Source of the DNA: Amphiscolops sp. MND2022
Lineage: Eukaryota
Assembly (NCBI GenBank): GCA_964187785.1
Contig: OZ076413.1
Span: 52,576,001 to 52,640,000, forward strand
Direction: 5' to 3'
DNA length: 64,000 nt
The notes beneath the pieces are model-generated. The model did not search any database, had not been told where the DNA came from, and saw only the letters and a program-made list of their open reading frames with translations. A program made the position numbers and the translations under genes. Below are positions 1 through 64,000 of this stretch, one piece after another. Within the stretch, counting starts at the first letter, position 1. The number at the start of each line of letters is the position of its first letter.

Positions 1-13507: not shown

Positions 13508-13767
13508 CGTCACAATACCATGGACTAACTGCATTCTTACCGTTTTCGCATTCCAAATTTGATGTCTTTAGCTTTCGGTTACTCTTGACTAGGAACTGCT
13601 TTAGGGAACTGCTTTAGGGAACTGCTTTAGGGAACTGCTTTAATACAATAAAAATTCTGCATACAGCTTCATAAAGCAGTTCCTAGTGAAGTGTAACCGA
13701 AAACTGAAGACATCAAAATTTGAATGCGAAAACAGTAAAACTGCAGTTAGTCCAGAGCATTGTGACG
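13508..13767. mobile_element. Foldback/MITE-like element with ~95-bp imperfect inverted arms and an internal 13-bp tandem (agggaactgcttt, about x4)
   Basis: cgtcacaat...ggactaactgca...ttttcgcatt...gatgtctt...ttcggttac...aggaactgcttt mirrored at 13673-13767. Confidence 0.7.
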
Positions 13768-15806
13768 AACATTTCGTCAAAACGATGTTGTTTTTCTGCA
13801 TCACAAATGCTTGGGCACTGTTCTGTTTGAAGTTGAATTAAAATTCGCAACGTTTAATTGTCCGTTTTTTTGAGATTTGCGGTTTTCGAATTTTCTGTTG
13901 GTCAATCTCGAAGAACACTAGTTTAAAAAATGAAGATTTTTGGTGCTTCGATTTTGTCGCCACCTTTTGTGTTTACAAAACACCCTTCAAAAACTCTTTC
14001 ATTGAAGTTTAACAACGCCAAATCAGAACTCTCAAACTTTACTCGGTGAAGATTTGGGTTACAGAACGTTTGCTACTATGACATTTGCTAATAGGACGTT
14101 TGCTACAAGTAGCATTTTGCATGTAGTTAGTAGCAATTGTCCAAGTAGCAAATTGCCTAGTTGAAAGTTTCCGTGGATACCGAAATTTTGGCTTGAAGGC
14201 ACTCACAGCGAAATTTGACCGTGCATCTCTAACGAAGGGTTTCTCAGAAATTGTCTTGGAATTGAAAGATAGAAGCAGTGTTTGGACTTCAAATCTCTTT
14301 AGAAGGTTTTTTTCAGACTGTCAGCGTTTTCTAGAAAATGGCTTGATAGATAATGAAAAACGCCAAACTTTCGTAATTTCGATCGATTTCAAAGGAAAGA
14401 GCACTATTTCTGATTCAAAGTTGAACTACTTTTGTTTGTTGCTCGCGTTTTACCCAAAGTGATTCGAAAGGTGTTGAAATTGTGTGTCTTTGGGTTTTTG
14501 GTATTCAAGTCTTTAAGCAAGATTTTTTTTCAAGTTTCTAAACATTTAATGGCAGTTTTTAAGTCGGCGCTTCATGAAGTGAAACGCGACTATTATAGTG
14601 ACTTTTTTGTCAATCCATACGAACTGACCAAAATAGTTCTACAAAAGTTCTACGAAATATTATGGTGTCAAATTGAACCATTTGGCCTAGCGAACTGAAC
14701 CAAAAAGGTTTTTCCTTTTTTCCCGCGTAACACACAATACCGAGCGAGACAAGGGTCCCCCTTTCAGTTTTTTTCGGCATTGTAAGATTTTTTTCTGAAT
14801 TTTTTTCTCCCCGAAAGGTCCCCCTTCAATTTTTTTTGTATTTTGCAACAAAAGATGTTAAAACATCCGAAAGAGTCTCCACGGGGCGCCAATTCGGTCC
14901 AATTTTTGAGTTTTTCTGGTACTGTTAAAAATACTTGAACCTTTGAAGTCCTTTTTGCTATTTTGAGCCTTAGATATTGCGCCAACTTATGCCGTTCCCG
15001 GCTTGTTGATTGTATTCATTAAAACCAGTCGATTCAAAAAACTTCCCAAAAAGCTTTTAAACTCTTGAACTGTTAAATCAATAGCGATTCTTACAGTTTC
15101 TGTCAGGGCAAAAAGTTTCTCCTTTTACCGGGTAAATTTGCACTCAAGTATGGGGTGAAAAGTTGTTGAACCAGAACTAAAAGAGCTTTTATCAGCGAGA
15201 TTCAATTAAACTAAGTTGGGAAAAATTCCTGAAGAGCAATTTGTTGGTTTTGAGTAATCACCGGCTTTCCTCCTAGGAAGAAATTGTGACAATTGTGATA
15301 AACTCTAACTGATTACAACTAAGTAAATAAACTATTATAAACTCACCTCAACGGCATATATCGTTTACATTTGCTAGATTTTTCTCTACTTTCATCCTGT
15401 TTTTTTTTCATTCGTGAAATTTTTATAATCATCACGAAACTATTTCTCATTTTTCCCAATTTTTGAACCAAATTGGAGTCGTTAACGAATTTTCTGCCAA
15501 TAGCAAGCCTTATCAGCGTGTTTAAATTTGTGACGACTGAACTACCGAGTTCTCTTTTCACCGAGAAAAATAATTCCAAACATAAAATTTGAGGGAAAAG
15601 GAAATTTTCAATTGGCGCAAAAATGATTTCTTTTTCCTCCGACTGAAAAAAAAACAATTCAACTGGTTTCATTTTCTGTTCAGTCAGCGCGGTTGAAAGT
15701 AACTCAAGTCTCTGCATAAACAACTTGCAGGTAGTTGAAAAACAAGAAAAGCAGCCCAAAGCTAGCTAAAAACTTGAAAAAAAAAGACAACTGAACAACC
15801 AAGACG

Positions 15807-15891
15807 ATGACACCAATTTTTCAAGTCTTCAAAACCAACTTCGCCTCTGCAAGATCAACCAAAGTTTACGATCCTTCACTTTTTGTGTTCG
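15807..15891 (+). CDS. Candidate first coding exon of a host secreted or membrane protein (MTPIFQVFKTNFASARSTKVYDPSLFVF-G)
   Basis: ATG preceded by an in-frame stop and A at -3; ends at strong donor G|GTGAGT (15892), phase 1; joins in frame to the exon at 63840. Confidence 0.4.
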
Positions 15892-18800
15892 GTGAGTTTA
15901 ACGTTCTTCCTTTTTTTCAACTAAATTAAATTACTTTTCTATATTACCAATAAATGCAACTATTTAAGATTTTAAAAATTCAAAATTCATAGAAATTCAT
16001 TGAAGAAAATATAACTCTCAAACTTGAGCTTAACTTAATGCAGCTGAAAACTTTACTGACAGAATAAATGTGACAAAAACTTTCAAACTAAGCATGCTAG
16101 CACTACAGTAACAAAAATTCTTTTCACAAATCATGGAGCGTTCTCTATAATCTTTCATATTTTTGGGTAGTATTCTATGTTCTGTGAACACAAGAATTCA
16201 GCTATCACTGTTGAACAAGATTCTGTTATATGTTATTTTGAAAATATGAGACCTTATTCCAACATGTTGTCTTTCTAAAATAGTTACTTGCGCTTTTTTT
16301 CAAAAACTGCTCACATAATTTCTTTCGCAACCAATAAGGGTCAAGATGGTCAATGTTTCAATAGCAAAATGCTAAAATTCATGTTTTCAAGTGAATTATT
16401 CCATCATTTTGTCTCTATTTTTGGCAAACTTTCCTGACAAAATTTTCCAAAAATTGCGTTTTCCTCGTGCCGATGTTACTACTGCAGTGAGGTACCTAAA
16501 CTTGAAAACTGTCTAATTGTATTAAAACTTTCTTGATGAAGTTTAAAAATTTACAAAGCATCATTTTGTCAACGTCAGTTCACTTCAGTTGCTAGGAAAA
16601 AGTCTTTTGTTTTCCGAAAAAAACCCAAAATTTTCATTGGATCCAAATCAAGGGCTGAAACTAGATGCGCCTGAGCATGTAAAGACGTATAACTTGAATT
16701 TCTTAGAATTGCTTAGTCCAAAGATCAGATTGACAATGATCTCCGCAAACATATCGGTTCCGAAGATTGAGTTCCAACTAGTTTTGAACTCGGAAGGCCA
16801 ATTTGACAATATTTCTTTCCTTTAAAAGAAATCATAGAAGAATTGACCACAAACTCGCTTTTTTGTTTACTAAAACGTGGAAGTAAGTTTTTTTCGGTAA
16901 TAGCTTCAATTTGTGGATCTGTCTTCACGGTGTAAAAACCACCTATTCAATTTGATTTGCCTACAAGTCGTCTTTTGCCTACAAGTCTTGATTTGCCTAC
17001 AAATCTTGTTTCTTAGAGCGATCGTATTAGCGCATTTTTAATGCAAAATGTCAACTTCCGTTTTTTCGCCAGATATGGGGGTTAATAAAATTTCATCGAA
17101 TCTTAGTTAAAAAATGTGAAATGTTTTCGGTTGAAGATATATATTTTTGAAAACTGACGGTACCGTAAAAAAATTTCATATGAAAAAAATCTCAATTAGA
17201 AAGAAATTGACTAAATAATATAAAAATTTTCAGTGTTGGTGTGAAAACAGAAAAGAGCTCTTTTTACAGTAACTATATCTAACTTCAGCAATAACACGTT
17301 TTGGACGTTGAACCATTTGCATAACTACTAGAAACTGCAGTTTTTATGTGATGCGGATTCACTTTTCTAAAGGAGACATGTTTAATTAGGTGGTATCAAT
17401 ACGACTTTTTCCTCTCTCCACTTTTGTTGTTGAAGCTGAAAGTCAACCTAATGAGTGACCTGTCTGGCATTCAAAAATTTTTGCCATACTTCCTAAAACA
17501 ATTATCTCATTGAGACTCATATACACAAACAACAGTAGCAAGACTTTCAGACTTCCGTACGGATGTAACTGAAAACCAGACGAATTGAATAATTAAGAAA
17601 AATTCCAAACAAAATCGCATTTCCTATTTGATTTTACATAACTTAGTTCACTGATTTTGTCGTGATCACACTCAAATGAAGTTTTGTCAAAACTAAAAAT
17701 AACAACGATAATATCTCTCCGTTGTCACGTACTTACAATAAACTCATACTGCCAATGATTGACTTTATTTCTGTTTTAGTCATTTTGAAAATGAATATTG
17801 CAGTATTGAATCCAGATTTTACGTTTGAACACTGTACTATAAATATTCGATTAATCTTTTCACTTGAGCAACTACGAGGATATTATAATATTTGTACAAG
17901 AAATTATATTTCGGTCTAGTTGAACATCTCTTTGATCAATTCTGATATATGCACTTCAAATCTAGTCTGGATTTAATGTTCGTACTAGAAGTTGCGTACG
18001 GAATTTAACTTCCACCTGAGAAAAAGCCTCTGAGAATTCTGAGTTCTGTTTAATATTCTGCTTCGTTGAAGTTAGTATTGCCAATAGTTCCATGGAACAA
18101 TAAACAATTGCTAATGATAGAGTTGGCAAACAAATTATTGAATATTAGAAGCAAGGACTTAGTCTATTGATCTTGTTTTCTGTGAAATATTTCACAAAAC
18201 GTTCAGCAATATAACCCATGTGTCGACGGAGTTTCAAAGATCCACCTAGACTAGATGTACCTCAAAGGGTTGCATGTCTTTTTGTTTTCTAAAGCTTTTT
18301 CTAAACGTTAGGTTCTTGCAGAACTCCAACGCCAAATGAAATCATTTTCCCATTTGCCGACATTAAAAGTTAATTTCTCACCAATGGACCGTTTTGATAC
18401 GCTTTTACCACCTGCATGTGACTATGTGATTAAGGTATGCGTTTGTTCCTACTTTTAGAAAGACCGTTATCAACAGCGATCATGATTACTTGCCGCTCTC
18501 CTTTTTTGACACTCGGTCATTCAAATATGTTATAAGGAAAACGATTTAGCCCTAAAACAGAGCCTCGTGGATTATCTGTACTAACTGGTCGTTTTGATGT
18601 TGCTCACCCACTGTGATACACGAGTCTACCCCTATTTCTCTGAAAACAGATTTCATGAAGCAGGTTTTTGATTTTGCCTCGGAAACAATTGTGTTACATT
18701 TCATCGAAAAATTTTTAATGATTAGGAGTATCGAGATTTTTTTGCAAATCAATAATCCATGGTTTGTCTGAAAACGCGTTTTTTTCTACAGCTGCTCCCT

Positions 18801-20895
18801 TGTACTTAGTCACTGTGGCAAAGGCATAGCCGCAATACATTTTAGATCTACACTCAATTTGAGTTCCATATAACAGCTATACCACAGAAAACCTTTCATC
18901 AGTTTTTTGCGCCCATTTCACAAAAATTTTGCTTAGGTAACCTCAATAACTGATTGGTTTGTTAATTGCAGGGTTTGGGCAATAATCTTTTACAAAAAAT
19001 GTTTTTCCGTTTGCTTTTTAAAACCGGAACGATTTCTTGTCCAAAGTAATGAGGATAACAATGTTGCAATATAAGATTCTAGTATGGTGAACAACAATTT
19101 GACTTGTCTTTCTTTGCCCATCTCCACAGACGCTTTGTTTATCCATTGTTTGAGTATACTTGAAACTCGAACCCATCAGTGCATTTACGAATAAGGTTTC
19201 CTTGTTCTCACAGATTTAGGCACTGGTTGACAGACTTCAACAAACAGAGACAATTGCAAAGTTTGTCAAAGATCAAGCACGACATAATTTTGCCCTTATT
19301 TTTGTTGGAAATTTCTTGCTTTCAGTGTAGGGTAAAATCGTTTTGGAGAAGGATTACGACTAGCTGTTCGAATTAGTTTCTTTTTCGCAAGTCTTTCCTT
19401 TTTCTTTACTACAGTCAGAAAGTTTTTGTATCCGATTTGGTTTTTGGGTTGTGGATTTCATCAAATATCTTAACTGAAGTTTCAATTGTCAAAAAATCAG
19501 TCCCGTCTCTGGTAGGAAAGCAGCCCAGCCCAATCGACGTTGATAGTTTGTTCGTGTTGAAAGAATTGGCTGGCATTCATTTATACATGAAACTCTTCTA
19601 CTGGGTCAATTGGTGTCATCCAAGTTTTTGTTAAAACGAAATGATAATCTAAATATTGGAAATTAGGTCTTGAGTTGGTTTGACTATCAGATTCGCGTTC
19701 TCAAATAAAAAGGTGGAAGGTTGATACATGATAGAAATGACATTTCGAGCGTGGCAGTTGCTCGCTATTCGTAAAGGAACTTGAAGCTGGCTATCGAATA
19801 TTTGAGTTTCGGCATTTGCTGCTCGCACGTATCCATGAGATCTTCAACGGCCCTCGCGAGAATTTCTTCTATGATATCTAGGCGCCCATTTAATCATTTT
19901 CGGTAGTCATTCAGCTGTTGTTTCTAAGTCTTTTTACCTTACTCAAAATGAACAATCTTATTTATGAATGCTGGCGGATGTCTTGCTTCATCTATTCGCT
20001 CCAGTGGATGACAAGCAGCAGGGGCAGAATGATCCATTTGAACTCCCTGAGCTGTTTCTACAAAATGGAACAATCTTGTCAAAAATCTGCAAGTTCTTGA
20101 AGTCCTTGGTAAAAGTTTTTGCAAGTGTAAAAGGCCAAGAGCATATAGGTCTCGACAAGAGTTTCCAGAAAATCGCGTTGTGTTTTCGACCGAAAAACGC
20201 AAGAACTATTCAATCTTCGAAAGGAAGCTCTCAAAAAGTCAAGTATTGGTTTGTTAATTGTCAGTATAATTCGACATTAACAAAGTTTGACAAAAGAGTG
20301 AAAGATAGGGGAGTGACTATGTTCAGTGCAAACTAGCGTCATTTTCAGCGCGCTATTTGAAAAGCAACGCTTACATCAGATGAGTATTTGAGAACCTAAC
20401 ACGTGAAAACAATGTTGCCGTGTCCCTAAGGAAGTGGGAATTTTTTCCAATCCAATTTCATTAGTAGAAAATGCAGCGTAACTCTAAAAGATTTATAACC
20501 GGAACCTGGCTTTCCTAAAACATTAGCTAGCATGCAGGCCTGCAACATATAAAACGTTCCAGCAGCCACGACTAGGTAATGCTGTAACAATATCTTTGTG
20601 AGGTGCTTTTTTTGAAAACGACTAGCTTTAAACATTGCACTTTTCCAAGGTATTTGATTAGTCATTGACGTTCCTAAAAATAATTAGACACATGTTATAG
20701 ACATAAATTGACTATTTGTTTTGTGATGTCAATTCAGCTAATACAGTGAAGATACAGCTGAGGTGATCCATTAATTTACACATCTGTCAAAATTGAATGA
20801 AGAATTAAATTTTTGAGATTAAAAGGAATCACATTAGGGAAAACTCTAGGAAGAGTGTTTTAATCAATTTCTGTCTGGCCTCATAGCTATATAGT

Positions 20896-21165
20896 AGTAT
20901 CAAATTTGAATAAATAACCCTTGTCTAGTCATATACATGTAATACACCGTTCAAGTCCTGTCATCGAAGCTATATCTAAAGAAAATAGTCCATTAAAATG
21001 TTTTAGGGAATTACAGGTCAAAATTACTATATAGTAATTTTGACCTGTAATTCCCTAAAACATTTTAATGGACTATTTTCTTTAGATATAGCTTCGATGA
21101 CAGGACTTGAACGGTGTATTACATGTATATGACTAGACAAGGGTTATTTATTCAAATTTGATACT
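20896..21165. repeat. Perfect 270-bp palindrome (135-bp arms, no spacer)
   Basis: Exact reverse-complement symmetry around 21030/21031 (actat|atagt). Confidence 0.95.
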
Positions 21166-21547
21166 CACAACATCAAGACATACAAAGGAATCATTTGACT
21201 GAAATTAATTAAGGTTGAAAAGAAAATGGAAATTTACATGCAACAATAGCATGGCACCAATGAAATACGCGACAATAGCAACAATGGCGTCGAGAGAGAA
21301 GGTCTATTTTTAATGTTCTCAAAGGGGTTCATTGAATCCAAATTTGAATCAGTTCTATATTTGGTAGTGAGATTTTAATTGGGGAAGAAATTACGATCCG
21401 CTAATACTGAAAACGAGCGAGATTTGTTCAGGCCAAACATCCCCATACATGTAGTGCTTGGCTGGTGACAAGCGTTTTCTAGGAAATGGTTTGTTTCTGG
21501 ACCAGTGTAAGCTGCCAAACAACAGGATTACACAAACATTCTGAAGT

Positions 21548-24451
21548 TGTGGTAAAAAGAGAGGGATCTAATGATCCCTTAACACTAAGCTATAAAACAA
21601 GCTTTCTCTTTTTAGGGGAGTCTAAATAGCTGATTAACTGTATATCCCAGAACCCGATCATCGCCAGACAGTAATTAATTCTAATTGGGGTACCAGAAGT
21701 TTGAGTCAATCAACCATAGTCTACACCACACCCCCTTCTTTACAAGAAGCTATGGTCCACTCCTCTGTTGATACCGAGGTCCAATGAAATTGGGACTGAG
21801 GGCTCATATAGTTTTAGGACGTCCTCTTAAACCCTTCTGATGTATGTTTACTCTACCGGAGTTATCACTGTAACAATCCATGTAACTACGTTTTGTTACC
21901 TACGGCGTAGTGTAAGGCACCGTGTCTTACAACGCCAACTCTCCAATGTTCAGATGTTTTAAAATCTTTCATTTGATATTTTTGTTGCCGTGGTCGTGTA
22001 ACCTCTTTCACACAACACTAGCTCGTTGATTTTGTGAGACCAACAGCTTGCTCCATCGGGGATTCTTGTTTCCTCTCGGGTGTAAGGGTTCTCTGGTGTA
22101 AAAAATCTCGGTGGATTTTTGTTTCGTTTGGGTGCTTGTCTCCACTGCAATTTCTTCCCCAGTTGGATTCCTCGAGGCGAAAAAAAAACATTTTCAATGT
22201 TTGGTTGTGCAATCCAATCCACGCAGCAAAATCTGCTGAAAGGAAATCTGCCAAAAGGTGGAATCGACTGCGACGTAATAGCAGTTGTCAGTGGATTGCG
22301 CTGCACGACTTCTAAAACAGCCGTCCACCGAATTCCACTGCAAAAACTCAAAATACCCACTTTTGGCACTGTAATGTTGTAAAAATGGTTGAAAAACCGT
22401 GTCTCTGGGCCCGTTTTCACCTCCGCTGTTATTTGTGATTGGGTTGATATCTAATGGTTTAGATACTGATTTCTTATGTAGTCTTCTTTGGTTTTTCCGT
22501 TAAAACGGTTTGAGCGTGTTGTTCTACAACTTTGATAGGATGTTTCTCATGCAGACTGGATGTTGTTTTTTGATTTGGAATTTTTTGTGGCACTAGCAGA
22601 TGTTACTGGGATTCGGGGTTGTTGTTCCGCATTACCCCTTTTATGGACCTTACTGGGTGATGCCATCGGTTCCTCTGATTCAAACGCTGCATACACGTAC
22701 TGCATATCAGGAAATGCTGAAACATGTTTAGACTTTATCCAATTAGTCGTTAGTATGATGTTACTGAGGATAATATTCGTAGTTCAAACGTTGGTTTTGT
22801 CAATTCAATATTATGGATAGTTGTTTTATTCGATCGGGGTACTGCAAGTTTGCTTTTTAAAAGTTCTTCGCTATTCGTCCGGATGTTTTCTCGTTTAGAT
22901 TGTCCTTTCTACTAGAACTGTCGCCGTTGGTAATTGTGGCAGTTCGCTTAGAATTTGCTTCACAGATCCTTTCGGAATAACGCGTTACTGTTGTTGGTCC
23001 TGATAGTTTGCTTTACGCAGTTAAAGTTGAAGCAGTTTTCAAGAAAGTATATTAGTACAAAGTGATTTGGTTTGTGGAACTTGTGTAATTCAGTTATCAC
23101 TAAATCTATCATCGGCTACTAATAAACAGTATTCTTGGTAAAATCCAATTAAATTATTTCGCTGAGACTATATTGTTCGGGTAGATTTTTTTCAGTCGAA
23201 GGAATTTGAACCTTCATTTTTAGCTGACGCGTGAAAATGACTTTTTCTTCAATCAAGATTTGCATGCATGTCGCACCCGTAGAAACGTTCGGCTCCCACC
23301 GTCATCTTCGTGGAAACGATGTCTGCGGATTGACAGAGATGAATGACCGTCCGTTGCAGTAGACGTGGTACAGCGATCCGTATAACCTTTTTCTGTGCCT
23401 GTGATGTCCAGTGAAATCTCCATTGGCCATGGCAGCTAAGCGGTGTTGCTGCGCTCTTTGTTTGAGTTTTAGTTGTCCATATGCGTACCTGAAATCTATA
23501 TTCGAGAATGAAAGATCTACATCTGGTTTTCCGGAGTTCTATGGATAATTTGCTTATTAGCTCTTCCTTTTTCGGCATTTGTGCTTGTCTTCTGTAGCAA
23601 ACAACAATAATGTTTCCTGAATTGATTGCAATTCTTATCAACGTGTCTTTTTTAGCTTTATCACTTCCGTAGATATAAAGGCTGTTTTCATGTCAGTAGC
23701 TCGAATGTGCCCAGAAACCATTAACCGTTGAAGTCCGGTTCCGTCGACACCTTGTCAGCGAATGGAAATCTGTCGTGCTTTCTCCTGTTTTAATTTCGCG
23801 TCCGGTTTTAGATTAATGTCTACTTCGATTTGACGGTATGGCTAGGAGGTTAGAATTTATTTGAACTTTCGATTCAGTTCCTCTATTTCCTCTTTTTAAT
23901 TGCACATGGATAATCGATTTTGTTTGTTGTTGCCAAAAACTAGTGTATTTGGATGACAGGTGATTTCAAGTCATTGTGTTTCTCTTATCCATTCCATGCT
24001 CGGGTTCATTGCCTTTGTCTCATTACCCAGATCAACAATTTCTTCAATTTTTTTTTGCTTTGCGTAATCGAAAACGCTGTACGTGGCGTTTTCACAAGAT
24101 AAGCTTTGATCAGAATATCTTGAGTAAGGTCAGTATATAATTTGAATCTGGGCAACCATAGTTACGCATCTGCGGTCGATAGCTCCGTGTCCGTATTGGT
24201 GAAAATTGGTGTGACCAGTGATTTTTTTTCTGGTAGATCAGCATTTTGTTTTTTTAAAGGATATCTGTCTTGGTGACTGCGCCATGCTGTATTTAAAGTT
24301 GTGGTAAAAGGTAGTATCTAAAATGTTCAATTAACACTAAGCTATAAAACAAGCTATCTCTACTTAGTGGAGTCTTTCTAGCTGACAAACTGTATATCCC
24401 ACAAACCGATCATTGCCAGACAGTAATTAATTCTAATTGAGGTATCGGTCT
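21548..24451 (-). mobile_element. Old, internally deleted gypsy element; its 5' LTR (24300-24451 + 42738-42785) is split by the 18.3-kb insertion
   Basis: LTR TGTGGT...ACCACA at 21548-21730 with PPT (aaagaaggggg on minus) adjacent; diverged second copy starts at 24300 and resumes after 42737; PBS-like TGGCGCAG on minus near 24277-24284; degenerate IN zinc-binding region at 23249-23641. No TSD found. Confidence 0.65.
23249..23641 (-). pseudogene. Degenerate gypsy integrase N-terminal (H2C2-region) fragment
   Basis: RIAVPRLLQRTVIHLCQ...KMTVGAERFYG resembles the VP..LR..VL..H....KM...A..FYW signature. Confidence 0.55.
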
Positions 24452-24581
24452 TGTCGCGTTATGACTAACGCTTTAACAAACATAATTAGGTGCTAAAGTG
24501 CAGTGTATATTTAACTAATAAATACAGAAACAAACATGAACTAGAACTAACGTTTGTTTATGGGGGAGAGAGTTGTAGATA

Positions 24582-24805
24582 AAGATGGCGGCCATAAGGC
24601 GGCGGCCATAACGTGGTAATAATGATGATGAAGTACTGTGACGAGAAAGGAATTGCACAAGTGAAGAATTCTATATTATACCGCGTATATTTGAAATACG
24701 AAAACAGCTATGATTGGTGGCATGTAAACCATGCCTGCTACGCAGCGCACGATAAGAAACGCTTGGCTGTATATATACGGCCAACGCAGGCGAGGAGATT
24801 CACAC
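24582..24805 (+). promoter_or_regulatory. Putative LTR promoter: YY1/Pho-type site, TATA box and initiator
   Basis: AAGATGGCGGC at 24582-24592 plus a second GCGGCCAT; TATATATA at 24770-24777; TCA at 24800-24802, ~30 nt downstream. Confidence 0.5.
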
Positions 24806-25216
24806 ACTTATTGAAACGGACAGAGCTTAAACTTAAAAGCTCTCGTTTCTCTTCACTTCTCTTCCACTTCTCTCCCCTCACCCCTGCTCTTCTTTCTTAC
24901 TTTACCCCCTTTCCTCTCACTTTACTATTATCTTCCCCTTCAGACTTAGAAAGTCTATTTCTCGCCTTCACATTTCAATTCAGATTTCTATTTAACTCAA
25001 CAAAACTTCTTGCTTTATAACTCAGATCCAATGATTCTCTTTTAATCCTACCCTTGCATCTTAGAATATTTCTCCACTCATCCTTGATTTGACTTCAACT
25101 TCCAGAACCAATCTTCCCTTACAAGAAATTTCTAACTTAGAAATTTCTCTTCAATTTCGTCTCCGGTTTGGTGAGTCTGACTATTTAGACCTTTCAGTAG
25201 AGATTTCACTCTCTCT

Positions 25217-25461
25217 GAAACTTCAAATTTAGCTATTTTCCGCTGATTTCAATTCTGCGGTTGACAAAACTTTGACTTTAACTATTTTCCGCCGATATCA
25301 ATTCTGCGGTTGACAAAACTTCAAATTTAGCTATTTTCCGCTGATTTCAATTCTGCGGTTGACAAAACTTTGACTTTAACTATTTTCCGCCGATATCAAT
25401 TCTGCGGTTGACAAAACTTCAAATTTAGCTATTTTCCGCTGATTTCAATTCTGCGGTTGAC
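25217..25461 (+). repeat. 49-bp tandem repeat, alternating A/B variants (ABABA, 5 units) in the 5' LTR
   Basis: A=aaaacttcaaatttagctattttccgctgatttcaattctgcggttgac; B=aaaactttgactttaactattttccgccgatatcaattctgcggttgac. Confidence 0.95.
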
Positions 25462-26130
25462 AAAACTTTAACTTTGATTATTTTCATTAGAACTAAATAG
25501 TTCTATAAAGTTGACGTTACATAAACTCACATAAGAAAAGGGATGATTAAAATTTTAAAGTGCTATATTATGAAAAAGTCTTAATGCTATTCAATTTTCT
25601 ACTGAATAGAGACATCTAAATCAAAACTCTTCCGTTTAAAATAGTACGGATTTGTAAATTTTGTTTGAGAAAAAGATTTCCGAAGAAAAAGGGAAATTCT
25701 TATTATTTGTAAATAGTTTCATTTTCTTGAATGATAAATTGTAAAAGTTATATTACTTCTTCTTGTAAAGTGAAGTTGTAATCTTTATTAATCTGAGATT
25801 TGTAACAATTGAAAGAAATATGGCTATGTCCAGAAATTGTTCACTTTCAATATTCTCAACTCATTCGTAATTAAACATATTTATCCTCCATACATTTTCA
25901 GTAAACGGGAAGCTCATTTACAAACACCGCCTTGCGCGACTCACGCAATTTCTTTTGTTCGCACGTACACGCAAGGCACCCCTTTATCAGTAAGTTGCTA
26001 ATTTATTTATTGGGACTTATACTTGTTAAATCAATAACAGAACCGTCGCGAGATAGTACCTTGTAAAATGCAAACAAGGACTTGACAGATTAAAACTAAT
26101 AAACAAATTTCACCCATGCGTGCGACAAAC

Positions 26131-26147
26131 TGGTGCGACCAGTGAGG
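26131..26147 (+). promoter_or_regulatory. Primer-binding site
   Basis: TGGTGCGACCAGTGAGG 3 nt after the LTR; begins TGG, complementary to tRNA CCA. Cognate tRNA not assigned. Confidence 0.75.
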
Positions 26148-27164
26148 CACCTTTTTCTCTTGTAATAGAGAAGTAAATGAGCTATCTGTTAGAATCCCTA
26201 CTCTCAGAAGTAAGGGTTACTTACTTATTTCTCTTAACATTACTTCTAATTTTCTTCTTTCTCCTACTGCCTCAATATGTGGCTTCTCTAATCTATATAA
26301 ATCGTAAAACTGCTAGTAAATACTCTAACAGAATCTCTCCAGCCTAACAGCTTTGGGAAGAGTTTATGCACTACTCTCTTTCTTTCAATCCCCAAAACCA
26401 TTTGTTAGAAATGATTTACCTTTACGAAAATACTATGAGATTACCATCAGTCCTAAACAAGAATGAAACTGACTCTATACGCTTTATTTAAAGGCACAGT
26501 TGGGAAATTCACTCTAGTCCGGACGGACACAAATTAAGTAAAAGCCCGCCTAGGTCTCCTCGGAGGCTGTTTGAAGGCCGTGAGCCCAGTGGGTATCTTG
26601 GAACCTATGTAGCATTCCGAGTGGGAAACCTAGTATTCTAGTGATAGTACCCAAGTGATTGCATGATAGTGATCTGGGCCCCACGCACTTAATCCTAAAG
26701 ACGAGAGTAACTCCCTCTGTGAACTAGCAGTAGTTATTTTCCTAAAGTTAAAGAAAGGCTCAACGAGCGGATGAAAGACCTAGTGGACTGACTGTACTCT
26801 TCATAGGTTTTCTTTGGGTTAACTCGGAGGATTGGTATACCCCGAACTACCCTTTTTACGATAATCTCAACACTACTGGGATTTGTAAGTATCCCCTAAA
26901 CTGTGGAATCAGAGTACAAAATATAGGAAATGAGCCTAACTTCGACCGAGAAGTGCTATTTTCATTTTTGCTAGCAGCGTATTAAGGATTTTATGATTTG
27001 TCAGACCTGTCTAATAATTATCACTATTAGAATCATAGTACAAACAATTTTTACTTTAACTCTTTGCTGTTATTCTCAAAAGCCAAGAGTATCATACCTC
27101 ATAGAGTCTTTGGCTTATTGTTCTTTGCTTCATCTTCTATCCTTTATAATCTCAATAGCTCACA

Positions 27165-28619
27165 ATGGCTGCGCAAAATTATTTGGCTTATCCAGACCTC
27201 GGCAGAGACCAATTCACGGGAACAGACCCAGATCAAGATCCTGAACAATTTATACAGCTAATTGAAAAGAAGTTCCGTTTCTCTCACGGTGATACCCCAG
27301 CAAACGGAGCAGCACTTGACGACTACAACTTCAGGAGAAAATCCTACTTTGCTACACTACTAAGAGGACCAGCAGCGGAGTGGTTCGAGACAAGTATCAC
27401 AGACGCTAACACCTGGCAAGAAATCAGAGAAAGGTTCATCACAAGATTCGCAGATGGCCGAAATAAATTCAGACACAGATTGGAAGCAGAACATGTCACC
27501 AGAAGAGATGGAGAAGAGATAAAGAATTTTCTACACAGAATCAAAATTGTTGTGGGGAAAGGCTGGCCAGATGATCTTGCCGGCGTCGCACAAAATGACA
27601 GAAACGCAGAAAGAGCAGCACAAGACCGACAAAGAAGACAAAGGTGCATCGACTACTCACTGAGAGGCCTAAGACCTCCAAAACTGAGAGAAAAGGCACA
27701 CGAATATTTAATGGATCACCCGAATGCAACCTGGGAACAATTCTCCCAAGCTGTAATAAACAAAGACCTCTCCTACACGGTAACTACCGCCCTAACTGGC
27801 GGAGAATCACATTCAGACCCACTCATACAAGAAATGCGAGACGACCTGAAGGGAATCAAACTACAAATCAAAGAACAGATGAATAACACAATCAACGCAG
27901 TAGAGAAAACTGTAGACCCTAATGCTACAGGTCGAAGAATGGCCACACGATTCTGTGGCTACTGCCGAACAAATGGGCACACACCTAACTGGTGCAGAAA
28001 GAAGATGAGAGATGAAGAAGTGAAGAAGGTTCAAAACGAAGCTAACCCAGAAAGAAGAATAACATTCACCAACGACTACAACAAAAGAACTGGACCTGAA
28101 CATGGCTCTAGATTTCAACCAAGATTACCAGATTCAGAAATCAGAAAACATATAGCTGTGGCACATCAACTAGCACTGGCTGGAGCTATGCAGTCAAACC
28201 CTGCCTGGAATCAATACGATAGACCACAAAGAAAAAATTTCAACCCAGAACGCCGACCTACGAATACAAGAGTCAATCCTGGTAACCAAAGATTTTCACA
28301 AGAAGGGAGAAGACCCTTCCTAAACAATTCTAACAACTCCAGAAGTGTTTCCCCTGGACCCCAAAGAGCAAGATCTCCGTTCAACTTCAACAGAGACCAG
28401 TCTAGCTCCTTTAATCGCAACATACAACCTCTTCCACCAAGAAATAACTCAGTTTTTCAAAGACCACTAGACAGAAACGAAAGACCCAACACTCCAACTC
28501 AATCTTACGAGCAAAGATTCCCAAAAACTAATGACATAGGAAGATCCAACACAGTACAGTTCTTAGAAACCGACTACTCGGTGAACTCTATTGCCGATTT
28601 CCGCCCTTTAAACTACTAA
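27165..28619 (+). CDS. gag: Gag (484 aa): Ty3/gypsy capsid plus one CCHC zinc knuckle and an N/R/P-rich tail
   Basis: LLRGPAAEWF...TWQEIRERFITRF capsid pattern; CGYCRTNGHTPNWC = C-x2-C-x4-H-x4-C. Confidence 0.93.
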   Translation: MAAQNYLAYPDLGRDQFTGTDPDQDPEQFIQLIEKKFRFSHGDTPANGAALDDYNFRRKSYFATLLRGPAAEWFETSITDANTWQEIRERFITRFADGRNKFRHRLEAEHVTRRDGEEIKNFLHRIKIVVGKGWPDDLAGVAQNDRNAERAAQDRQRRQRCIDYSLRGLRPPKLREKAHEYLMDHPNATWEQFSQAVINKDLSYTVTTALTGGESHSDPLIQEMRDDLKGIKLQIKEQMNNTINAVEKTVDPNATGRRMATRFCGYCRTNGHTPNWCRKKMRDEEVKKVQNEANPERRITFTNDYNKRTGPEHGSRFQPRLPDSEIRKHIAVAHQLALAGAMQSNPAWNQYDRPQRKNFNPERRPTNTRVNPGNQRFSQEGRRPFLNNSNNSRSVSPGPQRARSPFNFNRDQSSSFNRNIQPLPPRNNSVFQRPLDRNERPNTPTQSYEQRFPKTNDIGRSNTVQFLETDYSVNSIADFRPLNY

Positions 28620-28696
28620 GGTCTCCGAAAAATAGAAATAGCAGCAGTGCCCCTCTAAAATTTAGTCTTAATCTTTATTATTTTGCTGCCGGAGAC
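28607..28696 (+). promoter_or_regulatory. -1 programmed ribosomal frameshift signal
   Basis: T TTA AAC heptamer in the gag frame just before the gag stop; 7-nt spacer; GTCTCCG/CGGAGAC and GCAGCA/TGCTGC stems; pol is in the -1 frame and open from 28535. Confidence 0.8.
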
Positions 28697-31600
28697 TCAC
28701 AAAAAGATAGTGGCTTAGAAATCGAATTTCTACTAGACACTGGGGCAACATCTTCAATCATCAACTACAGGACCTTTAGAGAACTTTGCCAGTTTCAACA
28801 AGACCTAGAACTTAGTAGAAGCAATAACACAACACGGAACTACTCTGGGCAGATCATCCCTATGATGGGATACATCACCCTCAAACTCTACTACGATTCC
28901 GATGGACAACATAACTTCCCATTAACAGTCTGGATAACAGAGATGAAAACCCAAAACCTCCTTGGAATGAATTTCTGCCAAGAACAAGTTAACAAAATAC
29001 ACTTTGATCTTCCTGGCATAGAACTCAAAAGACTTATAAATACTTTCTGCTATGGTAGCCTACAACTCAACAAATGTTACCCCTATATATCACAAATTCT
29101 CTCAGTCAGAATTCCTCACTCAATGTATATCGAACCAAAGACGACAAGATGTTACAAATTCGCACCAGAAAACACTAATAACTCATTTCCTCCTGGATCT
29201 ACGTTCCTACCGAACAGGAAGGCAGTTTCTACTGGACTTAACTTCATAAATGTCCTCTGCACACGATTTGAGAAGACTTTACCAATCGTCATGGAAAACA
29301 ACAAAAACCATACAATCACCTTAGTAAAAGGAACTATCGGATACTCAATGCTTGACGTATTAGACCAAGAAATTCCGAAATACCAAATTAGAAACCCGAC
29401 AGAACTCGCATATGCTATCCTAAACGAAAACGAAGAATACAACGACTGTTTCCTATTACACTCTACCATTCCTTCACAAGATATGAACGATTGCCTCAGA
29501 ATAGAAGGAGGAAACTCGAAAACAATACTCAGCAGACCAGACCCTATCATCATCTTCGTCCCGGCCGACCTAAAGCCAGCCAAAGGCTTCTCAAAAGAAA
29601 TCCTAACGAAAATACCTTCACTTAAGGATACATGCGCAAAACAGAAACCACAGAAAGGAGAAACCATACCCTACTGGGACGAAACTCTGAAACGATTTAT
29701 ATATGTTCTGATTACGAAAGCAAAATCAAAAGACAAGATTGACCCACAATTACTAGTTCAATCTCTCGAAACTCTAAAAGCACACGCCAAAATGAGCGGC
29801 ATCAAAACTATATCCATGCTACGGGAAGCCTCAGAGCTAGAAGACTTCCAATGGCAAGACGTCACTCAACTCATTCAAGACGTATTTGCATACTCAGAAA
29901 TACAACTCCGAATTTATACAAGAAACGAACTAGATGTCTATGCCATGACTACAAGAGGAGACCCCGAATACGTACTAGAAGATGAGATACAACAATTTTC
30001 CGAGCAATTTCATCTCAAACATAGAGAGCTGGAGACAGACTTCACAAGCGACGCAAAGTCCTGTCAACCACCCTGCGATGAGCAATTTAAAATCTTCAGG
30101 CCAAAAGAAGACAACGAACGACTGATCGAGTACTACCTTCAGTATCAAAATAAAGAAGCAGTGCGATACATTAAAGAATTCGACTTTCGCTACTCAGACC
30201 TCACAGACGAAGAACTGGTTCTCCTAATAGACTTACTAATGGACGCAAGAGATGTATACTCCCAACACAAATTTGACGTAGGGAAAACCAGACAAAAATT
30301 TAACATTAAACTAGAACCTGGAGCAATTCTAAAGAGACAGAGACCCAGCAAAGTACCACTTCACCTACGAGAAAAGCTAGAGAAGCTACTCACACAACTC
30401 AAAGACGCTGATATCATCAGAGAAATGGGCGACGATGAAGAAATGGGATCCTTATTTGTGAATCCTATTATACTACAACCAAAACATGACTATGTCAAGC
30501 TGATCATAGATGCGAGATATCTAAACTCGGTGACAGATCTAACAAATTATTCCTGGCCCTTAGAACCGATCCAAACCATAATGACACTAATAAATGGAAA
30601 CATCTTCTCAGTAAGTGATCTCTCCTGTGCATTTCACCAAGTCCCATTAGACGAGCCCACGCAAAAACTCACCAGCTTCATCATTGGCGGAAAACAATAC
30701 ACCTTCACCAGGGGATTCTATGGACTCAAGGGATTACCAAGCTTCTTTAGCAGAATGATGACTATCCACTTCGAACCCCTCATCAAAAGGAAACAGGCAA
30801 TTACATACATCGACGACACGTTGATGCAAGCCAAAAACAAACAAGAAATGTTCACGGTAATTCAAGAATACCATAACTTACTGCGGAAAGCCGGACTCAA
30901 GGCAGCACCAGATAAGACACTCTTCTTCTTAAGGAAAGTCAAGTTTTTGGGACACGTGATAGCAGCCGAAGGAATACAACCCGTCGCAAAACGAGTAAAA
31001 GACCTACACAATCTCAAATCACCAAAGACCAAAACCGAAGTGAAAAGCTTCTTAGGAGCTTTGGGCTTCTATAGCTGCTACATCAAGAATCTTCATGTCG
31101 ATAGTCGACCTTTTTACGAACTCACCAAGAAAGATACAAATTTTTGCTGGAACCAAGAACACGAAGACCTTTTCCAGGAAATAAAGAAAAGAATTACCGA
31201 AGACACAGTGCTCGCAATACCCTCGACAAAATACCCCTTTCACATACACGTCGACTCGTCAAACGTTGGGACAGGATGTATCCTCATCCAACAATTCCCA
31301 GAAGGGAAACGGATCATTTCCTTCAACTCAAGAGTTTTCGCAAAGGAAGAACAAAAGATGTCCACACTACACAGAGAATTATGTGGCATAGTCTCAGCTC
31401 TTCAGACGTATGAACACTACATCATCGGATCTCGCTTCCCCATCTACCTATACTGTGATCACAAGCCGATTCTTTATCTCTGGGGAAGAAAGGGACAAAT
31501 TTCACCCCGTTTTTTCAGGTACCAAGTAATTATATCTAAATTCCCGAATCTCAAGATAATTTGGACTCCAGGAAGCAACCTAGCCTTCCCTGATATACTC

Positions 31601-33715
31601 AGTCGAAACGTCTCCATCGAGGAACACAAGAAACATCAACTCAGTCACAAAGTCATCCCAACTGACATACACTTTTTCGACGAACATGGAACCCAAGTAC
31701 ACTACAAAATCAAACACGAAGAAAATGAAGAGACATCCAAGAACGACTTTTACCCCATCTTGTACGAGAAGGGAAAAGAACGGAAAGTACTTCATCTCCA
31801 AAATGATGGGAATAACTTCACAGTTAACTCTATCTACGAGGAACCTAACCTGCCGAAAGTAGAGTCAGCACAGAGTTGCCTCGACGCTGGAAGAGAACTT
31901 GGAAAATTCGAAGAACTAAGACTCAGGTCAGGAACACGGGATAGCACTTCGGATTTATCACAAAACACTTACAGCTCCATCAACAGTGATACGGATGACG
32001 GAGCCCTCACAGACAATCAGAGTCAAGAAATAAACGAGACCAACTACGAGCTCAACACAGAAGATCCCATCGCACGTAACCCAAGTCTTCCCAAAAACGC
32101 GAAGGCAATAGAACACCCCGATCTACCTACAGATTCAACTGAAAAACAAAAGACACCAACACAGGAACTTGTCAGACAACTTGATAAACTATCCAAAGAG
32201 GTAGAACTAAACGTTACAACGATCTTACAAGAACAAATAAATGACCCGGTACTCAGCGTGGTCCGACAATGGGTAAGAACAGGAAACAAACCCGAACCAA
32301 AATCACCAGAGTTACAACACTCAAAAGGCCTCATGCGTTACTTTCAGGAATTCGACAGATTATCTATAGAAGGCCAAGGAAACCTCCTTTGTTATAACGA
32401 GCCAACTGATGACCCAACAGACGAGAATCTGAGAATCTGTCTACCTCTCTCTCTATTTTTAGCTTGCTTTCGTATGGGACATTACAACGACCTCGGCGGC
32501 CACATGGGAGCAGAAAAGTCCTTCCTCAATGCTAAGAGATTTTACTACTGGCCAGGGATGCACAACTGGATCTGTGCCCTCACACAAGATTGCGTTAGCT
32601 GCCAATCTAACAAATCCAAACAACGGAGAAACAACGAAGTCCCACTGGAAGACTGCGAAACCGAAACTCAAGTATTCAGAACCATCCACATTGATCACAA
32701 AGGACCCCTCAATCCTCCCAGTCGTGGAAATTCACATTGCCTTCTGATCATCGACGCCTTCTCACGTTACCTGATGGCATACCCAGTCAGAGACACAGGA
32801 GCACAATCTACAATCAATGCGATGGAAAAATGGATTATGCACTATGGCATCCCTCAATCTATCGTACATGATAGAGGAACAGCTTTCGTGAACACTGAAT
32901 TCGTCAATTGGACTAAAGAGTTTGGCATTACACTTCGACCAAGAACCGCACACTCACCCTGGACAAATGGCAAAGTAGAAACTCAAAATCAACACATTGC
33001 AAGATACTGGAGAAACTTCCTAAACGAATCAGGAAACAACTGGGCCCAACTAGCTGCCAAATTTGCATTCGCCCACAACACAAGCGTCAACTACACGACT
33101 GGAAAGACCCCCTACGAGATAGTGTTTTGCAATAAACCACAGATACCTATGAGTCTGAAGCTGGGACTCTACAGGAACAAAAACAAGAACTGCAAATCAC
33201 AATTCTGTCAAGGATTACCTCCTCATTGCCATAGCGAAAACCAAGTCAAAAACGAACTACTAAATGGACTATTACGACCACAACTATCACAAAGCTTATT
33301 GGAACGAGAAACAGCCTTCAAAAAGGTCTACTCATCCACATATGAAAAGTGCAGAAAACAAACAGCTCAATCACACGCCTACAGGAACAGATTTAAACTT
33401 GGGAACCACCTCAATATTGGACAAAAGGTTCTGCTAGAGAACCATCGAAAAGACCTCTCCAAAAGCCAAAAACTCCAACAACTGCGACTAGGACCCTTTA
33501 CGGTTACCAAACGAATTACAAATACAACTTACCAAATAATGGAAGATCAAAACCCCGTGAATCTCCGAACTGTACATAGGAACCATCTAATAGAATACTT
33601 TCCTAAAGAAGAAACACTCCCCCCTCTTATCGAAGAATACACTACTCCCCACCGTGGAGACACGGATTTTTATAACAATCTTGTCAAAGGAAGAATTGAA
33701 CAACTTAATGTTTAA
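28608..33715 (+). CDS. pol: Pol: protease - macrodomain - RT - RNase H - integrase (Gag-Pol fusion; ORF-track ATG at 28862 lies downstream of the protease active site)
   Basis: FLLDTGATSSII (~28727-28762, in frame upstream of the ATG); YIDD at 30806-30817; RNase H VDSS...RELCG...CDHK...DILSR; IN H-H/C-x2-C, D-x35-E (HDRG...GKVE) and GPF motif. Confidence 0.95.
29501..29920 (+). other. TARG1/OARD1 (Poa1p-like) macrodomain inside Pol, between PR and RT
   Basis: RFIYVLITK...LVQSLETLKAHAKMSGIKTISMLREASELEDFQWQDVTQLIQDVFAYSEIQLRIYT aligns by eye, ungapped, to recalled human TARG1 RYIYYLITK...[56 protein letters not shown]. Confidence 0.85.
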
Positions 33716-34117
33716 GAACCACAAAAACTCGGAGACCTCTGCATATTGCCAGTACGGAATCAACAAAACCAAATACTTGCCCGCAAAAGAACGCAAACCC
33801 CCCAGAGCACAGACTCTGGTATCATCTCTCCAGAAAATCAGTTGTTGTCAACTCCCAAGACTCCCGATCAGCCTTCGACATCACATCCTCAAAACGCAGC
33901 AACCCCTATCCTGACGTTAACTCAACGTCAACCAACTCCAGCACCCCCAACTAACACCCCGGCATCGTCTACCAAGTCAACGACTCCCTTGCAAGAGTTA
34001 CGAAAGGCTGTTGCCCGCCAAATAGAGAGAAATCCACGTTATCAGCGAGCACAACCCAATCAACCAGCACGACAGTCCAAACTTCGTGAAAGGACTAGAA
34101 TTGGTTACAAAGAATAA
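33716..34117 (+). CDS. In-frame P/T/Q-rich continuation of Pol beyond a single TAA (probable integrase tail)
   Basis: Same frame as pol, open for 133 codons, ends RYQRAQ...KLRERTRIGYKE, resembling basic gypsy IN C-termini. Confidence 0.55.
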   Translation, partial: EPQKLGDLCILPVRNQQNQILARKRTQTPQSTDSGIISPENQLLSTPKTPDQPSTSHPQNAATPILTLTQRQPTPAPPTNTPASSTKSTTPLQELRKAVARQIERNPRYQRAQPNQPARQSKLRERTRIGYKE

Positions 34118-34124
34118 CCTTACT

Positions 34125-34511
34125 ATGCCGTGCCATAAAGTCTATCTAAACTTGCCTTGGCAAGTCCCGCGAGAACTCCAGTCCTTAGGAATTCTGCAGG
34201 TTACGATTACTAAAATCTACTGGACCTACAAAAACAAAATAGTTAGAATTTGTTTCTACTCCAACGACCCAGATCCTAGCCCACATAAACAACCTACGCC
34301 TAGAAAATCTAACCTTCATATACACCCAGAATCACCTACTTTCGCCCGCTTATATCAACACTTAGCCTATTATGCCGTCACCCACCATGACCCTATCCTA
34401 GAGGAACTACTATCCTACATGCCTACCCTGATACCTGACCTACAACCTTCATTACCTAACACACAAAAAGACTTATTCTGCTGTTCTACTATCTCCTCGC
34501 CTAGCTCCTAG
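34125..34511 (+). CDS. Accessory ORF A (128 aa), unknown; first of four putative paralogues
   Basis: ATG 7 nt after the Pol-tail stop; shares I-x2-I...h-x-h-x-h and S-x2-[FYA]-x2-L-x3-[LF] motifs with ORFs B-D. Confidence 0.6.
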   Translation: MPCHKVYLNLPWQVPRELQSLGILQVTITKIYWTYKNKIVRICFYSNDPDPSPHKQPTPRKSNLHIHPESPTFARLYQHLAYYAVTHHDPILEELLSYMPTLIPDLQPSLPNTQKDLFCCSTISSPSS

Positions 34512-34676
34512 CCGGATATTACCGCTTATTCGAAAAATATTATCTTTATTATTATTATTATTATTAGACTTTTTATCTATACAATTTGTGCAACCCCGAG
34601 AAGGAACTTACGAAAAGCAGCAAACACAAAAGCGTAGAAAAATAAAGTATTTCCTGGAGATGAGAGGCAATAATGC

Positions 34677-35339
34677 CTACTCAATCTCCAGGAAACCTCC
34701 CTTCTCTGCAAGTCGCCGCAGCTGAGCCGCCCGCTCCCCCATTGTCCACAATGAATAGAGGCGGGTCCACTGACCCCTCTCAAAACTAGTCAGCTGCGAG
34801 TAGCCACTTATGTAGGCTCGCAGCTGGAAGACGACTATTTCGCCGAGAGAGGACAGGAGAGTCTGCTCCCAACGGGCCCCCCAGTTAGCCCGCAAGAAAC
34901 TAGTTAGAGCATTTGGACCGGGAGGCCCAGAAACAGAAAACCCGGGGGTACCCTGAAGGGAACTAGTTAATGAAGCCCAGTTTTCTAGGCGGTCGATATC
35001 CCTATGGGTAAATAAACCCATAAAACTTTGATCCCCCGGGCTCTCCAAAACACCCTGCGAGATGGTAGAGGGAGCTTGCGGAAAAGGGCCACTAGTCCTC
35101 GGGGCCACAAACGCCACAAAAGACCCACCCCCAGAGGTCCCTGCCTGAGAACCTGATGACGCGGGAGCAGAAGAACTGCTGCGCGCTCCGCTCGACGAGG
35201 ACGGCCCAGCTGACGACGACGATTGTGGCGGCAAAGAGGTAGCGGCAGTGCCCGACACAGACCCTGGAGCAGTAGTCTCCTCATCGGTCGAGGATTCTTC
35301 GTAATAGTCGCTATAGTTGTTGTTGTTGTTGTTGCTCAT
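34677..35339 (-). CDS. Antisense accessory ORF (220 aa from MSNNNN; 231 aa from the upstream ATG at 35372), unknown
   Basis: Long ORF overlapping no sense gene; acidic/Ser-rich N-half, Trp-containing helical-looking C-half; TATAAA (minus, 35381-35386) upstream and AATAAA (minus, 34545-34550) downstream. Confidence 0.7.
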   Translation of the reverse strand: MSNNNNNNYSDYYEESSTDEETTAPGSVSGTAATSLPPQSSSSAGPSSSSGARSSSSAPASSGSQAGTSGGGSFVAFVAPRTSGPFPQAPSTISQGVLESPGDQSFMGLFTHRDIDRLENWASLTSSLQGTPGFSVSGPPGPNALTSFLRANWGARWEQTLLSSLGEIVVFQLRAYISGYSQLTSFERGQWTRLYSLWTMGERAAQLRRLAEKGGFLEIE

Positions 35340-35614
35340 CCCTAAATACAAATTTGATTTATTTAAAGTCATGCAAAATGTTTATAATTATTGATTGAAG
35401 TCAACCATATATGTATCACTATTCAACTTAGTCATCAGATATAAAATATAATATCCTACCCGGACATTTGTCTAGTTTACTACGACGACTCATGAAGTCG
35501 TAACCCTCTCTCCCCTACAAATTACCCCCAAAAACGCAATGAAATAACTGATGATTCCATTCTCAGATTTGCTATGTTTGATGCACACACGCCACAAGGC
35601 ATAACAGCTCACTG

Positions 35615-35836
35615 ATGATCATAATATTCAAAATTGACAACCGACTTTCCCAGATAACTGATATTCAGAAGGAACCCTCAACACAGAACATAATCATACA
35701 AGCCTACGCAATCGCAGAAGAAGAGAGTGAAACCTACACGTGTGTGCCAGCATCACCTATCTACCCACTACTGGAGAGTCTACTATATAATAACACACCT
35801 ACCGAAGTCTTCACAAGAGCCAAGTCAGTCCTTTAA
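35615..35836 (+). CDS. Accessory ORF B (73 aa), putative paralogue of A/C/D
   Basis: Shared motif; stop overlaps the ORF C start (TAATG). Confidence 0.5.
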   Translation: MIIIFKIDNRLSQITDIQKEPSTQNIIIQAYAIAEEESETYTCVPASPIYPLLESLLYNNTPTEVFTRAKSVL

Positions 35837-36231
35837 TGTCCTCTCCCGCAGTTGCCGTATTTCGAGGAAATAAGTACTACTTCCACACTCAATTTCAACC
35901 TCCGGTTCCTTGGAAACCCATACAACTCACGGGTGAATACGAAATACAGTCAATCTTTTACGAGATCACTACCTCGGCGATACAAGTCCGTATACTCACA
36001 CCAGAAGACAAAGAAGCACTAGTCCTCTTCCCTATTCACTTCGGGTCCAAGGAATACGCCTACCTATTCCTATCGTTCCAACAATACATACTCCAACACC
36101 CCGCCGTCCTTAAAGACAAGGCTTTCGACGACTTGGTTTATTTTATGGATATCACCCTAGTAACTAACCCCTTTGAAGAAGAGGTTAGAATCAAATATCT
36201 TCACACCCTAGTTGAGACCTATGATGTTTAA
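35836..36231 (+). CDS. Accessory ORF C (131 aa), putative paralogue
   Basis: Shared motif; TAATG coupling with B; overlaps ORF D by 11 nt. Confidence 0.65.
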   Translation: MSSPAVAVFRGNKYYFHTQFQPPVPWKPIQLTGEYEIQSIFYEITTSAIQVRILTPEDKEALVLFPIHFGSKEYAYLFLSFQQYILQHPAVLKDKAFDDLVYFMDITLVTNPFEEEVRIKYLHTLVETYDV

Positions 36232-36565
36232 AATACAACTCAAATTCCTCTGGCGTCACCCGGAAACAAACACACTTCTTGAGATCCTCTCTATAGCCTG
36301 GAAAGAGAGCGCCCCCGCACTTCAGATTGAACTCCACAGCCTCCGACCACATCAAACGGGACATTGGCTCATCCCTGTCGCCACAGACTCGACAGAAGCA
36401 GCAGATCTTGCGAAGGCGCTAACCGACTACAGGGAGATCGCTTACTTAGATCACGTTCACCCTCTGACCCTTCATCTCCTCAGCAAGTTAATCGATTTCC
36501 TCGACGCTCAGAGAGGTAACAAACACTCTCCCAGTCTAAAATCAATCAGTAATAACTACAGCTGA
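36221..36565 (+). CDS. Accessory ORF D (114 aa from MMFKIQ), putative paralogue
   Basis: Shared motif; ATG inside the last codons of ORF C. Confidence 0.6.
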   Translation: MMFKIQLKFLWRHPETNTLLEILSIAWKESAPALQIELHSLRPHQTGHWLIPVATDSTEAADLAKALTDYREIAYLDHVHPLTLHLLSKLIDFLDAQRGNKHSPSLKSISNNYS

Positions 36566-36611
36566 ACCTTCACAGATGGTTGAAGTTAGTTTCTTTTACT
36601 ATTTTTCTTCG

Positions 36612-37045
36612 GGCACTCTTTGAAAAGTAGTGAGGTTACTACTATAAAATTTTAACCTCCGCTTAGTGTCGTGCCAGCTAAGCTGCCGGTTTGATATTAC
36701 GGCTTGCCTTTTTACGGCCTTATTTCAGGATCCATAACATTAAACTAAACTAAAAGACAAATAAACTTCTCCTTCTCTTAGGTACGTGTGAACAGTAGTG
36801 AGGTTACTACTATAAAATTTTAACCTCCGCTTAGTGTTGTACCAGCTAAGCTGCCGGTTTGATATTACGGCTTGCCTTTTTACGGCCTTACTCCGAAACC
36901 TATACTTTAAACAAAAAACAACAATCTTTCCATAAGGCACTTTCCAATAGTAGTGAGGTTACTACTATAAAATTTTAACCTCCGCTTAGTGTCGTGCCAG
37001 CTAAGCTGCCGGTTTGATATTACGGCTTGCCTTTTTACGGCCTTA
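36612..37045 (+). ncRNA. Three copies of a ~110-nt structured RNA element (97-nt core) separated by unrelated spacers
   Basis: Cores at 36626-36722, 36794-36890, 36949-37045; helices AGTAG/CTACT, GAGGTTA/TAACCTC, GCTTAG/CTAAGC, GCCG/CGGC, and GGCAC/GTGCC, which co-varies to GGTAC/GTACC in copy 2. Confidence 0.7.
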
Positions 37046-37113
37046 CCGTGGATCCACATATCTATAAAAAACATTTTTCCTGATTGATTGTCAAAGACTG
37101 AAGAATTTCAGAA

Positions 37114-39261
37114 ATGAAATTATTTTACTTACTCTTTTTATGCGCCCATTACGCGCCCGTTGTGATATTACAACGTCCAACGCCAAACCTCGCTAGCGTT
37201 GCTAAAAAACTGCGAGTAACTCATTTCGACTGCGGCGAAATGACCCAAAATAAACTCTACGCATTGAATCAAGTTGAACAATGCAATGTGGCACCTGAAA
37301 ACTTAGAGGTAAGTCGTGCGAGCGTAACGTTATACACTAAACATTTCCGCCGCACTATCAACGCCACTATGTGCCGTGTGAAACATCAGAGTGAAGAATG
37401 GCATTGTGGTTATCACGACCACTCCAGTATGTCAATCCTACACGACGGAATCACCAGCGATCTTTCCCTGTCACCCGAAACCTGCAAGGCAATGGGTGAA
37501 GGCAAAGAAGTCATAATCCATGGACAACCCCTCAAATTTAAGAAAGGAGTGAAACAAGTACAGACGAGAAACGCCAAATACGGAAAGAGTTGGGACGGTG
37601 TACGCGACCCAGATACCCGAAATGAATGCAAGACAGGTGGCTGGATCAAAAGAGAAACATTCGAATCTCACATCCAAGATGCTGAATTATCAGTAAAAAC
37701 TCGAGATGGAAAAGTCCTGACTCCGTTTCAGATGGTCCTTCCCTGCCCCTTAGAACAACTAGGTTGCGAAACGACGTCACTGGACCCATACGCCTACACA
37801 TGGGCGGAGCCCGATAATTGCGTGCTTGCAGTACATAGGAAAGAAATCGTGAACATGATCAAACACGGATCTAACTACTATATTGTAAGCGGCAACGACT
37901 CCACTACCAAATTTTTATTCGAAGTCTACAACAGACCACAAAAGTATTGCAACAAACCAGACGATGTATACCCGACCAACTACGAATCCCTGTACGTTTC
38001 AATCCAACTTGGTGGCTTCGACATGACGTCCGGCAGACGACTCGGCATCTCCATGGGAGAGACATCTAAACTACAATATTATTCACCCGAAGATGGTTCT
38101 GCTAATGGCCGACTCCACCTCTTTCGAGGCCCGAGCGACCCCAACCCTAATACACCTCATTACCTCAACATGGATTACGAGTTACACCAAGGGACAAAGC
38201 TTGATTATCTCTTCTTTGAGAGCACTCGTCTCCTCGAAGCTTCAGAAATCCAGCTCCTCAAAGCACAATGCGAACAAGAAAGAACTCAAATCCTTACTAT
38301 TTTGATGCTATCAATGGAAAATCCTCGCCTCGCCGGATACATGCTCACGGGAAATCGCTCAATGTTCCTGAACACAGATGGCAGCCTCGCTTGGCTCTAC
38401 CACTGTCCGGAATCCCACTCACCTCTTCACACGATGAACCGATGCTACGACCGCATACCCATCTTCTACAAAGGAGTGGTTGCCTTCGTGGACCCAATCA
38501 CCCGACAGACCTATCCTAACGCGAACGCCCAAAATTGCAGCGATCGCATTAAGAACCTCTTTCAATTGGATATGGAAGACAAAGACTCCTGGTTTACCCT
38601 CACTCCTTCACCCGAACATCGCGACCGACCTGCTATCTTCGGACCCAAAGACATACAACCAATGATTACTAGATCCTTCCCTGGTTCACAAGACGCGGGA
38701 ATGTATACGCCTAAACAACTCTCAGAATTTTGGGACAACATCCTCATCAGCGCAGCGTCTCGCAACGCCCTCCAGAAGTTCTCACGAGAGCTCATCACAC
38801 CCTCAATGGCCCATAGTGGACCTGAATCTTTCGCGTATTATGCACCCCGTACAGATTTTTATGTTGACGGCATGATCTCACCCGATTACTTCAAAAATCA
38901 GTTCCTTGAAACATTTGGAAGTATATCTTACGTACTAGAACTCTGCGGCGCGTATTTTGGCGCCTTTCTTTTCATTAAGTTCGTAATAGATATCACGGTA
39001 CTCGTCTTCCGATACTTTGAACTTCGTCACCTCACAGGTAATACACTGAGCTTCACTAAAACATTGCTCAGTGCTTCGTACAATCTTTTCTTTACTTCAG
39101 TTTTAACTTCTGTATTCACCCCGCGGGCCCCTTACGAGGATAGCGTTGAAGATAAAAACGCGAAAACTGAAGATAATGGAAAAGAAGTAGAACTCCAAGC
39201 ACTGAAGAATAAGGAAGAATCACTTTATCCCTCAGTACAGAGCTTCGTAGCTCCAATATAA
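37114..39261 (+). CDS. env: Envelope glycoprotein (715 aa), class III fusion protein of the chuvirus/Monjiviricetes type
   Basis: Signal peptide; FDC...C...C-x10-CG-x2-DH N-terminus; YTW...NC; TKLDY; QCEQER...L...NP; CYDRIP...FVDP; AGMY; TM at aa ~604-632. This layout matches chuvirus-like G proteins as recalled. Confidence 0.8.
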   Translation: MKLFYLLFLCAHYAPVVILQRPTPNLASVAKKLRVTHFDCGEMTQNKLYALNQVEQCNVAPENLEVSRASVTLYTKHFRRTINATMCRVKHQSEEWHCGYHDHSSMSILHDGITSDLSLSPETCKAMGEGKEVIIHGQPLKFKKGVKQVQTRNAKYGKSWDGVRDPDTRNECKTGGWIKRETFESHIQDAELSVKTRDGKVLTPFQMVLPCPLEQLGCETTSLDPYAYTWAEPDNCVLAVHRKEIVNMIKHGSNYYIVSGNDSTTKFLFEVYNRPQKYCNKPDDVYPTNYESLYVSIQLGGFDMTSGRRLGISMGETSKLQYYSPEDGSANGRLHLFRGPSDPNPNTPHYLNMDYELHQGTKLDYLFFESTRLLEASEIQLLKAQCEQERTQILTILMLSMENPRLAGYMLTGNRSMFLNTDGSLAWLYHCPESHSPLHTMNRCYDRIPIFYKGVVAFVDPITRQTYPNANAQNCSDRIKNLFQLDMEDKDSWFTLTPSPEHRDRPAIFGPKDIQPMITRSFPGSQDAGMYTPKQLSEFWDNILISAASRNALQKFSRELITPSMAHSGPESFAYYAPRTDFYVDGMISPDYFKNQFLETFGSISYVLELCGAYFGAFLFIKFVIDITVLVFRYFELRHLTGNTLSFTKTLLSASYNLFFTSVLTSVFTPRAPYEDSVEDKNAKTEDNGKEVELQALKNKEESLYPSVQSFVAPI

Positions 39262-39307
39262 AGCCAAAAACAATTTCAAGTTCATTCATTCATTAGTTTA
39301 CTTTTAG

Positions 39308-39889
39308 AATCTAGAACCACTATTCGACCTACCAAGCCTGGACGACGATACCCTGGATCCTATCCCAGAAAGTGACCTAGAAATCGAACCCCTATCTCCT
39401 TCAGACTTTTTGACACCAGACTCGTCTACAACAATTACCTTCCTTCCCGACCCCCCTGACTCAACGGTCCCATCATCACCCTCAAAATCTCCAACTCCAA
39501 CCTTCACACCAACGCCATCCGACCAACTCCCCTTTCCTTTGTCATTCACAGGAGACATACCACCAATCCCGTCAACACAACATCCTCCTAGATTTGGTGG
39601 AAAGGACATCAGAAGAACCACACCACAAAAACACCATCATGAATGGAACAACGAGATAGCCGATGAAGCACCCTTACATAAGCAACATAAAAGGGAATAC
39701 TTCACTAGAAAAGCCAGATACGTTAAAAAACCTAGGTTTAACGCAAACCTAAAGTATTCTCTACTCCCACAGTTTTCAACCTGGAAAATCGTCTTTTGGG
39801 ACAACAAAAGACAAGAATACACTATTGAGAACCCTGCACTGAAGGGACAGCGGCTGACAGTTCCCTTAAGATCCATATCTGCACAATGA
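39308..39889 (+). CDS. ORF E: ATG-less second exon (193 aa), acidic/Pro-Ser-Thr-rich then basic; predicted to be spliced to env codons 1-65
   Basis: Frame opens immediately after acceptor tttacttttAG (39307); phase-0 donor GAG|GTAAGT at 37308/37309. Confidence 0.6.
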   Translation, partial: NLEPLFDLPSLDDDTLDPIPESDLEIEPLSPSDFLTPDSSTTITFLPDPPDSTVPSSPSKSPTPTFTPTPSDQLPFPLSFTGDIPPIPSTQHPPRFGGKDIRRTTPQKHHHEWNNEIADEAPLHKQHKREYFTRKARYVKKPRFNANLKYSLLPQFSTWKIVFWDNKRQEYTIENPALKGQRLTVPLRSISAQ

Positions 39890-40824
39890 GCCAAAAATTA
39901 AACCCAAATGCCACCCCCTTCATCCCAAAACACAAACCCTACCTACCGATCCCTAACCCCGACTGGCCACCTATGCCTGAAGAAAACGATCAAGAAGAAC
40001 ATGCAAACCTCGAAGGAGTGGAAAGACTAAATATGTGGATTAGTGAATGGGAGAAATCAACTAGTACCTATAACCAGGGAACAAAAAGCACACCGCTTCG
40101 AAAGTCCTTCCCTTTAACGGACATTAATCAACCCCAAAAGAAGTTAGAAAACCGAATCAAACTGCTATGTACCTCAATCGAAGAGGCACGAGATAAACGT
40201 CAACAATTGGAAGTCACTATCTTCGATTTGCGAGCGACAATCAAACACCAAAGCTCCCTCCTCAGCAGAGCGAGCCAGATTGAAGCGAACGGTAAAGATT
40301 TTATCACTTGGCAAGTTTCCGCCTTCTCCACACTTTACCGAAAAGCAAGGACCTCTCCAGACGATCCCTTTCACAACATCAAAAACAGCTTCGCGAGCCC
40401 TATTTACCCAACATACCTATCAGGCTGCAAAATTTCCTTCAGAATATTCCCTTACGGGATAAACATCTTCCGTGGGACCCACTCTTCTATTAGCTGTGAA
40501 CTTCATTATAGCGACTTCACTCACCCACAAACATGGCCCTTTGATAAAACAGTAGAAGTCGAAATCCTTGATCAGAAGGACGAAGGCAACAAGTGGTCCA
40601 CACTTTTCCCAATCAACCCCCACAACCACGAAGATACCCTTCACAATCTCTACACGCACCCGAACTTCCTCAAAGAAGACTTCATCCCTCATACGAAGTT
40701 ACTTGTCAACTTCAGAGAAGCATTCCTAAACAATGACTCTATAATATTTAGAATCAAATTTAAAGAACCTTCCCCTAAGTCACTCGCGCTACATAACTCC
40801 CCCTCCTTTCAGTCTGACCCATAA
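39886..40824 (+). CDS. TRAF-like protein (312 aa): PAM2 motif, coiled coil, TRAF-C/MATH domain; no RING or zinc fingers
   Basis: FITWQVSAFS...SPIY...GCKISFRIFPYG...RGTHSSI...WPFDKTVEVEILDQ...FLNNDSIIFRI parallels TRAF FIWKISDFS...SPAFY...GYKMCLRIYLNG...RGTHLSL...WPFNQKVTLMLLDQ...YVRDDAIFIK; KLNPNATPFIP at aa 4-14. Confidence 0.88.
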   Translation: MSQKLNPNATPFIPKHKPYLPIPNPDWPPMPEENDQEEHANLEGVERLNMWISEWEKSTSTYNQGTKSTPLRKSFPLTDINQPQKKLENRIKLLCTSIEEARDKRQQLEVTIFDLRATIKHQSSLLSRASQIEANGKDFITWQVSAFSTLYRKARTSPDDPFHNIKNSFASPIYPTYLSGCKISFRIFPYGINIFRGTHSSISCELHYSDFTHPQTWPFDKTVEVEILDQKDEGNKWSTLFPINPHNHEDTLHNLYTHPNFLKEDFIPHTKLLVNFREAFLNNDSIIFRIKFKEPSPKSLALHNSPSFQSDP

Positions 40825-40849
40825 CTCATTTATTTTCTTTCATCCTGCC

Positions 40850-40860
40850 AGGGGGGTGAG
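40850..40860 (+). promoter_or_regulatory. Polypurine tract
   Basis: AGGGGGGTGAG one base before the 3' LTR. Confidence 0.85.
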
Positions 40861-40861
40861 C

Positions 40862-42733
40862 TGTCGCGTTATGACTAACGCTTTAACAAACATAATTAGG
40901 TGCTAAAGTGCAGTGTATATTTAACTAATAAATACAGAAACAAACATGAACTAGAACTAACGTTTGTTTATGGGGGAGAGAGTTGTAGATAAAGATGGCG
41001 GCCATAAGGCGGCGGCCATAACGTGGTAATAATGATGATGAAGTACTGTGACGAGAAAGGAATTGCACAAGTGAAGAATTCTATATTATACCGCGTATAT
41101 TTGAAATACGAAAACAGCTATGATTGGTGGCATGTAAACCATGCCTGCTACGCAGCGCACGATAAGAAACGCTTGGCTGTATATATACGGCCAACGCAGG
41201 CGAGGAGATTCACACACTTATTGAAACGGACAGAGCTTAAACTTAAAAGCTCTCGTTTCTCTTCACTTCTCTTCCACTTCTCTCCCCTCACCCCTGCTCT
41301 TCTTTCTTACTTTACCCCCTTTCCTCTCACTTTACTATTATCTTCCCCTTCAGACTTAGAAAGTCTATTTCTCGCCTTCACATTTCAATTCAGATTTCTA
41401 TTTAACTCAACAAAACTTCTTGCTTTATAACTCAGATCCAATGATTCTCTTTTAATCCTACCCTTGCATCTTAGAATATTTCTCCACTCATCCTTGATTT
41501 GACTTCAACTTCCAGAACCAATCTTCCCTTACAAGAAATTTCTAACTTAGAAATTTCTCTTCAATTTCGTCTCCGGTTTGGTGAGTCTGACTATTTAGAC
41601 CTTTCAGTAGAGATTTCACTCTCTCTGAAACTTCAAATTTAGCTATTTTCCGCTGATTTCAATTCTGCGGTTGACAAAACTTTGACTTTAACTATTTTCC
41701 GCCGATATCAATTCTGCGGTTGACAAAACTTCAAATTTAGCTATTTTCCGCTGATTTCAATTCTGCGGTTGACAAAACTTTGACTTTAACTATTTTCCGC
41801 CGATATCAATTCTGCGGTTGACAAAACTTCAAATTTAGCTATTTTCCGCTGATTTCAATTCTGCGGTTGACAAAACTTTGACTTTAACTATTTTCCGCCG
41901 ATATCAATTCTGCGGTTGACAAAACTTCAAATTTAGCTATTTTCCGCTGATTTCAATTCTGCGGTTGACAAAACTTTGACTTTAACTATTTTCCGCCGAT
42001 ATCAATTCTGCGGTTGACAAAACTTCAAATTTAGCTATTTTCCGCTGATTTCAATTCTGCGGTTGACAAAACTTTAACTTTGAATTTTTTCATTAGAACT
42101 AAATAGTTCTATAAAGTTGACGTTACATAAACTCACATAAGAAAAGGGATGATTAAAATTTTAAAGTGCTATATTATGAAAAAGTCTTAATGCTATTCAG
42201 TTTTCTACTGAATAGAGACATCTAAATCAAAACTCTTCCGTTTAAAATAGTACGGATTTGTAAATTTTGTTTGAGAAAAAGATTTCCGAAGAAAAAGGGA
42301 AATTCTTATTATTTGTAAATAGTTTCATTTTCTTGAATGATAAATTGTAAAAGTTATATTACTTCTTCTTGTAAAGTGAAGTTGTAATCTTTATTAATCT
42401 GAGATTTGTAACAATTGAAAGAAATATGGCTATGTCCAGAAATTGTTCACTTTCAATATTCTCAACTCATTCGTAATTAAACATATTTATCCTCCATACA
42501 TTTTCAGTAAACGGGAAGCTCATTTACAAACACCGCCTTGCGCGACTCACGCAATTTCTTTTGTTCGCACGTACACGCAAGGCACCCCTTTATCAGTAAG
42601 TTGCTAATTTATTTATTGGGACTTATACTTGTTAAATCAATAACAGAACCGTCGCGAGATAGTACCTTGTAAAATGCAAACAAGGACTTGACAGATTAAA
42701 ACTAATAAACAAATTTCACCCATGCGTGCGACA
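40862..42733 (+). repeat. 3' LTR (1872 bp)
   Basis: Copy of the 5' LTR, 196 bp longer because of four extra 49-bp units. Confidence 0.97.
41627..42067 (+). repeat. 49-bp tandem repeat, ABABABABA (9 units) in the 3' LTR
   Basis: Counted directly; 4 x 49 = 196 bp accounts for the whole LTR length difference. Confidence 0.95.
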
Positions 42734-43854
42734 GTCTCAAGGACCATAGAGTTAGGTAGAGTCAATTTACAGTCTATACTACACAATCAAAACAAAAAGA
42801 ATAAAACACCAGGAACACAGCACGTTTAGAGTGTTGCACATTTTCAGTTGCTGTGCACTCTCGTCTTATGAGATGGAATCAAGGATTCAATTTCACAAAC
42901 TGCGCATGTGAAGAGGGTTGTAAAATTTTTATTAGATTTTTGCTGAAAAATGATTTGGTGTTTTGGATGTCTAAAATAGATTTTTTGCCGCAAAATTAAA
43001 TTATTTTTCTGTTAACTTTGAGAATCAAGTTCAATTGGCTAAAACCCCGGAATTGGCTGAAAATTTTTTAAAACCGACAGTTTCTTGAAGTTTTAAATCG
43101 ATTACAAAAGCCTCCTGTTTTTCAGAGTTCTGGTACAAATATTTCAAAATATTGCAAATTGTCCACGAGAACATTAGTTAAATTTTCAGGTAACTTTTTA
43201 GAGACTTTTCGGACTCTAAGAACTCTAAGAGCTTTAAGAACTCTAACTTTAACTCTAATAAGTTTAAGGACTTTAATTCCTATAAATAATCTTGAACGTT
43301 ATTTCCCACTTGCCATGGACGTAATTTCCTCCAGCCCAGTTCTACTTGTTAAGATTTTGTAAACAAAGATAATTTTATTCAACACAAACAGAGCAGGAAT
43401 TTTTCAGCCTATTGTTTTTTGTTAAGGACCCTAATTTGAGAAACAGTGCCTATAGAGCAAATGGGATTTCGGAATCCCTTTGACTTCTTCCCGCTAATTC
43501 ACAGTCTATTTTTTCGGAATTGAAAGAGTGTGAAAAATACTGTCCTGAAGAGTGTCTTGTTCCTGAAAATGAACATATTTTTAGTTATTTGTTCTGTTCC
43601 TTCGGCATCACTGTGCTATTTTTTATTGAAAAATCAAATGACTGCTCATAAAAGCTAATTCAATATTGAAAATTTTTAAACTAGACTCCTGTACTGAGAT
43701 CCCATCGCAGTTCATCGATGGCCATCGTAGTCCCATGAAGCCCATCGCAGTCCCATGGAGCCCATCGATGGCCATCAATGGTCCATCGATGGTCATCGAT
43801 GATGTTTTTCTAACGAATCAAAAAAATTCGTTCGACTTGGCCATTGCTCTATAC

Positions 43855-46800
43855 TGTTGTAAGGGTAATAACGAGAATAAATCGCTTGTAATAATGTATT
43901 GTTTATCGTGGCTCAATATCAATGTAACTGAGTGTGTTGTTAAGATGTACAAGCATTTAGAGCTAACATAAATGTTGACAGGTACATAGCTGTCAAGTAT
44001 GATCAATTGACCTTTAACGGTCTAACTTAAATCTATGACATCAAATCACATTCCCCCTCCCCGAATGTGGGTGATCAGTATATAAATAATTTACGTGACT
44101 GGTTTACTACTTTACATATCACAAGTAATGGTAATAATAATTCAAATGTTGCTGGTGTTTTAAGTTCTTCTTTCATCGGCTTCTTCTTGCTTCTCATTGG
44201 CTGGTCAGTTTCGCCAATAGTGTTCTTCTTCTCCGTTCACCAGGAGTTATTCCTTTGACTGGTCTTTCTGGCTGTTCTACTTGTCTACTATGTTCCCTAT
44301 AATAATCAATGTGTTATTGGGTTACCATAACGCAATATAGGGTTTGTCGTTTTTATTCTCGTTGATTTTCGTATTGCTGGTTGGTTTTCGTAATTTGTGT
44401 TTATGTTTATGTTTTCTGTTTGTTCGATTTTTTTTTGACTCAGTATTACCGTTTCTTTCCACCACTGTTATTGTGTCCTGGTTCTCCTCTGCTGTTTCAC
44501 CTGCCTTTTCTAGTTGTTCTTCCGTCATGTTTTCCAGGTGCATGCGTAGGTTGCTTTGGCCTGGTGATTGTTATTGTACTGATCTATCTCTAATCAGCTT
44601 CTTTTCCCCCTTCCGTAGACCGAGTTTGTTTCCGTAGATGTCTCGGTTGAGCACTGTTTCCAACCTGCTTTCCTCTAAGACTGGTGTACTTTCTCTCGCC
44701 GGCTGTTCGATTTCGTTTGATTGGTCTAACTGGTCGATTCTCATCTGCGTGAACCTGCCGTCCGGTCCCCTTGGATTTTCGCCTCGTCTGGAGAATGGGT
44801 TCTGGAATGTATGTGTTAGCGGTTTACTCACACGTTTCGGTGTTTTGTTTTATTTGTGTCAGTTTTAATGGTATGTTTCGTTCCCGCTACAGCTAATTGT
44901 GGTTTGGTTTCGTAATCACTTTCGAAGTTGTATTTATCAACTGGTCGTAGTGTCCCTCGTTGTTGGAGAACGAATAAACTTGCAATGTATCCGGTTTGCC
45001 TGAAACAACATTGGTTTTATGATTCAGTGATACATTTAAGTATTGTTTTAATTCCGTTTTCGAATTTCTGCCGTACTGTCTTTCAAATGGTGTTTCTTTA
45101 ATACTTGAATGAACCGTTGTTCTCATTGCGTTCAAGGATTGGCTTAGTGATTCGTTCAAAATGCATCCGTCCCAGAGACTGGTTTTCATATAATCTTTGA
45201 GTGTTTTAATTTCCCTTCCAACTAGACACGTCGGTGTATGGTCATACGGTGTCCCGTATATTAATTTGATGTTCAAGCTTTTGCACAATTCTCTGAATTC
45301 CTTTCCTGTAAAGGCCGTGCCTTTATCTGTTCTGATTGTTTGGGGTATGCAATTGAGGGTTATACACTGTTCTAGAGAGCTTTTTTGCGGTTTTTCCAGT
45401 TGGTGATTTGCAGATGCATGCAACTGGCCATCTGCTGTATCGGTTTATCGATACTAGTATAAAAAATCGTCTTGATTTATATCTTATCGGTCCGATGGAA
45501 TCCAGTTGGATTTCTTGGTTTGTTTTATCGGCCGGTGGTAGGTAATTTATTTCTGACATAGGTAGTTGTGGTTTAACACTCTTACCTGTTGCACGGCACA
45601 CATTCGTCGCACTTCTGTTGTATGTCTGGTTATTTTCGGCCTCCAAAATAACTTTGCGGCATATGTCATCTTGTTAATTGCTGTGTGGCATTTATGTAAA
45701 AGTGTGATGACGGTGGTTCGAAGATTTTTTGGTGTTATGATTTTATCATCATTGAACATCACCTCGAATCTTTTGGATAGATTTATTGTGTACTGCTTGT
45801 ATTCTTCTGGTATCTGGGTAATCGTTTTCATTTCCAGACAGACCAGAATTTTCAGAAGTTTGTCGTCATTGGTGGTTTCCATTGCGATTGTTCTTAAATC
45901 TCTTGCGAACTTCTGCGCTGCTTGACGTAATGTTTCCTCCAAGTTCCATTCGTTTTTGTTTAGGACATGGCTTGCCTGCCTCATCTGAATATATCATACT
46001 CCGGTGGCGTCGCGGTTTTTTTGAAGTTAATGGCCTGTACGTCTATTGAATCGTTCGAATAGGATGACATAGTTTCTTCGCTCTGGTGATCGGTCTCTTC
46101 TATTTGTGTTTCTCCACTTGTTCCTTGTTCGTTGTTATTGTTTGTTGGTGTATTTCTGTTTTTTTTTCGATCATTTTATATAGTTCTTCTCGACGTGTTC
46201 TTTCCTCGGGGCTTTCTTGGCTCTGTTGTTCCAGTCTTTTCCGTATTACCTTGTTACTCTTTTGATGCACTTCCATTTCGATTCCTTTAATTTCTATTTG
46301 CTGAAATCTTGGTGGATTCTATGTCTTCCATATTCCATTTGTCATCCTGTAGTCGTTTGGTTAAATTAGTTCTTTCCACCGATTTGTCAAAGCTAAAATT
46401 TTTGCTGTTGGATCTTGTCTTTCTGTTTGTTCAATTTTCTTGATGTCCATTCTGGTAATAGTTTCGTTGTCTTCTTTTGGTTGTTAAATGTTAACGTTTA
46501 GTACCGGTTGTTGAGATGATAATAGCAAACTGCGATCGTTCGTTTTGATCTCACATGGCTTTTGTTTGTTTTAGTAGCTCGCCAGTGATTGGTTGAATTT
46601 TTGTTCACGCTTCTCTGAATTGTCTGTTCTGATTTCTTTCTTTCTTAATTTGTCGATGCTGCCGTGATTGTTTCATGAACTCCAATAGCGGTTTCATGCA
46701 ATTAATTACCTACTCTTGGTCGCAGTTTTCGATTGGTTCTGGCTTTGACACTGAATTTGTGCTCAGATAGTCAGTCAATCCCAGGTGTTTACCTGCAATG

Positions 46801-49657
46801 TGTTTTATTTTTCATCAAAGTGTGCCAATCTGTCCAGCCATCTCGTTAGTCTTGCACTATATGTTTTATTTGATCTGTTTCTCTTTATTAATGGTTCTAG
46901 TGCTTGGTGGTCCGTTAATAGATCAATTTGACTTCCGTATATGTGTAGTCTGAAATGTTCCAGTCCCCATACTACGGCAAGTAATTCAATTTCGTTTATT
47001 GCGTATTTCTTCTCAGTGTCCGTTAAAAATCTACTTGCATATCCGACCGGTTTTAAGTTTCCACTTTTCGGTCTTTGCCACAGTGTTGCTCCCAATCCTT
47101 TTTTACTGGCATTCGATGTTAGTATTGTTTCACTATTTGCCTTGTAGTGTGCTAAACATGGGATATTTATGATGTATTCTTTTAGTTTGTTGAATGCATT
47201 CGCGTGTTCTTCTGTCCAGTTCCATTCGTTGTTCTTCTTCAGTAATTTTCTCAGAGTATCGGTGTTTGCTGATAAGTTTTCTTCTATAATTCGAAAGGTA
47301 TTGTAATGCCCCAAGAAAAGATTTTAGTTCTTTTTCGTTTTTTGGTGTATCAATTTTTGTTATTGCTTCCAGTTTGTCTTGTAATAGAAGTATTCCGTGT
47401 TGGTCGATTTTGTTTTCAACCCATTTGATTTCTTTCCTGAAGAATTCGCATTTCTTTAGATTTAGCCTATATCCTGCATTTTTCAGTTTTTCGTCGTTTC
47501 TCGAACTTCCATTTCGCGTTTCTCCAAGTCCCTTTTCGTTACAATTATTATGTCGTCGAGCCATGCCGGGTGTTTGTATTCCAGGGTTTTGTCTATTCGT
47601 TCTTGGAAAATTGTTGGGATATCTGCCAGTCCGTAGAATCCTGTCAAGAACCGGTAGTAACCTGTGAATTCTCCTCCTGTAACGGTGAAAATGCATAGGT
47701 TTCTCGTTTTCTCGTCTAGTTTCATTTGCTTGTATGCATAATCAAAGTCTAAATTTGTTGCCAAAATTTCTCTTTTTTTCCTTCGAAAATTTTTCTCGAT
47801 ATTCTTGAAATTAGTTCCTCCATGTTCGTCATTTGTGCTTTTCTTTTCATGGTCACTTCACTTAACTTCTCGAGTTTAGTGCAATTTTTATTGATTTGTC
47901 TTTTTTCACTGTAATTACTGCCGGGCTTACAAAACAATCATCTGTAATTTCGGTTGCTCTTTCAAGGTATCCGTTTTCCATCAGTCGTTTCAGTTCCCTT
48001 GCTACCTGGTCTTGAAGATATATCGGTATTAGTCTCATTTTTTGTTGGATAATTTGTGCCCCTTCTTTTAGATTGATTTTTACCGATAGGTCTTTTATTT
48101 CGTTGTTGTTGTAGAATAAATCTTTGAACTCGTTCTTAAGATCGGCGATTTTTTCTTTAATACCGCCCGGTTGTATGTTGTGTATTTGTATTTCGCTGTT
48201 GTAGGTGTTTAAGTGTTTTCCCAGCCGTCGCATCCAATCTAGTCTCATTTACGGTGTTGTTGTTTTTCTGGTTATTACCAATGGTAATTTCACTGTTTCT
48301 TTATTTGTTTTAGCCATTGCTTTTGTCTGACCGATAAATTCAATCTTTCGATCGTTTACGTCATAAAAGGTTGTAATTAGTGGTTCCACTTCAATTAACT
48401 CGTTGAACAGACAATTTGGAATTAGCGTTACTGGCGATCTACTGTTTATGATGAATTTGATTGGTCTCGCGTTCACCAATAGTGTTGTATCGTAGAATGC
48501 TTTGTGATCTCTGCCGTTTATCTTCTGTATTGTATTGTAGTCCCAATTGTCTTCTTCTTGATGATGATTTCCTCTCAATATGCTGTACTTTTCCATGATC
48601 TGCACATTTTCTGGTAATGTCACCTTCGTTTGCAATTACGACATTCAGTGGATTTTGCCGGGGAGTTGTGTATTCTTGACCAGTTTGGTGCGCCGCATTG
48701 TCCGCATCGGTTATCGGTCCGGTTTTTTTGGGTCTTTCGTACTAGACTTATCAGACCATTTTCGTTTGTATTGTCGTTCTTGAATTTGTTGTATCTCTCT
48801 ACTATCGTTTGAATTGTTTGACTCATTTAGTCTATCGTACATATACTCGTGTATCAGGTCCGTAATTGTCTCGATGGTCATGTCGCTCTTCCGTATTTTC
48901 ATCTTCAATTCATAATCGCCCATTGATCTTCCGCCCGTTGAAATTTTGAGGCGATTAGTTCTGCGGGGGTTACGTTCTCGAATTCGCAATTATTCTCTAC
49001 TTGTAGAAATCGTGTCCAGACGTCTTCAGCTGTTTCACTTTTCTCTCTTGAGATTCCGAAAAAATCGGCTCGACTGTGAAACTTGTTACGTTCTGGAATA
49101 AAATGTAGTCTGAATGGTGAATACAATTGTTCTATCTTCAATTTATTTGGGTCGTTGTCTCGAACGGTTCGTGTCATCTCAGTAATGGCAGATTCACGCA
49201 GTGCCCATGTGAATAAGTATTTAATCCGTTCTTCAAGTTCTGCTCCATATTGTTCCAGTATTTCTCTGTCGGTGGTCATTATGTTCAGACCAATATAGTG
49301 TCATCTTTATGTACTTTGTGAACCTGCGCCACCACAGTTTGGCCTCTTGAAATCCCCTTTTTTCAAAGGTGGGTAGGGTATTCTTCTGATGTGTTTTTTC
49401 GTTTCTTTTGTGGCTCCGAGGTTCTCCATTCGAGGAGCTTGTGCTCTCCAATGTTCTTCACTGTCGTAAGGGTAACAAAGGGAATAGATAGCTTGTAATA
49501 AAGTATTGTTTATCGTATTTCAATATCGATGTAACTGAGTCTCTTGTTAAGATGTACAAGCATTTAGAACTTACATAAATGTTGACAGGTACTTAGCTGT
49601 CAAGTATGATCAATTGACCTTTAACGGTCTAAATTAATTCTTTGACATCATGTCACA
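43855..49657 (-). mobile_element. Decayed gypsy LTR retrotransposon (Mag-like)
   Basis: Diverged 196-bp LTRs at 43855-44050 and 49462-49657; PPT on minus (ggggaggggga, ~44052-44062); fragmented gag, PR, RT, RH, IN. No TSD found. Confidence 0.9.
44893..49451 (-). pseudogene. pol: Frameshifted gag-pol of the decayed gypsy
   Basis: CGQCG...H..PAK...CRNC knuckles; RT GFYGL/WLDD; RH ASKKGLG...YASRFL...ELLAV...TDHQAL; IN LDSIGP...RTDKGTAF. Confidence 0.9.
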
Positions 49658-52600
49658 GCCATGTTCAGAATTTTAACAAAACTCGTCATTTAAGATTTTC
49701 AGTCTATTTAAGCTTTGTTTGGGATTTCGAGGATGCCCAAATAATTTATTCGGAAATGAAGTTATACATAGTTATTCATTTTATGTATCTTGTGAAAAAC
49801 CGGATTTCGTTGATTTTCCAAGGAAAAAACACAAAATGTTTTTGATACAAAAACTTATTTTAAGAATCAATTTTCTGCATATTTCAGATATTTTTTCTTC
49901 TTACAAGCAGATGGTTTTCTCAGCAATGGAAGCTCGATACTGTCGCATTTTCATGCGTATAATTGCAATTTTGCCAGGTTTTCCTGATTTTCCGGAGAAA
50001 AACTTCCAAATGTTTTGATATAAATACGTATTTTAAGAGTCAAATTTCTGCATATTTCAGATATTTTTTCTTCTAACAAGCAGTTGGTTTTCTCAGCAAT
50101 TGAAGCTCGATTCCGTCGCATTTTCATGCGAATAATTGCATTTTTGCCAGGTTTTTCAATTTTTTTCAAACAATTCAAGGGCAAGGCTCCGAAATAAGTG
50201 ATTTTCATGCTCGAGAAAGCTTACTCATGCTCAAAAGGAAATGAGAGTAGGTTAAAATTAGATATATTTAACCCTAAAATGCTCCACAAGTGCCCCCATG
50301 CGCTGGGCGATAATTCAAATCCCATCGATGGCCATCGATGGTTCATAGATGGCCATCGGAAAAAGTTGCGATGGCCATCGATGGGCTGCGATCGGCCCAT
50401 CGATGTCCATCGATGGGATTGAATGGAGTCTCAGTACGGGCAGCTTATCACCAGAATTTTTCTTTTACTTCGTATTCTCCTAATAAGTATCTTGAAGACG
50501 ATGTATCTTGAAGACGATGTACACATAAAATATCAGGAAGTCGAAACAGAAGTTTTCAATGCAATGATATGGCTCAGAGTGGATTTTATAAATATAAGCT
50601 GAATTACATAAATATAATTTGAAAACTTTTACACCTCAAAAAATTCTTGCTGAGCATGTTAACGATATGCTCTGTACCTGTAACTATAGGGGGTTACAAA
50701 TTTGAACATCGCCAATTTTGGGATGAAAACCGTGATAACTTCAATATTTCAACATTCATGTCGCTCTTATCATTCGGCAGAGCATATTTAAAAAAATGGA
50801 ATTCAACAAGACCAAAAATGGCTTGATTTTTCTTGCTTTTGTGCGCTGCTAACTCGGAATGCATCAATATTTTCAATTGTCCATGAATATGAACTTACTT
50901 TTTATGAAAATATGTATATCATATGTATAACAAATTGGTAAAAATGTATTGTTTAGTAAGACAATTAAATCGCGCTCTGAAAGTCGAAAACATGCCTTTT
51001 TTAACAGCTAAATTTTTAGAAAAGTTACTTGAAAACTTTCCACATGCGGAACGTTCAACATGCGTTAAACACTTGTAGAATTACACTGCACTTTCCACTA
51101 TTGAAATTGAAATCAGAAATATACTCACCGGAGAAAACAACGCAACAGGTGAAGAATATAACGAAATTCAACAAATTGATAGAGCACGAAGAAAACGGAA
51201 AAATTGTCTAGTATTTTATATGCCCTCCAGATACCCTTATGTAGCATATGCTTTCTACAAGTTTTTTCGGGAAAGTTACAATAAAAGGTGCAATTTTGTT
51301 TTCGCTTCGATGAAAAATTTTTCGGGGACTCCAGGCTTATGTTCTGTCAGATACAGTTCGAGTTTCGTTATATTTCTCTCGTAATAGATGATCTGTCGAG
51401 TTTGACAACTATGTAATCGCAAAGTTAGAATATAAAATAACCTTTTTTGCAAATGAACGAAAGGAATGTAATGTTTTCTATTTTTGAATGGAGATTTGAT
51501 TAATTTTGATCACTTATACCAAAGGTGTGAAAAAATTCAAGCAAAGTCTTTCTGGTTTCCAATCAGAACTGAAAGTGCTGGTTGCAATATTTTCTCCTGT
51601 GAGTGTAATTCCACTCATCTTCGACAAGGTTGCATTCTTTTCACGCGTCGCAAAGCTGCGCGGACCAAAACAATATGAGAGTGTCCGAGGGAAAGGACTA
51701 AAGAAACTGACAAAAACAGACCAAAAAATAGCATCATTCAGAACCTGAAATAAAAACTAACAAAGATCTGCTGAACTACTTAAATATTTGTCTAGTTTAT
51801 CAATCAATAGTAAGGTAACTAAATACACACATACGTAAAGATTCAAATAGTAGTGACTGAGGCAGTTATTTGCAGTCAAACAGCCAGCGCGTTGACTGAA
51901 TTTGATCAGTGAGCGCGGTAGTGGAGTACTGTCTAAGATATAATTGCTAGCAATTGCAGTCCTAGCTGGGTACATTATTAACCAATTAACCAATCACAGC
52001 GGAGCGCAATTATTCTTAGTTGACTGGAAAGCTGTCCCAGGCAGCTTACCAGTCAACTAGATTTGAGTCAACCGCTCAGTCAACCGACCATTCTATCTCC
52101 TCATTTAATGCAGTACAACAATTATATGATACATTATTCTGACAAACCCACAGCTCTGAAAAAGGGAATTTTCTCCTGCAATAGGGAATTGAAGGGAAAA
52201 AAATTGAGGAACTAAGTAACGAAGCTGTTGTAATGTTGTTTCGTTGTTCAGTTGATTTCAATCCTGAGTCAACGTCCCAGGCATCATACTGTAATTCTCT
52301 GTCTGAGTCACCACCCAGGATACTCTATCAATGTGATTTAAATGAGATGAAAATATTAGTCAACTAAATTGCTGATGCTATTGCGCTCTTTTAATTGTAA
52401 TTCTTGCTTTTTAATATTTTTCATTCCACTTGAGTGCTAGTTTAATTTAAATGATCGTAGTGAACACTCTGGTACACTATTCTGTTGCCTTAAAATTAAA
52501 CTTGGTACCTGGAGTATGACCAGGATGTTTCGCTGTTTAATGTTGCCCAGAACGCTAACATTAAGCATTAGGTAATTCTGTAGTTCACCAAAAATGTTAG

Positions 52601-55419
52601 CTTTTCGTTACTAGTGAACTTTTGTTGATTAATTTTGTTGTATTCCCCACTTTATTTTGAAGTAGAATTCAATTCTTTTCCCGGGTCAGTAGCTTGGTGC
52701 ATGAATTTGGGTGCCAACTTCAGTTCAAGCGTCCTGAATTGGCGGGAATGAAGACGAAGGGACGCGAAATTGAAATTACGGCAAGAAGTTGATTCCCATG
52801 TTTCCTTATAAGTCAGTTGATATTGAAAACTGAATTCCGAGGAATCCTACCTTACATGGATTTCCTCGCCTCTGAAGGATCCCAGCAGAAGATTTCTCCC
52901 GCTTGTCTAATGCAGGGTGTATAGGCCTGACGCGGGACTAGGAAAACACCAATTTCGTCTTTCGTTTAAACTTGGGCAGTACTATCTTCGAACTATTTCT
53001 AATGTTCTTCAATTCGAGAACCTCCCTCATGTTACATTTTGATCTTGTTCTATTTGTTTATACAACTTGTACAACTATTTGGTTCCCTTGCGATAGCAAT
53101 TCCTACTTCCGTTTCAAGAAAGTCTCGGAATATACTTGGCAGAAAACTCAGAAAGCTGAACGAAGATCTGATGCAAATATGAACAGCTAATTCAAATGAT
53201 GTCCTGTCATAATTTTCTCCCTGAATCATATGCCAGAGAAGTCAAGTAAGAAAAGACTGAACCCCTGGAGAAGCTAGGATAGACGTAAACATAAGTGATC
53301 ACCGAACCGGTTATCATTCTAGCTTGTCTGAGAGATTATAAGGACGTTACCAACAAATTTCAAAATGAAATCGGCTCTTAAAGACTTAAAGACGCTGAGC
53401 TAGGACCGCGTGCGATCTCAAGAATAATCGGGAGCCTGTCGTCCAAAGTCGACGACTTAGCTGAGTCGCATTCAAGACCCTACATCTCTAACAAAGGAAT
53501 TAATTTGAGAGAAGGTTCTCTGGATGAGAATGCTAGGATCATGAAAGACCCTACTGGAATGACACAGCCGAACAGTTACAACATCACGCTCTGTTTTCTC
53601 AACTATTTATCTGGTTTGATTGCCGATTTTGAAATAGTACGCTGAAGGAGAGGCTAGTTTGCAGTTTACATCCTGAATCAAGTCATTTCGCAATAAAATG
53701 CCGGTAAACTGGACATTACCTTAGTGGCATTTAGAAATAAAAATGCAATTCATTGAAACCTTCAATACGAAACCTTGAAGGAGATGCGTCTTTTAAGCTC
53801 CTTGATAAAAGCTCTTGAAGAATTTTAGAAAATCAAAAAGTTGTGCGCAAAAAAACTTGGGAAATGTTCAAGCAATTACGACAAGGGTAGATGAATTATG
53901 TATGTTTCTTTTAAAGATTACGGTAAACCTGAGGTTACTCACTTAAACTTTTCAAATTATAGTGACTTTCGGTTGTCTAAACTGACGGTGGAACAGGAGA
54001 TCACTCCATCTGGACTTCCCGGATCGGAAATATGCATTGACGTTTTTTACATACATAAACTATAAAGATGGTACAAAATTTTTTCACTCCATTTCATATT
54101 ACAAATTAGCATTAAGCTTTTTGAGGGAGATTTGTGCTTCTTATGAGATCAATTTTAAATAAATCAGTACCAGATAACAAAAATTGATGATTTTATTGTT
54201 GTTCTTACGTTTTTGATAGAAATTGGTACACGGATTGAGGAGCAGCTAGCAAAGTCATCAACCCGATCGTTAATTAACTACGTCATGGAAACGTGACATG
54301 TATGGAAATATTTAGTCCATAAAAAGACCATACTATGGCCATTGTATGATTTGAATGTTTTTGAATGTTTTTTTGTTTGGTTATTGTATGGCTCAACTGA
54401 TCTCATACGTTTTCATATATGACTTTTTATGATCTAGATGTTTTTATGGAGGTTAGCCGATAATTTTGAACACTTTAAATTACCTCTCAGAAGTTTCCCA
54501 TTTCAGCACTGGAATCTTACTAACTATCGTGTGTCCTACAATTATAAAACACCGACAGAGTGACTAGAGAACGTCGTCAAAATACTAAACTTGAATGAAT
54601 AAACCAGCAAAAGAAGGTGTAAAAGTTACGTCACTGAATTGTCTTTATGGGGGGCTTTCGTCATCAGATGCCTGGGAATAAATCAGCGCAAGAAAAAACT
54701 TTGAAAAAAAATGGGGGACTGTCTTTGAAGTTTTTGTTAGTCAACCAGACTAATTGACGCCACGTTCCACTTTTGATGACGAAAAAATTGACAACTTCAA
54801 TTGAGTCGTCAATTTTGGCTAGGAATGTTTTCCTTCTGCAATGAAGTCTGAATTTAACTACCGCAATCTTTTGATATAAATTTCCCAAGCAAGGAGAGAA
54901 ACTCTGAAGACAGAACATTAAACGAGAAAAATTCTATTTAATAATTAGAAATGCACAGAAAAATTTCAAACACGTTAACTCGATCTTTGAAATAGTGAAA
55001 AAAAATCAATCAATTACATTACACGCTTGCCGACAAGATTAGCATCATCTAGAAATTGAAAAAAAATGTTAATTTCAGTTCAAATTTGCACTAATTTGAA
55101 TTCAAATGCATCGCTTACATCGGAATTAGAAACTTTGTCCTCTGAGCACGAAAAGTCCTCAAAAGTTAAATCATCAGCTGTGACAGGCAAAATAGTTTTA
55201 CTTCGCGACTTTAAAATATTATCGACTAAAAATTTGGAGAACATTCAATATAAATGAAGTTGTAACGAAAATTCAAACCTTATAGCGAGGTTCTGTTTCA
55301 TTTTTCCATTTTTTAACGAAACGAAAAATCCGATGTCTATTGCGACTTTTTAACAATCTTTTTTCCATTAATTTCTCTCTGCAACTTCTGGATGCTGTTG
55401 AAAAGTTGGAAAGTACTTT

Positions 55420-55500
55420 CCACTTGGCCTAGAGGTCAACGCGAGTTTTTCTGCGTGATGACTGGGGCTGGCAAGCAGGTGAAAGGAGGTTCGAAACCTG
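55420..55500 (+). repeat. tRNA-derived SINE-like head
   Basis: A-box-like TGGCCTAGAGG (~55424) and B-box GGTTCGAAACC (~55488). Confidence 0.4.
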
Positions 55501-55834
55501 CACTGAATGTTGTTTGATGTCCGCACATGTAGAGATCAAAGGGCCTCCTTCCGATTTTTTTGGTAGTGTGTGACTTTTTTTTTACAAAACTTGTTTTCAT
55601 TTTCTCAAGGGAGCCCCCTTCATTTTTCCCGCGTTTTCAGCAAAGAAAAAACGATTTGCGAGCTTAGGAAGGTTCTTGGTTTTGTCACTGCGCGCTTTTT
55701 TCCAATTTTTGAAATGTTTTAAGTGAAAAAAAAACGTTTTTTGAGTCTCAGGGGTGACCTCTCTGAAAACATTTCAGTACTGTGAGATTGATAAGAGCTT
55801 TTTCTAATAGATGATTTTCGACCATGTTTTGTAT

Positions 55835-56110
55835 AAACAAGCCGGGAACGGCCAAAGTCGGCGCTTCATCTAACGCTCAAAATTGTAAAAGGGGGACCCT
55901 TTGGGCTTTGTGAAACTCCAGTTGGTTGAAAAATAGGAAAAAATTAAAGGGGGACCATTGGGAGATTTTAAAAAATTTTTTAAAAAAGAGGCCTCCTGTG
56001 AGATTAGAAAAATTCGAAGAAGGATGCACAGTGTCGGATGCACAGTGTCGGGACTCCCCTTTGGTTTTTGATGTCTTAAATAGTAATTGAGTGGGACCGC
56101 GGGCTTCCGG
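55835..56110 (+). repeat. 5' part of the GGGGGACCC dispersed repeat family
   Basis: AAACAAGCCGGGAACGGCCAAAGTCGGCGC start followed by aaagggggacc sub-repeats. Confidence 0.6.
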
Positions 56111-59100
56111 TCAAGGAACGTTTTCGCTGGATTTCTGTCCCATATTTTCCTGAACGGGGCAGTGATTGAAATGAAGTGAACTGAATAGTAATTTGACAGG
56201 TATCCTAAAGGTTTGTAGGTCGTAGTGTGGAAAAAACTAGAGAAAACTAGAAGTAATTTTTGTGTTTGACAGATATTTCCTAAAATATTTTTAAAAATCA
56301 ATATTTAAAAATTGAATGCTGATATTTGCAGCTTTTTGATTTTGATCTATTAAAAAATTGGTCAAAAAGAGAGTAATGCTTCGGTGTAAAAGAGTTGCTG
56401 TTCGTAAACAGTTGTTAATGACTTAGTTTCTGGTCCGTTTAGGCTTGGACACTGTCATCAATTTTTTCAGTGTTTCGATGTTAATATAACTTTGGGTTTT
56501 CTGTCTTTCTTTTTCTAACTTTCATCCCTTCTTATGCTTGAACTAATGACTCTTAATTGTGAAATTTCCCACAATTTGATGACATGATTAATCTATTCGT
56601 TGAGCAAGATACAGCACGTCGAAGCAAGCTCTTTAAAAAGACTAGCCAATTTGTGCGAAAGTCAAAAGGTGAATCTCCGCAAAAACGTTACAGCAATTTT
56701 GAGTTATCTTTAAACCCCAATGCGAAGGAAGAACTTACAGAACCTTTGTCGGATTATTTTTGAATAAAAACTTTTGATCTGGCGCGAGCTGTTAAAGAAG
56801 TCGATCAATACTCCCGCAGCAAAACAAACGCGCCAAAATCGATAAGCTGTCTCTGTTCAACGCCTAGACAACCGGTTCTCCGAACATCTTTCAAGAATTT
56901 TGTGCGACTGGTATTTTAATTTCAAACCTTCAGACGCATTCGACTACCTCGCGCAGCAGGACAAGTGCAACTTCTTCTAAAATACTTTTGTCCCTTCATC
57001 TGTGAAGAAAATCTGATGTCAATATTTTGATGACCTTTGTACTCATCTGAACACGTTAAGTGCTCTTTTAGAAATTAAGTTAGGTTGTGAAGAAACCGAC
57101 CAAGAATCGCAGAAGATGTCGGAGCAATCAACAAGAGAATTGCAAGTGAACTCTTCCTTCTACTGAGTTTTCGATAAGCCGGCGTTCTTGGAAAACATCT
57201 TTCTGTTCAATCAACTGTTTGAATATTTTCATGAGGTATTCCGAGGTATTTGAATCAATTACTGAAAATAAGCGGAAAAACTTTTCATAAAGACTGTTAT
57301 GAACTCTACGCACGTCGTCCGCTTAGATCAATGATAACTAGCAAATTAGATCACGATTTCACAATTTGAGGTTAGAACCTCGGTGATGATAAAAAATCAG
57401 AACGAAACTGACGTTGAAGGCTGGGGGAAATCAATCATTTTATTGATGAAACAATCCGTAGAATTGGATCCGGAAATGGTAACTTTCCCGAAAGTTATAT
57501 ATAGTTGATAACAAAGATCTATTCAATTTGTTTTTCTAAGAAAAAATGAAATTAAGTGAGGCACATGTTTGGTTCTCAAGGGCGCAAACTTAGAAGAGTA
57601 GTAATACTCATTTTGCGTCCTAATTGGATATATATATATAGTTTCGATGAATTTTTTTTCTGTTTCTTTGATTCTTTATGTACTTTCAAATATCCAATTG
57701 AATAAACTGTTCTGTTCTGTTCTGTTCTGTAACTTTCCCGAAAATCTTGATAGAAATCACCGTTTTTTCGGTAGCGCCAAATTGCCGAAAATCAATTCGC
57801 CGGCCTTCAAAGGCAATTATGAAGCATTGATCTCGTTTCATGATATTCTCAAGAGTTGAATCCACTCGATAAACTCCCTGACTGACTCGCCAAAACTGCT
57901 ATACCTCGTGGAGTGAATACTAGGTGATGCCACAAAATTCTAACGTCTCTTTGCATCACTGAGGCCAACTATGAAGCGACTACATGTCCCAACTCTTACT
58001 TCATTTTGTGGAACTGAACCGTAGCCTGGTCTTAGACTACAGATTGAACTTTGATAACGAACTGCTGGAACCGTTGTTCAATTCGCGGCGGGAAATTTTG
58101 ACGTTTCTCTTCATTTTTGTTGTTTCTTTTGCATGTTTTCGCACAATTTGATGACATCTCTTCCTTGATTTTTGGAACGAATTTGACGTCAGTCACGCCT
58201 TTTCAAAGACTTTCAAAAGAATAAGCTGGGTAGCCACCACATCTGCTGTGTGTAAAAGTTTGGCATTTAACTTAGTTTCTGGTCCTTTTTCAAGTTTGGA
58301 TATAGTCATCAAATTGTTCTTCTTCGACTAAGTCCCTCAAAAATGTCGTCCCTAAAGAACTATCTAAAACAGCTGGAAAAAAGTTTCAATGGTTCATTCA
58401 TGACACAATTACATCATTTTTTTAAAAAGAACTTGGATTGGAGCAAGCAAGCACTGGTTGCATAATATAGTCTTTCGACAGTTGCTCCTGATTTTCATTT
58501 TTTAGTTATTTTTAGGCTTCAACCTTCGAAAGTAGATCAAAAATACTTGTAAGTTAACATTTGTCTTGCAACATATTTGCAAAATTGACACTATCTGAGA
58601 GAGGTTCTGGATAATTTGAGGATTTTGAAAATCTCTATGTTCGAAGGTCATCGAACGGTCGTAATTTTCCACCCAATCATCTAAAACTCATAAATCAGAA
58701 ACCAGGGAAGATTGAGGGACGATGTTGGTAAATGCATTCATGAAACATTTAGCGACTATTAGGAGCAACATTCTATAAAAAGCCGCATTTTTGATACTCT
58801 TCCAATATGATCACAATCAACTTCCTTTCTAGCAAAGAAAAAGTACTTCGTGTTGAAGTCTGCTACTTCGGTGAACTTTTTCAAGAGTGTACCGGTTCTA
58901 TCTTTAAAGTTTATTTTTGGAAAGTCAAATTACTGGTCACGATAACAGAGAGTCTGGTTAATGGACCTTGTTAGGAACATGGCTCGGGTTATTGGATTAA
59001 AAATCTCTAAATAGCTTTAGAGTGTTCCGAGTTTAGAGCTTTTAGTTTCCGAGTGTTCCGTTATTAAATTTATTGAACCAGAAGGGCGTGAAATATAGAC

Positions 59101-62100
59101 CTGGATGGTTTAATGCAAAGCCTTTACTGAATGACATGAAACAAGCCAGGAACGACAGAAATTGGCGCCACGCTAAAGGCTTCAAATCGGAAAGGATCAA
59201 AATGGAGATCGGAATTGTAGATTTATAGTACTATCACAGTACCAAAAGGGAAAAAAACAGTGAAACAACAATGAAAAATTGAAAAACTCGCTGGCCTGGT
59301 ACAAACCTTCAACCGCGTGCACACAAACCGCGATTTGTGTTTTTCACATCAGTTTCCTTTCGGATACGGTCTCCCTATAGCAGGTGAGGGATCCATTTTG
59401 GTAATCAAGTGGTCAAGTAATGGTCGGCTTGAAGTTGTGGTTTTTAAAAAGACTTGCTTAAAGCTTCAAAAGTCCGACTGATCACAGTATCTTTTCTTTT
59501 GCTTCTCGACGCAACGAGTGTCAAATTGGGTTTGTTATGTTTGTTCAATTCGGTCTGAGTGGAAAGGGGATAGATAGTTATTTAGGTATTGTACACAAAT
59601 GTGACTTCACTAGTCTTCGAACGTGCGCTGAGTTAAAGAAAATCTGCTTATTCAGTTTCCACCCTGCAGAAGTGGGTAATTTAAATCCCGTGTTGATCTC
59701 CATAGGAAAAATATGAATCGGGACCAAAAAATTTTTAAAATAGGATGAAAATTTTCGGTTTTTCCAATTTCGTTTGTGATCACTTTATCCCACTGGTATA
59801 AAGATTGTGTCAAAGCGGCCATAGCATGTTTTTAAACATGCCGAAATGAGGTCAGAGACCCGAGGCGTGCAAGTTTTTGACGCTAAGTCCGGAGCCAGTG
59901 TGGCCCAACCCAGCAGTTCAAAAATTAATTTCGAAAGCCCTAATTGTCTTATTGCGAACGCGTTATAAGTTTAAGCACCAGGTTTTCGGATGGATCCAGA
60001 AATTTCCTCGTCCATTTCGGTTAATGAAGTGATCTGCGTCATCACTTTGTGCGATATATCAGCATAATCGAAAATTTACATATAGTGGACATTATGGGAA
60101 ATTCTCAAATTTGTAATTGAAAAGTTACATGTATTGGACATTATCATTAGTAGTACTAATTTAACAATTGGCGAAAAAATCAATTTCAATCATATAGATC
60201 ATTGAGCTATATGAAACTGATGAAAAATGACCATAATGTTTTTTTATGCGAATTACAGCGAAGTGCAGAAAGATTGCGACTCCGTACAAAAACTTATTAC
60301 AATGAAACCAAATCAAAAATATAACAAAGCGTATCCAAGAGACACCAAACATGACCTTACTTAGAGAAAATTCTAAGTTTTGTCGGATAGCCTCTTTTTG
60401 CATTGCAACAACTAGCTGTAAACGTCGAAGAAGTGAGTCAAAAAGTTTTGCTATGTACTCAACCGGAACTTTTTTGAAATATTCTTAGGCATGATTCCAA
60501 AGTTCTTTTAGGGTCTCCGGATGTTTTTATGGCTGTTTTTTTCCATAGAGATAATATTGAGAAAACTGTTTTTCTCGAAAAAGCGGCTATCCAAGCGGGT
60601 TGTTCTGGGTCTCTCACAAGATCCTTCCCTTTACTGTTCAAGCATAGTCTCGTTCAAAAAAAACAACTGCTTTCCAGAAGTTGGCTTTTTTGGCCCAATT
60701 TTTTCTCTTTTTTTTTCGATTTGGCCCAAAAATTAAGGGTTTCTTTGCAGCTTTTTGCGCAATTTTTGCCATACTTGATCGGATTCTTCCTGATATAACT
60801 GGTACATAAATCGATTTGTTGGGAATTTTCTATTCGGGTTCTACTGAAGCTCGAAAAAACAATTCTTTCCACTCTTTGGTTGAAGTTTCGGCCGACCGGG
60901 ACTTCTATTGTTATTAATATGTCCTCGGTCATTGTATCGAATGTTAATTCGGGAAACTGTTGATTTCTGTACGTTGGTCGTTTTGGAAATTTGATACATA
61001 AAAAAATTTTGCAAGTTTAGTTTTATTATTTGGAGACACGTTTTTTGCTGGTTTGAGGCATCGTTCTACGTAAATAAATGAATCAGCTGAAAGCCCTTGA
61101 AATGAACTTTTTAAAGATATGTTTCTTTTGTCTGAGATCTTAATCTTTACTTAGTTGATCAAGGTTTTGCAAAGCGCATTATTGTTTCTAGATCGCAATC
61201 TTTCGTCACCCCCGCAGACTGCGAAACATAAATTAAACCAGAACTTAGTCCAAGAAGAACACCCGTTGACATTTGCCGTTGAAAAATGACTTTTCCCAGC
61301 GGCAAAAATGGGAAACACACAGATAATTTGATTTTTTAAGAACATTTGAAGTTCAATGAGGATTGTTTAGAAAACGTTGTTTAGTCAGGATTGTGAATTG
61401 TTTAGTCAGACAAAAAAAACTTGAAAAAGCAGGGCACAATAGCTCATGCCAAAATATCGGATTTTGTCCCAAGAAAAACTTTAAAAATGAATAGAAATAA
61501 ACCTCATGAAAATAGTAAATAATTAAATGATCAATATTTTAGTTTACCGAAAGAGTACCAAAAACCTGAAGATTTTTTTCCAATCGTTTTAGTTTGAAAC
61601 AACTAGACTACATAGACTATCAGTTACCATCAGGATCTTGCAAGGTATGCACTTTGGGCAAGGATCTTGCGAGTCTCTTTCGATGATTTCGAGGAAAACA
61701 CTCTTTTCTCAACCAGAGTAGGAAGTACTTGAAAACCCTTGCGCGTAAAATGCGTCGAGTAAAAAATTGATGAATCAACATTATATATTTTCCTTCATAT
61801 GGAATTCCGCGGTACACCGGATCTGGGTAATTACAGTTTTTTCATCGTATATGCCGCTTCAAATATCAGTTTTCTCATTATAATTTCAAATAAAATTGAA
61901 CTTTTGAGAAATTCAGTTCATTTTGTTTGCTAATGTAAATGTTTGTTCAGGAAAAATACGTCACAAAATTGGGTACGCGATATTTCAAGGGAGCGCAGTA
62001 CACCGTTGTTTCTTGAAAACTCCCAGAAAGCAACTGATACAACTTTGAAAGGTTGAGAAAAAGCGTATGTACTTTAGGTAACTGAGTTAATTACCTTTCT

Positions 62101-62839
62101 TCGATATTTTCTCGATTGCAAATTTACTTTGCCGTGACATTTTCTGATCTGATCAAATTAGCGTTTAAATTTATAACATGAAAATTGGGTGCAACTGGGT
62201 CTTGTAAAGTGCACACTTTCGCTAAAAAGTTTTGAGGCGTGAAATTTCTCAAAATGTTGCTTTTTGCTGCCAGGCGAAAGTGCTGCTTTTTGTATAGTTT
62301 AGTGGAACTCTATTTCAAAAATGTCCAACAGGTTGTGAGAAAAAAACGCTTTGCACTGGCGCGCTTCTCTGCAATAATTACGGCACCTGCCAATCTCAAG
62401 ACATGAATAATCATATTCGATGCCAAGGCGTGATTCCTCCAATACACTCCATGAATCTCTCATTTAGGGAGTTTAACTTGGGAAATTTTCGTTTAGATTA
62501 TAACTTAATAGATTTTGACCGGATACCCGAAATGCATGTGTTCAAAAATTTCTCATATAGTGAACTATGTAGCGTTGCAATTCGTTTGCATAACTTAATC
62601 ATTTCATTAAAATTTCCGAGCGCTTCCTATTTTTGCATTAGCGTTTTTAGTGGTTTGGGGCAAAACATTGATTGATTATTCAATAAATTACGGCTTGAAA
62701 TTAGTCAAAAATGAGGATTTCAGAAACACTCCTTATCCAAATTCCAGTATCTGAAAGCATGGCACAGTCACATGCAATGATAAACCAGACTAGGCAAACT
62801 CTTCAGAACGAAATAGTTTCATGGATTGATCTTGAATTG

Positions 62840-62893
62840 AAAGTCGAAAAATTGCTTGTATGACTCGAGTTATACAAGCAATTTTTCGACTTT
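62840..62893. repeat. 54-bp near-perfect palindrome
   Basis: aaagtcgaaaaattgcttgtatgactc|gagttatacaagcaatttttcgacttt, one G-T mismatch. Confidence 0.85.
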
Positions 62894-63839
62894 TTTATTT
62901 AGGAGATTTTAACCCAGGAGATTTTCGTCTAAGAGATTTCAACTAAAGAGCTTTTGGTCTAGAGATTTTAACTTGGGAGATTTTGACATGTAACGAGCAT
63001 TTAGTACCAAGATCTTGGTACGAGCTCACTACGATAGGCGTGGTAGTGCTACGAGTGTCAACCTGGGCAGACGCCATTGGGGGTGATTTGGTTATCGTTT
63101 TATAAATTACTTATTCATATTATGCATGCAAGCCCTTGTATTGGCTTTATTTAGCAACTTTATAGTTACCTGCGTCTATAAATTCGACAATTTCCAGTTC
63201 AATGCCACGGTTCTAAGCGTGTTTTCATTTTATTTTCTGATATTCTGAGTATAAAATGGTTATAAAAACAGTTTATTATTCATAAGCATCATAATCTATT
63301 AGACTATGATTTTAATGAGTGCTGCAATAATATACCATGACAGGTCACATCTAGTCACTTATTGCTACCAAGAGACGTATGAAAATGTTAGCACCGGCTT
63401 TCTAAGAAACACTTTTGAAGTTTTAGAGAATTTCTTTCCCGGGGTAGGGCCCAAACTTTGCTTGAAACTAAAAGTCCTGGCGTGTCCTCTTGAATCGTAC
63501 CGACTTGCGCGTGACAACAATTCACATGATTTCAAAAAAAACACATGAAATCCACGAGGGAATAACAAGGTAAAAAGTTTGTCTGGTAATTCTTAAAAAT
63601 TAAACCTTAACACTTCCTTCCAGATTTGTTAAGTAAAAGTTTTTTTACCTATCTTGACAAAGCGGGTTTGTGAACAGAAGAAATACAGTGCTGAAGCAAA
63701 AACAAACTCAAGTGGACAAAGATGTGAAAAGAGAAAAAAAATGCCACAAAAGTTTGTCTGTTATAGAAAATTCGAAACTCTCAAATTTCATTCGATCTTC
63801 ATTTGCTTACACTTGTTGAAAAAAACTTTTCTCTTCCAG

Positions 63840-64000
63840 GTCTGGTGCTCTTCGGATGCCTTTCTCGTGTAGCCTCAAATGACGTCATGGAAGACGACTT
63901 CCCTGGATTGTCCTCGGTGGAAAATCCAGGGTACGACGATGACGACTCACAACACCAACCGATGTACGGGGAGGAACTAGTAGTTGAAATGGAACCCTTC
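63840..64000 (+). CDS. Host coding exon running off the window end (-LVLFGCLSRVASNDVMEDDFPGLSSVENPGYDDDDSQHQPMYGEELVVEMEPF...)
   Basis: Pyrimidine-rich acceptor ttttctcttccAG (63839); GC-richer open frame; hydrophobic then acidic sequence typical of a signal-peptide end and propeptide. Confidence 0.6.

What the first reader, a model, noticed from the sequence alone, without database searches (positions are those of the whole stretch)
24452..42733. 18.3-kb gypsy element organised like a complex retrovirus, with env and at least seven accessory ORFs
Seen: complete provirus-like structure (TSD, near-identical LTRs, PBS, PPT), open gag/pol/env, and about 6.7 kb downstream of pol holding ORFs A-D, an antisense ORF, a triplicated RNA structure, env, ORF E and a TRAF homologue. 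Established: typical Ty3/gypsy elements are about 5-10 kb with gag-pol and at most env. Inference: a recently active, possibly infectious invertebrate retrovirus-like lineage with its own entry, RNA-regulatory and immune-modulating modules. This is the best candidate for an undescribed system here.
Basis: partly seen in the sequence, partly recalled or inferred. Interest (0 to 1): 0.92.

Follow-up and report, generated by a model that had tools for sequence, protein, structure and literature searches.

The report
Complex-retrovirus-like gypsy retrotransposon family
This is a recently spreading, 18-kb virus-like retrotransposon that carries, besides its core and envelope genes, seven extra genes kept intact by selection and a repeated folded RNA, so it is organised much like a complex retrovirus although it belongs to the gypsy group.

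Summary
The element is 18,282 bp, with LTRs differing at 3 bases plus two tandem units, a 4-bp target duplication, PBS, PPT, gag, a -1-frame pol and env. Eleven places in the genome hold both halves at 99% or more, so it is no one-off chimera. All seven extra ORFs show purifying selection, and the order is kept in 16 of 16 full-type copies fetched (E missing in one), down to 31-55% protein identity. New here: A, C and D look like paralogues of an unnamed small-protein family; pol carries a TARG1-like macrodomain; the RNA repeat is a covarying multi-pseudoknot with no Rfam match, kept at 93-100% in a 3-kb satellite lacking gag and pol. This copy has a private stop near the end of pol. Env-bearing gypsy elements are widespread and planarian Burro already carries a TRAF/MATH domain, so the kind is known. 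I found no description of this gene set. Expression, particles and infectivity are untested, and the host was not identified. Verdict: new variant of a known kind, interest 0.72.

The parts
24448..24451 (.). 5' copy of the 4-bp target-site duplication (GTCT)
24452..26127 (+). 5' LTR, TG...CA; TATA-like run at 24770, 49/98-bp tandem array 25218-25485, donor-like site 25990, AATAAA 26098
26131..26148 (+). primer-binding site-like stretch (tRNA not identified); the same start in the four satellite copies
26149..27164 (+). 1-kb leader with 11 upstream ATGs and a donor-like site at 26885
27165..28619 (+). gag, 484 aa: Retrotrans_gag-like (E 5.6e-5, just under the cut-off), one CCHC knuckle, N-terminal YPDL
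28604..28613 (+). overlapping slippery heptamers CCCTTTA / TTTAAAC; -1 frameshift into pol (inferred)
28535..33715 (+). pol frame: aspartyl protease (DTG), macrodomain, RT (YIDD), RNase H, HHCC zinc finger, integrase core, SH3-like C-terminal domain; in-frame stop at 33713-33715 private to this copy
29540..29930 (+). TARG1/OARD1-like macrodomain inside pol, between protease and RT
   Evidence: phmmer E 1e-11 to O-acetyl-ADP-ribose deacetylase 1 chains; position; no Pfam hit
33716..34117 (+). Ser/Thr/Pro-rich C-terminal tail of pol, cut off in this copy
   Evidence: continuous with pol in sister copies; dN/dS 0.10-0.33
34125..34511 (+). ORF A, 128 aa, probable member of the A/C/D small-protein family
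   Evidence: dN/dS 0.06-0.19; hhalign E 0.0017
34677..35372 (-). antisense ORF, 231 aa: acidic/Ser-rich N-half, conserved C-terminal domain; no known family
   Evidence: dN/dS 0.18-0.37
35373..35614 (.). intergenic stretch between the divergent antisense ORF and B: TATAAAA at 35440, conserved acceptor-like site ending 35566
35615..35833 (+). ORF B, 72 aa, the most conserved accessory ORF; no known family
   Evidence: dN/dS 0.00-0.12; 71% identical in the distant lineage
35836..36231 (+). ORF C, 131 aa, probable A/C/D family member (weakest link)
   Evidence: dN/dS 0.00-0.22; hhalign E 0.019
36221..36565 (+). ORF D, 114 aa, A/C/D family; model has four strands then two helices
36612..36722 (+). 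structured RNA unit 1: H-type pseudoknot, two hairpins, long-range 5'-strand/loop pairing
36781..36890 (+). structured RNA unit 2, with a two-sided change in the long-range helix
36936..37045 (+). structured RNA unit 3, ending about 70 nt before the env ATG
37114..39261 (+). env, 715 aa: hydrophobic N-terminus, 16 Cys, 4 NxS/T sites, transmembrane stretch near residues 607-635, no RxK/RR furin site, (L/I)YP motif in the tail
   Evidence: Pfam PF24664 Monjiviricetes_fusion E 4.5e-33
39308..39889 (+). ORF E, 193 codons without ATG behind a conserved acceptor (AG 39306-39307): acidic N-terminus, basic stretch, conserved C-terminal small barrel
39886..40824 (+). TRAF-like ORF, 312 aa: PAM2-like N-terminal motif (E 0.0084, under cut-off), probable coiled coil, TRAF-C/MATH domain, no RING or zinc fingers; ATG overlaps the stop of E
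40850..40860 (+). polypurine tract
40862..42733 (+). 3' LTR, two more 98-bp units than the 5' LTR
42734..42737 (.). 3' copy of the target-site duplication (GTCT)

Best explanation
This is a recently inserted copy of an active family of env-bearing Ty3/gypsy elements that has built, apart from vertebrate retroviruses, a complex-retrovirus-like layout. Shown: provirus anatomy, many near-identical copies, seven accessory ORFs under purifying selection, a covarying RNA structure, and a gag/pol-less satellite that uses the same ends. Inferred: the full-length RNA gives Gag and, by -1 frameshift, Gag-Pol; spliced RNAs (acceptors before B and E) and probably an internal, possibly divergent, promoter near 35400 give the accessory proteins and env; env is a membrane fusogen that lets particles pass between cells of the host, most likely soma to germ line. 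The RNA repeat most likely acts in cis on the genomic RNA as an export or packaging signal (about 45%), like the RSV direct repeats. The RING-less TRAF protein most likely acts as a decoy adaptor in host signalling (about 50%). The macrodomain most likely binds ADP-ribose, perhaps without catalysis (about 50%). E most likely is a nuclear regulator with an acidic region and a small barrel (about 35%). A, C and D are a fast-diversifying set of small host-binding or RNA-binding proteins.
For: Anatomy. Copies: 12 full-length rows of the downstream block at 99% or more among 36 matches, 12 gag-pol rows at 99% or more among 23, 11 places in both lists. In 7 sisters, 54 of 56 ORF checks gave an essentially full-length match without stops. 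Synteny in 16 of 16 full-type loci, E absent in one. dN/dS mostly 0.05-0.3. E, TRAF and 2-3 A/C/D-like ORFs also flank env genes only 57-60% identical. RNA: 97.2% of 572 cells paired, 7 of 22 pairs with two-sided change, 0 of 500 shuffles as high, slid controls 23-55%; long-range helix of 5 bp or more in 22 of 30 distinct units against a shuffled mean of 14.6, 0 of 1000 as high; six U-G cells at one pair point to the + strand. Satellite: best RNA core 93/95 to 97/97 identical to the window in 4 of 4 copies, while in L020 the env and TRAF remnants are 74% and 69%. Conserved acceptors. Precedents: PMC9143442 (RSV direct repeats, CTE), PMC10309623 (Cer1 CERV), PMC4402516 (Tor internal env promoter).
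Against: No transcript, protein or particle data were seen. The loci were chosen because they carry the TRAF gene, so the synteny count is biased towards complete blocks. The two more distant env families fetched (L029, L030) show no RNA-unit match, so the RNA is not needed throughout the clade. The satellite seems to swap RNA units with helper families and carries an intact MATH-like gene of its own, so conversion or a role in its own mRNA could explain the conservation. Covariation cells come from related copies and are few independent events; nested folding energy is unremarkable (z -0.8 and -1.7). pS near 0.7 makes several dN/dS values rough or undefined, and D against the closest subfamily gave 1.79 on very few changes. 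The macrodomain has lost the GCG motif and has E where TARG1 has D (the catalytic role of that D is recalled). The A/C/D paralogy rests on weak profile scores (probability 2-21%). The gB-type fold of env was not modelled.
Confidence: 0.62

Rival explanations
1. An intracellular gypsy retrotransposon with cargo. It no longer, or never, leaves the cell; env and the accessory genes are kept for intracellular or host-useful roles, and the likeness to complex retroviruses is only in layout.
For: No evidence of particles or transmission. Env lacks a furin site. The gag/pol-less satellite spreads without env (13 places at 98% or more). Rotifer and planarian gypsy elements carry cargo ORFs of unproven role (PMC5408684, PMC6431247).
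Against: Env is constrained about as strongly as integrase (dN/dS 0.04-0.17 against 0.03-0.13); 25 of 32 env rows keep an (L/I)YP tail motif; furin sites are not always conserved in gB-type env (PMC13524379, section 6).
Confidence: 0.2
2. The RNA repeat serves env expression and not the genome: it is a structured leader (IRES-like, or a nuclease block that defines a subgenomic 5' end) in front of an env ATG that has no conserved acceptor of its own.
For: The last unit starts 116-173 nt before the env ATG, and the repeat region has 0-1 ATG in 9 of 9 loci and 1 in the window. No conserved AG at the env ATG. Several units begin at a pyrimidine-rich AG.
Against: The units are kept at 93-100% in satellites whose env is broken. 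Copy number varies from 1 to 4, and most copies have no ORF behind them.
Confidence: 0.3
3. The RNA repeat is a self-cleaving ribozyme or a precursor of a small non-coding RNA that acts in trans.
For: Compact, multiply pseudoknotted, invariant loops, tandem copies 155-168 nt apart.
Against: No Rfam match at the gathering threshold or at E up to 5. Cleavage in mid-genome would cut the genomic RNA. Internal T4 runs argue against polymerase III transcription (inference).
Confidence: 0.15
4. Assembly artefact or one-off chimera.
For: The two LTRs differ in tandem-unit number; one fetched copy (L026) has an internal duplication.
Against: 11 places on several contigs hold both halves at 99% or more; same order in diverged families; matching proteins are in the public protein collection.
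Confidence: 0.01

Closest known systems
[quoted passage not shown]
   Same: gag-pol-env order, LTRs, PBS, many near-identical copies, env in a chuvirus-like fusion-protein family.
   Different: 3.0 kb of genes and structured RNA between pol and env, 1.6 kb after env. The paper's main text has no occurrence of TRAF, macro or accessory. Its first filters took regions up to 10 kb with pol-env gaps up to 1 kb, though for some phyla it looked 3-5 kb past pol.
Burro/GYPSM1 giant gypsy elements of planarians (PMC6431247)
   Same: Large gypsy element with env homology and a MATH/TRAF-C domain, in one relative as a separate accessory ORF.
   Different: Burro exceeds 30 kb, with env in frame between gag and pol in a polyprotein of about 5000 aa, plus BIR, BCL2-like and ankyrin domains. 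None of these appeared in Pfam scans here; no macrodomain is mentioned there.
Cer1 of C. elegans with CERV (PMC10309623)
   Same: LTR retrotransposon with a spliced accessory gene needed for export of unspliced genomic RNA: the functional precedent.
   Different: One regulator, not seven ORFs; homology to CERV was not tested.
Tor elements of Oikopleura (PMC4402516)
   Same: Env-bearing marine gypsy-type elements; env made by splicing or from an internal promoter.
   Different: No accessory block or RNA repeat in the passages read.
Complex vertebrate retroviruses (HTLV/BLV, foamy viruses, foamy-like fish ERVs up to 17 kb)
   Same: Layout: accessory ORFs around env, an antisense gene, cis RNA elements (the HTLV/BLV and foamy details are recalled; the fish ERV size is from PMC6431247).
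   Different: RT is closer to Ty3 than to foamy or MLV enzymes; env is of another family; no accessory gene showed homology.
Bdelloid rotifer LTR elements with extra ORF3 (PMC5408684); Anakin BEL/Pao elements with chuvirus glycoprotein (bioRxiv 10.1101/2020.02.15.950899, listing only)
   Same: Capture of extra ORFs; chuvirus-like glycoprotein in an LTR element.
   Different: One extra ORF each; Anakin is BEL/Pao.

Membership tests
Ty3/gypsy (Metaviridae) | LTRs with TG...CA ends, 4-6 bp target duplication, PBS and PPT | tested here: met
Ty3/gypsy (Metaviridae) | pol order protease-RT-RNase H-integrase | tested here: met
Ty3/gypsy (Metaviridae) | RT closer to Ty3 than to retroviral or caulimoviral RTs | tested here: met
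   phmmer: 4ol8 E 4e-33 and Ty3-G 7q5b E 2e-32, ahead of 8r0s 9e-26, Pr125Pol 4e-22, p80 RT 3e-18; that 4ol8 is Ty3 RT is recalled
Ty3/gypsy (Metaviridae) | placement in a named clade by RT/IN tree against GyDB or Repbase | not testable with these tools
   no reference set on hand
gB-type env errantiviruses (PMC13524379) | intact gag, pol and env in multiple near-identical copies | tested here: met
   this copy has a private stop in the pol tail
gB-type env errantiviruses (PMC13524379) | env of HSV/gB (class III) fold with five domains and fusion loops | tested here: inconclusive
   Pfam Monjiviricetes_fusion E 4.5e-33 over residues 380-709; no significant PDB sequence match; fold not modelled
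gB-type env errantiviruses (PMC13524379) | RNase H plus 'mini' domain in the bridge region (ancient group) | not tested
Retroviridae | retroviral RT and class I envelope | tested here: not met
Burro/GYPSM1 | env in frame between gag and pol in a giant polyprotein with BIR, BCL2-like and ankyrin domains; over 30 kb | tested here: not met
Troyka | CG...CG ends and 3-bp target duplication | tested here: not met
TRAF proteins | coiled coil plus TRAF-C/MATH domain | tested here: met
   Pfam PF22486 E 1.2e-9, PF21355 E 2.3e-8; best PDB hit TRAF5 E 3.6e-6; coiled coil judged by eye
TRAF proteins | N-terminal RING and zinc fingers (signalling-competent TRAFs) | tested here: not met
   no such Pfam hit in the 312-aa ORF
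TARG1/OARD1 macrodomain | sequence homology to TARG1 | tested here: met
   E 1e-11
TARG1/OARD1 macrodomain | intact catalytic Lys/Asp pair and glycine loop (recalled) | tested here: inconclusive
   Lys of ITK kept, Asp position is Glu, GCG replaced
Known structured RNA families (Rfam 15) | match to a covariance model | tested here: not met
   0 matches

The most novel reading that the evidence does not exclude
A gypsy-derived lineage that is a true infectious 'complex retrovirus' of an invertebrate, evolved in parallel with lentiviruses, HTLV and foamy viruses: a class III fusogen, a new pseudoknotted response element read by an element-encoded small protein (Rev/RRE logic), a transactivator (E), an antisense regulator, TRAF and ADP-ribose counter-defence modules, and a dependent satellite that carries its own MATH-like gene and borrows the helper's ends and RNA signal.
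Probability: 0.25. Interest if true: 0.92.

Novelty: new variant of a known kind. Interest (0 to 1): 0.72.

Why it matters
Accessory-gene complexity is usually treated as a mark of vertebrate retroviruses. Here a gypsy element with a different RT and envelope keeps seven extra genes under selection across lineages whose accessory proteins are only 31-55% identical, and it is still spreading. That makes testable whether retrotransposons that gain an envelope converge on the same regulatory and counter-defence toolkit. It also hands over concrete new objects: an RNA fold without an Rfam match and with a natural control (the satellite), three or four protein families without annotation, and a macrodomain inside a gypsy pol, which hints that ADP-ribosylation restricts retroelements in this host. 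Surveys that cap element length or the pol-env gap would tend to miss such elements.

Tried and rejected
RNA runs: no RNA holder was listed, so no reads were laid; this is no evidence either way. Rfam: none. ARAGORN found no tRNA in the window; the priming tRNA was not identified. A/C/D: no significant Pfam or PDB sequence hit; Atlas gave no usable hit for D; the model of D had no Foldseek match with E up to 0.001 in PDB or BFVD (Pur-alpha and MRP1/2 appear only at E 0.5-0.7) and VIA matched mainly its helical hairpin, best Z 7.9, rmsd 2.8 over 55 residues. A D homodimer job gave no answer. E: top fold rows were nearly all Tudor, KOW, SH3 or chromo barrels, but E was 0.18 or worse and Z at most 3.2 (rmsd 2.9, 46 residues): a lead only. 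My idea of an ETS-like domain in E was dropped after the model. Antisense ORF and B: no family. A dUTPase-like domain between protease and macrodomain, suspected by eye, got no Pfam support. Env had no PDB sequence match. The LTR ORF and the frame 33716-34117 were rejected as accessory genes. Likeness of the RNA to HDV-like, twister, pistol and hammerhead ribozymes was weighed from recalled topologies and did not fit. The Gag YPDL motif is kept in the one other family reached (L031); L032 missed gag. The env tree is the quick tree only and has no named references. Earlier scan notes: nothing in 3 look-ups. Literature searches for this gene set found precedents for parts only; Repbase, Dfam, GyDB and most subscription papers could not be searched. 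Solo-LTR numbers were not counted.


Full report
Verdict. The feature is real and more than chance. It is one copy of a recently active family of envelope-bearing Ty3/gypsy elements whose region after pol holds seven selected ORFs and a repeated, covarying RNA structure. The kind (gypsy with env and cargo) is known; I found no description of this gene set. Function is inferred from anatomy and evolution only. The host was not identified; the assembly is 1.07 Gb in 1929 contigs.

1. Anatomy. The LTRs are 24452-26127 and 40862-42733. They differ at 3 of 1676 aligned bases and by one 196-nt gap, two units of a 98-bp array. Ends are TGTCGC...GCGACA, the flanks repeat GTCT, a TGG-led PBS-like stretch starts at 26131 and the PPT is 40850-40860. 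Gag (484 aa, CCHC knuckle) overlaps pol in the -1 frame at two overlapping slippery heptamers, 28604-28613. Pol has protease, RT, RNase H, HHCC, integrase core and an SH3-like end; its RT is nearest to Ty3 among solved structures. This copy has an in-frame stop at 33713-33715; 7 of 7 sisters and 14 further copies in which the anchor was found read through into a 133-codon tail. Env (715 aa) matches Pfam Monjiviricetes_fusion at E 4.5e-33 and has a hydrophobic N-terminus, a transmembrane stretch near 607-635 and no furin site.

2. Not a chimera. The 7.3-kb downstream block has 12 full-length matches at 99% or more among 36 listed. The gag-pol half has 12 such among 23. Eleven places are in both lists. 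These are lower bounds, since only the best candidates are scored. In the seven sisters held as loci, 54 of 56 ORF checks gave an essentially full-length match without stops; the exceptions are TRAF in L002 and A in L008. I fetched 20 stretches chosen by their TRAF match. Sixteen are full-type, and all keep the order integrase, tail, A, antisense, C, D, RNA, env, E, TRAF, with E missing in L017. This includes L015/L016, where integrase is 82-86% and the accessory proteins 31-55% identical. Choosing by TRAF biases this count. Two families found through env alone (L029, L030; env 60% and 57%) still have E and TRAF after env and two or three small ORFs before it, but no match to the antisense ORF or the RNA unit.

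3. The accessory ORFs are genes. Nei-Gojobori dN/dS against up to 11 of the 22 loci then fetched from families other than the seven sisters: A 0.06-0.19, B 0.00-0.12, C 0.00-0.22, D 0.05-0.17 (1.79 against the nearly identical L021), E 0.06-0.28, antisense 0.18-0.37, TRAF 0.15-0.44, env 0.04-0.17, integrase 0.03-0.13; several distant pairs are saturated and undefined. The ORF in the LTR is not conserved. A, C and D align with the small ORFs of L029/L030; profile comparisons give E 0.0017, 0.019 and 0.0011 at low probability, so paralogy is likely for A and D and weaker for C. A profile of these 12 sequences finds 76 cluster representatives at E up to 0.001, at least one of them (P0279) an evident false hit. 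D models as four strands and two helices, pLDDT 82, without a clear structural relative. E has 100 hits, an acidic N-terminus, a basic stretch and a conserved C-terminal domain that models as a helix plus a small barrel, weakly Tudor/KOW/SH3-like. In this family E lacks an ATG and follows an acceptor-like site conserved in the 7 close copies shown; an acceptor-like site before B is kept even in L015/L016. The TRAF ORF has a TRAF-C domain, no RING, and a PAM2-like N-terminal motif under the Pfam cut-off that is also seen in P0123, P0124 and L015.

4. The RNA. Each unit of about 110 nt has an H-type pseudoknot (5-bp and 7-bp stems), two hairpins, and a 5' strand that pairs with the loop of the first hairpin. 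On 26 units picked by hand (25 of the 50 found, some with trimmed ends, plus the middle unit of L015; the one stray window match at 57336 and most duplicates were left out), 97.2% of 572 cells pair and 7 of 22 pairs change on both sides; no shuffle of 500 reached this and slid partners pair at 23-55%. The structure was drawn from these same sequences and the copies are related, so independent events are few. The 5-bp stem has no two-sided change. The long-range helix reaches 5 bp in 22 of 30 distinct units against 14.6 in shuffles; it is absent in the L015/L016 units. U-G pairs point to the sense strand. Rfam has no match. Copy number runs from 1 to 4. Four of the 20 stretches are a satellite with the same PBS, PPT and LTR ends, no gag or pol and broken env and TRAF; their best RNA core is 93/95 to 97/97 identical to the window's, against 74% and 69% for L020's env and TRAF remnants. 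That is what a cis signal on the genomic RNA would show. Against this, the satellite appears to take RNA units from helper families and has its own intact gene upstream, and the repeat region is nearly free of ATGs in front of env, which suits a translation leader.

5. How it most likely works. Inferred throughout: LTR-driven full-length RNA, Gag and frameshifted Gag-Pol, tRNA priming, 4-bp duplication on insertion; accessory and env mRNAs by splicing from donor-like sites at 25990 or 26885 and perhaps from an internal promoter near 35440; particles that bud and fuse through Env, for which the Gag YPDL and the env-tail (L/I)YP motif (25 of 32 rows) are hints whose ESCRT or sorting meaning is recalled. 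My odds for the RNA: export or packaging signal 45%, env leader 30%, ribozyme or small RNA 15%, other 10%. TRAF as decoy and the macrodomain as ADP-ribose binder are each about even.

6. Comparison. Chary and Hayashi (PMC13524379; seen: abstract, sections 7, 8 and 14, first parts of 5 and 6, word searches of main text and 7 supplements, rows of one supplement) show gB-type env gypsy elements across animal phyla; their main text has no TRAF, macro or accessory. I did not compare sequences with their element list, so a member of this family could be in it. Arkhipova and Yushenova (PMC6431247; passages) record MATH/TRAF-C, BIR, BCL2-like and env in Burro and note ORF capture between pol and env. 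Rodriguez et al. (PMC5408684; passages) describe single extra ORFs in rotifers. Sun et al. (PMC10309623; abstract) give the export-factor precedent, Henriet et al. (PMC4402516; passages) the internal env promoter, Beemon's review (PMC9143442; passages; author recalled) the RSV direct repeats. Troyka is excluded by ends and duplication length (PMC12440569; abstract, introduction, start of methods). Ten searches found no paper with this combination and none showing a TARG1-like domain in a gypsy pol; repeat databases could not be searched, so a deposited but undiscussed family remains possible.

7. Scores. Member of Ty3/gypsy: yes by the features tested. Member of the gB-env group: likely, fold untested. 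Works like a complex retrovirus: layout shown, regulation and infectivity not. Novelty: new variant of a known kind.

Noticed in passing
L013, L018, L019, L020 (L018:2979-9538): A satellite element with about 3.1 kb between the LTRs, no gag or pol, the same PBS, PPT and LTR ends, LTR bodies that resemble different helper families, 2-4 RNA units and a MATH-like ORF (L018:5084-5629), open in L018-L020 and in 13 places at 98% or more, broken in L013. Atlas calls it MATH-like at 0.92 with low recognition; Pfam has no hit.
   Followed up: partly
L015:2770-3456 and its counterpart in L016: The distant full-type lineage carries this second MATH-like ORF between the antisense ORF and B, 51% identical to the satellite's; the window family lacks it.
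   Followed up: partly
G000:C6:54672918-54674939 and others: A large, more distant env family in this genome: 59 of 61 scored matches have at least one TAG inside the match, often exactly one, which may be a shared stop or a read-through site. L030 is one of the two without.
   Followed up: no
G000:C8:11822443 and 11824918; C2:9950303 and 9952757; C6:31189336 and 31191784; C1:63547528 and 63549930: Weak (22-25%) relatives of the MATH-like ORF occur as divergently oriented pairs about 2.5 kb apart at several places.
   Followed up: no
P0004 (850 members) and its clade: An env family whose best match in this genome is 59% groups next to the window's lineage in the quick tree, so relatives exist in at least one other assembly.
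   Followed up: partly
window 26128-27164: The leader before gag is 1037 nt with 11 ATGs, so Gag translation probably needs internal entry, shunting or splicing.
   Followed up: no
window 20896-21165: A perfect 270-bp palindrome with no spacer; may be real or an assembly fold-back.
   Followed up: no
window 21544-21692 and 24296-24444: An 84% identical 150-bp repeat ends just before the insertion site; the host site looks like older repeat debris.
   Followed up: no
window 4235-6665 and 44896-47741, minus strand: Decayed retroelement frames, by eye BEL/Pao-like and gypsy-like (labels recalled, not searched).
   Followed up: no
window 43701-43801 and 50322-50416; 49811-50155: Short 10/20-bp tandem arrays of related sequence at two places, and a 173-bp tandem pair.
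   Followed up: no
L026:225-1258: One copy has a second C-D-RNA segment placed directly before its integrase region, with the break inside an RNA unit, as expected from template switching or a nested insertion.
   Followed up: no

Follow-up and report, generated by a model that had tools for sequence, protein, structure and literature searches.

Env-bearing Ty3/gypsy elements of invertebrates are usually described as carrying gag, pol, and env only. Env-carrying Ty3/gypsy errantiviruses with an HSV/gB-type env are the subject of a survey by Chary and Hayashi (PMC13524379), the main text of which does not use the word "accessory" and reports that, for elements outside insects, its first filter accepted no more than 1000 nt from POL to ENV, some groups being extended manually by 3-5 kb at a later stage. 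Small accessory ORFs (sORF1 and sORF2) occur in the invertebrate Ty3/gypsy elements of the MDG1 group of LTR retrotransposons, where sORF2 encodes a transmembrane fusogen in env-less elements (PMC11952523). LTR retrotransposons of bdelloid rotifers possess additional ORFs 3′ of pol that are common to several element types and represent single captured enzymes or env-like genes, such as a GDSL lipase and a DEDDy nuclease; the string "duplicat" has no occurrence in the text of that article (PMC5408684).

The locus described here lies in a 64,000-nt stretch of contig OZ076413.1 from Amphiscolops sp. MND2022 (hereafter the window). It shares with the surveyed errantiviruses (PMC13524379) the LTR-gag-pol-env order, young multicopy insertions, and a class III-type fusion gene akin to chuvirus glycoproteins, and differs from them in having five small ORFs between pol and env, more ORFs after env, and a total length of 18.3 kb. 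As in the MDG1 group, the small ORFs belong to an invertebrate Ty3/gypsy element; unlike sORF2, the products of ORFs A-D lack a membrane segment and are encoded beside a full env. Where the bdelloid elements carry captured genes 3′ of pol, the present element carries a nonenzymatic paralogue array. No description of such an array was found in the literature on env-bearing LTR elements, as covered by mostly freely accessible papers and the main text of PMC13524379, which is limited evidence. ORFs A-D are situated inside a young, multicopy Ty3/gypsy LTR element (24452-42733), with pol on their 5′ side and env on their 3′ side. The principal features of the element are as follows.

24448-24451 (left) and 42734-42737 (right): target-site duplication GTCT, 4 nt
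24452..26127, plus strand: 5′ LTR, 1676 nt, TG...CA, with an internal 49-nt tandem repeat
27165..28619, plus strand: gag (PF03732, E=5.6e-5)
28862..34117, plus strand: pol, with Pfam domains for RT, RNase H, integrase, and SH3
36574..37046, no strand assigned: three repeats of 155-168 nt each, in the gap between D and env
37114..39261, plus strand: env, 715 aa (PF24664 Monjiviricetes_fusion, E=4.5e-33, above the family cut-off)
39886..40824, plus strand: TRAF-like ORF, 312 aa, with a C-terminal MATH domain (PF22486, E=1.2e-9; PF21355, E=2.3e-8)
40862..42733, plus strand: 3′ LTR, 1872 nt, differing from the 5′ LTR by 3 substitutions and one 196-nt repeat indel

Paired LTRs with a target-site duplication, gag, the RT-RNase H-integrase order, and an env-like fusion gene, which together characterize an env-bearing LTR element, are all present. 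Domain order and Ty3/Tf2-type Pfam matches (PF19259, weak; PF17919; PF24626) assign the element to the predicted Ty3/gypsy errantivirus type by the criteria tested. The 49-nt tandem repeat occupies 25218-25470 and 41628-42075 within the two LTRs, the 3′ LTR being longer by four units. A leader of ~1 kb (26095-27165) extends from the 5′ LTR to gag, with the primer-binding-site-like sequence TGGTGCGACC directly after the LTR, and a short repeat with a 10/20-nt period is found in the right flank of the element (43701-43798). A slippery-type site, TTTAAAC, lies at the 3′ end of gag with a hairpin downstream of it (z -0.95, alone not significant), suggesting that pol may be reached by a -1 frameshift at TTTAAAC. 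A premature in-frame stop (33713-33715) in the C-terminal tail of pol is private to the window copy among the 37 copies listed (35 are open and one is out of register), which rules out programmed read-through. The repeats beside D form hairpins (folding z -1.2 to -2.3), have no match in Rfam, and appear to vary in copy number among insertions.

Downstream of env, the TRAF-like ORF also matches TRAF5 chain 6ku5 (E=3.6e-6) and has a weakly PAM2-like N-terminus (PF07145, E=0.008), and no RING domain was detected in it. Over the family-1 loci that these observations cover, the ORF is ~50-57% identical (pS ~0.7, pN ~0.25) among subfamilies whose env genes are 93-95% identical. A Pro/Ser/Thr-rich open frame without a Pfam match (39410-39889) extends from env to the TRAF-like ORF and overlaps the start of the latter. 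When the accessory region was used as the query in a DNA search of the 1.07-Gb genome (best 40 of 180 candidates scored), it was recovered at 99-100% identity over almost the entire query in at least 14 places and in subfamilies at about 74-97%. An env search of viral contigs retrieved no free-virus relatives.

The preliminary description of this DNA had reported four small ORFs and, on the basis of two short sequence blocks, regarded them as divergent paralogues of a single domain. The pol-env interval contains the following features.

34125-34511, plus strand: ORF A, 128 aa, class A module paralogue, starting 7 nt past the end of the pol frame
34677..35372, minus strand: antisense ORF R, 231 aa, lying in the A-B interval; N-terminus of low complexity, C-terminal ~105 aa conserved
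35560..35572, plus strand: putative splice-acceptor-like motif, 48 nt 5′ of B
35615-35836, plus strand: ORF B, 73 aa, conserved gene, its stop overlapping the start of C (TAATG)
35836-36231, plus strand: ORF C, 131 aa, class C module paralogue
36221-36565, plus strand: ORF D, 114 aa, class D module paralogue, with an 11-nt overlap with the end of C

All four ORFs were found on the plus strand at the positions given, and each contains both blocks once, at a spacing of 42, 33, 34, and 35 residues in A, B, C, and D, respectively. Shuffled sequences contain the two-block pattern at 0.5-3 per 10,000, a frequency that is not an independent test as the pattern was derived from the same four sequences. 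Antisense ORF R, overlooked in the preliminary description, is the fifth small ORF of the interval. Its homologues are confined to families 1 and 2, its dN/dS is 0.08-0.09 versus L017/L021, and it gives no score against the module profile, of which it is not a member. Antisense ORFs also occupy a similar place in families 3 and 4; homology of R to these was not confirmed, with no detectable similarity.

Selection on the small ORFs was estimated by the Nei-Gojobori method from comparisons of the window with 8 family-1 subfamily copies. The resulting dN/dS values are 0.05-0.10 for ORF A (8 comparisons), 0.01-0.04 for ORF B (7 copies), 0.05-0.08 for ORF C, and 0.04-0.09 for ORF D (the 5 copies with computable dS), with 0.14-0.16 for B and 0.11-0.12 for D against family 2. 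For comparison, the end of pol gives 0.03-0.14 and env 0.03-0.05; gene-wide values over the selection tests are 0.04-0.21. The proposal that the ORFs are maintained by selection is borne out by purifying selection on A, B, C, and D (0.01-0.16 across subfamilies), and all four are, judged by these substitution patterns, real protein-coding genes.

The proposed paralogy holds for A, C, and D, which exceed their controls in HHalign and profile searches and in leave-class-out profile tests, in the register first described; it does not extend to B, which fails every test. Single-sequence comparisons of the six pairs give p=0.009 for C-D, 0.04 for B-D, 0.08 for A-D, and 0.23-0.81 for the remainder. 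Profiles from genome copies alone score A-C and C-D at 22-26, at or just above the top of 288 decoys (21.8). An HMM made only from 9 family-3 and family-4 sequences, and thus without window sequences, places D (20.2 bits) at the top of 283 stop-to-stop ORFs in the window, followed by A (11.4 bits); for C the result is marginal, with 33 of 1000 shuffles scoring as high, and B is absent. Leave-class-out HMMs, built from genome loci only with the tested class omitted, score A, C, and D at 17.0, 17.1, and 39.1 bits, respectively, values that none of 1000 shuffles reaches and that lie above the best decoy ORFs (10.2, 6.2, and 6.6). Class-to-class HHalign yields 93/83% for A-C, 88/91% for A-D, and 94/94% for C-D over 88-92 columns, with reversed controls at ≤0.7%. 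The range over enlarged classes is 83-96% (88-97 columns), where enlargement by pooled-profile matches is a possible bias and a repeat with genome loci only agrees. The class sets consist of intact or trimmed members only, the broken D copy L047 having been dropped from one alignment. A two-block PSSM likewise places A, C, and D at 24-26 bits in the register first described (0 of 2000 shuffles). The pooled profile retrieved 79 representatives at E ≤ 0.001 among 1.84 billion, 78 of which match some class best; the other, the repeat protein P0069, matches none and is probably spurious.

That the likeness of A, C, and D reflects convergence or chance among small strand-plus-helix proteins could be argued from pairwise identities of only 15-25% and from single-sequence tests that are mostly not significant. 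It is nevertheless highly improbable given collinear full-length profile matches, clean reversed, shuffled, and decoy controls, one test without selection circularity, and a recent duplication of the same module that is directly visible in family 4. The profile comparisons show A, C, and D to be three old paralogues of one domain of ~90-95 residues, which constitutes an accessory module of an env-bearing Ty3/gypsy lineage. For these three, each of which has its own clade and is under purifying selection, the original idea of a small module that expanded long ago and was retained by selection is upheld.

Whether B represents a fourth member of the paralogue set, truncated and further diverged, as first proposed, is a matter separate from function. 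A PSSM made without B sets both blocks exactly at the positions first described, and the block spacing of 33 resembles that of C and D (34 and 35); yet the score is 1.9 bits, versus 24-26 for the left-out A, C, and D, and is equaled by 150 of 2000 shuffles. A gene of 71-73 aa coupled to the next module gene is found at the same position in all four families, and class A aligns with the B-position genes of families 3 and 4 at 26-32% over ~22 columns (HHalign). B itself, however, gives 0.4% against these genes (not significant) and ≤0.8% against the pooled A/C/D/G profile. Between 35 and 936 of 1000 shuffles equal or exceed its HMM scores, the reversed B profile scores 11.8-15.1% against A, above the 1.0-2.5% of real B, and B is without both conserved tryptophans. 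With a best p of about 0.035-0.075 across profile tests, a common origin of B with the module is tentative and somewhat doubtful. B is a coupled partner gene of the array.

Sister families in the same genome provide a view of how the array has evolved. Family 2 (L041-L043) retains the A, B, C, D order at 46-68% identity; an extra frame of 176-207 aa in the A-B gap (L043:5036-5659), present in two of the three family-2 copies, is missing in the window. Families 3 and 4 were reached by an env search, and their pol-env intervals (4.2-5.4 kb, versus 3.0 kb in the window element) are without a tblastn match to A-D, though they contain small ORFs showing that pattern. The family-3 array comprises E1, a 72-aa gene, and E2, and that of family 4 a 71-aa gene followed by G1, G2, and G3; E1, E2, G1, G2, and G3 show mutual homology (HHalign as high as 100%, with 88-98% for each against E2). 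Three module genes are found at 16 of 19 family-4 loci, with one further locus each having three with one broken, two, and none. G1 and G2 are identical at 201 of 318 aligned nucleotides, and in L080 the only module gene agrees with G1 at 52 of the 53 leading columns and with G2 in the remainder. A recent duplication giving G1 and G2 and a collapse in L080 via recombination of neighbors are thus visible. The accessory block is tandemly duplicated or triplicated, in whole or in part, in L027, L040/L018, L047, and L053.

An unrooted tree of 62 members (118 columns, no outgroup) resolves A (97/95), C (100/98), and D (95/92) as one clade each, a monophyly that is partly by construction since classes were assigned by best BLAST match, and sets the family-3 and -4 copies apart (92/99). 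The tree indicates old classes and an independent re-expansion in families 3 and 4. The matches in this genome to the C-like P0076 and the D-like P0034 do not exceed 31-36% and fall only in C and only in D loci, respectively, so that classes C and D exist in other assemblies; C followed by D is also found in the other-assembly sequences P0081 and P0090. Divergence between the window copy and other subfamilies differs from gene to gene (pS 0.67-0.76 for D, ~0.7 for the TRAF-like ORF, and 0.32-0.38 for env), which points to the exchange of single genes between subfamilies. The array expands and contracts through duplication and neighbor recombination, and single genes are swapped between subfamilies.

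Class A has also been found by itself. About 83 of the best 150 class-A matches (529 candidates) lie at 53-57% identity, and all 16 retrieved loci (L081-L096) are without pol, env, or B-D matches within 9.9 kb. This cassette of about 0.45-0.9 kb resides inside different larger repeats, has many genome-wide copies, and is under weak constraint (pooled pN/pS 0.51 over 16 loci; 15 of 16 frames open). In P0026, P0050, P0062, and P0084, a G-type module runs on into gag-start-like sequence, which suggests that elements elsewhere may carry the module just upstream of gag. Longer fused forms of the module numbered 0 among the 8000 candidates scored, which is weak evidence.

The layout of the array bears on its expression. 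The B/C (TAATG) and C/D (11 nt) overlaps are kept in families 1-3 and replaced by 0-2-nt gaps in family 4, and the B-position gene overlaps or abuts the following module gene in all four families. An acceptor-like motif within 120 nt upstream of B is present at 67 of 79 loci with a B start (loci partly redundant) and in family 2, and AATAAA signals occur on the plus strand after A and on the minus strand after ORF R. Stop-start re-initiation is a mechanism known from other viruses. Judged from these motifs, B-C-D would probably be translated from one spliced message by stop-start coupling, and A would probably have a separate message or depend on re-initiation following pol.

Translational coupling of B-C and C-D that has been kept in this way would suit a fixed stoichiometry. 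Combined with strong purifying selection and the C-then-D order in other assemblies (P0081 and P0090), it could be taken to mean that the paralogues are subunits of a hetero-oligomer with an element-internal job, whether as a part of the particle situated between capsid and envelope or in RNA export or transactivation on the repeats beside D. Such an assembly is unlikely, considering that copy number is 3, 2, or 1, that families 3 and 4 possess a different set of paralogues, that class A is also found alone in other repeats, and that many members are strongly acidic.

Conservation in the domain is strongest in six hydrophobic columns (W, I, W, L, L, and L, at 79-90%), polar columns are all ≤73%, and net charge ranges from -15 to +5. 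Maxima of 19-residue hydropathy are 0.3-1.35 in 47 of 48 rows, and none of A, B, C, and D (0.47, 0.68, 1.05, and 0.86) displays a transmembrane segment. Hydrophobic-only conservation, varied charge, and the lack of a membrane segment speak against an enzymatic, fusogenic, or uniformly nucleic-acid-binding function and in favor of a small scaffold with a surface particular to each paralogue. No Pfam match reached the curated cut-off and no Pfam family was hit by more than 2 of 54 module members (best single E=0.0019); matches were likewise absent from PHROGs, ESM Atlas representatives, and PDB sequences (best E=0.22). The integrase C-terminal SH3-like domain was rejected as the source of the module (HHalign ≤0.9%, same as the reversed control). 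A likeness to PH, PC4/PUR, or chromo folds, suggested by the strand-helix pattern, found no support, the sole trace being VID27_PH in 1 of 54 members (E=0.0076).

ORFs A, C, and D most likely encode small adaptors, soluble and intracellular, with a shared hydrophobic core, which the hydrophobic pattern predicts to comprise about four strands and two helices, while their diverged surfaces would give each paralogue a different partner. The beta-strand-plus-helix fold of the preliminary description is likewise a prediction from the hydrophobic pattern. Their putative use would be to modulate or block host defense or signaling in a cell-to-cell stage, beside the TRAF-like ORF. This role, favored because a TRAF-like ORF without a detected RING sits in the same element, is one in which we place slightly less than even confidence. 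The comparison with viral host-antagonist families drawn in the preliminary description does fit this context, that of genes of an env-bearing LTR element with a TRAF-like ORF. Gene-wide signs of an arms race were not seen, the dN/dS values of A, C, and D (0.04-0.12) being close to those of pol and env (0.03-0.14), and as positive selection was not seen at the gene level, a host-antagonist role is putative. The stable order and identity of A, C, and D across families and assemblies fit fixed core roles as well as host antagonism.

VANC proteins of VANDAL transposons (PMC5735166, PMC10398659) offer a further point of comparison, being transposon accessory proteins that diversify between families in elements with tandem repeats; the difference is that VANDALs are plant DNA transposons, and no similarity of VANC to A-D was detected. 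By analogy, the module might be a sequence-specific nucleic-acid-binding anti-silencing factor acting on the tandem repeats of its own element. Such repeats lie in the LTRs and beside D, a repeat of another kind precedes the B-position gene of family 3, most members of the A and D classes are neutral to basic, and the class-A cassette has been taken up by unrelated repeats. We regard this as improbable nonetheless, as basic residues are not conserved, the C and G classes are acidic (to -15), the stand-alone cassette is weakly constrained (pooled pN/pS 0.51, 16 loci), and no VANC similarity was found in Pfam.

The element is of a known kind, and what is new is an unannotated domain family in an accessory array. 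It represents a lineage with a retrovirus-like accessory region whose domain family is unmatched in Pfam, PHROGs, PDB sequences, and ESM Atlas representatives, and with four families and many young copies in one genome, duplication, collapse, and gene exchange are directly readable. Should the proteins target host factors, they would be a pointer to the defense pathways of the host; should they be particle or RNA factors, they would be a new part of errantivirus biology.

The multigene families, or gene accordions, of poxviruses and asfiviruses undergo birth-and-death of a small domain with contraction by recombination. They belong to large DNA viruses, have documented host targets, and are often under positive selection. 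The A/C/D array resembles them in duplication and recombinant contraction, with host targets and positive selection documented only in the viral families. A broader and unlikely reading would see here "complex" errantiviruses with an accessory accordion, in which one fold with at least four old classes, and B as a truncated fifth, is re-expanded in sister lineages, swapped, and taken up by unrelated repeats, each copy acting against a different host defense protein. If this were true, the paralogues could serve directly as probes of antiviral defense and transposon control in an animal lineage that has been little studied. Lentiviral Vpr and Vpx, which are helical proteins, arose by duplication. 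They correspond to the module genes in being small paralogous accessory proteins encoded between pol and env of a reverse-transcribing element (PMC3715410), and they differ in having known targets, where the present array has at least three old classes and repeated re-expansion and no sequence similarity to them was found. By analogy, the module appears to work like Vpr/Vpx or the DNA-virus multigene families without being related to them.

Follow-up and report, generated by a model that had tools for sequence, protein, structure and literature searches.

Retroelements export their unspliced genomic RNA by means of cis signals or of proteins of the element itself, as in the MPMV CTE, the Rev/RRE-type systems, and CERV, to which the motif described here is likened by role. 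In the MusD MTE, a pseudoknot and a long-range loop pairing are both needed for export, according to the passages on its structure (PMC4588558; PMC3362945), and the CERV-dependent export of Cer1 in C. elegans is a case of an export protein encoded by an invertebrate LTR element itself, whereby term searches in the text of that article found no cis element described (PMC10309623). For large invertebrate LTR elements, it is mostly obscure how unspliced genomes are exported, protected, and selected. The type 6 (IGR) IRES types 6e and 6f are described, in the sections devoted to them, as intergenic RNAs of about 110–125 nt with an H-type pseudoknot inside a larger pseudoknot (10.1101/2024.04.17.590008). 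The xrRNAs of classes 1–3 form a double pseudoknot with the 5' end, occur in tandem copies, and are intergenic in the case of plant viruses.

The locus analyzed here is part of the genome of Amphiscolops sp. MND2022 (contig OZ076413.1), and the window, which is the whole stretch of 64,000 nt that was analyzed, contains a triplicated RNA motif just upstream of an env gene. As judged from sequence comparison, it very probably represents a real and apparently undescribed structured RNA module, most likely a variant of the cis-acting genome signals of retroelements. A literature search covering openly accessible main texts (subscription papers and supplements lay outside its scope) found no paper describing the motif. 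The module and the MTE are both non-coding and located 3' of pol in an LTR element. However, the MTE is presented in the passages cited above as a single multi-stem element of ~400 nt that adjoins the 3' LTR, whereas the module has ~80–110 nt, occurs in one to five copies before env, and is linked to export by analogy. In comparison with the 6e and 6f IRES types, the module displays a mirror-image order, several copies, and an AUG start at varying distance, and it has neither a PKI at a non-AUG start nor an L1.1 internal loop. Instead of a PKI before a non-AUG start, there is an env AUG about 20–80 nt after the last unit, and instead of a domain 1 hairpin with L1.1 and a PKIII located 3', the module opens with the single strand and has its hairpin downstream of the pseudoknot. 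This contrast builds on the strand order of the type 6 IRES domains 1 and 2. In comparison with the xrRNAs, as far as their classes are set out in the relevant parts of PMC12397905, the module lacks both a three-way junction and a ring closed by a large apical loop, its 5' linker is variable, and it is kept where no downstream gene is made. The helices are arranged serially, where class 1 and 2 xrRNAs form a three-way junction with the 5' end, and the loops L1 and L2 of 1 and 0 nt leave no ring with a large apical loop as in class 3.

The Host Element and Its Three Units

The module resides on the plus strand of an 18.3-kb Ty3/gypsy LTR retrotransposon with env (24452–42733), which is bounded by LTRs at 24452–26127 and 40862–42733 and by a 4-bp target duplication. 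All of its genes named below as sense lie on the plus strand as well. The gag ORF ends at 28619 and overlaps with pol (28535–33715), which encodes protease, RT, RNase H, and integrase according to its Pfam domains, so that both together cover 27165–33715. The env gene (37114–39261) encodes a Monjiviricetes (chuvirus-type) fusion glycoprotein (PF24664), whose AUG is followed by a hydrophobic, signal-peptide-like stretch, and a further accessory ORF (39829–40824) carries a MATH/TRAF domain and a weak PAM2 match. The LTRs, the target duplication, gag, the PR-RT-RH-IN order, and the fusion glycoprotein are those of a Ty3/gypsy element with env. Like the giant gypsy elements Burro from planarians, the host element has a fusion env of mononegavirus type and a MATH/TRAF domain, but it encodes the two in separate ORFs downstream of pol, and the parts of the Burro paper that describe these elements contain no such RNA motif (PMC6431247). 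Two more accessory ORFs (35836–36231 and 36221–36565) belong to no known family and gave no match in Pfam or Atlas.

Some minor features of the element were recorded as well. The LTRs contain a tandem array of a 49-nt repeat (25120–25615 and 41530–42221), which is ~200 nt longer in the 3' LTR, and are 99.7% identical apart from this array. Between protease and RT there is an insert of ~130 aa (29525–29920), for which Pfam yielded nothing and which by eye we take to be macro-domain-like. A 133-codon open frame with a basic C-terminus (33716–34117) follows the pol stop in frame and is a possible readthrough extension. On the minus strand, an antisense ORF (34677–35345) that family B (see below) shares at 35% identity is oriented divergently to the sense accessory ORFs, and the AT-rich gap between them (35382–35540), which has a TATA-like site, is a possible two-way internal promoter.

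The gap from the last accessory stop (36565) to the env AUG (37114) is filled by the array, with 46 nt separating the stop from unit 1. None of the ORFs crosses the array, and on this ground a frameshift or readthrough stimulator was rejected. The sole AUG in the gap opens an upstream ORF of 15 codons (36576–36623), which the autonomous lineages shown have preserved, whereas in young non-autonomous copies it is altered and has lost its start. The three units are located at 36612–36722, 36781–36890, and 36936–37045, the last one ending 68 nt upstream of the env AUG, which places them just before env as the sequence-only reading had proposed. Their 97-nt cores begin at 36626, 36794, and 36949. 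As that reading had also noted, cores 1 and 3 are identical over 97 nt, while copy 2 deviates only at core positions 45 and 48 (36838 and 36841). Beyond the cores, identity collapses sharply, in line with the claim of unrelated AT-rich spacers, except that the 30 nt preceding each core are 63–67% pyrimidine.

All helices named in the earlier reading are present in each of the three copies. In unit 1, an H-type pseudoknot is formed by S1 (36626–36630 with 36639–36643) and S2 (36632–36638 with 36653–36659), with an L1 of 1 nt and an A-rich L3 (36644–36652). It is followed by hairpin H3 (36661–36666 with 36678–36683), hairpin H4 (36685–36688 with 36700–36703), whose loop comprises 11 nt (36689–36699), and a tail (36704–36722). 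A 5' pentamer (36612–36616) pairs with a loop pentamer of H3 (36671–36675). The 5' pentamers of units 2 and 3 start at 36781 and 36936 and their loop pentamers at 36839 and 36994, whereby the middle pair of this 5'-strand/loop helix is the U-A version in unit 2. An L2 of 0 nt together with an L1 of 1 nt corresponds to a classical H-type fold. A loose five-helix descriptor (H-type pseudoknot, 6-bp hairpin, 4-bp hairpin, and 5-bp pairing of the loop with the 5' strand, with G-U allowed) is satisfied by all three copies but by only one in 3000 dinucleotide shuffles, a number that rises to two when the last pairing is left out, while pseudoknot-free folding is unremarkable (z –0.8 to –1.9). The tail and its copies resemble a shortened duplicate of H4 and offer an alternative partner for the 5' strand of H4; in family B the tail is found after the last core only. 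The Rfam covariance models yielded no match up to E = 10 over 36560–37120 and none in the motif over 28000–42000, and just two chance-level matches, far below the gathering score, in family B. No family thus matches the motif in the Rfam scan that had been suggested, and the earlier failure to match it to the hammerhead, twister, pistol, or HDV consensus is borne out. Likeness to the MTE and CTE was also compared through Rfam, where no CTE-like match was found.

Copies of the Module and Their Covariation

Searching the 1.07-Gb genome, the pseudoknot pattern was found at 255 places in comparison with one in the control, and the last-loop pattern at 285 places in comparison with 21. From 106 of 219 loci, the others being repeat fetches of the same places or free of the motif, 247 distinct units were extracted, which form 102 arrays of one to five units each; the triplication seen in the window is thus one of several copy numbers. 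In S1, L3, and the last loop, the extraction descriptor tolerated just one or two changes, whereas S2, H3, and H4 were left free, so that part of the invariance of the first three stems from the search itself and the number of short arrays may be too low. A profile search without this constraint gave the same picture. Of the 20 isolated loop matches that were fetched, 12 were due to chance, the other 8 proved to be copies of the motif adjoining env remnants, and every unit examined in context lies directly upstream of env or of an env remnant. Two of the arrays in a tandem run of 5.6-kb partial elements (G000:C11:40548278-40563011; L025–L027) are followed by the LTR, with no env.

Three families can be told apart by their env, which is 92–100% (family A), 75–77% (family B), or ~62% (family C) identical to that of the window. 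The motif is known from the two related autonomous families A and B of this one genome. In family C, which has env, there was no match below E = 1 in eight loci. Family B contains three cores spaced by 87–91 nt, whereas a 5' pentamer occurs only once, before the first core, and a matching loop and tail are confined to the third core. This layout makes the ~80-nt core the repeated unit, with the long-range pairing closing whatever lies between; the 5' linker of 6–13 nt spans all three cores in this family. The core combines the H-type pseudoknot with two hairpins, of which the first is variable and the second has a near-invariant loop of 11 nt. Its family B versions are identical to the window core at 68 of 78, 61 of 76, and 71 of 80 positions (80–89%), while the env genes of families A and B match at 58 of 148 four-fold sites, i.e., their synonymous sites are near-saturated. 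As far as sequence conservation can tell, this establishes the ~80-nt core as the unit of selection. Copies within one element are homogenized.

Beyond this genome, the env proteins P0004, P0006, and P0013 as queries led only to families A–C in their own genome (54–65% identity). Viral contigs contained four matches to a 17-mer, covering the last hairpin only, and no env relative was found in them, while four env relatives were found in metagenomes, none of them with the DNA upstream. Families A and B have the accessory ORFs at 35836 and 36221 in common, whereas the 3.2–3.3 kb fetched of family C do not contain them. Family C has repeats of its own. In locus L163 (1350–1870; the same region of L075, L161, L162, and L164–L166), each element carries 8–14 tandem hairpin units of ~43 nt ahead of two accessory ORFs. 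Almost every unit has an AG in front of it and a donor-like GUAAA behind it, and the array is possibly a second cis RNA. Moreover, a duplicated hairpin-rich unit of 76 nt and a strong pyrimidine-tract acceptor lie shortly before env (L163:2856-3007 and L075:311-462), in the place where families A and B carry the pseudoknot array.

The covariation in other copies, which had been named as a check of the fold, is present as compensatory changes in four of the five helices, namely stem 2 of the pseudoknot (S2), the two hairpins (H3 and H4), and the pairing of the 5' strand with the loop. In a hand-picked set of 20 copies, both partners have changed in 7 of 22 pairs (in S2, H3, and H4), a count that none of 500 shuffles attained and that is inflated by the choice of copies and their kinship. 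In the whole set of 247 units, variant pair types present in at least three units are still able to pair in 14 of 23 cases (nine Watson–Crick, five G-U), whereas rarer types do so in 8 of 59 cases, none of them Watson–Crick (p = 4e-5 against the commoner types). The middle pair of the 5'-strand/loop helix is C-G on both sides in 185 units, U-A on both sides in 34, mixed in one, and otherwise changed in 27. Hence, the exchange from C-G to U-A that had first drawn attention in copy 2 is real, but the 34 U-A units probably share one origin and count as a single inherited event, so that the stronger evidence comes from the other helices. Of the two changes in copy 2, the one at position 48 is compensatory, while the one at position 45 also occurs elsewhere without covariation.

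Stem 1 is invariant and displays no compensatory change in any unit. Since it never varies, its pairing is deduced from complementarity together with the classical H-type geometry, in which the 7-bp stem is crossed by a loop of 1 nt and the 5-bp stem by an A-rich loop. The loop of H4, which is too invariant to show covariation, might resemble a T-loop motif (U-turn pentaloop, non-canonical U-A closure, and intercalating partner). G-U pairs fixed in single lineages and the geometry of L1 and L3 point to a fold that would fit the plus strand only. Altogether, covariation across families, together with the conservation seen against a background of near-saturated synonymous sites, gives good support to the selected RNA tertiary structure that had been proposed from three copies.

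The Non-autonomous Family

The array is also part of a non-autonomous family with at least 40 copies, as a query across its env deletion gave 40 matches among 143 candidates, all 40 of which span the junction. All 14 copies that were fetched whole have no gag-pol and carry one to four units each. Six of them, which span 6.1–6.7 kb, have LTRs that are at least 99.5% identical, and target duplications were found in several. The env frame stops within 3–59 codons in 29 of 30 junction copies, and the remaining one has no recognizable start. The 5' leader is retained to about 26230, whereas the accessory ORFs 35836/36221 are lacking. Two other ORFs without a Pfam match were observed in this family, one of 182 aa that is 51% like an accessory ORF of family B (L178:3448-3996) and one of 102 aa related to the frame after the pol stop (L177:3370-3678).

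In the 11 most diverged of 29 copies, selected by an env remnant less than 93% identical to the reference, the cores mismatch at 38 of 1047 positions and the env remnant at 646 of 6242; for the eight older copies available whole, the values are 27 of 764 and 509 of 4728. The cores are kept about three times better than the adjoining env remnant. Successive deletions have trimmed the region, with the flanks reaching to 36264 and 37481 in earlier forms and to 36476 and 37277 in later ones, and the array is present in all of them. Recombination explains part of the likeness of the cores and could do so without selection, as several young non-autonomous copies carry whole arrays from family A (99% over 656 nt). 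Spacers between the cores are diverged at 26 of 208 positions, or 10 of 156 when L183 is left out, compared to 20 of 676 in the cores, so that the difference is clear only with that copy in the set. In the reference non-autonomous copy, however, the last core is identical to subfamily A2 at 96 of 97 positions, while the spacers reach ~67% and the flanks ~80%, a pattern that recombination does not easily explain.

Possible Functions of the Module

Because the cores are constrained in mobile elements that have no gag, no pol, and no working env, a cis signal on the full-length RNA is favored over an IRES for env, an xrRNA, or a ribozyme. A ribozyme would cut the full-length RNA, and an IRES or xrRNA would serve env only, which suggests that the module acts on the full-length RNA rather than as a switch for the adjoining env. 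Our main reading, which we hold tentatively at roughly 40%, is that of a multi-copy, protein-bound export or stability element that would work like the MusD MTE. The units would fold in the sense, full-length transcript of the element, with the 5' pentamer pairing with the loop of the variable hairpin and thereby closing one unit or, in family B, three cores. The fixed single-stranded parts, namely the face of stem 1, the A-rich L3, and the H4 loop, might form a protein-binding surface, and several copies might act additively. The bound factor could come from the host, as an export or RNA-stability factor, or be an accessory protein encoded by the autonomous element, and it would let the long unspliced genomic RNA exit the nucleus and escape decay. 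Non-autonomous elements would then keep the array, and sometimes swap in the current version of the helper, because they need the same RNA handling. In common with transport elements, there is an unspliced genomic RNA, a non-coding position 3' of pol, and a selected structure with long-range pairings. A cis need in elements without replication proteins might be reflected in the constrained arrays of the non-autonomous copies, yet capture of whole blocks also occurs. Leader-type features before env, the missing motif in family C, the capture of cores by recombination, and the absence of compensation in S1 would count against an export function. Of the four roles that the sequence-only reading had listed, export or packaging fits best, whereas the env IRES, the nuclease-resistant element, and the ribozyme are weakened, since derivatives with a dead env stay mobile and keep their cores under constraint and since the topology departs from the descriptions of type 6 IRESs and xrRNAs.

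Helper and parasite would both need export, protection from decay, and packaging, and the data are compatible both with export and with packaging. The second reading is a packaging or dimerization signal, which the Gag of the autonomous element would read and by which helper and parasite RNAs would share a particle; we regard it as rather unlikely. The retention and constraint of the array in non-autonomous copies would agree with it, the repeated capture of the helper array and LTRs by the parasite implies co-packaging, and the presence of the motif in families A and B together with its absence from C is as expected for an element-specific reader. On the other hand, the parasite has retained the 5' leader too, which is where retroviral packaging signals are usually found, and no palindromic loop is conserved across families. 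A control of env expression, whether by a structured splice acceptor whose AG at the core start is buried in stem 1, by an IRES or reinitiation element, or by an xrRNA that leaves an env subgenomic RNA, appears similarly improbable; parasites would in this case keep the array by hitch-hiking or recombination. The position of all units examined in context, just before env or its remnant, speaks for such a control, and so does a pyrimidine in front of the first AG (YAG) in 246 of 247 units, after a pyrimidine-rich stretch. There is also just one AUG in the 548 nt before env where 8.8 are expected, a deficit whose weight is lowered by the triplication, and its short upstream ORF is conserved in the autonomous lineages shown and has lost its start in young parasites. 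Tandem copies are also typical of flaviviral xrRNAs. However, the cores are still constrained after env has died, and the distance from unit to env AUG ranges from about 20 to 80 nt. No pseudoknot is located at the start codon, where the type 6 IRES has its PKI (10.1101/2024.04.17.590008), and the helix order mirrors domains 1–2 of that IRES, while the three-way junction and the class 3 architecture given in the class descriptions of PMC12397905 are missing. Further points against this reading are the 6–13-nt linker reaching over three cores in family B and the 16 units without a 5' pentamer, none of which has foreign sequence joined at the AG; the C/T pattern may moreover reflect two inherited states. 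A dual role in genome handling and env expression is possible.

A new class of self-cleaving ribozyme is highly improbable. A compact double pseudoknot with fixed single-stranded bases would suit it, and its first domain we take to be about the size of the pistol P1, pseudoknot, and A-rich linker. Nevertheless, Rfam gave no match, and up to five sense-strand cleavage sites, which mobile non-autonomous elements keep, would cut a genome that needs reverse transcription. The helix order and catalytic consensus are not those of known self-cleaving ribozymes either, as judged from the negative Rfam scan and from the helix orders of HDV, twister, hammerhead, hatchet, and pistol. Hardly more credit is given to a DNA-level element such as an internal promoter, or to a neutral triplication whose copies gene conversion keeps similar. 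For these, one can cite that L3 holds a nearly invariant TATA-like heptamer, that the H4 loop resembles a B box, and that copies within an element are alike. Against them stand two-sided changes in four helices and G-U pairs, which work on one strand only, and runs of T4–T5 within the unit that would stop Pol III; gene conversion, furthermore, cannot give 80–89% identity between families with near-saturated synonymous sites.

Returning to a signal on the genomic RNA, a more specific and clearly doubtful version is that the new fold marks the genome of this env-bearing gypsy element from an invertebrate and that one of the element's small accessory proteins reads it. Such a Rev/RRE-like or packaging pair would be of independent origin and would be exploited by a parasite that updates its copy from the helper. 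In a comparison among three families, the accessory ORFs 35836/36221 accompany the motif in A and B, and neither was found with C. In contrast to the mapped retroviral elements of 400–1400 nt, the ~80-nt module, supported by covariation, would be a small handle on how such elements treat their genomes that lends itself to direct tests and the boundaries of which are set by natural deletions and by the parasite family. It would provide a new RNA fold for structure work and, if active on heterologous RNA, a candidate export or stability tag.

Three other candidates were rejected. The H4 loop can pair over nine bases with the branch region of the host U2 snRNA, but so do 13 of 152 control windows, and the duplex energy is at the 60th percentile, which argues against a U2 decoy. 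No copy of the 3' polypurine tract as a central tract was found near the array. A published flatworm spliced leader resembles the tail, as seen in the leader sequence given in PMC8629364, but a 21-nt piece of it was found at three places (up to three mismatches) in comparison with ten in the control, and mimicry of that leader was dismissed. As a side observation, the host genome contains at least 46 U2 snRNA genes in tandem with 717- and 1089-bp spacing (G000:C4:81044275-81083745).

Follow-up and report, generated by a model that had tools for sequence, protein, structure and literature searches.

The closest known counterparts of the gene described here are TRAF homologues encoded by megalocytiviruses and by giant viruses. 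The megalocytivirus protein ORF111L keeps a RING and binds TRADD (PMC3352826); its identity to fish TRAFs, about 32-33%, marks it as a recent capture, and no PAM2-like motif has been reported for viral TRAF homologues. Among LTR elements, env-carrying Ty3/gypsy errantiviruses with an HSV/gB-like or Chuviridae-like ENV occur across metazoans (PMC13524379), and TRAF or MATH has 0 occurrences in that study. LTR elements of bdelloid rotifers carry additional ORF3s, encoding a GDSL lipase, a DEDDy exonuclease, coiled-coil or transmembrane proteins, and these extra ORFs are expressed from spliced messages; TRAF/MATH is not reported among them (PMC5408684). In a literature search, no paper reported a TRAF gene in a retroelement, nor a TRAF domain combined with a PAM2-like peptide in such elements, in line with an earlier note on this DNA, whose author knew of no such combination in an LTR element.

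The window, a stretch of DNA of 64,000 nucleotides, contains at 39886-40824 on the plus strand an ORF of 312 codons, open throughout with zero internal stops. The earlier note had read it as a retroelement-encoded, RING-less TRAF with a PAM2 motif, derived from a captured host gene. Its assignment to a retroelement was borne out: the ORF follows pol and env inside LTRs with a target duplication, as the final gene before the 3' LTR of a Ty3/gypsy-type element of 18.3 kb (24452-42733), and stops 38 bp short of that LTR. The features of the element are as follows.

24448-24451, no strand: target-site duplication, left copy GTCT; the same 4 bases flank both LTR ends.
24452-26127, plus strand: 5' LTR, 1676 bp, with TG...CA ends (blastn, sequence).
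26131-26148, plus strand: putative primer-binding site, from its position 3 nt past the LTR and its TGG start.
27165-28619, plus strand: gag, 484 aa, from its position and a Retrotrans_gag match slightly below the cut-off (23.7 against 24.1 bits).
28862-33715, plus strand: pol, 1617 aa, with RT, RNase H and integrase in Ty3/gypsy order.
33746-36565, no strand: accessory-ORF block as a whole, without known domain.
33746-34117, 34086-34511, 35836-36231 and 36212-36565, plus strand, and 34677-35372, minus strand: small accessory ORFs, from the ORF list.
37114-39261, plus strand: env-like fusion glycoprotein, 715 aa (PF24664 Monjiviricetes_fusion, E=4.5e-33).
39308-39889, plus strand: ATG-less conserved ORF, 193 codons (ORF structure, dN/dS 0.05-0.2).
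39886-40824, plus strand: TRAF-like accessory gene, 312 aa, ATG to stop.
40850-40861, plus strand: polypurine tract adjoining the 3' LTR (sequence).
40862-42733, plus strand: 3' LTR, 1872 bp, with four 49-bp repeat units more than the 5' LTR.
42734-42737, no strand: target-site duplication, right copy GTCT (sequence).

The two LTRs are 99.7% identical by blastn, and this retrovirus-like element is intact and recently inserted. Tandem repeats of 49 bp (family D1) lie inside the 5' LTR at about 25120-25615. An NF-kB-driven LTR was considered and rejected: neither LTR has a GGGRNNYYCC site, and across the window such sites are about as frequent as expected by chance. Neither Rfam nor tRNA scans gave a match in the window or the related loci. 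Pol matched RVT_1, RT_RNaseH(_2), Integrase_H2C2, rve and SH3_Tf2-1 in Pfam, while the env sequence, hydrophobic around aa 607-635 by hydropathy and with a cytoplasmic tail beyond, had no PDB match. The small accessory ORFs between 33746 and 36565 had no Pfam matches, and the 131-aa ORF among them (35836-36231) matched neither Pfam nor PDB. The ATG-less ORF, also without a Pfam or PDB match, encodes zero Cys and starts directly after a pyrimidine-rich, acceptor-like ...TTTTAG; its stop codon TGA and the start codon of the TRAF-like (MATH) ORF overlap as ATGA. Judged from its domains and gene order, this is an env-carrying Ty3/gypsy (errantivirus-like) LTR element with a Monjiviricetes/gB-like env. 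It shares the gag-pol-env layout and type of env with the errantiviruses of PMC13524379, but differs from them in its length of 18.3 kb and its several further conserved ORFs. The bdelloid rotifer elements have likewise gained and kept genes beyond gag and pol, although for other proteins.

Within the TRAF-like gene, three parts can be placed.

39898-39927, plus strand: PAM2-like peptide LNPNATPFIP, codons 5-14 (Pfam PAM2 below cut-off).
40126-40266, plus strand: predicted TRAF-N-like coiled-coil helix, aa 81-127 (AlphaFold2 helix).
40306-40758, plus strand: TRAF-C/MATH domain, aa 141-291 (Pfam, PDB profiles, Foldseek).

A MATH domain had been predicted from the letters of the sequence, and profile searches agreed: both MATH_2 (39.0 bits against a cut-off of 32, aa 141-291) and TRAF-mep_MATH (34.9 bits against 27.4, aa 167-289) scored above their Pfam cut-offs. 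PDB profiles matched TRAF1-6 only, with TRAF5 best at 6e-20. The RGTH (aa 196-199) and WPF...ILDQ (aa 217-230) hallmarks line up with their counterparts in TRAF2 and TRAF5. In an AlphaFold2 model of moderate quality (mean pLDDT 63.9, 10 sequences as input), a helix spans aa 81-127 and a beta sandwich aa 140-293; the predicted helix aligns to the coiled-coil part of the TRAF1 and TRAF2 crystal constructs. The top 44 Foldseek matches were all TRAF domains of TRAF1-5, with E down to 1.3e-10. RING and TRAF zinc-finger families gave no Pfam match in the protein even at E<=1, and aa 1-140 contain a single Cys. Thus, on profile matches and the predicted fold, 39886-40824 encodes a TRAF-domain-only protein, consisting of a coiled coil and TRAF-C without RING or zinc fingers, as the earlier note had proposed.

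TRAF1 is the natural RING-less TRAF, and the TRAF domains of cellular TRAF1-5, the best matches in both sequence and structure, share the fold and sub-domain order of the protein described here. It also keeps their RGTH and WPF...LDQ blocks and the Arg equivalent to TRAF2 R393. It is, however, only 17-22% identical to them, lacks any zinc finger, has a variable loop in place of the serine finger and an added PAM2-like N-terminus, and is encoded by a multi-copy mobile element. In a viral structure library, the best matches were the megalocytivirus ORF111L-type (ISKNV, OSGIV) and klosneuvirus TRAF-like proteins, at 17-19% identity, and no retroelement or retrovirus protein was among the matches. 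These, too, are virus-encoded TRAF domains, but of large DNA viruses, and with the RING-bearing ORF111L the RING-less protein shares fold similarity only.

The PAM2 motif claimed for the N-terminus stood in its core and spacing but not in its score: LNPNATPFIP places the L, A, F, P core at canonical PAM2 spacing, including the critical Phe, yet the Pfam PAM2 family (PF07145) scored 16.2 bits, under the curated cut-off of 20. Among 10 relatives, 7 matched PAM2, every score again being below the cut-off, and the clade of 433-436-aa proteins within the family had zero matches. A scan for the loose pattern L[NSTD]..A..F.P gave a single match across the window (127,996 codons in six frames), and env-type proteins totalling 77,499 residues gave none. 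Among 96 proteins of the family with 300 aa or more, 47 have the motif at residue 3 or residue 5, and most of the others begin at a downstream Met or differ at one residue. In the motif-bearing proteins L, A, F and the final P are present in 47/47 and N and the first P in 46/47; these six are kept despite synonymous codon changes, while the x positions take 4-5 different residues. The L-N-P-x-A-x-x-F-x-P pattern is thus conserved at the protein level across clades, and nothing else in the N-terminal half of the protein is as well kept as this peptide.

Paip2 and other PAM2 ligands of the PABPC1 MLLE domain show the same L-N-P-x-A-x-x-F-x-P spacing and critical Phe, in a disordered region. Here disorder is likewise predicted around the peptide (pLDDT <50 at aa 1-4 and 8-34, without secondary structure), and L-N-P-N-A..F.P is common to the TRAF-like protein and a high-affinity PAM2 peptide in which the Phe is critical (10.1101/2021.02.07.430161). 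Unlike the PAM2 proteins, the peptide, seen here at sequence level, lies below the Pfam cut-off, at the extreme N-terminus and in fusion with a TRAF domain, and has Pro or Ile before the Phe, where the comparator peptide of the same study has Glu. Binding to PABP through this peptide is plausible.

Relatives of the MATH gene, 23-58% identical, occupy the same slot, after pol and env, in two assemblies. The order pol-env-MATH was seen in L001-L004, L006, L007 and L009, and in L005, a degraded locus without pol, an env remnant followed by MATH is still present. Nor is the gene decaying: its ORF is open in 8/8 related loci examined, which had been found through intact proteins, and overall dN/dS values are 0.08-0.26. 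The MATH gene is under purifying selection, while diverging much faster than pol or env. For comparison, dN/dS is 0.03-0.05 for env and 0.02-0.08 for the ORF at 35836-36231, and all small accessory ORFs of 33746-36565 have open counterparts in sister elements. Since relatives of 23-58% identity hold the same place in two assemblies, this is an old accessory gene and not a one-off capture; from such comparisons we regard it as ancestral to a clade of gypsy elements with env, members of which occur in two assemblies or more.

The suggestion of a captured host TRAF is upheld as to the fold; it is not a recent capture, and the search for a donor gave none that could be named. In an NJ tree of 108 MATH domains, the window lineage grouped with P0017 (bootstrap 96/100) and all element-borne proteins fell into one group of 30 (83/100), which leaves out the multi-MATH proteins and a canonical zinc-finger TRAF. 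Because this group also holds unlabelled single-MATH proteins, and because the closest proteins outside the family are at most about 30% identical, no donor TRAF could be singled out.

The ligand site was compared using the receptor-peptide hot-spot residues of TRAF1/2/3/5 given in PMC6125299, which form a hydrophobic pocket, a serine finger and a polar pocket. The polar-pocket Arg matching TRAF2 R393 is invariant, while the hot-spot Tyr of TRAFs is replaced by Phe. The serine finger of the TRAF1/2/3/5 site aligns in this lineage to a variable loop (aa 246-257) with pLDDT <50, so that this TRAF-C probably binds something other than a standard Px(Q/E)E tail. As far as alignment and model can tell, a simple decoy competing for Px(Q/E)E receptor tails becomes less likely.

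We favour, at roughly even odds (about 0.5), a reading in which this conserved errantivirus-like accessory gene encodes a TRAF-domain-only, PAM2-like-tagged, non-enzymatic adaptor or decoy placed on polyadenylated mRNPs. The parts would be arranged as a disordered N-terminus opening with the PAM2-like peptide, a short conserved helix, the TRAF-N coiled coil and the TRAF-C sandwich. As it is without RING or zinc fingers, the protein has no ubiquitin-ligase output, and would most likely act as a non-enzymatic adaptor or decoy. TRAF proteins form mushroom-shaped homotrimers, PMC6125299 describing the TRAF domain as functional in trimeric form, and by analogy with the family we infer that this protein is probably trimeric too. 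Its TRAF domain would grip a partner of the host (or of the element), while each trimer would offer three N-terminal peptides for binding to an MLLE domain, that of poly(A)-binding protein or of some other protein, which would bring the complex to polyadenylated mRNPs. The element may benefit through immune evasion or through control of its own RNA.

Of the other explanations, a pure dominant-negative immune decoy, which would mix with host TRAF trimers or fill receptor and adaptor tails and so block innate signalling, the motif being secondary, seems to us the least unlikely. N-terminally truncated TRAFs act as dominant negatives, and the architecture here is that of a TRAF minus its effector half. 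Genes at the host interface often evolve fast, as the MATH gene does relative to pol and env. TRAF homologues are, moreover, encoded by large DNA viruses (PMC3352826), and the Arg equivalent to TRAF2 R393 is invariant (PMC6125299). An immune-decoy role is plausible. However, the serine-finger hot spot is not kept in this lineage, the overall dN/dS lies far below 1, and, with the closest cellular relatives at most about 30% identical, it is not obvious that the protein would mix with the coiled coils of host TRAFs. A pure decoy also leaves the conservation of the N-terminal peptide across clades unexplained.

That peptide could itself have been misread, being some other short linear motif or a ligand for the MLLE of a UBR5/EDD-type ligase instead of PABP. 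EDD also has an MLLE domain (10.1101/2021.02.07.430161), and the sub-threshold Pfam scores and the 433-aa clade without a match point the same way. Still, we consider this unlikely, as the PAM2 comparator (10.1101/2021.02.07.430161) has the identical L, N, P, A, F and P at the same spacing and the peptide lies in a predicted disordered segment, as is typical of PAM2-type motifs.

It is less probable again that the protein serves as the element's own assembly or trafficking adaptor, with the TRAF-C trimer on the tail of trimeric Env (or on Gag) and the PAM2-like peptide holding PABP on element RNA. TRAF trimers naturally bind the tails of trimeric receptors (PMC6125299), and a P-x-E-[DE] stretch lies just past the membrane segment in the env tails of the window element, L003, L004 and L006; only its first part is present in L007, and L008, the sole related element without a MATH gene, lacks it. 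Yet the motif is short and could be kept for some unrelated purpose, a single element provides the negative comparison, the TRAF-like protein has not conserved the hot spot by which the Q/E of such motifs is read, and the MATH gene and env have diverged along different histories. Finally, while LTR elements do pick up extra ORFs (PMC5408684), a neutral passenger, either a functionless host TRAF fragment captured by chance or a host gene merely beside the element, is contradicted by the location within the LTRs, the position kept between lineages 23-58% identical in two assemblies and dN/dS of 0.08-0.26, and is very improbable.

Returning to the adaptor or decoy on polyadenylated mRNPs, its boldest form is that an entire clade of endogenous retrovirus-like gypsy elements in invertebrates carries a TRAF-derived, ligase-dead signalling protein hooked to PABP, which would be the first innate-immune-adaptor mimic encoded by a retroelement and the first PAM2-mediated recruitment of PABP by an LTR element; we put this forward tentatively, as a doubtful prospect. 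If true, such a clade-wide, PABP-hooked TRAF could connect the regulation of the element's mRNA with signalling in immunity or stress. Complex retroviruses owe their complexity to accessory genes, about which next to nothing is known in the env-carrying retroelements of invertebrates. The TRAF-like gene provides a marker for a clade of elements with hundreds of copies in still unannotated assemblies, and its PAM2-like peptide points to a concrete, checkable host partner. A conserved TRAF-domain gene would show that such elements, like large DNA viruses, copy the signalling adaptors of their hosts.

The open reading frame at 39886-40824 on the forward strand, the MATH ORF, runs for 312 codons from ATG to stop without interruption, in a window sequence free of N. 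A MATH domain was found at residues 141-291 (Pfam MATH_2, 39.0 bits, cut-off 32), together with TRAF-mep_MATH at 34.9 bits (cut-off 27.4), and no match to the RING or TRAF zinc-finger families of Pfam was obtained in the ORF even at E<=1; residues 1-140 hold a single cysteine. The product was thus confirmed as the RING-less TRAF-domain protein described in the earlier note. After an earlier, narrower profile, a profile built from ten relatives was run against the PDB and matched TRAF chains only, led by TRAF5 (E=6e-20), TRAF4 (1e-16), TRAF1 (4e-15) and TRAF2 (1e-14), with weaker values for TRAF3 (3e-13) and TRAF6 (2e-5). An AlphaFold2 model (mean pLDDT 63.9, pTM 0.47) displayed a disordered N-terminus, two helices (residues 36-60 and 81-127) and, at 140-293, a beta sandwich. 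The Foldseek comparison suggested in the earlier note supported the TRAF fold, the top 44 PDB matches all being TRAF domains of TRAF1-5, with USP7, SPOP and TRAF6 ranking below. In a viral structure library the best matches of the model were megalocytivirus and klosneuvirus TRAF-like proteins, and none of the matches there was a retroviral or retroelement protein.

The MATH ORF is the last gene of an element whose LTR-to-LTR span (24452-42733) gives a length of 18.3 kb, and all four large frames are open in this copy.

Features of the element in the window
24452-26127, 5' LTR, direct repeat
27165-28619, gag
28862-33715, pol, 1617 aa, with RT, RNase H and integrase in Ty3/gypsy order
between pol and env, five small ORFs with no known domains
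37114-39261, env-like ORF, 715 aa, PF24664 Monjiviricetes_fusion (E=4.5e-33)
39308-39889, forward strand, ORF without an ATG
39886-40824, forward strand, MATH ORF, ending 38 bp short of the 3' LTR
40862-42733, 3' LTR, direct repeat

The two LTRs are 99.7% identical, begin with TG, end with CA and are flanked by a 4-bp duplication, GTCT. The 3' LTR has four additional copies of a 49-bp tandem unit; these repeats lie at 25120-25615 and 41530-42221, and the surplus of 196 bp is the sole sizeable difference between the two LTRs. An 18-mer beginning with TGG starts 3 nt past the 5' LTR, and a run of purines comes before the 3' LTR. The idea of an NF-kB-responsive LTR was not supported. Among the small genes of the element, a 131-aa ORF (35836-36231, forward strand) is the most constrained; it shows 86-98% identity between lineages and a dN/dS of 0.02-0.08, and matched neither Pfam nor the PDB. 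A 231-aa antisense ORF (34677-35372, reverse strand) is open in the related loci L001, L003 and L004 (224-233 aa), is 36-64% identical between lineages and has no Pfam match. Directly upstream of env, non-coding sequence (36574-37046) carries three direct repeats of ~150 nt that match the reference copy at 74-83% identity. Directly downstream, the element is followed by another gypsy-type element in degraded form (44893-49279, reverse strand), with integrase, RNase H and gag fragments in separate short ORFs, and what is left of a further retroelement lies at 4232-6662 (reverse strand), comprising an ORF with DUF1759 (Bel/Pao-type gag) and a weak fragment of RT.

A word-based search recovered 12 relatives of the MATH protein, all in one unannotated ENA assembly; one was 99% identical (a cluster of 32 members) and the others 47-61%, the full-length ones 56-58%. 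In L001-L004 the order is pol, small ORFs, PF24664 env and MATH. An exhaustive HMMER search returned 180 proteins at E<=0.001, and the best single-domain matches beyond the close family again stood in the element arrangement, namely P0017 (34% identical, from the same assembly as the first relatives) and P0028 and P0026 (26-29%, from a second assembly, ERZ26859043). A profile search gave 306 clusters, many of them multicopy proteins of 433-436 aa, several of which lie on contigs equal in size to contigs of env matches. The top-scoring matches outside the element family (24-26% identity) were cellular-type multi-MATH proteins from L010 (assembly ERZ25072283), a tandem gene array with 1 to 4 or more MATH repeats per gene. 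A more distant element, L008 (NCBI assembly GCA_013332775.1, env ~41% identical), has no MATH domain after env, and the MATH gene thus marks a sub-clade; in its place L008 carries two coiled-coil ORFs of ~290 aa (9882-12095).

The ATG-less ORF of 192-227 codons occurs in all seven copies of the first assembly, the 34% lineage included, and starts directly after a pyrimidine-rich, acceptor-like ...TTTAG; in 7 of 7 its TGA overlaps the ATG of the MATH gene (ATGA). This layout would be in keeping with an exon joined by splicing and then coupled translation (termination-reinitiation), or with a sub-genomic message of its own. The ORF is in the same place in L001-L006, has a Pro/Ser/Thr-rich N-terminal half and a basic, strongly conserved C-terminal half, and matched nothing in Pfam or the PDB.

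Between the window and L002-L005, protein identity is 91-95% for pol and 94-96% for env, against 72-78% for the upstream ORF and 56-58% for the MATH protein. The dN/dS comparison across copies that the earlier note called for gave 0.08-0.26 for MATH (Nei-Gojobori); the inter-lineage values were 0.05-0.2 (upstream ORF) and 0.03-0.05 (env). For the same pairs, divergence of the MATH gene at four-fold sites of identical residues exceeds that of env two- to threefold (K4 for the window against L003 and L004, 1.0-1.5 for MATH and 0.40-0.51 for env). The whole 3' module (39308-40824) likewise shows two to three times the four-fold divergence of env against L002-L006, an excess that suggests either that lineages have exchanged modules, giving a mosaic history, or that the substitution rate is raised locally. 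The MATH ORF is without stop or frameshift in 8 of 8 related loci, some of which have other genes broken, a comparison biased because these loci were found via intact MATH proteins; truncated family members exist too.

State of pol and env in related loci with an intact MATH ORF
L002: pol, 2 frameshifts; env, 2 stops
L003: pol, 1 frameshift and 1 stop; env intact
L005: pol absent; env about half missing, 3 stops
L007: pol, 1 frameshift and 4 stops; env intact
L009: pol, 1 frameshift and 6 stops; env, 1 frameshift and 2 stops

L005 is heavily degraded with its upstream and MATH ORFs still intact; this may be a matter of chance, of ascertainment bias, or of the host retaining only the MATH gene.

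Residues 5-14 of the MATH protein read LNPNATPFIP, which the earlier note had taken for a PAM2 motif. A search of all six window frames (127,996 codons) with the loose pattern L[NSTD]..A..F.P gave a single site, and 77,499 residues of env-type proteins gave none. L-N-P-x-A-x-x-F-x-P, one to three residues past the initiator Met, recurs in the window lineage, P0017 and the 433-436-aa clade. Among the 96 family members with a length of 300 aa or more, the motif is present in 47, starting at residue 3 (42 proteins), 5 (4) or 12 (1), and most non-carriers start at a downstream Met or have one motif residue changed. Conservation over the carriers is near complete (L 47, N 46, P 46, A 47, F 47, P 47). 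Across seven elements, each fixed residue is encoded by two to four kinds of codon, apart from Phe with one, and the x positions hold four or five residues each, which argues for constraint on protein and not RNA. A high-affinity PAM2 peptide shares L-N-P-N-A..F.P with the motif; the Phe of PAM2 is critical, and MLLE domains are present in PABPC1 and EDD (10.1101/2021.02.07.430161). Formal PAM2 membership did not follow, since Pfam PAM2 scored 16.2 bits on residues 2-14 (cut-off 20), the family likewise fell under the cut-off and the second clade gave no match. Such N-terminal peptides would place the MATH protein on PABP-bound mRNPs, where a TRAF-domain protein would act without enzyme output as an adaptor or decoy, probably as a trimer.

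The dominant-negative immune decoy proposed in the earlier note would be a sub-case of this adaptor or decoy. In its favour are the domain architecture, the precedents from viruses and how fast the MATH gene evolves; it is weakened by a serine finger that is not conserved, and it leaves the primacy of the N-terminal motif unexplained. When hot spots from PMC6125299 were transferred through alignments, the equivalent of TRAF2 R393 (R186) was invariant across the close family and the Y395 position was an invariant Phe, and the serine finger aligned with residues ~244-250; this loop differs in length and sequence among lineages, has pLDDT <50 and is more TRAF-like in the second clade. We regard the immune decoy as rather unlikely. 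An assembly adaptor for the Env tail or RNA is a speculative alternative and still less probable; it draws on a short P-x-E-[DE] stretch past the env membrane segment that is absent in L008. In the cytoplasmic tail within the last ~45 codons of env (about 39125-39258), the MATH-bearing elements of the window, L003, L004 and L006 have P-R-A-P-x-E-[DE], which resembles the TRAF-binding motif Px(Q/E)E, and L007 has the P-R-A-P part only; [LI]-Y-P further downstream is common to all five and L008. That the MATH gene is a neutral passenger is practically excluded.

Env-carrying Ty3/gypsy elements with gB/Chuviridae-like ENV were recently reported across metazoans (PMC13524379), without mention of TRAF or MATH, and the window element is of the same general type. 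TRAF homologues encoded by viruses are already known, as are additional ORFs in LTR elements; megalocytivirus ORF111L binds TRADD and possesses a RING (PMC3352826), for which the MATH protein gave no match. A TRAF/MATH gene in a retroelement was found neither in the literature searched nor in the viral structure library. Here, a retrovirus-like element has as its last gene one that is kept by selection and encodes a TRAF domain lacking a ligase part, with a conserved PAM2-like N-terminus. We put at about one in two the probability that the product of this gene works as an adaptor or decoy with no enzymatic activity, probably as a trimer, which would sit on PABP-bound mRNPs via its N-terminal peptides.
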